A stretch of 32,000 nt of DNA from Candidatus Saccharimonadota bacterium (GTDB lineage Archaea; Nanohalarchaeota; Nanosalinia; Nanosalinales; Nanosalinaceae): the NCBI RefSeq assembly GCF_047555085.1, contig NZ_CP180230.1, forward strand, positions 30,001 to 62,000, read 5' to 3'. The notes under the pieces are model-generated. The model saw nothing but the letters and a program-made list of their open reading frames with translations. It was not told the DNA's origin and ran no database searches. This document shows positions 1-32,000 of the stretch, one piece after another; positions within the stretch are counted from its first letter, which is position 1, and each line of letters opens with the position of its first letter. Position numbers and translations under genes: made by a program.

Positions 1-105
1 TTCGAAGTTTTCGGTGTTGCCGAGGAGCATATAGAAGGCCTCTCTGAATTGCTGGCATCCGAGGAAAAAAAGTTTATCATGGATCGATTGCGGAATCTTG
101 AGTAA
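1..105 (+). CDS. 3' end of an upstream CDS of unknown function (partial)
   Basis: Frame 1 is open from the window edge (FEVFGVAEEHIEGLSELLASEEKKFIMDRLRNLE*) with TAA at 103-105. Only 34 codons are visible and no family was recognised. Confidence 0.35.
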   Translation, partial: FEVFGVAEEHIEGLSELLASEEKKFIMDRLRNLE

Positions 106-135
106 CTAAAAAAGATTGCGTCTTGAGTATAGGAT

Positions 136-1155
136 ATGACACCAAAAAACAGCCGTGAAAAGAAAACTGAAGACCGCCAGAAATTCAACTATGAAGAGTT
201 CGAGGAAGTTCTGGAAGAGATAAAGGAAGAAGACTATGACACGATAGGCCTTCAGGGTCCTGACGGCATAAAGCCTCAGTTGATAGATTATGCTGATCAG
301 CTAGAGGAACATGGATTTGATACTGTTATCATCGGTGCTTCAACTTTCGGAGCCTGCGGTATCGCAGATGAAAAAGCTGAAAGAATGGGGGCAGATGCAC
401 TGATCCATGTAGGCCATACAAGATTCCTTCATCCGGAAAGACAGGACATGGACGATCTAAACGTGTACTATCTTCCATACCGAGAAGATAGGGATCTCAT
501 GGGAGTTCTCAGAGAGCATTACGAGGAGATTGATGCCGAAAAAGTAGGTCTTGTTGGAGTAACACAGTATATGGATAGAGCTGAAGAGGCCCGTGAATTC
601 CTTGAAGACAAGGGATTCGAAGTTGTGGAAGGGAAGACAGGCCTCAGGACAACAGAGCCAGGACAGGTACTCGGATGCGACGCTGGAGCTGCACACAACA
701 TTGCGCATAAAGTAGATGCCTTCGTCTTCCTCGGCAGCGGACACTTCCATCCTTCACAGGTCTCGGAGACAGGTAAGGATATCTATGTTGTAGATCCTTA
801 TGAGGAGCACATTTGGGTAGAGCCAGCTAACTCTCTCGATGACGAGACTCGGGCCGAACACGCACGTGTAATCAAGCATAAAGACAAGAAGAAGTGGGGT
901 ATCGTCACTTCATCCAAGAAAGGCCAGAACTATATGCAGGCGGTACAGATAGCAAAAGAAAAGCTGGAAAAACACGGCAAAGATGTATACGTTTTCGTTG
1001 AAGACAGGATTTTCGAGCCTGACTACAAAGGATTCGGTATAGATATCTACGTCAACTGTGCCTGTCCAAGAATGACAAAGGACTGGCAAGACATGGCTTT
1101 TGTCTCTCCTTCAGCTCTAGATGTTCTGAACGAAGTTGATATAGAGCACGAATAA
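136..1155 (+). CDS. dph2: Diphthamide synthesis protein Dph2 (2-(3-amino-3-carboxypropyl)histidine synthase)
   Basis: 339 aa. Length and layout match archaeal Dph2. Three conserved Cys contexts are present (FGACGI, LGCDAG, NCACPR), consistent with the three-domain 4Fe-4S enzyme. Confidence 0.85.
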   Translation: MTPKNSREKKTEDRQKFNYEEFEEVLEEIKEEDYDTIGLQGPDGIKPQLIDYADQLEEHGFDTVIIGASTFGACGIADEKAERMGADALIHVGHTRFLHPERQDMDDLNVYYLPYREDRDLMGVLREHYEEIDAEKVGLVGVTQYMDRAEEAREFLEDKGFEVVEGKTGLRTTEPGQVLGCDAGAAHNIAHKVDAFVFLGSGHFHPSQVSETGKDIYVVDPYEEHIWVEPANSLDDETRAEHARVIKHKDKKKWGIVTSSKKGQNYMQAVQIAKEKLEKHGKDVYVFVEDRIFEPDYKGFGIDIYVNCACPRMTKDWQDMAFVSPSALDVLNEVDIEHE

Positions 1156-1233
1156 TTCTTGGTTTTCTCCAGTTTTTGGTTCAGTTATCTATCTGCCCTA
1201 ACATATAAAAAGCTGTTACTATGTAATAACAAC

Positions 1234-2193
1234 ATGACTTCTGGCGGTGTGACTCCGGAGAGCAAGAAGACGAAGTTCGGGAAGGTGCCGGATTATCATA
1301 AGGCGAGGAATGAGCTTTCTGGTGAGGATATCGGGGAGTTGGTCGATGATATTTCTGAGTATGAGGGTGATCTATATGGATCTGCTCAGGATGTTGCTAG
1401 AGCTTTCTACGAGGAAGATCCTGTCAAGTACAACAAGAATCAGATGACTGTTCGTGAGACGGCCAAGGAGAATGTTGATAAGCACAGTCAGCCAGGATGG
1501 GCCTGGGAGCTACTTTCTGTATATTCTGAAGACATGGGGAAGAAACTTCTTGATGTGCCAAGTGATGGATCTCATAAAGGCCTGCTTATAGATGAAGATT
1601 TCGAAAAAGTGTTTCTGTATGCGAAGGATGCGGATGGTATTCCTGCGGTAGAGCATGTTGACAGATGGTATGAGAACGGTATTAATGCGCAGTCTCTGGG
1701 ATATGAGCTTCCTGCGGATGAAATGGAGAGGACTGCTCTTGATATAGGCAGAAACGATGAGCTGGGAGAACCTGTTCTCATGATGAACTACAACGGCGAT
1801 ATGGTGCTTGACTCAAAAATTAACGAAATGCTGGAGGATGTCGAAGAGCAGATCCAGGACAGAAACGAATGGGTCAAAGACTCGCAGCCAGAACGCAGAC
1901 AGCACCTAGAAGGAAAAGATGTGGAAGATGTCGAGGCGTGGACAACAGGCCTCGAATTCCTGATTGAAAACGACTATATTGAAAACTGGGGTGTAGAAGA
2001 GTACAAGAGAGGTAAGGATAACACTGCAGTAGATCCAGAGACACTGACCAGAATAATGGTGGATCTAGGAGAGTTCAGGGAGACAGAAGACGATGATGAA
2101 GACTACGACTTCAGCCCTAGAACCACTGGAATAGATGATTCTCCGGGCATGATGCTGTCCAAAGGTTCTGATGATCGTCCAAAAGGTTACTGA
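1234..2193 (+). CDS. Hypothetical acidic protein
   Basis: Long ORF. The in-frame ATG at 1234 is preferred over the TTG at 1159 because the first 25 codons are hydrophobic junk following the dph2 T-runs. An A/T-rich TATA-like catataaaaag lies about 25-30 nt upstream, suggesting a leaderless transcript. No family was recognised. Confidence 0.6.
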   Translation: MTSGGVTPESKKTKFGKVPDYHKARNELSGEDIGELVDDISEYEGDLYGSAQDVARAFYEEDPVKYNKNQMTVRETAKENVDKHSQPGWAWELLSVYSEDMGKKLLDVPSDGSHKGLLIDEDFEKVFLYAKDADGIPAVEHVDRWYENGINAQSLGYELPADEMERTALDIGRNDELGEPVLMMNYNGDMVLDSKINEMLEDVEEQIQDRNEWVKDSQPERRQHLEGKDVEDVEAWTTGLEFLIENDYIENWGVEEYKRGKDNTAVDPETLTRIMVDLGEFRETEDDDEDYDFSPRTTGIDDSPGMMLSKGSDDRPKGY

Positions 2194-2196
2194 GAT

Positions 2197-3387
2197 TCAC
2201 TCCCAGAAACTTTTCTCAAGTAGCTTCTCTCTATCATCGAACTCCTCTTTATCATGAATCATCTCCCGAATCCGCTCCTGACCTCTCGTGAAACCTATCA
2301 TCACAGCACCAACAAGACGATCGCCGTCGAAGAAAAGCCTCCTGTACTCATCATCGGAATATTTCCGTTCAAGGGCCTCTCCACTCCAGTCACCGACAGC
2401 AAGGAACTGTACATCGAAATGACCGACACCATAGGTATTAACATAGTCAAAGGCCTCTTCATTACCTAGCATGTTTTCTGCCGCACATTCTCCCATCTCC
2501 TCGGAGTGATCCCAGGAACCGTTCACCGTCCTCCGCTCAAAAGTAGGAGAATAATACTCAACCATGTTCCCGGCGGCAAAAACATCATCTGAAGAAGTCT
2601 TCAGATACTTATCAGTCCTGATAAGGCCTCCATCGGTCTTCTCAACGTTGATAAACTCGGAGTTAGGTGTCTGTCCTATAGCGACCGCCACAGAATCACA
2701 TTCGATCTTTTCACCGGAGTCGAGGACTGCAGCTGTGACCTTTCCATCCTCTGTCTCGAAATCAGAGGCCTCTGTCTCCGTCATCACGTTTACTCCTTTC
2801 TCTTCAAGTTTTCTGTGTACTATATCCGATCCCTCCTCATCGAGGCCTCTGTGCCACCAGTTGCTCTCTCTGATAAGATAGTATGTCTCCGCATCGTTTT
2901 CAGCGTACGCAACAGCCAGATCGATTCCTAGAAGGCCTCCTCCGATAACTACAGCTTTTTCACACTCTTCTGCATCGTTTTTGATTCTTTCAGCATCTCC
3001 CATGGTCCACATGTAGTGTACGTTATCGTTTCCGTCGTCGAAAGGTAGTTTACGTGGTGAACCTCCTGTGGCGACGAGAAGGCGGTCGTAGGAGAAGTTT
3101 TCGTCACCTGTTTCAACTTTTTTCTCCCCGGTATCGACTTCGGTGACTCTTGTCTCTAGATGTAGATCGATATCCCGTTTCTCGTACCAGGCCTCGTCGT
3201 GGACACGGGCGTACTGCTTCGGCAACGTCCCTTTCATGTAGTTCTTCAGCATTATACGGTTGTACAGAGGCTCGGATTCATCAGTCAGAACCGTGATCTC
3301 TGCCTCTTCATCCTCTTCTCTAAGCTTTTTGGCTGCTGTAGCACCAGCATTACCGTCGCCTATAACCACGAATTTTCTGTCAGACAT
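2197..3387 (-). CDS. FAD/NAD(P)-dependent pyridine nucleotide-disulfide oxidoreductase family protein
   Basis: The N-terminus has a Rossmann dinucleotide motif (KFVVIGDGNAGATAA). A second GxGxxG motif (AVVIGGGLLGIDLA) and a C-terminal FAAGN motif are typical of class-I/II FAD reductases such as NADH oxidase or ferredoxin-reductase-like enzymes. Start set at ATG MSDRK (3387). Confidence 0.8.
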   Translation of the reverse strand: MSDRKFVVIGDGNAGATAAKKLREEDEEAEITVLTDESEPLYNRIMLKNYMKGTLPKQYARVHDEAWYEKRDIDLHLETRVTEVDTGEKKVETGDENFSYDRLLVATGGSPRKLPFDDGNDNVHYMWTMGDAERIKNDAEECEKAVVIGGGLLGIDLAVAYAENDAETYYLIRESNWWHRGLDEEGSDIVHRKLEEKGVNVMTETEASDFETEDGKVTAAVLDSGEKIECDSVAVAIGQTPNSEFINVEKTDGGLIRTDKYLKTSSDDVFAAGNMVEYYSPTFERRTVNGSWDHSEEMGECAAENMLGNEEAFDYVNTYGVGHFDVQFLAVGDWSGEALERKYSDDEYRRLFFDGDRLVGAVMIGFTRGQERIREMIHDKEEFDDREKLLEKSFWE

Positions 3388-3420
3388 AACCAGATTAAGG
3401 CCTCTCAACTTTAAACAAAC

Positions 3421-4179
3421 TTGCACCAAAAATTACCTGTGGAAGCGCTCCTCGCAATCACTGCAGCAGTATTCCTTGGAGGCCTCGTAAAAGGCATCAA
3501 CGGATTCGGCTACGCACTTGTATCAACGCCACTTCTCGCACTGATGATGCCGGTACAGGACGCAGTAGCGCTAATGATAATACCGCTCGTCGCCTCGAAC
3601 ATCGAACTTGCCTCGCAGTCCAGTATCTCCGAACTGGAAAACTGCACGAGAAAATTTTCAGGCATCATAATATCACTTCTGGCAGGAGTCACAGCAGGAA
3701 TGCTCGCCCTGACAAAAATCCCTTCCAGGCCTCTGGAGATAGCTGTAGGCCTCACAGCACTGGTATTTGTACTCTCCCAATTACAGCTCTTCGAGAAATT
3801 TTTCTCCAGAATCTCCACAGTATGCTTCAACACATGGGAGCCTGTAATCGGATTCCTGTCAGGCATCGTATACGGAGCCACAAACGTCGCAGTAACAGTC
3901 GTCGCATACCTCAAATCACAGAATCTCTCCCACAGAAAATTCACCGCAACACTTGCGATAACAATCCTCGGAATCTCGGTTTACAGGGTGTTCCTGGCCG
4001 AGATCACAGGCCTCTACGCAGGAACAGACAGGATAATTTTTTCACTACTGCTTGGTATACCAGCGGTTATAGCAGTCAAGATCGGACAGAGATCCGCTGG
4101 AAAACTTCCGGAGAAAACTGTGGAGAAAATCTCCCTGGTAACGATCGCAGCGATAGGCCTCCGACTTATCACCGGTTGA
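3421..4179 (+). CDS. TauE/SafE (DUF81) family membrane transporter
   Basis: About 250 aa, multi-pass and hydrophobic, with an N-terminal GLVKGINGFGYALVSTPLL motif and a repeated half-architecture typical of TauE/SafE sulfite/anion exporters. The start is uncertain: TTG 3421 or GTG 3439. Confidence 0.7.
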   Translation: MHQKLPVEALLAITAAVFLGGLVKGINGFGYALVSTPLLALMMPVQDAVALMIIPLVASNIELASQSSISELENCTRKFSGIIISLLAGVTAGMLALTKIPSRPLEIAVGLTALVFVLSQLQLFEKFFSRISTVCFNTWEPVIGFLSGIVYGATNVAVTVVAYLKSQNLSHRKFTATLAITILGISVYRVFLAEITGLYAGTDRIIFSLLLGIPAVIAVKIGQRSAGKLPEKTVEKISLVTIAAIGLRLITG

Positions 4180-4253
4180 ATCATAGTCTGAGTGAAGCCC
4201 TCCAGTAAAGTATATTGGATTTATAATAATTACCACCGAACACGAAGTTACAA

Positions 4254-4328
4254 GCGGTGCTGGTGTAGTCTGGCCCATCATTTCACCCTGTCACGGTGAA
4301 GACCCGGGTTCAAATCCCGGGCACCGCG
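4254..4328 (+). tRNA. tRNA-Asp (anticodon GTC)
   Basis: The cloverleaf was read by hand. Acceptor GCGGTGC/GCACCGC; D-arm GGTGTAGTCTGGCCCATCAT as in haloarchaeal tRNA-Asp; anticodon stem TCACC/GGTGA with loop CTGTCAC; T-arm CCGGGTTCAAATCCCGG. No CCA is encoded and there is no intron. A TATA-like tttataataa lies about 25-30 nt upstream. Confidence 0.9.
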
Positions 4329-4384
4329 AACTCGTTTCTCTCATTTTCCTAACTTACTTGAATTTTCTATTGAAACTTCACCGT

Positions 4385-4894
4385 ATGCCTCCGAGCTTTG
4401 AACCAGTGTACTGTCCGTACTGCGGGGAGAAACTGGGATCAACCAGTGTTGAAGGCCGTGAAAGACTTTACTGCGAGGCCTGCGACAGGGTTATCTGGAG
4501 GAACGCAGATCCTGTTGCAGCAGTTATAGTCAGAGAAGATGAAAAAATACTTTTCATAAAGAGAGGTATAGAACCGGGGAAAGGAGAATGGAGTCTGCCG
4601 GCAGGATTCCTGGAGCTCGAGGAATCTCCTTCCGAGGCTGCTGTACGTGAACTTGAGGAAGAGACAGGCCTCAAAGTAGAGGAAGAAGATCTCGAGTTCA
4701 TGGACGCAGTCAATATGGAACGGTTCCCGGGACAGAGACTTGTAGCCACAGTATACACTGTAGAAATAGATCAGGCCTCTGGAAAAATTTCACCAGGTTC
4801 AGACGCTGAAAAGGCCTCCTTCTGGCGTATAAAAGATTTCGAGGAGAGCGATGAAACGCTGAGAAAGCATTTCATCTCGGCTCTAGGCCTCTAA
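4385..4894 (+). CDS. NUDIX hydrolase with N-terminal zinc ribbon (NudC-like architecture)
   Basis: Contains a CPYC...CEAC zinc ribbon followed by a Nudix box: GKGEWSLPAGFLELEESPSEAAVRELEEETGL (GX5EX7REUXEEXGU). ATG at 4385 is preferred over TTG at 4358. Confidence 0.85.
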   Translation: MPPSFEPVYCPYCGEKLGSTSVEGRERLYCEACDRVIWRNADPVAAVIVREDEKILFIKRGIEPGKGEWSLPAGFLELEESPSEAAVRELEEETGLKVEEEDLEFMDAVNMERFPGQRLVATVYTVEIDQASGKISPGSDAEKASFWRIKDFEESDETLRKHFISALGL

Positions 4895-4906
4895 AAATTT
4901 CTGTTT

Positions 4907-5602
4907 TCAAAGTCCGTAGTGATCTGCAACAGTCTCTCTGTCATCCAGAACTACATCGTCATAGACGCGCCGTCCCATCTCCGTTATCTCTACGTTTTCC
5001 AGACTTCCTTCTTCTGTGGCATCGTACTCCAGCAGGCCTACGGTGGAGAGCTGTTCAACTGCATCCATGTATTCTTCAGGCACTTCTCCGTCGTTGACTT
5101 CTTCTCCAAGTATATACAGTACGGGAAGTGCTTCAGGATGGGAGTCTGCCAGCATGTTAAATCCTAATGCATTGTACAGGTTTCCTACTGTGTCTTCTCC
5201 CTCGTAGACTAAGTCTCCATCAGAGGCCTCGAAGTAGCTTGCGGCGATGTGATTATCGTTTACAAGCTCCATTAGCGTGTGATTCGCTTGATCCATCTGT
5301 GTTCTCCAGGTTCCTCCGTATCCGGTCAGTTCCCATCCGTCTGGAGTATTCTGTACCAGTTTTTTCTCCTCCATATCGTCCAGTATATCTCGCAACTGCA
5401 TCTCGAAGTGTCCGAAGTTTTCTCCTGCCTGCCAGCCGCTTGAGCCGGTCTGGAAAAGGCTTTCTATAACGTCATTCATCGTCTCTCCTCTTGAAATACT
5501 TGAGAAAACTCTGATAGGTGTTTGGCCGCCCAGACTGGCGTATATTTCACTTTGCTCCCTGAAAATCGGGTCTCTCTGGATATGTCCGTCAATATTTACC
5601 AT
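4907..5602 (-). CDS. Hypothetical acidic protein
   Basis: Long ORF with no recognised family. Start placed at internal ATG (MVNIDG, 5602) because the 5683 start would leave no promoter space before the divergent cmk gene. Confidence 0.5.
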   Translation of the reverse strand: MVNIDGHIQRDPIFREQSEIYASLGGQTPIRVFSSISRGETMNDVIESLFQTGSSGWQAGENFGHFEMQLRDILDDMEEKKLVQNTPDGWELTGYGGTWRTQMDQANHTLMELVNDNHIAASYFEASDGDLVYEGEDTVGNLYNALGFNMLADSHPEALPVLYILGEEVNDGEVPEEYMDAVEQLSTVGLLEYDATEEGSLENVEITEMGRRVYDDVVLDDRETVADHYGL

Positions 5603-5685
5603 GTAACCCGAATCGCCTCTGAGATTTATTACCTTGACGTAACTTCTATGAAAATCATAAAACAGACAGGGAGTAAATCCCATTT

Positions 5686-6300
5686 ATGACCAGTCTAATA
5701 GAGGAGTTCAGCGATGATAGGGAGAAAAAATCCGATGTAGTGATAACTATCGACGGGCCTTCCGGCGCAGGAAAAGGAACACTCGCTGAATTCATCGCAG
5801 AAACTCTCGATATCAAGGCCTACTCTGCGGGAGACTTCTTCCGGGAACTGGCTAAAGAAAAAGGCCTCAGCGTAGAGGAATTGAGCGAACAGGCGGATAA
5901 AGAAACAGATATCAAAGTCGACGAAAGAACTCTGGAGAAAGGCCTCAACGAGAACTGTGTGATCGAATCAAGGATCGCTTCATGGGTTCTCGGCGATTAC
6001 TCCGATCTCAGTATCTACGTCAGGGCTGATCTGGAGGAAAGAGCCAGGAGAGTTATGAAAGATCTGGAATACGATACTAGAGAAGCTGAGGAAGATGCAG
6101 AAGATCTTGAAGAGGCCAGAGAAAAGATCAGGAAGAGAGACGAAGATAATAAAGAAAGATACAGCGATTACTACGGTATCGATATTGAAGATATTCAGAT
6201 GTACGATCTTGTTATAGATAATACAGATCTGAGTATTGAGAGGCAGAACGAACTTGTCAAAAGCGCTCTGAAAGATAATTTCCCGGAGAGATTTGAGTAG
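5686..6300 (+). CDS. cmk: Cytidylate kinase, archaeal type
   Basis: P-loop ITIDGPSGAGKGT followed by YSAGDFFRELAKEKGLSVEE and ...RIASWVL...IYVRADLEERARRV, matching the archaeal Cmk pattern. The C-terminus is acidic. Confidence 0.85.
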   Translation: MTSLIEEFSDDREKKSDVVITIDGPSGAGKGTLAEFIAETLDIKAYSAGDFFRELAKEKGLSVEELSEQADKETDIKVDERTLEKGLNENCVIESRIASWVLGDYSDLSIYVRADLEERARRVMKDLEYDTREAEEDAEDLEEAREKIRKRDEDNKERYSDYYGIDIEDIQMYDLVIDNTDLSIERQNELVKSALKDNFPERFE

Positions 6301-6312
6301 AGGCCTGAGATT

Positions 6313-6729
6313 ATGACCGGGAGTTACGAGATACTGGATCATCCAGCAGATGCAAAATTCAGGGCATCCGGCGATACACTTGAAGAGGCCTTTTCAGCAA
6401 CTGTGGAGGCCTTCTCTGAGATAGTCCGTGGCGACTCCGGCATGTACAATCACAGGATAAAAGTCGAATCCGAGAATCTGGATGCTCTGCTTTTCGACTT
6501 CCTCGATGAACTGATATTTCTACAGGATTCACGCGGAATAGTTGTTTCCCATGCATCCGAGATGGATATAGAGGAACTGGATGACGGCTGGCGTCTGGAG
6601 GCGAATATCATGACAGATGACATCACTTCAGAAGTCGATTTTATGGATGTCAAGGCCCCGACGTACAGCGAGATGGATGTAGGATTCGAAGACGGACAGT
6701 GGTACGCACAGGCCGTAATCGACATATAG
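6313..6729 (+). CDS. Archease (RtcB activator)
   Basis: 138 aa. The N-terminus YEILDHPADAKFRASGDTLEEAF is the archease signature. The gene lies immediately upstream of rtcB. Confidence 0.85.
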   Translation: MTGSYEILDHPADAKFRASGDTLEEAFSATVEAFSEIVRGDSGMYNHRIKVESENLDALLFDFLDELIFLQDSRGIVVSHASEMDIEELDDGWRLEANIMTDDITSEVDFMDVKAPTYSEMDVGFEDGQWYAQAVIDI

Positions 6730-6794
6730 GCCTAGAAATTTTCCTGTGACAATCTGCATATTCTTTTGTAAAAATTCTTGCACAAAGCTAATTC

Positions 6795-8213
6795 ATGGAG
6801 ATCAACAAAATTTCCGAAAACATCTACGAGATCCCGAAAGAGGGAGATATGGAGAAACCGGCGAGAATCTACGCCAACGAGGCCTTACTTGAAAAAATCA
6901 AGGGAGATGACACTCTGGAGCAGATAAAAAATGTTGCAACTCTTCCGGGCCTCCAGAAACATTCAATCGTCATGCCGGACGGCCACCAGGGATATGGCTT
7001 CCCTATCGGCGGAGTAGCAGCTATAGACGCAGAAGAAGGAGTAATCAGTCCTGGAGGAATCGGATACGATATCAACTGCGGCGTAAGAGTTCTCAAGACA
7101 GATCTAAGTTATGAAGATGTCAAAGGCCGTGAAGAACAACTCGCAAATATTTTATTCAACAAAATTCCGTGCGGCCTCGGAAAAGGAGGATACATCGATA
7201 CAGATGAAGAAGATTTAGAGAAAATTCTCGAGAAAGGAGCTGAATGGATGCTTGAAAACGACCATGCAAAGGAATCAGACCTGAAGCGGTGCGAGGAAAA
7301 CGGAAAATTGCCGGGAAGGCCTGAAAAAGTACCTGAAAAAGCGAAGAAGAGAGGCCTGAATCAGGTAGGCTCTCTTGGCTCTGGAAATCATTTCCTGGAG
7401 ATTCAGCGAGTGGGAGAAATTTTTAACGAGGATAAAGCAGAGGCCTACGGACTGGAGGAAGATCAGGTAGTTGTCATGATCCACTCGGGATCTAGAGGCC
7501 TCGGCCATCAGACATGTACTTACTATCTGAGAGAGTTCGAGAAGAATTATCCGGAGATTGTAGAAAAGATTCCGGAAAAGGAGTTGATTTACGCTCCTAT
7601 AGAGGATGAGCTTGGTCAGGACTATAAGGCTGCGATGTATGCTGCTGCTAACTATGCCTGGGCTAATCGACAGGCAATCACAGAAGGTATCAGAGACTGT
7701 CTGGATGAAATATTTGGGGAAGTTGAGACAGAGCTTCTCTACGATGTATGCCACAATATCGCGAAGGAGGAGACTCATGAAGTCGATGGAGAAGATAAAG
7801 AAGTGATTGTACACAGGAAAGGAGCGACTAGAGCCATGCCAGCAGGAAGAGAAGAAGTTCCGGATGTTTACTCGGATGTAGGCCAGCCTGTATTGATTCC
7901 TGGAAGTATGGGAACTTCCAGCTATATTTTGTCTGGAGGAGAGGCCTCTCTTGATCTTTCATTCGGTTCCACAGCTCATGGCGCCGGCCGCCTCAAATCT
8001 AGAACGCAGGCAAAGCAGGATTACTGGGGCGGCGACGTCCAGGACGATCTGAAGCGTGAAGGAATCTACGTGAAAGCAGCTTCCGGATCAACGATCGCTG
8101 AAGAGGCTCCGGGAAGCTACAAAGACGTTGATGAAGTCATCAAAGTCTCCGATGAACTCGGTATTGGGGAGAAAGTCGCCAAGTTGAGGCCTCTGGTGAA
8201 TATCAAGGGATGA
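6795..8213 (+). CDS. rtcB: RNA-splicing ligase RtcB (tRNA ligase)
   Basis: 472 aa with PDGHQGYGFPIGGVAA, GYDINCGVR, GSGNHFLE and HSGSRGLGHQ motifs, plus a C-terminal PVLIPGSMGT...HGAGR. Confidence 0.95.
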   Translation: MEINKISENIYEIPKEGDMEKPARIYANEALLEKIKGDDTLEQIKNVATLPGLQKHSIVMPDGHQGYGFPIGGVAAIDAEEGVISPGGIGYDINCGVRVLKTDLSYEDVKGREEQLANILFNKIPCGLGKGGYIDTDEEDLEKILEKGAEWMLENDHAKESDLKRCEENGKLPGRPEKVPEKAKKRGLNQVGSLGSGNHFLEIQRVGEIFNEDKAEAYGLEEDQVVVMIHSGSRGLGHQTCTYYLREFEKNYPEIVEKIPEKELIYAPIEDELGQDYKAAMYAAANYAWANRQAITEGIRDCLDEIFGEVETELLYDVCHNIAKEETHEVDGEDKEVIVHRKGATRAMPAGREEVPDVYSDVGQPVLIPGSMGTSSYILSGGEASLDLSFGSTAHGAGRLKSRTQAKQDYWGGDVQDDLKREGIYVKAASGSTIAEEAPGSYKDVDEVIKVSDELGIGEKVAKLRPLVNIKG

Positions 8214-8265
8214 CTCTCATGTCTCTCGAAAAAAGTATATCTTTTCGTGTACAGAAATTTTCTCT

Positions 8266-8619
8266 ATGATACTGGAGGAACTTGAACAGGAATTTAACTA
8301 CGGGAAACTCGATGACGATGAAATAGAGGACAGAGTACAGGAAGAGATACAGGATTTGATAGATGATAACTCCAGAAAAGAGATAATAGGAGATCTGAAA
8401 GGCCTTGATGAAAGCTTCCAGGATCTTGTAGTCAATATACTTGATCAGGAGCTTCTGGAGATGTACCATGATCAGTTTGAACTGGACAGAGAGTTCCAGG
8501 ATCGCTTCGAGGAAACGCTGGAAGGCCTACAGAAAGACTACTCGAAAGATGAAATCATTGAGATGGCTTCTCAGTACAGTGAAGAGTTCGAGGAAAAAGT
8601 GAGGGAGGAACTGGAATAA
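8266..8619 (+). CDS. Hypothetical highly acidic small protein
   Basis: 117-aa ORF, very Glu/Asp-rich like the rest of the proteome. No family recognised. Its 3' end overlaps the convergent lipoprotein ORF. Confidence 0.45.
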   Translation: MILEELEQEFNYGKLDDDEIEDRVQEEIQDLIDDNSRKEIIGDLKGLDESFQDLVVNILDQELLEMYHDQFELDREFQDRFEETLEGLQKDYSKDEIIEMASQYSEEFEEKVREELE

Positions 8620-16799: not shown

Positions 16800-16973
16800 T
16801 TTGGTGTCTCTTTCAAGCTTACGACACGTTGATGTGTCATTTCCGCTGGAAGTCGGGCGACCGATACTTTCAGGGGTGAAGGAGTAAAAACCGCTTTTGT
16901 AGAGTGTGTTAGTCTCTTTTAGCCCTTCTGGGAGTGTTTTCTGGCGGATATCAAAAATAGAGGTGAATCAGGT

Positions 16974-17279
16974 TTGACTACAGAATCCGAAATTGAATCA
17001 GAGTACCCGGTAAGAGGAGGAACATTTGTTGGAAGAGTTGTATCTAATAAAATGGACAAATCAGCGACTGTCCGATGGGAACATGCGCAGAAGGTTCCTA
17101 AGTTCGAGAGGTACGAGCGAAGAAATACTAAAATATCAGTTCACGTACCTGAGGGCGTCGAGGTTGAGGAAGGCGATCAGGTAAAAGTTGGCGAGACAAA
17201 GCCTATCTCTAAAACCAAGAGTCATGTCATCATGAAGGTTTTCGATGACGATGAAGAAATCGATGTAGAGGAGGAATGA
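16974..17279 (+). CDS. rps17: 30S ribosomal protein uS17
   Basis: GRVVSNKMDKSATVRWE and GDQVKVGETKPISKTK motifs. TTG start is preceded by SD gaggtga. The C-terminal tail is acidic. Confidence 0.9.
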   Translation: MTTESEIESEYPVRGGTFVGRVVSNKMDKSATVRWEHAQKVPKFERYERRNTKISVHVPEGVEVEEGDQVKVGETKPISKTKSHVIMKVFDDDEEIDVEEE

Positions 17280-17284
17280 TCTAG

Positions 17285-17683
17285 ATGAAGCCTGTAGGAT
17301 CTAATATTACACGTACTCTGGATATCGGTGCCGAGCTTACTTGTGCCGATAACTCCGGAGCGAAGAAACTGAAAATAATTGGAGTTAAGAGCCAGGCCAG
17401 CAGAAGAAGCCGAAGAAACTCCGCTGGCGTAGGCGATATCGTAGTTGTCAAAATCTTGAAGGGTGACGAAGAAGTCAAGCACCAGGTCTTTGACGCAGTT
17501 ATCGTCAGACAGAGGAAGGAGTTCCAGAGGCCTGACGGTCTTCGCGTAAAGTTTGAAGACAATGCTGCTGTACTTATGGAGGAAGGAGGCCTTCCGAAGG
17601 GATCTGTTACGAAAGGTCCTATCGCGAAGGAAGTTGTGCAGCGTTTCAGCCCTGTAGGAAAAATCGCATCGAAGGTAGTGTAA
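17285..17683 (+). CDS. rpl14: 50S ribosomal protein uL14
   Basis: 132 aa with CADNSGAKKLKIIGV and DNAAVLM motifs. Confidence 0.95.
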   Translation: MKPVGSNITRTLDIGAELTCADNSGAKKLKIIGVKSQASRRSRRNSAGVGDIVVVKILKGDEEVKHQVFDAVIVRQRKEFQRPDGLRVKFEDNAAVLMEEGGLPKGSVTKGPIAKEVVQRFSPVGKIASKVV

Positions 17684-17697
17684 AGAGGTAATCAAAA

Positions 17698-18471
17698 ATG
17701 AAGCAGAAGCAGAACTGGAGTAGTTCATGGAAGTCAAGTACCGATCCTCAGAAGCAGAGGAAGTACAGACAGAACGCTCCACAGCACGTAAAGGATGATT
17801 TTATTTCAGCAAATCTTTCCCACGATCTCAGAGACGAGCTTGAGACACGTAATCTAGGCCTGAGAAACGGTGACCGTGTAAGAGTTATGAGAGGTGACAG
17901 GAAAGGCGCTGAAGGAATTGTAAATGAAATTGATAGAGAAAATGAAAGAATTTTCATCGACGGCGTAGAGGATACAGCTGTCGATGGATCGAAGAGACAG
18001 ATTCCTTTGAGGCCTTCAAACGTACAGATCCAGGGCCTTAACTTGAGCGATGAAAGAAGACTTGAGAAGTTTGCTGTAGAGGACTTCGAAGAGATCAAGG
18101 TTTCAGATGAGGAAGTTGAAGAAGCTCTTGAAACGGATGAAGAGGAAGAGATGATGCAGCAGCTTCAGGGCGGCGGAGAGCCGGCTGACACAGGAGACCT
18201 CGATGAAGAAGAGATCGAGAAGATTGAAGAAGAGATCGAGGAGGAAATCGACGAGGAAGACATCGAAGACATGAAGGAAGAGGCCTCTGAAGAAGATGAA
18301 GAGGAATCTTCCGTTGACTACAGCGATGTTGTTTCAAGCAATATCGGTGAAGTCAAGGAGGCAGTTGAAGGGATGGAAAGTCCTGACTTCGATGCGCTTA
18401 TCGAGGCCGAAAAGGCTGGAAAGGATCGTAAAACCATGATCGAGTATTTGGAGAATCAAAAGGAGGAATAA
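17698..18471 (+). CDS. rpl24: 50S ribosomal protein uL24 with a long acidic C-terminal extension ending in a conserved ~50-aa module
   Basis: The KOW core (GDRVRVMRGDRKGAEGIVNEIDRENERIFIDGV) lies within the first ~120 aa. It is followed by about 85 aa of poly-acidic linker and the terminal ...VSSNIGEVKEAVEGMESPDFDALIEAEKAGKDRKTMIEYLENQKEE. Confidence 0.93.
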   Translation: MKQKQNWSSSWKSSTDPQKQRKYRQNAPQHVKDDFISANLSHDLRDELETRNLGLRNGDRVRVMRGDRKGAEGIVNEIDRENERIFIDGVEDTAVDGSKRQIPLRPSNVQIQGLNLSDERRLEKFAVEDFEEIKVSDEEVEEALETDEEEEMMQQLQGGGEPADTGDLDEEEIEKIEEEIEEEIDEEDIEDMKEEASEEDEEESSVDYSDVVSSNIGEVKEAVEGMESPDFDALIEAEKAGKDRKTMIEYLENQKEE

Positions 18472-18474
18472 AGT

Positions 18475-19125
18475 ATGACACATCAGAAGAGACTTTCAGC
18501 ACCTAAACATTACCCTATTGAACGTAAGAAGACGACTTACGTTTCGACTATCAGAGGTTCAAGGGATGCAGACTCTGCTATTCCAGCTTCTCTTTTCCTT
18601 AGAGAGGTTGTAGGTTACGCAGAGACAAATAAGGAAGCAAAAGAAATCGTCCGTAACGGAGATCTTCTTAGAAACGGCGAGGAAATAGGAGATGTCCAGG
18701 AAGGCCTAGGAGTTCTCGATCTTGTCGAGCTACCGAAGGCTGACGATACTTTCAGGGTGCTGAAAAACGGAGATAATCTTGATTTTGTGCCTGTTGAAGA
18801 TGGAGAAGTTGTAGCGAAAGTAGTTGGAAAAGATGTTGAAGGCGACGAACTCGTATACAGACTTCACAACGGAGAGAATTACAGGACAAAGGACGAGTTC
18901 AGCACAGGAAGCACTCTTGTACTTGGAGATGGAGTAGAGGAAGTAGAGCTTGAAGAAGGCGCAGAAGTCCTTGTAATCAAGGGACAGCACGCTGGAGAGA
19001 CAGCAGAAGTACAGGAGATCAACAGCAGAGGAATGAATCCTGATACAGCAGTAATTGAAAACGGAGAATCATTCGAAACCCAGCTTGACAACCTAGTGGC
19101 TGTTACAGGCCTGGAGGTCAGGTGA
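18475..19125 (+). CDS. rps4e: 30S ribosomal protein eS4
   Basis: HQKRLSAPKHYPIERKKTTYV N-terminus, archaeal/eukaryotic-specific. 216 aa. Confidence 0.93.
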   Translation: MTHQKRLSAPKHYPIERKKTTYVSTIRGSRDADSAIPASLFLREVVGYAETNKEAKEIVRNGDLLRNGEEIGDVQEGLGVLDLVELPKADDTFRVLKNGDNLDFVPVEDGEVVAKVVGKDVEGDELVYRLHNGENYRTKDEFSTGSTLVLGDGVEEVELEEGAEVLVIKGQHAGETAEVQEINSRGMNPDTAVIENGESFETQLDNLVAVTGLEVR

Positions 19126-19130
19126 TTAAC

Positions 19131-19643
19131 ATGTCAAATGAAATGAAGGATATTGAAATCGCAAAGGTAGTTGTCAACATCGGAGCAGGACAGGTAGGAG
19201 ACGAAGTAGAGAAATCCTATGATCTTATCGAGAAGCTTACAGGAAGACAGCCAGTACGGACAGAATCCGGTGAAGATGCAAAGACCTTTGGAAAGAGAGC
19301 AGGCCTTAATCTTGGAGTTATGACAACTCTGAGAGGGGAAGAGGCCCGTGAATTCCTTGAGAAAGTATTCCCTGCAGCAGATAACGAACTGAACGCAGAG
19401 GCCTTCGATGGAGCCGGCAACTTTTCGTTCGGAATCTCCGAGTACATCGATGTTCCTGGAGTCGATTATGACTCTGACATCGGTATGCGTGGTTTCGAAG
19501 TTGCCGTCAAGCTTGAGAGGCCTGGTTACAGGGTAAAGAAGAGAGATCACAAGCCTCGTGAGATAGGTAAGGATCACCTGATAAGTGATGATGAGGCCCG
19601 TGAGTTCGTCGAGGAAGATCTCGGCGTAGAGGTGGTTGAATAA
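19131..19643 (+). CDS. rpl5: 50S ribosomal protein uL5
   Basis: [13 protein letters not shown] and [18 protein letters not shown] motifs. ATG 19131 follows SD aggtga; an alternative GTG at 19122 overlaps the eS4 stop. Confidence 0.93.
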
Positions 19644-19867
19644 TGAGTTATGAGAAAGTACTGGAGCAGATAAAGCACAAGGAAGGCAAGAGAAGGAAGT
19701 TTGAGAAACATAATACTCCAAAGGAGAGAGATTACGGAAAATCCACAAAAGAATGCAGAAGATGCGGAAGAACAGGCCGTGGAGTTATCTCCAAGTACGG
19801 TCTTGACTACTGTAGACAGTGCTTCCGTGAAATCGCAGAAGATCTCGGCTTTGAACAGCTGAGCTAA
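19643..19867 (+). CDS. rps14: 30S ribosomal protein uS14 (zinc-binding type)
   Basis: [26 protein letters not shown] CxxC...CxxC motif. TAATG stop/start overlap with uL5. Confidence 0.92.
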
Positions 19868-19884
19868 TCAGGAGGTAATAAAAA

Positions 19885-20274
19885 ATGACACAGGATACAC
19901 TTAGCGATGCACTTTCGTCCATTAACAATGCTGTAAGGTCGGATAACGATTATGCAGTTATCTCACCTACAAGTGACTTGGTGAAGAACGTACTTGTACA
20001 GCTACAGCAGGAAGGTTACATCGGAGTCTTCGAGCTTGTCGAAGACGGAAAAGGAGGAAAGTTCAAGGTAGAAGTAACAGGCAAGATCAACGAGTGCCAG
20101 TCAATCAAGCCGAGGTTCTCAATGAGCAACGACGAATATCAGAAATGGGCTCAGAGATATCTACCGGCTCGAGGATTCGGTAAACTTATCGTTACAACCC
20201 CTCAGGGCGTCATGACACATGAACAGGCCCGCGAACAACAGATAGGAGGAAAGCTCCTGGGATACGTCTACTAG
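19885..20274 (+). CDS. rps8: 30S ribosomal protein uS8
   Basis: DTLSDALSSINNA N-terminus and a C-terminal GGKLLGYVY. SD caggaggt lies upstream. Confidence 0.95.
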   Translation: MTQDTLSDALSSINNAVRSDNDYAVISPTSDLVKNVLVQLQQEGYIGVFELVEDGKGGKFKVEVTGKINECQSIKPRFSMSNDEYQKWAQRYLPARGFGKLIVTTPQGVMTHEQAREQQIGGKLLGYVY

Positions 20275-20284
20275 GTGGTTAAAG

Positions 20285-20806
20285 ATGAAAATCGAAAAAG
20301 ATCTTCCAGAAGATTATGAAGCAGAATACGAGGATGGAGTCCTGACAGTTTCAGACGGCTCTCAGGAAGTTGAGAAGAAACTGGATCATGCAAGAGTAGA
20401 TGTAGAGGTACAGGGAGACAAAGTCGCATTCTCGACAGAAAGCAGTAAAAGAAATATTGAAAGTATAGTCAAGACTTTCAGCAGGCATTTCGACAACATG
20501 GTCGAAGGCCTGGAAGAAGAGCATGTCTACGAACTGAAAGGTGTCTACGCACACTTCCCTATGACAATCAAGACTGAAGGAGATCAGCTTGTTGTCGAAA
20601 ACTTTATGGGAGAAAGAAAGCCTAGAAAAGCAGACATCATGGAAGGAGTAGACGTCTCAGTGAACGGCGAAGAAATCACAGTTAAAGGCCCGGACAAAGA
20701 CAAGGTATCTCAGACAGCTGCACGTATAGAGCAGCTTTCCAACAAAGGAAACAGAGATCCAAGAACGTTCCAGGACGGGATTTACATCGTAAGAGGTGAC
20801 CGATAA
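20285..20806 (+). CDS. rpl6: 50S ribosomal protein uL6
   Basis: 173 aa with the two-repeat L6 pattern (YAHFPMTIK...; GPDKDKVSQTAARIEQ). Synteny fits. Confidence 0.93.
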   Translation: MKIEKDLPEDYEAEYEDGVLTVSDGSQEVEKKLDHARVDVEVQGDKVAFSTESSKRNIESIVKTFSRHFDNMVEGLEEEHVYELKGVYAHFPMTIKTEGDQLVVENFMGERKPRKADIMEGVDVSVNGEEITVKGPDKDKVSQTAARIEQLSNKGNRDPRTFQDGIYIVRGDR

Positions 20807-21132
20807 TGAGTTTCAAGAGACAGGATAATCATAAGAAGAAGAGTGTACCGGACTCATGGAGAAGGCCTACAGGAGGCCACTCTCGTGCACGTCTAGAGAA
20901 GAAAGGTGCAGTACCACTTCCAAAAGCAGGTTACAGAACGCCAAAGAGCGAACGTGGAAAGCATCCTTCAGGATTTGAAGAGGTTCTGGTACACAATGTT
21001 TCAGAACTTGAACAGCTTGACGATGGAGAAGCAGCTCGTATCGCCTCAAAAGTTGGAGGCAAGAAGAAAGAGCAGATCATCGAAAAAGCTGACGAAGAAG
21101 AAATTAAAGTGCTTAACAGAGGTGACTACTAA
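20806..21132 (+). CDS. rpl32e: 50S ribosomal protein eL32
   Basis: WRRPTGGHSRAR and GYRTPKSERGKHPSGFEEVLVHN motifs. TAATG overlap with uL6. Confidence 0.93.
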   Translation: MSFKRQDNHKKKSVPDSWRRPTGGHSRARLEKKGAVPLPKAGYRTPKSERGKHPSGFEEVLVHNVSELEQLDDGEAARIASKVGGKKKEQIIEKADEEEIKVLNRGDY

Positions 21133-21572
21133 TGGATTTGAAGAGTCAGAGAAGAATGGCCGCAGACATCATGGATGTCGGCAAGGACAGAGTATGGATG
21201 GATCCTGATCAGATGGAGAAGATTGACGAAGCCATCACAAGAAAAGACATCAGGAATCTAGTTGAAGGAGGAGCAATCCAGAAAAAGGATGTAAAAGGTA
21301 CATCCAAAGGCCGAGCAAGAAAGAACAAGAAACAGAAGCAGAAAGGCCGCAGAAAAGGTCATGGAAGCAGAAAAGGCCCTAAGACTGCAAGAAAGTCCGA
21401 GAAAGATGAATGGATGAACAAGATCAGGGCCCTCAGATCTGATCTGAAGGAGATGCGAGATAATGATGAACTTACACAGGAACAGTACAGAGAACTTTAC
21501 AGAAAGGCCAAAGGAGGCTTTTTCAGAAATCGTAAACACCTTGAAAACTACGTTGAGAATGAGGTAGAGTGA
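21132..21572 (+). CDS. rpl19e: 50S ribosomal protein eL19
   Basis: DLKSQRRMAADIMDVGKDRVWMDP N-terminus and a basic KGRRKGHGSRKG stretch. TAATG overlap with eL32. Confidence 0.93.
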   Translation: MDLKSQRRMAADIMDVGKDRVWMDPDQMEKIDEAITRKDIRNLVEGGAIQKKDVKGTSKGRARKNKKQKQKGRRKGHGSRKGPKTARKSEKDEWMNKIRALRSDLKEMRDNDELTQEQYRELYRKAKGGFFRNRKHLENYVENEVE

Positions 21573-21574
21573 TT

Positions 21575-22081
21575 ATGGGAAAGACATCTAGCTATCGTAA
21601 GCCTTTCACAAGAAGAAAGGATCAGAAGACTGATTATGAGCAGAGGCTTCAGCTCATCAAGGCAGACAAGCCAAGAGCTGTAGTACGAACCTCAAACAAT
21701 CATACTAGAGTACATCTTTCAGAATATGATCCTGAAGGAGACGAAAATACTGCACAGACGATAAGCAAGCAGCTTGAAGAGTATGGATGGGAACATCATA
21801 CAGGAAATATTCCTGCAGCATATCTGACAGGATTCCTGGCAGGACAGAAAGCTGACGCTGATGAAGCAGTTCTCGATATAGGCCTGAGAAAGGATGCTCG
21901 TGAAGGAAGAATCTTCGCAGCAGTACAGGGCCTGAGAGATGCAGGAGTCGAAGTTCCTGTAGGAGATGAGGCTCTTCCAGAGGAATCACGTATGAGAGGA
22001 GAGCACATCAAGGAGATGTCAGGAAAGGATGTACCATCAAATCTTGAAGAAGTCAAGGAAAACATCGAAGGTGATTACTAA
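21575..22081 (+). CDS. rpl18: 50S ribosomal protein uL18
   Basis: YRKPFTRRKDQKTDYEQRLQL N-terminus. ATG 21575 follows SD gaggta; an alternative GTG at 21569 overlaps the eL19 stop. Confidence 0.93.
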   Translation: MGKTSSYRKPFTRRKDQKTDYEQRLQLIKADKPRAVVRTSNNHTRVHLSEYDPEGDENTAQTISKQLEEYGWEHHTGNIPAAYLTGFLAGQKADADEAVLDIGLRKDAREGRIFAAVQGLRDAGVEVPVGDEALPEESRMRGEHIKEMSGKDVPSNLEEVKENIEGDY

Positions 22082-22758
22082 TGGCAGATCAGGAAATGGA
22101 GGACGAAGAGATTTGGACTCCGAAGACAAAACTAGGTAAGAAAGTTGCAAAAGGCCAGATAACAGATATCGTAGAGGCCTTGCGCTCTGATAGAAAGATC
22201 ATGGAGCCTGAGCTGGTTGATCAGCTTGTGGATCTTGATGAAGAAGTTGTACTGATCGGAGGAACACCTGGAAAAGGAGGAGGAAAGTCCAGGACTGTTT
22301 CAAAGAGAACAGTACGTATGCACAAGTCAGGAGCACGTTACAACTCCAAGGCCATGTCCATTCTTGGGGACAAGAACAAGGTAATCGGAATCGGCATGGG
22401 AGAATCAGATGACACTCGTGCAGCTATCGAAGATGCTACTCGAAACGCAAAGCTTAATCTGATTGAAGTCCAGAGAGGAAACGGATCCTGGGAAGACAGA
22501 GGAGATACAGAGACATCTATTCCTTTCAAGGTAACAGGAAAGTCAGGTTCAGTTGAAGTAGAGCTGAAGCCAGCGCCGAAAGGAACAGGCCTGGCAGCAG
22601 GAGAAGCAATCCAGAAGATGTGCGAACTAGCAGGAATCGAAGACATCTGGGCAACTTCACGTGGAAGCACAAGGACACGTGAAAACATGGTTAAGGCTAC
22701 TTTCGAGGCCTTCAAAAAGCTCAACGAATATCAGAGAGACGAGGAGAGTGAAGAATAA
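22081..22758 (+). CDS. rps5: 30S ribosomal protein uS5
   Basis: WTPKTKLGKKV..., VIGIGMGESDDTRAAIEDA and SGSVEVELKPAPKGTGLAAG motifs. TAATG overlap with uL18. Confidence 0.95.
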   Translation: MADQEMEDEEIWTPKTKLGKKVAKGQITDIVEALRSDRKIMEPELVDQLVDLDEEVVLIGGTPGKGGGKSRTVSKRTVRMHKSGARYNSKAMSILGDKNKVIGIGMGESDDTRAAIEDATRNAKLNLIEVQRGNGSWEDRGDTETSIPFKVTGKSGSVEVELKPAPKGTGLAAGEAIQKMCELAGIEDIWATSRGSTRTRENMVKATFEAFKKLNEYQRDEESEE

Positions 22759-23105
22759 TGATTGCAGCAGTAAGACTCAGAGGTTCAGTTGATCTTTCAC
22801 AGCCTGTCAAGGATACTCTCGACAGCCTGAATCTTGATCAGAGGAACAAGTGTGTTCTCATTGATGAAGACAACGAAGCCGCTGTCGGAATGCTTGAGAA
22901 AGTAAGTAACTTTATCACTTACGGAAAGATAAGTGAAGATACAGTCGAAAAAATTGAAGATAAAGAAGGAGAAGCAAGTCCAGGGACATCTCTAGGCCTG
23001 AGGCCTCCATCCGGAGGTTTCAAGGACACCAGGAAACACGTTAACTCTGGTGGCGCACTAGGCGAAAGAGATGATATGGATGAACTTCTAGAGAAGATGC
23101 TTTAA
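22758..23105 (+). CDS. rpl30: 50S ribosomal protein uL30
   Basis: AAVRLRGSVDLSQPVKDTLDSLNL N-terminus. At 115 aa it is shorter than many archaeal L30 proteins. TAATG overlap with uS5. Confidence 0.88.
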   Translation: MIAAVRLRGSVDLSQPVKDTLDSLNLDQRNKCVLIDEDNEAAVGMLEKVSNFITYGKISEDTVEKIEDKEGEASPGTSLGLRPPSGGFKDTRKHVNSGGALGERDDMDELLEKML

Positions 23106-23116
23106 GGTGAATCATA

Positions 23117-23545
23117 ATGACAAAGAGAAGATCCAAGAAGAATAAGTCCGGAAGTCATGGATACGGAAGCTCCAAAAAGAACAGAGGAGCAGGTAACCGT
23201 GGTGGACGGGGAAACGCCGGTGGAGGAAAGAAGGCGCAGTCCAAGAACATGACAGAAACCGGTATCAATGAACTCGGGGAAGAAGGATTTAACTCCCGTA
23301 AAGAACCTCAGACAGGTATCAATCTTAGAGATATCGATCAGAGGATTGAAGAGTTCGTTGAAGAAGGCCTTGCAGAAGAGGAAGACGGCAAGTACGTTTT
23401 CCATGCAGATGAAGCTGGCTATGACAAGGTTCTAGGCGGTGGAAAGATCACAAGGTCTATAGAGATCAGAGCAGAAAAATTCTCAGATTCTGCTGAAAGA
23501 AAGATTGAGGATTCGGAATCTGAAGCAGTTGTACTAGAGGAATAG
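23117..23545 (+). CDS. rpl15: 50S ribosomal protein uL15
   Basis: Gly/Arg-rich N-terminus (GSHGYGSSKKNRGAGNRGGRGNAGGGKK) and YDKVLGGGKI. SD aaggtga lies upstream. Confidence 0.93.
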   Translation: MTKRRSKKNKSGSHGYGSSKKNRGAGNRGGRGNAGGGKKAQSKNMTETGINELGEEGFNSRKEPQTGINLRDIDQRIEEFVEEGLAEEEDGKYVFHADEAGYDKVLGGGKITRSIEIRAEKFSDSAERKIEDSESEAVVLEE

Positions 23546-23552
23546 AGCACAA

Positions 23553-24944
23553 ATGGTTTCATTCGTAGGGATTGCAAGCTATCTTCCAAGCATCAGAGAG
23601 CCAGAGAAAGAGCAGTCGTTAAAGGAGATGCTGGCATGGACAGGAGTTGTACTTCTCCTGTACTTCCTGCTTGGTTCTATCAATGTCTACGGAGCGAATT
23701 CTGAAGCAGTTGCACAGGCACTTACACGTCTGGAGACATTCCAGACACTTCTAGGAGCACAGATTGGTTCTATAATTACACTGGGAATTGGACCTATCGT
23801 TACGTCCAGTATTGTACTTCAGATGATGGTAGGATCCGAGCTACTTCCATGGAATACAAATACACAGGAAGGAAAGCAGAAGTTCCAGGCGGCACAGAAA
23901 GTACTGGCCTACTCTCTCACAGTTATAGAGGCCTTCGGATGGGTTCTATCCGGAAACTTCGGGCCTGTATCTGGAGATCCTATGCTTGTATTCCTTCTGG
24001 CAGGACAGATCACTATTGGAGGGTGGCTGATAATCCTGATGGACGATCTCGTCCAGAAATGGGGATTCGGATCAGGAACAGGAATATTCATTGCTGCAGG
24101 AGTATCTAAAGCAGTTTACATCTCAGCAGTATCACCTCTAACACAGACAGGAGAGCTTTTCTGGAGTGTCGGAGGAGGAACAGGAACACCTGTAGGAGCA
24201 CTTTTCCAGTTCATAAACAGCTTTGAGCTTACGGCACTTTTGCCTATCGTCTCAACTATACTGGTTTTCTCGGTAGTAGTATACATGCAGTCGATGAAAG
24301 TCGAAATACCTCTAACATTTGGAAACGTCAGAGGATTCGGTCAGAAATGGCCTCTTAACTTCATATATACTTCAAATATGCCTGTAATCCTTATTGCAGC
24401 ACTTGTAACAAACTTCCAGATCGTAGGATCATCAATCGCAGGATCCAACGGATGCTCAATCCTTGGATGCTTCTCAGGAGGACAGGCAACATCAGGCCTT
24501 GTAAGCTGGCTTCAGGCCCCTACACAGGCCGTAACATCATTCCTGGGTACAGGAGTAATGGCCCCTAGCGACATAATCCACATACTATTCTACATCTCGG
24601 TATACGCATTCGGATCTGTACTTTTCTCAATCTTCTGGATGAGAACTTCAGGACAGGATCCTGACTCAGTAGCTGAACAGATCCAGCAGACAGGCATGAA
24701 AGTACCAGGATTCAGGAAGGACAAGCGAGTCATAAAGAAAGTCCTCAACCGGTACATCCCTTCACTGACAATCCTATCAGGATTCCTTGTAGGTCTTCTG
24801 GCAGCACTTGCAAACATGACAAGCGCAGCAGGAGGAGGAACAGGTATCCTGCTTACAGTCATGATCCTTTACAAGCTATACGAACAGCTGGCACAGAAGC
24901 ATATGGAAGAACTACACCCAGCGATGAAGGACTTCATGCAATAA
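23553..24944 (+). CDS. secY: Preprotein translocase subunit SecY
   Basis: 463 aa with about 10 TM segments. Shows archaeal SecY/Sec61alpha patterns (GIGPIVTSSIVLQMM, GGWLIILMDDLVQKWGFGSG). Canonical position after uL15. Confidence 0.95.
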   Translation: MVSFVGIASYLPSIREPEKEQSLKEMLAWTGVVLLLYFLLGSINVYGANSEAVAQALTRLETFQTLLGAQIGSIITLGIGPIVTSSIVLQMMVGSELLPWNTNTQEGKQKFQAAQKVLAYSLTVIEAFGWVLSGNFGPVSGDPMLVFLLAGQITIGGWLIILMDDLVQKWGFGSGTGIFIAAGVSKAVYISAVSPLTQTGELFWSVGGGTGTPVGALFQFINSFELTALLPIVSTILVFSVVVYMQSMKVEIPLTFGNVRGFGQKWPLNFIYTSNMPVILIAALVTNFQIVGSSIAGSNGCSILGCFSGGQATSGLVSWLQAPTQAVTSFLGTGVMAPSDIIHILFYISVYAFGSVLFSIFWMRTSGQDPDSVAEQIQQTGMKVPGFRKDKRVIKKVLNRYIPSLTILSGFLVGLLAALANMTSAAGGGTGILLTVMILYKLYEQLAQKHMEELHPAMKDFMQ

Positions 24945-24978
24945 AAACAAGACTCGACAATTCAAAGACAAGGAGACA

Positions 24979-25695
24979 ATGGCAGGAATCAACGCAATAC
25001 TCGCACCACTTTTCGAATTCTACAACACGTTGTTCCAGCCGCTGCTCGCAGCAGGCCCATACGTATCACTGGGCTTCTTCTCCGTACTTCTTGCAGCACT
25101 TTTCTCAGTAATCTACTGGTGGCTTCTCGACATAGAGAAAGCTGACAGGATAAAAGAAAAGATCGACAAGTACCAGGAAAGAATGAAAGAGGCCCGTGAA
25201 GAAGACGAACAGGAAAAGGCCTCAAGCCACTTCAAGAAGACACTACAACTTAACCAGAAGTTCATGATGTTGAACATGAAGCCTATGATCGCCACAATGG
25301 TGTTCGTAGGACTGTTCTTCCCATGGCTTGGAGCGACCTACGCACCGACAGTAGAAATGACACAGATAAACGATACTGCTTACAACGGAACGCTTGAATA
25401 CGCAAATCAGGAAGCAGCTCTAGAGGCCTTGAACGTATCCGGACAGATGCAGTTCCGTGGAGAAGGCGCTCTTTCAACCGACGAGCTTGAAGCTCTTGGA
25501 CTTACATGGGAGGTAACTAACTTCCGGCTTGTTGAAGACCAGACTCACGATGCTGAAATGAAGATCAACGGTAAATTCATAGATCTGCCTGTAAGCATCC
25601 CTCTGGCAGGAGAGGCCCTCAACTGGCTTGGATTCTATATCCTGATCATCATGCCGATGACATACATCTTCAGGAAGCTTCTCGGCGTCCAGTAA
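24979..25695 (+). CDS. DUF106 / EMC3-TMCO1-like membrane protein (archaeal YidC/Oxa1-like insertase candidate)
   Basis: Has an N-terminal TM, a charged coiled-coil (KIDKYQERMKEAREEDEQEK), then KFMMLNMKPMIATMVFVGLFFPWLG and a C-terminal TM. Its position downstream of secY is the usual place for the DUF106 gene in archaea. Confidence 0.7.
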   Translation: MAGINAILAPLFEFYNTLFQPLLAAGPYVSLGFFSVLLAALFSVIYWWLLDIEKADRIKEKIDKYQERMKEAREEDEQEKASSHFKKTLQLNQKFMMLNMKPMIATMVFVGLFFPWLGATYAPTVEMTQINDTAYNGTLEYANQEAALEALNVSGQMQFRGEGALSTDELEALGLTWEVTNFRLVEDQTHDAEMKINGKFIDLPVSIPLAGEALNWLGFYILIIMPMTYIFRKLLGVQ

Positions 25696-25706
25696 AAGGA
25701 CCTAAA

Positions 25707-25724
25707 TTTTTCCCCGTTATTTTT
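25707..25724 (+). terminator. Oligo-T tracts after the DUF106 gene
   Basis: T5 at 25707-25711 and T5 at 25720-25724, directly after the stop codon at 25693-25695. Confidence 0.4.
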
Positions 25725-25763
25725 CTCTCGTAGTTAAAAAACTCGGAGGTAAAGAAAGGAAAT

Positions 25764-26720
25764 ATGGCTGAATGGTACGTACGACAGGAATCCGAGACAA
25801 ATCCAGATTTTGGCTCTATACCTGAGAAAAGATCGGTTGAAGAGCTTCTGGAAAAAGGAATGGTTCTAATCGATAAGCCCTTCGGCCCTACAAGCAACCA
25901 GGTATCTACATGGATCAAGGAAGAACTTGATCTGAAGAAGACAGGCCACTTTGGAACACTTGATCCAAACGCAACAGGAGTCCTGCCAGTAGGCCTTAAC
26001 TCCGGCACACGTATAAACGATGCACTGGCGAAAGCGGACAAAGAATACATCTTCGAGGCAGAGACTGAGGAAGCAAAAGATAAACAGGAAGTCAAGGAGG
26101 CCTTGAAGAGTTTCAGGGGCGTTAACAAGCAGGTACCTCCTGAGAAAAGCGCTGTGAAAAGGGAGGAAAGAGAAAGGGAAGTCTATGATATAGAACTCCT
26201 TGAAGTAGAGGACAGGAAAATTCTTGGAAGAGTTGAATGTGAATCAGGATTCTATGTAAGAGTTCTGATCGATCAACTAGGCGAAAAACTTGATACAGAG
26301 GCCTCTATGAAAGAGTTAAGAAGGACGCGTGAAGGAGATATAACTGAAGATGAGACATCAACGCTTCAGGATGTAGTCGATGCCTATCATTTCTACAATG
26401 AAGGCCGTGAAAAAGAAATAAGAGAAGTACTTCATCCGATCGAAAAAGGCATACAGCACCTGAAGAAGATAGCTGTAAAAGATTCAGCGGTCAACGCAGT
26501 CGCTAACGGAGCAGACCTGGGATCAACAGGAATCTCCAAGCTACAGGACGGCATCAAAGAGGATGACATGGTGGCAGTAATCACACTGAAAGGAGAACTA
26601 GTCGCTCTAGCCGAGGCCCGGATGACATCAGAACAGATGTACTCCGCTGAAGGCACAGCAGCGGAGCTTCAATCCGTCCACATGGATCCTGAAACATACC
26701 CGAAAAGATGGAAGCAGTAA
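25764..26720 (+). CDS. cbf5: tRNA/rRNA pseudouridine synthase Cbf5 (H/ACA RNP catalytic subunit, TruB family)
   Basis: IDKPFGPTSNQVSTWIKE...KTGHFGTLDPNATGVLPV contains the catalytic Asp. Also has QVPPEKSAVKR and a C-terminal PUA-like domain (IAVKDSAVNAVANGADL). Confidence 0.93.
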   Translation: MAEWYVRQESETNPDFGSIPEKRSVEELLEKGMVLIDKPFGPTSNQVSTWIKEELDLKKTGHFGTLDPNATGVLPVGLNSGTRINDALAKADKEYIFEAETEEAKDKQEVKEALKSFRGVNKQVPPEKSAVKREEREREVYDIELLEVEDRKILGRVECESGFYVRVLIDQLGEKLDTEASMKELRRTREGDITEDETSTLQDVVDAYHFYNEGREKEIREVLHPIEKGIQHLKKIAVKDSAVNAVANGADLGSTGISKLQDGIKEDDMVAVITLKGELVALAEARMTSEQMYSAEGTAAELQSVHMDPETYPKRWKQ

Positions 26721-26784
26721 AAACTTCTTCTGATGCTACAGTCCAAATAAAAAAGTGTATAGCTGAAATCAAAATACAGAGGCC

Positions 26785-26790
26785 TTTTTT
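26785..26790 (+). terminator. T6 tract downstream of cbf5, between two AGGCCT copies
   Basis: agAGGCCTTTTTTcctacaAGGCCTtc: the T6 run starts inside the first AGGCCT. The two palindromes could also pair as a 6-bp stem. Confidence 0.35.
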
Positions 26791-26820
26791 CCTACAAGGC
26801 CTTCATCAAATCTGCTACTT

Positions 26821-26906
26821 GCCGAGGTGACTGAGTGGCTAAAGGTGCCACCCTGGAAAGGTGGTGAGCGTTACAGCTCTCCTGGGTTCAAATCCCAGCC
26901 TCGGCG
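26821..26906 (+). tRNA. tRNA-Ser (anticodon GGA)
   Basis: Hand-folded. Acceptor GCCGAGG/CCTCGGC plus discriminator G; anticodon stem CCACC/GGTGG with loop CTGGAAA; long variable arm TGAGCGTTACAGCTCTC; T-arm CTGGGTTCAAATCCCAG. A T5 tract follows at 26914-26918. Confidence 0.9.
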
Positions 26907-26958
26907 TAAATTCTTTTTCTGGCATTTGATGTAAGAAGCTCCATTATCTGCGAGCTTC

Positions 26959-26981
26959 GGGTTCAAATCCCAGCCTCGGCG
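26959..26981 (+). repeat. Exact 23-nt duplicate of the tRNA-Ser 3' end (T-loop plus 3' acceptor)
   Basis: gggttcaaatcccagcctcggcg at 26959-26981 is identical to 26884-26906. It is preceded by a 7-bp hairpin gaagctc-N10-gagcttc. No matching 5' acceptor strand exists, so this is not a second tRNA. Confidence 0.85.
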
Positions 26982-26987
26982 TGTTAA

Positions 26988-27356
26988 CTATTCTTTCTTG
27001 GCGTTTGAGACAAGTATCTCCCTCTTCAAATGGTACTCCTCTTTCTGAAGGGAGGCCGTGTAAAGCGCCACTGCGTAAAGCATCAGTAGAAATGTAACTC
27101 CGATATAGGATGCAATCTGATTGATTATCCTCAGATGCGGTACTCCGAAAGAAGCCGCCACAGAGGTAATCACTCCGGCGTATAACAATGTTTTAATCGA
27201 CATCTGAACCAGTTTCCTGTTCCTGTACTTTTTCCGGGAGGCCTCGTACTCCTCGTATTCATCTGAACTGTAGAACTCTTCATCGTCCTCGAAATGCTGT
27301 CGTAGTTCTATATCAGCACGTCCCAGCGGCGTAAGTCTGAAGATTTGATCTTTCAT
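26988..27356 (-). CDS. Small membrane protein, hypothetical
   Basis: 122 aa with an acidic N-terminal half followed by two predicted TM helices (TLLYAGVITSVAASFGV; IASYIGVTFLLMLYAVALYTA). No family recognised. Confidence 0.55.
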   Translation of the reverse strand: MKDQIFRLTPLGRADIELRQHFEDDEEFYSSDEYEEYEASRKKYRNRKLVQMSIKTLLYAGVITSVAASFGVPHLRIINQIASYIGVTFLLMLYAVALYTASLQKEEYHLKREILVSNAKKE

Positions 27357-27422
27357 ACAAGTCTATTTTTACAGGCCTCTACTTTTATCCTTCGAACAAT
27401 TCCCCGGAACTGAAAATATAAA

Positions 27423-28583
27423 ATGCTTGCAGATGTATTGCTACCTGTGAAAAGCGACAGAAAAATAGATGTTTTTGCTGTTTCTGCAATACTCCTTTTC
27501 GGATCTGTCGTCGGAGCATTCGCCATGTACAGTCACATGGATGAAAGGCTTCAGCAACTAGAGCATGACAATTCTCCGCAGATAATTTACATGAATGGCT
27601 CCGCATCACCGGGACAGGGATTCACGGAGCTTTTTGACAGCCTTGATCAATCAGTAGTCTCGGTATCAGCTCTTGGAGAAGAAAGCTCACAGGGTTCAGG
27701 ATTCGTCTACTCTAAAGAAGGTCATATAGTCACAAATGAGCATGTTATAGACGATGCAGAACGCGTAAAAGTAACTTTTACTGAAGGACGAAGCTACGAT
27801 GCAGAAATCATAGGGATGGATCCTAACTCCGATCTAGCAGTCCTCAAGGTCGATAGAAACAACTTGAGGCCTCTGGATCTCGGAAACATATCTGAAGTGA
27901 AAGTAGGCCAAACTGCAATAGCTATAGGAAATCCATTCGGGCTGAGAGGTACAATGACTTCAGGCATAATATCTCAGAAAGGCAGAACGCTTCCTACAGA
28001 AACAGGATTCTCAATTCCAAATGTTATACAGACCGATGCCGCCATTAATCCCGGGAACTCAGGAGGCCCGCTTCTGAACGCAAAAGGTGAAGTAGTCGGC
28101 GTAAACACTGCTATAGAAAGTAGAACAGGAACATTCTCCGGCATAGGCTTCGCCATACCGGTAAGCCAGGTAAAAATGGTGGTTCCAAGAATGATAGAAG
28201 AAGAATCTGATGTAGAATATCCTTGGCTTGGAGTATCAGGATATACAGTAACTCCTGCGATAGCTGACGCGATGAATATAACAGAGGCCTCAGGTTTCCT
28301 TATTGTAGAGGTTGTAGACGACAGCCCAGCTGAAGAAGCAGGATTTGTAGCAAGTAATACAACAGTTGAAATTAATGGAAGAGATACTTTGATCGGAGGA
28401 GATATAATCAAAGCTATAGACGGAAGAACGGTAGAGGGAACAGGAGATGTTCTTACGTTCCTTCCTAGGTATCACAGGCCCGGAGAAGAGATCAATATCA
28501 CGGTGCTTAGGGATGGAGAGGAGGTAGATCTTCCTGTAGTTCTTGGAAGCAGAAGCTCTAGTGCGGCTGGTAACGTAGAATAG
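27423..28583 (+). CDS. HtrA/DegP-family serine protease with C-terminal PDZ domain
   Basis: N-terminal TM anchor and trypsin-like catalytic triad contexts: VTNEHVI (His), DLAVLKV (Asp), GNSGGPLLN (Ser). PDZ-like GFLIVEVVDDSPAEEAG...GDIIKAIDG. Confidence 0.9.
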   Translation: MLADVLLPVKSDRKIDVFAVSAILLFGSVVGAFAMYSHMDERLQQLEHDNSPQIIYMNGSASPGQGFTELFDSLDQSVVSVSALGEESSQGSGFVYSKEGHIVTNEHVIDDAERVKVTFTEGRSYDAEIIGMDPNSDLAVLKVDRNNLRPLDLGNISEVKVGQTAIAIGNPFGLRGTMTSGIISQKGRTLPTETGFSIPNVIQTDAAINPGNSGGPLLNAKGEVVGVNTAIESRTGTFSGIGFAIPVSQVKMVVPRMIEEESDVEYPWLGVSGYTVTPAIADAMNITEASGFLIVEVVDDSPAEEAGFVASNTTVEINGRDTLIGGDIIKAIDGRTVEGTGDVLTFLPRYHRPGEEINITVLRDGEEVDLPVVLGSRSSSAAGNVE

Positions 28584-29547
28584 CGGCCTTTCCTCCGAGA
28601 TTTTCCAGTCTTTTCCCGGCCTCGTGGTCGATGTGAACGATCTCTACTTCACCGCCCATTTCCTCAACTTTCTTTGCCAGTTCATGTTCCTCCCGGTACT
28701 TTTCCGCTGTCAGAATCAGTTTCTCAACAGCACCTTGATTCACAAGATCGTTCACTGGAGCTCCATATGAAACTTTATCGTCCTCTCTCAAGGCCTCCAT
28801 GAGTTCTTCTATAGTCCTTGACTCATCAGAGATACGTGAACTCTCCACCACTTTGTCCAGAGCACCTCTCTTGATAGCTTCGTTAAGGCCTGTACGTCCG
28901 ATAACGGAAGTATCCTGCATCAAAGTCTTGCTGATTATTTCCTCGTCAAGCATGTTCTTTATCTTGTTCTTCTCAAATCCGGGCCCGCAGAGAACAATAT
29001 GATCAACGTTCCGCGAAGATCTCTTGATAACTTCCTTCACCTGATTGTGAAAGTTTCCACTATCTATCTGATCGCTGTACAGCTTCCCTGGAATATTCAG
29101 ATCAATCTTTGAAAGGTTCTTGATCCCTGACTCCTCCACTATGTAGAAATCGGCTTCTCCTTTCTGCACAAGTACGAAAAGCACTCTGTAAGAGTGATGT
29201 GACTCGGCCTCTTCAAGTCGCTCCCACTCCTCTTCGGAGAAATCCTTCCAGATCTCGAACTCTTTACCGGGCTCCAGATTGAAAGTGTGGTATCCCATCT
29301 CGACATCCTCATCACCTCTCGTGATCTCTCCCGTAACTCTGAGACGGTTCTCCTGGTATTCAACTTTTTCTGTTCTCAGAGTAAGATGCGTCGCCTTCTT
29401 CTCCCTGCTATCTCGTTTCGTCCTCTGTGTAAAGGCCTTAACTGTATCACCTTCCCCGATTATATCTTTCAGGTACCAGAGATCATCCTCGTTTTCTATC
29501 TCTATCCTGACGTATCCGTCGGACCTGTCTGATTTCAATATTTCCAT
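28558..29547 (-). CDS. pelA: Pelota (aPelota/Dom34, ribosome rescue factor)
   Basis: The N-terminus VRIEIENEDDLWYLKDIIGEGDTVKAFTQR is the Pelota signature. 329 aa with an eRF1-like domain layout. It overlaps the htrA 3' end by 26 nt in convergent orientation. Confidence 0.88.
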   Translation of the reverse strand: MEILKSDRSDGYVRIEIENEDDLWYLKDIIGEGDTVKAFTQRTKRDSREKKATHLTLRTEKVEYQENRLRVTGEITRGDEDVEMGYHTFNLEPGKEFEIWKDFSEEEWERLEEAESHHSYRVLFVLVQKGEADFYIVEESGIKNLSKIDLNIPGKLYSDQIDSGNFHNQVKEVIKRSSRNVDHIVLCGPGFEKNKIKNMLDEEIISKTLMQDTSVIGRTGLNEAIKRGALDKVVESSRISDESRTIEELMEALREDDKVSYGAPVNDLVNQGAVEKLILTAEKYREEHELAKKVEEMGGEVEIVHIDHEAGKRLENLGGKAAILRYQPH

Positions 29548-29601
29548 ACTGGAGAATGACCGGCCTACAAATAAAAACCTCCGAAACCCAGTAACTCACA
29601 T

Positions 29602-30750
29602 ATGGCAGAAAGGTTCGGCGTCGTAGTTGCAATAGGCCTGACATTCTTCGGCTTAATGCTTATAGCATCCCAGGATATAGATGTAGGATTTAATTTTGGC
29701 GGCGGCGACCAGCAGGATGATCTTGTAATGGTGTCCGAAAGCTTTGGAGAGCTTGGAGGAGCAACTGAAGATGTCAGAACAACAAGCTTCGGAACATTCA
29801 ACATAGGAGAGGGAATGGGCCAGATACAGGCCTACCAGAACAACAGGGAAACTGTAAGTAACTCTCTTTTCTCTGAGGACAGTATAAGCTTTGAATACAA
29901 TGCAACTCAGCCAGAGAATGCGGAAATATCATTTGAAGTACTGGGAAAGGAAGGCTCAGGAGCGCTATATATCGAGGTAAATGGACAGAGAATATTCGAA
30001 AACCAGCTAGTTACATCCGCTACAGAAGAGATCAACGTATCTTCGGAGCATTTGAGGCCCGGAATCAATAATTTCAAGGTAGGAACTAACAAGGGAGGCC
30101 TCCTGGGATCCACAGAATATGCCTTAGAAGATGTAGAGGCCTATGTGCATGATAGAAGATTCAATGATCACAGGGACAACTTCCAGATATACCAGTACGA
30201 GTTAACTGACTTTGTAGGAGCTAATCTAAGCTTCAACATTCCTGTAGATTCTTCAGTAGTTACAGAGCCTCTTGAAATAGATGTCAACGGTAATGAAGTC
30301 TTCAGCGAAAGATCTGTAAGATCAGATCAATCTGTATCAATAACACCATCCAACTCAAATCTTAATCCAGGCTACAATACTGTAACTTTCTCAACAGAAG
30401 CTAATGCCAGATACACGCTTGAAAATGCGCAGATGGCAGTAAGATATATCGGCACTACGCAAGGAGTTGAAAGAGATCTAGACTTCGAGCTTTCAGAGCA
30501 AGATCTATCGTTCGTAGAGCGTGAAACTACTGCTGAAACTCTGAAGTTTGATTACCAGTTCCTTACCGGAGACAGAGAAATCAGGTTCACGTTAAATGAC
30601 TATAATACTAGTATAAGTCCTGATAATGGGGAGAACGTTCTAGACATTCCTGAAGAAGTTTTCAGGGAGGATAATACTTTGAGTATCGAGGGGCAGGGAG
30701 CATTCACATTAAATGATTTGACTCTTAGCTCCGAGGTGACAGAAGAGTGA
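29602..30750 (+). CDS. Membrane-anchored or secreted protein with three tandem ~75-90-aa repeats (hypothetical)
   Basis: N-terminal hydrophobic anchor MAERFGVVVAIGLTFFGLMLIA. Three related segments follow (about nt 29926-30147, 30226-30447, 30541-30732), sharing the pattern [IL]xF...I[ED]VNGxxxF...L[NR]PGxN...Y[AT]LE. No family recognised. Confidence 0.65.
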   Translation: MAERFGVVVAIGLTFFGLMLIASQDIDVGFNFGGGDQQDDLVMVSESFGELGGATEDVRTTSFGTFNIGEGMGQIQAYQNNRETVSNSLFSEDSISFEYNATQPENAEISFEVLGKEGSGALYIEVNGQRIFENQLVTSATEEINVSSEHLRPGINNFKVGTNKGGLLGSTEYALEDVEAYVHDRRFNDHRDNFQIYQYELTDFVGANLSFNIPVDSSVVTEPLEIDVNGNEVFSERSVRSDQSVSITPSNSNLNPGYNTVTFSTEANARYTLENAQMAVRYIGTTQGVERDLDFELSEQDLSFVERETTAETLKFDYQFLTGDREIRFTLNDYNTSISPDNGENVLDIPEEVFREDNTLSIEGQGAFTLNDLTLSSEVTEE

Positions 30751-32000
30751 GTCTGAAAGGCTGGGCAATCGCAATAATCCTTTCACCTTTCACTCTAGGC
30801 CTCTCGGTACCGCTTTATTTCTGGTACTGGTTCCTGAAGAAAATCGGCAAATGGTACATCAGAGGCCTCAAAATATTCTTCCTGATGCCAGCCGCGATAG
30901 TGCTGTACATAATAGCGCGCATAATAGAGGCTATAGTCGGCGACGTCGAATGGCTGGTATCAATATTCACAGGCGGTATACGAAACATGGAGGCTCAGGG
31001 AGACTCTGCGATTTCAATTCCAGGCCTCAGCCAGTTTAAGCTACGCTACATTGCAGCCTTTGCAGTAGCACTTTACGTTGACTTTGTGCTTTTCATCCAG
31101 CCCCTGGTGTCTGGAGGAGTCCCTGAATTTTCCTTTGCAACTTTCACAAGCTTCTTCGCTGTAGGCCTGCCATTTATCGTTCTTGTAATTTTCAGTGGCC
31201 TTATCAACAAATGGCAAGGAGCAGATATTTCTGGTTCGACTAAAAAACTTGCAGGATCGGGTGTGGCAGCAGGAGCAGGAGCAGCAGGAGCTGCTGCCGC
31301 AGCACCTGGTGAGGCGGTAGGAAGTGCTGCAGGAGGAGCCGCTAATGCTGCCGGCGCTGCAAAAGATGCAGCAGAAATGTATGAAGATATTGAAGTTGCA
31401 GAAGCAGCAGAGACAGTCAGTGCAGGAGGTGCAGAGGCGGCTGGAGCTGAAGGAATAATCGCAGCTGTAGGTGGATCTTCGGTTGCAGCTGTAGGCGGTC
31501 CGATTCTACTGGCTGCTATTGCAGCGTGGATAATATACAGTATAATTGCAATTGTGATCTCTATAATTCTCCTGGGAATGACTTGGGGTTATGTATCACA
31601 GCTACTTCCTATAATTGCAGGGCCGATAATGGGGGCTATAGGCCTAGGCTCATCATATGCCAACTGGTTTGGAGAGAGTACTACTAATCAGTTCGCTCCA
31701 CAGGTTGATACAGCCTTTGCCGAAGAAAAACGCGCCATTCAGCAGGTAGGTGCCAGACTGGGATGTGTCCTAGAAGGCCCACAGTGTCTAAGACAGTGGA
31801 GAATGAACAATACGGTAAGGCCTGGTTCAGAGGCTGTAGGAGAAACTTATGAGCTCAGCATCGATCAGTTTGGACTAGGTGTGGAAAGAATAGATACTGC
31901 ATACAAGGAAGAAAATTATGTTTTACCTGTTAATTTCCTTGTTTCAAATGCTCGTAATGGCTTGAAAGGTATTACGGCCCGTGATGTGAAGTACAAGATA
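30747..32000 (+). CDS. Large multipass membrane protein with Ala/Gly-rich linker (5' part; continues past the window end)
   Basis: This ORF is not in the supplied track because it has no stop. I translated 418 uninterrupted codons from GTG 30747 to the window edge. The GTG overlaps the upstream TGA (GTGA). It has about 4 TM helices, then about 85 aa of A/G-rich low complexity, then 2 more TM helices, then a soluble domain with a CxxxxxxC pair. The track ORF 30851-31039 is out of frame inside it. Confidence 0.7.
   Translation, partial: MSLKGWAIAIILSPFTLGLSVPLYFWYWFLKKIGKWYIRGLKIFFLMPAAIVLYIIARIIEAIVGDVEWLVSIFTGGIRNMEAQGDSAISIPGLSQFKLRYIAAFAVALYVDFVLFIQPLVSGGVPEFSFATFTSFFAVGLPFIVLVIFSGLINKWQGADISGSTKKLAGSGVAAGAGAAGAAAAAPGEAVGSAAGGAANAAGAAKDAAEMYEDIEVAEAAETVSAGGAEAAGAEGIIAAVGGSSVAAVGGPILLAAIAAWIIYSIIAIVISIILLGMTWGYVSQLLPIIAGPIMGAIGLGSSYANWFGESTTNQFAPQVDTAFAEEKRAIQQVGARLGCVLEGPQCLRQWRMNNTVRPGSEAVGETYELSIDQFGLGVERIDTAYKEENYVLPVNFLVSNARNGLKGITARDVKYKI
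31249..31500 (+). repeat. Low-complexity GCA/GGA/GCT-rich tract encoding an Ala/Gly-rich linker
   Basis: Example sequence: gcaggagcaggagcagcaggagctgctgccgcagca... It encodes AGSGVAAGAGAAGAAAAAPGEAVGSAAGGAANAAGAAKDAAE...AGGAEAAGAEGIIAAVGGSSVAAVGG. Confidence 0.8.

Follow-up and report, generated by a model that had tools for sequence, protein, structure and literature searches.

The palindromic hexamer AGGCCT occurs 113 times (exact count) in the window analysed here, a stretch of 32,000 bases from the nanohaloarchaeon Candidatus Nanosalina sp. VS9-1, i.e. once per 283 bp, and ranks first among all hexamers. We regard it as a HIP1-type highly iterated palindrome, subject to a per-site fixation bias that is probably linked to an AGGCCT methyltransferase resident in the genome (rough probability 45%). 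The over-representation is confirmed and is stronger than the initial annotation had claimed (some 110 copies against about 6 expected): dinucleotide-preserving shuffles (n=100) yielded 6.92 +/- 2.63 copies, with a maximum of 14 (z ~40), and the Markov expectation is 7.2 at order 1, 21.7 at order 2 and 53.3 at order 3. The maximal-order (order-4) expectation of 104.8 is an invalid, circular null, because the pentamers AGGCC (158) and GGCCT (134) are mostly AGGCCT itself. According to the table of NGGCCN words, where the combination A..T accounts for 113 copies and each remaining one for at most 17, the full hexamer is the unit of enrichment. Its one-base variants are all scarce, as had been claimed (1-17 copies each in the window), and under the same null the eight loci tested yield no further outlier among palindromic hexamers.

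It is extremely improbable that the excess is a by-product of codon, codon-pair or amino-acid usage, of an RNA-level motif, of a longer repeat element or of an assembly artefact. The order-4 value, formally near the observed 113, and the use of GGC, GCC, AGG and CCT as codons speak for such an origin; however, the 105 copies wholly contained in genes compare with 15.2 +/- 3.5 after synonymous-codon shuffling per gene (maximum 26, n=1000 shuffles) and with 8.5 +/- 2.9 after codon-order shuffling, and a codon or amino-acid by-product is rejected. A coding-only effect is rejected as well, since sites occupy all three frames (AGG-CCT, 16; xAG-GCC-Txx, 40; xxA-GGC-CTx, 49) and also the spacers, with eight copies not wholly genic in 1,865 non-coding bases (0.42 expected, Poisson P = 1.6e-8), or 4.3 per kb non-coding vs 3.5 per kb coding. 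The data support an enrichment that is independent of reading frame, as initially annotated, that extends to intergenic DNA and that is no codon or codon-pair effect. The starts of all sites and the sites of individual interest are as follows.

AGGCCT starts, 36-4885: 36, 246, 639, 1578, 1947, 2451, 2624, 2766, 2843, 2933, 3189, 3398, 3480, 3727, 3747, 4008, 4155, 4476, 4666, 4773, 4812, 4885
AGGCCT starts, 5034-9623: 5034, 5224, 5816, 5862, 5940, 6301, 6386, 6407, 6728, 6880, 7317, 7352, 7441, 7496, 7942, 8187, 8400, 8523, 8684, 8922, 9023, 9048, 9623
AGGCCT starts, 10415-15976: 10415, 10720, 10781, 12166, 12656, 13000, 13064, 13667, 14269, 14517, 14798, 15050, 15082, 15372, 15409, 15690, 15735, 15877, 15976
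AGGCCT starts, 16630-23929: 16630, 16667, 16704, 16734, 17528, 17587, 17856, 18010, 18281, 18702, 19107, 19301, 19399, 19518, 20506, 20863, 21880, 22175, 22587, 22706, 22994, 23001, 23365, 23929
AGGCCT starts, 24494-31818: 24494, 25217, 25424, 25991, 26098, 26299, 26780, 26797, 27239, 27373, 27867, 28285, 28791, 28886, 29433, 29634, 29828, 30096, 30137, 30797, 30863, 31022, 31163, 31640, 31818
246..251, plus strand: frame xxA-GGC-CTx (I-G-L) in dph2 (136-1155, diphthamide synthesis protein)
6301..6306: intergenic, immediately past the TAG stop of a cytidylate-kinase-like gene (5686-6300)
6728..6733: overlaps the TAG stop of the archease gene (6313-6729) and extends into the spacer
9623..9628, plus strand: frame xAG-GCC-Txx (E-A-W), among the few sites present also in an outgroup (L001)
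16630..16739, plus strand: cluster of four copies (spacing 37, 37 and 30 nt) within the 3' portion of a clade-specific gene (15915-16769)
22994..23006, plus strand: near-tandem pair AGGCCT-T-AGGCCT in the rpl30 gene, coding for L-G-L-R-P
26780..26802: two intergenic copies (starts 26780 and 26797), with a conserved promoter-like box on one side and tRNA-Ser (26820-26907) on the other
27373..27378: intergenic, between divergent genes 26988-27356 (minus) and 27423-28583 (plus)
Starts 36, 8523 and 14517: further copies not wholly genic

The example sites cited in the initial annotation (246, I-G-L; 9623, E-A-W; 23001, R-P) are all correct, and the near-tandem pair and the intergenic copies that it listed are present. 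The 113 sites show no periodicity in their spacing, which is essentially random (CV 0.87 vs 0.98 under random placement, P = 0.09). The outgroups have V/L-S-M/L followed by T/S-P at the position of the rpl30 pair, and each of the two copies took several changes to form, some of them at the amino-acid level; L002 has both and L003 none. The spacer before tRNA-Ser contains one copy each in L002 and L003, at differing offsets.

Comparison with related genomes confined the enrichment to three lineages that form one clade; it is absent from seven other Nanosalina-like lineages (copies per kb).

Window (VS9-1): 3.5
L002 type: L002 3.1, L136 3.8
L003 type: L003 1.7, L131 3.0, L132 2.1, L133 2.3
Non-enriched relatives (L001, L004, L006, L008, L009, L130, L134): 0.1-0.4

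GC content is alike across enriched and non-enriched loci, and a GC or codon-usage effect is rejected, since relatives with the same GC and similar codon usage remain at these low densities. An assembly artefact is rejected too: three independent assemblies (NCBI and two ENA series) have AGGCCT within intact orthologous genes. In the relatives the enrichment was found in two separate genomic regions. A longer repeat element is rejected because the flanks hold almost no information. The by-product explanation is already refuted apart from its RNA-level variant, which is helped by the presence of the palindrome in all transcripts; as it reads alike in each of them, gene orientation cannot rule out an RNA-level function.

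The enriched lineages are monophyletic in a neighbour-joining analysis of 2,211 aligned residues (100% bootstrap), and a quartet test of the dph2 region gave 86% support for the same grouping. Third-position identity between them is only 0.50-0.58, i.e. synonymous sites are near saturation, and the trait is kept in all three. The comparison shows a directional, apparently genome-wide force on the DNA that began in the common ancestor of VS9-1 and its two sister lineages. Its per-site strength is moderate: the log-odds shift vs relatives is ~3.7 (VS9-1), ~3.1 (L002 type) and ~2.2 (L003 type).

Synonymous opportunities are filled by AGGCCT in 105 of 140 cases (75%) in the window, 62% in L002, 40% in L003 and 4-12% in five outgroups. 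The initial annotation had put the density in ribosomal-protein genes at about half and had seen in this a DNA-level pressure working against protein constraint. The density is indeed lower in ribosomal-protein operons (2.6 per kb vs 4.0 per kb elsewhere), but the ratio is 0.64, not half; motif-compatible contexts occur there at 3.8 per kb and are 67% filled, compared with 5.0 per kb and 81% in other genes, which agrees with a motif damped at high protein and codon constraint. Motif-compatible peptide contexts are also 1.5 to 2.8 times commoner in the enriched clade: 25 are private to the window (17 filled) and 9 to the nearest outgroups (none filled; P = 0.009). Amino-acid conservation at motif codons is not reduced compared with other codons. 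These alignments show a force that mainly uses synonymous positions and also nudges proteins toward R-P, [E/K/Q]-A-[F/L/S/Y/C/W] and x-G-L.

Such features could also arise if the DNA import or recombination machinery of the clade preferred fragments with AGGCCT, possibly only methylated ones, and word-bearing alleles replaced others by molecular drive, as proposed likewise for the USS of Pasteurellaceae and the DUS of Neisseria. We consider this possible but unlikely; it can overlap with the methyltransferase-linked reading and need not replace it. The per-site force with any neighbouring word as source, the saturation of available contexts, the lower density in conserved genes and the surplus of compatible peptides all fit an uptake signal, as does the dependence of nanohaloarchaea on external nucleotides or DNA. 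The undiminished conservation at motif codons matches what is reported for USS; uptake sequences roughly double their cognate tripeptides and are located at poorly conserved positions (PMC2817400). For HIP1, two preprints report a methylation-dependent boost of transformation and a correlation with DNA-transfer machinery (bioRxiv 10.1101/2024.09.10.611283; bioRxiv 10.64898/2026.06.24.733823), again in favour of such a signal. However, we estimate from base composition that a hexamer would separate self from the GC-rich haloarchaeal host only ~ten-fold, and we saw no competence genes in the window. To our knowledge, the known uptake sequences measure 9-12 nt and lack palindromic symmetry, and neither natural transformation nor sequence-specific uptake has been demonstrated in DPANN archaea.

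L002 retains 72% of the window's sites; the figure is 24% for control hexamers containing four G/C and 21% for palindromic hexamers other than AGGCCT. Conservation is 88-100% at all six motif positions, and 51 of 61 conserved-amino-acid codons with the third base in the motif are identical, vs 30.3 expected from the same codons elsewhere. Site sharing between lineages (77%) is nearly as for two independently saturated genomes. Among the 61 contexts common to the window and the L002 type the motif is present in both in 43, vs 40.1 if independent (Fisher P = 0.028); thus, sharing hardly exceeds what saturation predicts and cannot discriminate between selection and drive. Since filling is near independent, particular AGGCCT positions seem not to matter, which weighs against an abundant clade-specific symmetric chromatin, nucleoid or segregation protein that binds AGGCCT and whose density of sites is maintained by natural selection. 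This explanation is in our opinion quite unlikely: filling of 75% of contexts with random spacing is unlike selection for a given density or spacing, and individually effective selection on thousands of sites needs a very large effective population size, even though the palindrome and its symmetric flank preference (see below) suit a dimeric binder and the trait is clade-specific and long-lived despite the low third-position identity. For HIP1, Xu et al. argue for a role in chromosome structure (PMC5861425), which counts on the same side.

The one-off outgroup states (n=111) are AGGACT (34), AGACCT (27), AGGCCG (15), AAGCCT (9), AGGCAT (8), AGGCCA (7), AGCCCT (6), ACGCCT (4) and AGGCCC (1), roughly in proportion to the availability of these words, and most sites are at least two changes away from the outgroup (2, 3, 4 and 5 changes in 127, 79, 30 and 14 comparisons). 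AGGCCT sites thus arose from all neighbouring words, with some amino-acid changes making new contexts. The force they show works from any neighbouring word and by any type of substitution, damped by protein and codon constraint; it favours the fixation of changes that create AGGCCT and disfavours those that destroy it, in any frame and in spacers.

The initial annotation had suggested an m5C methylase combined with VSP-like T:G mismatch repair. As the sole cause, with Vsr- or Mig-like repair over-correcting T to C in near-cognate words, this is disfavoured and very unlikely. Just 36 of the 111 one-step differences are convertible by T-to-C (or A-to-G) correction at either cytosine, and 74 need transversions (e.g. 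GGA to GGC, GCA to GCC). The origin from all neighbours, the two-thirds share of transversions among one-step differences and the context-creating amino-acid changes make VSP-like repair alone insufficient; moreover, most sites lie beyond a single step, positions 1, 2, 5 and 6 are conserved as much as the cytosines, and the window has no vsr-like gene. AGGTCT/AGACCT is admittedly depleted more than any other one-off class (0.50x, P = 0.006) and is the source most efficiently used for its availability (27 occurrences, 0.68 per kb), but the transversion neighbour AGGACT/AGTCCT is nearly as depleted (0.67x, P = 0.02). An archaeal precedent for a GGCC methylase with a T:G glycosylase is provided by M.MthTI and Mig.Mth of plasmid pFV1. 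The Dcm/Vsr effect in E. coli stays far below 75% of opportunities filled, and m4C does not deaminate to thymine. The sole AGGCCT methylation that we found in the literature is m4C, not m5C (PMC6092372), and an enzyme predicted by REBASE to be AGGCCT-specific actually makes m4C at GGGCCC (PMC6700114).

Depletion is seen for both inner one-off variants, and a 5.4x enrichment (P = 1e-11) for the outer variant AGGCCC/GGGCCT. The flanks favour GAGGCCTC, weakly and symmetrically: 67% of sites have R at -1, and 67% have Y at +1. The preference also holds where the choice of base is purely synonymous, CTC making up 21 of the 49 Leu codons that follow A-GGC-CT (43%) vs 102 of 652 (16%) elsewhere (P = 1.4e-5); the RAGGCCTY preference suspected earlier is real, though weak. 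The exact palindrome, the strict central GGCC, the tolerance at the outermost bases and the weak symmetric flanks together indicate that double-stranded DNA is recognised by a putative symmetric, Type-II-like protein. In cyanobacterial HIPs, one-off deviations are biased toward the outer positions and extensions remain palindromic (PMC4390886).

By analogy with cyanobacterial HIPs, the alternate forms of which each co-occur with a cognate methyltransferase (PMC4390886), the most likely candidate recogniser would be a cytosine methyltransferase specific for AGGCCT, resident in the genome and probably an orphan. Neither the 32-kb window nor the gene lists of clade contigs (~56 kb in all) contain a DNA methyltransferase, restriction enzyme, Vsr or mismatch glycosylase, which is weak counter-evidence because this covers a small part of the 1.05-Mb genome. 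The nanohaloarchaeon N. occultus has an active cytosine methyltransferase whose target is a palindromic hexamer (PMC10266531, PMC11001535). In this nanohaloarchaeon, the only one with a known methylome, the methylated palindrome is rare, with 140 sites per genome, unlike the iterated AGGCCT of VS9-1 (PMC10266531); therefore, a methyltransferase alone does not produce enrichment.

A methyltransferase-linked fixation bias could operate in two ways. A methylation-directed repair ratchet of the Elhai type would fix new methylatable sites and protect existing ones; alternatively, methylated sites may label the DNA as self and so help it to recombine, be taken up or survive. HIP1 itself shows enrichment and conservation in every frame as well as outside coding DNA (PMC5861425). 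We found no earlier report of a HIP1-like palindrome in archaea; the cyanobacterial HIP1, long unexplained, resembles the AGGCCT of the VS9-1 clade, which fills about three quarters of the places that the proteins permit.

The 32,000-base window contains 113 copies of the palindromic hexamer AGGCCT (one copy per 283 bp), more than of any other of the 4,096 hexamers, which bears out the extreme over-representation asserted in the initial annotation. Dinucleotide-preserving shuffles predict 6.92 +/- 2.63 copies (largest value 14), corresponding to a 16-fold excess, and Markov models of order 1, 2 and 3 predict 7.2, 21.7 and 53.3 copies, respectively. The maximal-order (order-4) Markov null yields 104.8 copies and was rejected as circular, because most copies of the constituent pentamers AGGCC (158) and GGCCT (134) lie within the hexamer itself. 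The valid tests are the comparison of all NGGCCN words, in which the flank pair A..T accounts for 113 copies and every other pair for 1-17, and the codon shuffles: with synonymous codons shuffled within each gene, 15.2 +/- 3.5 copies (maximum 26 in 1000 shuffles) are expected against 105 observed in genes (7-fold), and with codon order shuffled the expectation is 8.5 +/- 2.9. The 18 one-base variants, which had been described as far rarer, are indeed all rare, with 1-17 copies each.

Under the synonymous-codon null AGGCCT alone stands out among palindromic hexamers in eight loci, with z-scores of 21 in the window and of 14 and 7 in L002 and L003 (syntenic contigs of two relatives). TCCGGA, CTGCAG and others, mildly enriched in the relatives according to the dinucleotide model, disappear under this null (z ~2). 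Other palindromes are depleted by the same measure, namely CTTAAG (1 copy against 8.9 expected), TTATAA (0 against 5.5) and TTCGAA (10 against 18.3) in the window and GAATTC (0 against 8.6) in L008, another relative; such depletion is typical of restriction pressure in the past and contrary to the behaviour of AGGCCT. Restriction-site avoidance predicts a rare target, and the 16-fold over-representation is opposite in sign.

Gene calling assigned 94% of the window to 44 genes. Among the features of the window are dph2, rtcB, archease, the large operon of ribosomal proteins, secY, truB, two tRNAs and several proteins without a family match. AGGCCT occurs in all three codon phases (AGG|CCT 16 sites, xAG|GCC|Txx 40, xxA|GGC|CTx 49) and, as had also been claimed, in intergenic DNA: eight copies lie outside genes or across gene ends in 1,865 non-coding bases (0.42 expected, P = 1.6e-8), a density of 4.3 per kb compared to 3.5 per kb in genes. 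The individual sites that the initial annotation cited as examples are correct without exception. Compositional, RNA-level or artefactual explanations of a word that exceeds the codon shuffles in genes and is enriched in spacers as well strike us as extremely improbable. The spacing of the sites in the 32-kb window cannot be told from random (coefficient of variation 0.87 vs 0.98 for random placement, P = 0.09), and a search of the window for spacing regularity and for codon-phase, helical or other short-range periodicity revealed none. A dispersed repeat element of the MITE or REP type was considered and rejected, since the copies share no extended flanks and the sites arose by substitution in aligned orthologous codons, not by insertion.

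The flanks carry little information except for a symmetric preference for G/A at position -1 and C/T at +1, in agreement with the purine/pyrimidine preference noted before; beyond +/-1 they are near background composition. The preference persists at a synonymous position, as the Leu codon that follows A-GGC-CT is CTC in 21/49 cases (43%) and in 102/652 (16%) elsewhere (P = 1.4e-5). In one of the spacers we observed a promoter-like box, AAATAAAAAAGTG (window 26745-26765), located ~55-75 nt upstream of tRNA-Ser (26820-26907), which reads as an extended CCAAATAAAAAAGTGTA in most lineages and is conserved across all Nanosalina-like lineages compared (L001-L009), with a distance to the tRNA that differs between them. 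The spacer downstream of this box is variable, with AGGCCT at differing offsets in the window (two sites), L002, L003 and L008.

The availability of the word in genes can be expressed as the number of contexts, i.e. amino-acid strings able to encode AGGCCT without a change of the protein: R-P, [E/K/Q]-A-[F/L/S/Y/C/W], and x-G-L with x having a codon that ends in A. The word is present in 105 of the 140 contexts of the window, and the log-odds shifts calculated from the filling are ~3.7 for the window, ~3.1 for L002 and ~2.2 for L003. Three proteins of the window (SecY, Dph2 and a hypothetical protein) match those of Candidatus Nanosalina sp. VS9-1, a nanohaloarchaeon of the DPANN archaea, at 100% identity. 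The relatives were sampled as syntenic contigs, found by exact-protein matches and by one genome scan, which yielded only a relative 67% identical, and are grouped below.

AGGCCT density and fraction of contexts filled
Window (VS9-1): 3.53 per kb; 105/140 contexts filled (75%)
L002 type: 3.13 (L002) and 3.83 (L136) per kb; 62% filled in L002
L003 type: 1.73 (L003), 3.01 (L131), 2.06 (L132) and 2.28 (L133) per kb; 40% filled in L003
Other Nanosalina-like lineages (L001, L004, L006, L008, L009, L130, L134; GC 41-50%): 0.09-0.42 per kb; 4-12% filled in five outgroups

The enriched lineages form a clade: a neighbour-joining tree of 2,211 aligned residues from 11 proteins groups the window, L002 and L003 with 100% bootstrap support and the window with L002 with 99.5%. 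The two L002-type contigs are close to each other (ribosomal protein S8 100% and L6 97% identical). The dph2 region at first appeared to contradict the tree, as the non-enriched L130 and L134 are nearer to the window in raw identity than the enriched L131; we resolved this as the effect of a long branch, because of which the L003 type ranks misleadingly behind non-enriched lineages, and a quartet test of the region placed the window with L131, apart from L130 and L134, in 86% of replicates. Compared to the window and L002, the L003 type has a lower GC content (41%), a larger protein distance to the outgroups (0.25-0.26; 0.21-0.24 for the window) and a weaker saturation (40%). At third codon positions the identity of the window to the L002 type is no more than 0.57-0.58, and by this low value the lineages of the clade are old. 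The simplest reading of the tree would be a single origin of the enrichment on the stem of the clade and its persistence since then. In a SecY comparison no member of the clade from JGI was closer to the window than 84%.

Among the matches listed from a scan of viral contigs for three clustered AGGCCT sites, which comprised chance matches and tandem repeats, no nanohaloarchaeal virus could be recognised. Two unrelated contigs classified as viral may represent further cases of AGGCCT enrichment in other hosts: L098 (IMGVR_UViG_3300031867_007516, 10.8 kb, GC 52%), with 22 dispersed copies against 4.5 expected, which encodes plasmid-like Rep3, ParA, an integrase and a DnaB-primase, and the poorly coding L011 (IMGVR_UViG_3300029432_000018, first 3.6 kb, GC 36%), with 13 copies against 1.2 expected.

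Filling is not uniform within the window. The initial annotation had put the density in the ribosomal-protein genes at about half of that elsewhere; the damping is genuine, with 3.8 vs 5.0 contexts per kb, 67% vs 81% of them filled and 2.6 vs 4.0 sites per kb, and it falls short of one half. This supports a DNA-level pressure that is damped by protein and codon constraint. Within the ribosomal-protein operon, between SUI1 and rps17 (window 14560-16769), the gene for RNase P p29 (15649-15924) is flanked by a gene for an LD-carboxypeptidase (Peptidase_S66) and by an ORFan of 284 aa; the pair is present in the AGGCCT-rich clade (window, L003 1-3215, L136 942-3122) and absent at the matching position in L008 and L009. 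The ORFan (15915-16769) has 8 homologues among 5.8 billion proteins and many invariant residues, and we weighed a role for it in binding or cutting AGGCCT and rejected this, as its N-terminal signal or membrane segment makes it look like a secreted protein. The ribosomal protein L24 homologue (17698-18471; Ribosomal_L26/KOW family in relatives) comprises 257 aa with long acidic stretches (DEEEEMMQ, DEEDIEDM) and is far longer than the typical archaeal L24; among relatives its length varies (256-287 aa).

Contexts themselves are more frequent in the window (4.6 per kb) than in the outgroups (2.7-3.4 per kb). Of contexts private to one side, 25 belong to the window (17 of them filled) and 9 to the nearest outgroups (none filled; P = 0.009), and against L001 and L134 the numbers are 34 and 19 (P = 0.053). 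By the 25 vs 9 asymmetry, the pressure also pulls protein sequences toward codable contexts, as uptake sequences do (PMC2817400). This asymmetry in newly created contexts is the sole visible effect on proteins: at positions where the outgroups are unanimous, the motif codons show no excess of amino-acid replacements (7.8% vs 10.4%).

These features bring to mind an uptake or self-recognition drive, a reading that partly overlaps with the methyltransferase-linked one considered below. The DNA uptake sequences of Pasteurellaceae (USS) and Neisseriaceae (DUS) are 9-12 nt long, not palindromic and tied to a demonstrated competence machinery, and to our knowledge neither such length, nor asymmetry, nor a link to competence is known for nanohaloarchaea. 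As is the case here, USS and DUS are present in thousands of copies per genome, within coding regions and in several frames, result from a per-site bias (molecular drive), prefer weakly constrained genes and positions and measurably raise the frequency of the peptides they encode (PMC2817400). The 3.5 AGGCCT sites per kb, the raised number of contexts, the deficit of sites in ribosomal-protein operons and the amino acids at motif codons, which are as conserved as others, all correspond to this pattern. Moreover, HIP1, the highly iterated palindrome of cyanobacteria, has been tied to methylation-dependent transformation in one preprint (bioRxiv 10.1101/2024.09.10.611283) and to DNA-transfer machinery in another (bioRxiv 10.64898/2026.06.24.733823). 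However, a palindromic hexamer with little flank information is unlike the long asymmetric uptake words, and we regard an uptake drive as unlikely.

How the sites arose was read from codon alignments of orthologues, which give the outgroup states at the positions of clade sites. The numbers of outgroup states at a distance of 0 to 6 changes from AGGCCT are 16, 111, 127, 79, 30, 14 and 1, i.e. most are two or more changes away. The one-off states, whose counts pool several outgroups per site and so are not independent events, are AGGACT (34), AGACCT (27), AGGCCG (15), AAGCCT (9), AGGCAT (8), AGGCCA (7), AGCCCT (6), ACGCCT (4) and AGGCCC (1), roughly in proportion to the frequency of each word in the outgroups. 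Transversions, typically GGA -> GGC or GCA -> GCC, are required for 74 of these 111 states. The one-base variants left in the clade differ in their fate according to the position of the mismatch.

Frequency of one-base variants in the clade relative to the outgroups
AGACCT/AGGTCT, inner position: 0.50x (P = 0.006)
AGGACT/AGTCCT, inner position: 0.67x (P = 0.02)
AAGCCT/AGGCTT, second or fifth base: 1.3x
AGGCCC/GGGCCT, outermost position: 5.4x (P = 1e-11)

These ratios indicate that recognition tolerates the least deviation in the central GGCC and is looser at the outermost base. AGGCCC/GGGCCT is found 62 times in 61.8 kb of the window, L002 and L003 and 16 times in 86.7 kb of outgroup loci, and GGGCCC is not enriched (2 copies in the window); the excess of the former may reflect either the relaxed recognition of the outermost base or an uncorrected mutational halo. 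From the symmetry of the word, its restriction-site-like length, the tolerance graded from centre to edge and the symmetric flanks we infer that the duplex DNA is recognised by a symmetric, Type-II-like protein.

The initial annotation had listed, as one of three possible mechanisms, an m5C methylase combined with very-short-patch (VSP, Dcm/Vsr-like) repair of T:G mismatches. The bias caused by Dcm and Vsr in E. coli, a modest effect limited to T-to-C corrections, likewise makes a methylated palindrome commoner and its T:G-derived neighbour rarer, and AGGTCT/AGACCT is in fact halved here; however, the transversion neighbour AGGACT/AGTCCT is depleted likewise. T-to-C (or A-to-G) correction is compatible with 36/111 one-off states, two thirds of the one-step sources being transversions, all six positions of the motif are equally conserved, and the enrichment, which reaches saturation, is too great in magnitude. 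In addition, the only methylation of AGGCCT we found in the literature is m4C, in P. luminescens, where the genome has 184 sites (PMC6092372). As sole driver the proposed pair thus fails on substitution spectrum, conservation and magnitude, and we consider VSP-like repair acting by itself very unlikely.

Comparison of the window with L002 revealed that 72% of the window sites are also AGGCCT at the aligned position, compared to 24% for control hexamers that contain four G/C bases and 21% for the remaining palindromic ones, and with L136 added 43/56 window sites (77%) are shared. Among codons for conserved amino acids whose third base lies in the motif, 51/61 are identical against 30.3 expected from the same codons elsewhere, and each of the six motif positions is 88-100% conserved. 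Nonetheless, this sharing is almost entirely what two saturated genomes would show: of 61 contexts common to the window and the L002 type, 43 are filled in both, compared to 40.1 if filling were independent (Fisher P = 0.028), and for the L003 type the numbers are 20 and 17.2 (P = 0.08). Sharing is proof of a continuing force in each lineage and gives no pointer to particular sites mattering, nor can it separate selection from a drive exerted by repair or recombination. Since saturation alone can yield high conservation of sites between genomes, the conservation argument used for HIP1 cannot by itself separate the two either. We find a binding site for a nucleoid protein, kept by selection, improbable. 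What the data document is a real, DNA-level fixation bias toward AGGCCT, specific to the clade and independent of the genome region, which acts from any neighbouring word and has come near saturation.

Among known systems HIP1 (GCGATCGC) is the closest. It is also a short GC-rich palindrome of extreme abundance (about one per 0.3-3 kb; PMC5861425, PMC4390886), enriched and conserved in all frames and in spacers (PMC5861425), and accompanied, as are the alternate HIPs, by a methyltransferase of matching specificity, by deviations at outer positions and by palindromic extensions (PMC4390886). AGGCCT shares with it the enrichment in all three frames and non-coding DNA, a far higher rate of sharing at orthologous positions than control palindromes show, a stronger conservation of its codons within the motif than elsewhere, single-base deviations at the outermost positions, weak extensions that stay palindromic (G at -1, C at +1) and the restriction to a lineage. 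It differs in being a hexamer and not an octamer, and in its host, an archaeon (a DPANN symbiont with a genome of ~1 Mb) outside cyanobacteria. The 16-fold enrichment over composition lies close to the lower limit of the 15-300x given for HIP1 (Xu et al. 2018, PMC5861425), whereas the absolute density is higher (~3,500 per Mb vs 300-2,700 per Mb), and for AGGCCT the near-saturation of coding opportunities (75%) and a sharing close to independent saturation could be shown. This comparison is one of sequence features, and the chromosomal periods of HIP1 (10-90 kb) are of a scale that calls for more than a 32-kb window.

The alternate HIPs of HIP1-poor cyanobacteria (rCCGGy in Oscillatoria PCC 10802, GCsGC in Cyanothece PCC 7822, GrCGyC in Calothrix PCC 7103) are, like AGGCCT, sporadic, lineage-restricted palindromes that resemble restriction sites (5-6 nt), with an over-representation on a par with that of HIP1 (PMC4390886). 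Here the word and the domain of life are different, the enrichment marks a whole clade, with three or more lineages that diverged deeply, instead of a single strain, and the counterpart of the matching methyltransferase found with each alternate HIP is a predicted one. AGGCCT works like a HIP, and constitutes a new instance outside the described taxon.

By analogy, we regard a methyltransferase-linked system of the HIP type as the main reading, with a probability of about 0.45. In the methylation-directed repair ratchet of Elhai, any mutation that creates a methylatable site would be fixed and existing sites would be protected, which fits both the origin of AGGCCT from any neighbour and its maintenance. 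Candidatus Nanohalococcus occultus, a nanohaloarchaeon of a different genus (SecY 68-69% identical to that of the window), has an active Dcm-like Type II methyltransferase that methylates cytosine in the palindromic hexamer GDGCHC and may even act on the DNA of the host (PMC10266531, PMC11001535). However, GDGCHC is rare, with 140 copies in the genome, and is not iterated as AGGCCT is, which argues that a methyltransferase alone is not sufficient. The 32-kb window encodes no DNA methyltransferase, restriction enzyme, Vsr or glycosylase, none of these is among the listed genes of the clade contigs, and NCBIfam and PADLOC gave nothing relevant for the window proteins that lack a Pfam match. The remaining probability we leave to mechanisms outside the five readings discussed here.

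Immediately downstream of truB, several relatives encode a class-I SAM-dependent methyltransferase of ~210 aa (TehB/Methyltransf_11/25-like), which belongs to no recognisable DNA methyltransferase family. Neither the equivalent interval of the window (26720-26988, tRNA-Ser only) nor L003 has this gene.

TehB-like methyltransferase genes
L002, 7149-7799
L008, 13225-13863
L009, 13203-13832
L004, 10315-10686

Full-text searches of the literature revealed no report of AGGCCT enrichment in nanohaloarchaea or in archaea at large, nor of strain VS9-1, and broader searches for over-represented palindromic words or hexamers in archaea found nothing relevant. What is new is that the HIP-like word belongs to another domain of life, differs in its motif and has an onset that can be dated. 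We speculate, with considerable doubt, that a DPANN clade independently evolved a HIP-like system in which a resident enzyme, probably an AGGCCT methyltransferase, is combined with a bias of repair or recombination. Together they would rewrite the whole 1-Mb genome toward the site of the enzyme until three quarters of the codable positions are filled, and so dense a mark may help to distinguish the DNA of the symbiont from that of the host while nanohaloarchaea and haloarchaea are in intimate cell-to-cell contact. In that case AGGCCT would be the first highly iterated palindrome of an archaeon.

Highly iterated palindromes have resisted explanation for ~30 years, and whether HIP1 is kept up by selection, a repair ratchet or an uptake signal is disputed (PMC4390886, PMC5861425, bioRxiv 10.64898/2026.06.24.733823). 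The nanohaloarchaeal word is a useful case, being independent, from another domain of life and in a genome of only ~1 Mb. AGGCCT also provides a ready compositional marker for binning members of the clade in hypersaline metagenomes. Its onset is datable, as the enrichment is present in three lineages and absent from their closest relatives of similar GC content, and its strength is graded (40%, 62% and 75% of contexts filled), so the question becomes testable by comparative gene content. If the onset indeed falls on a single branch of the tree, the genomes on either side should reveal the causal gene, a comparison so far impossible for HIP1, which is ancient in cyanobacteria; a single methylome, added to the gene content on both sides of the onset, could pinpoint the cause.
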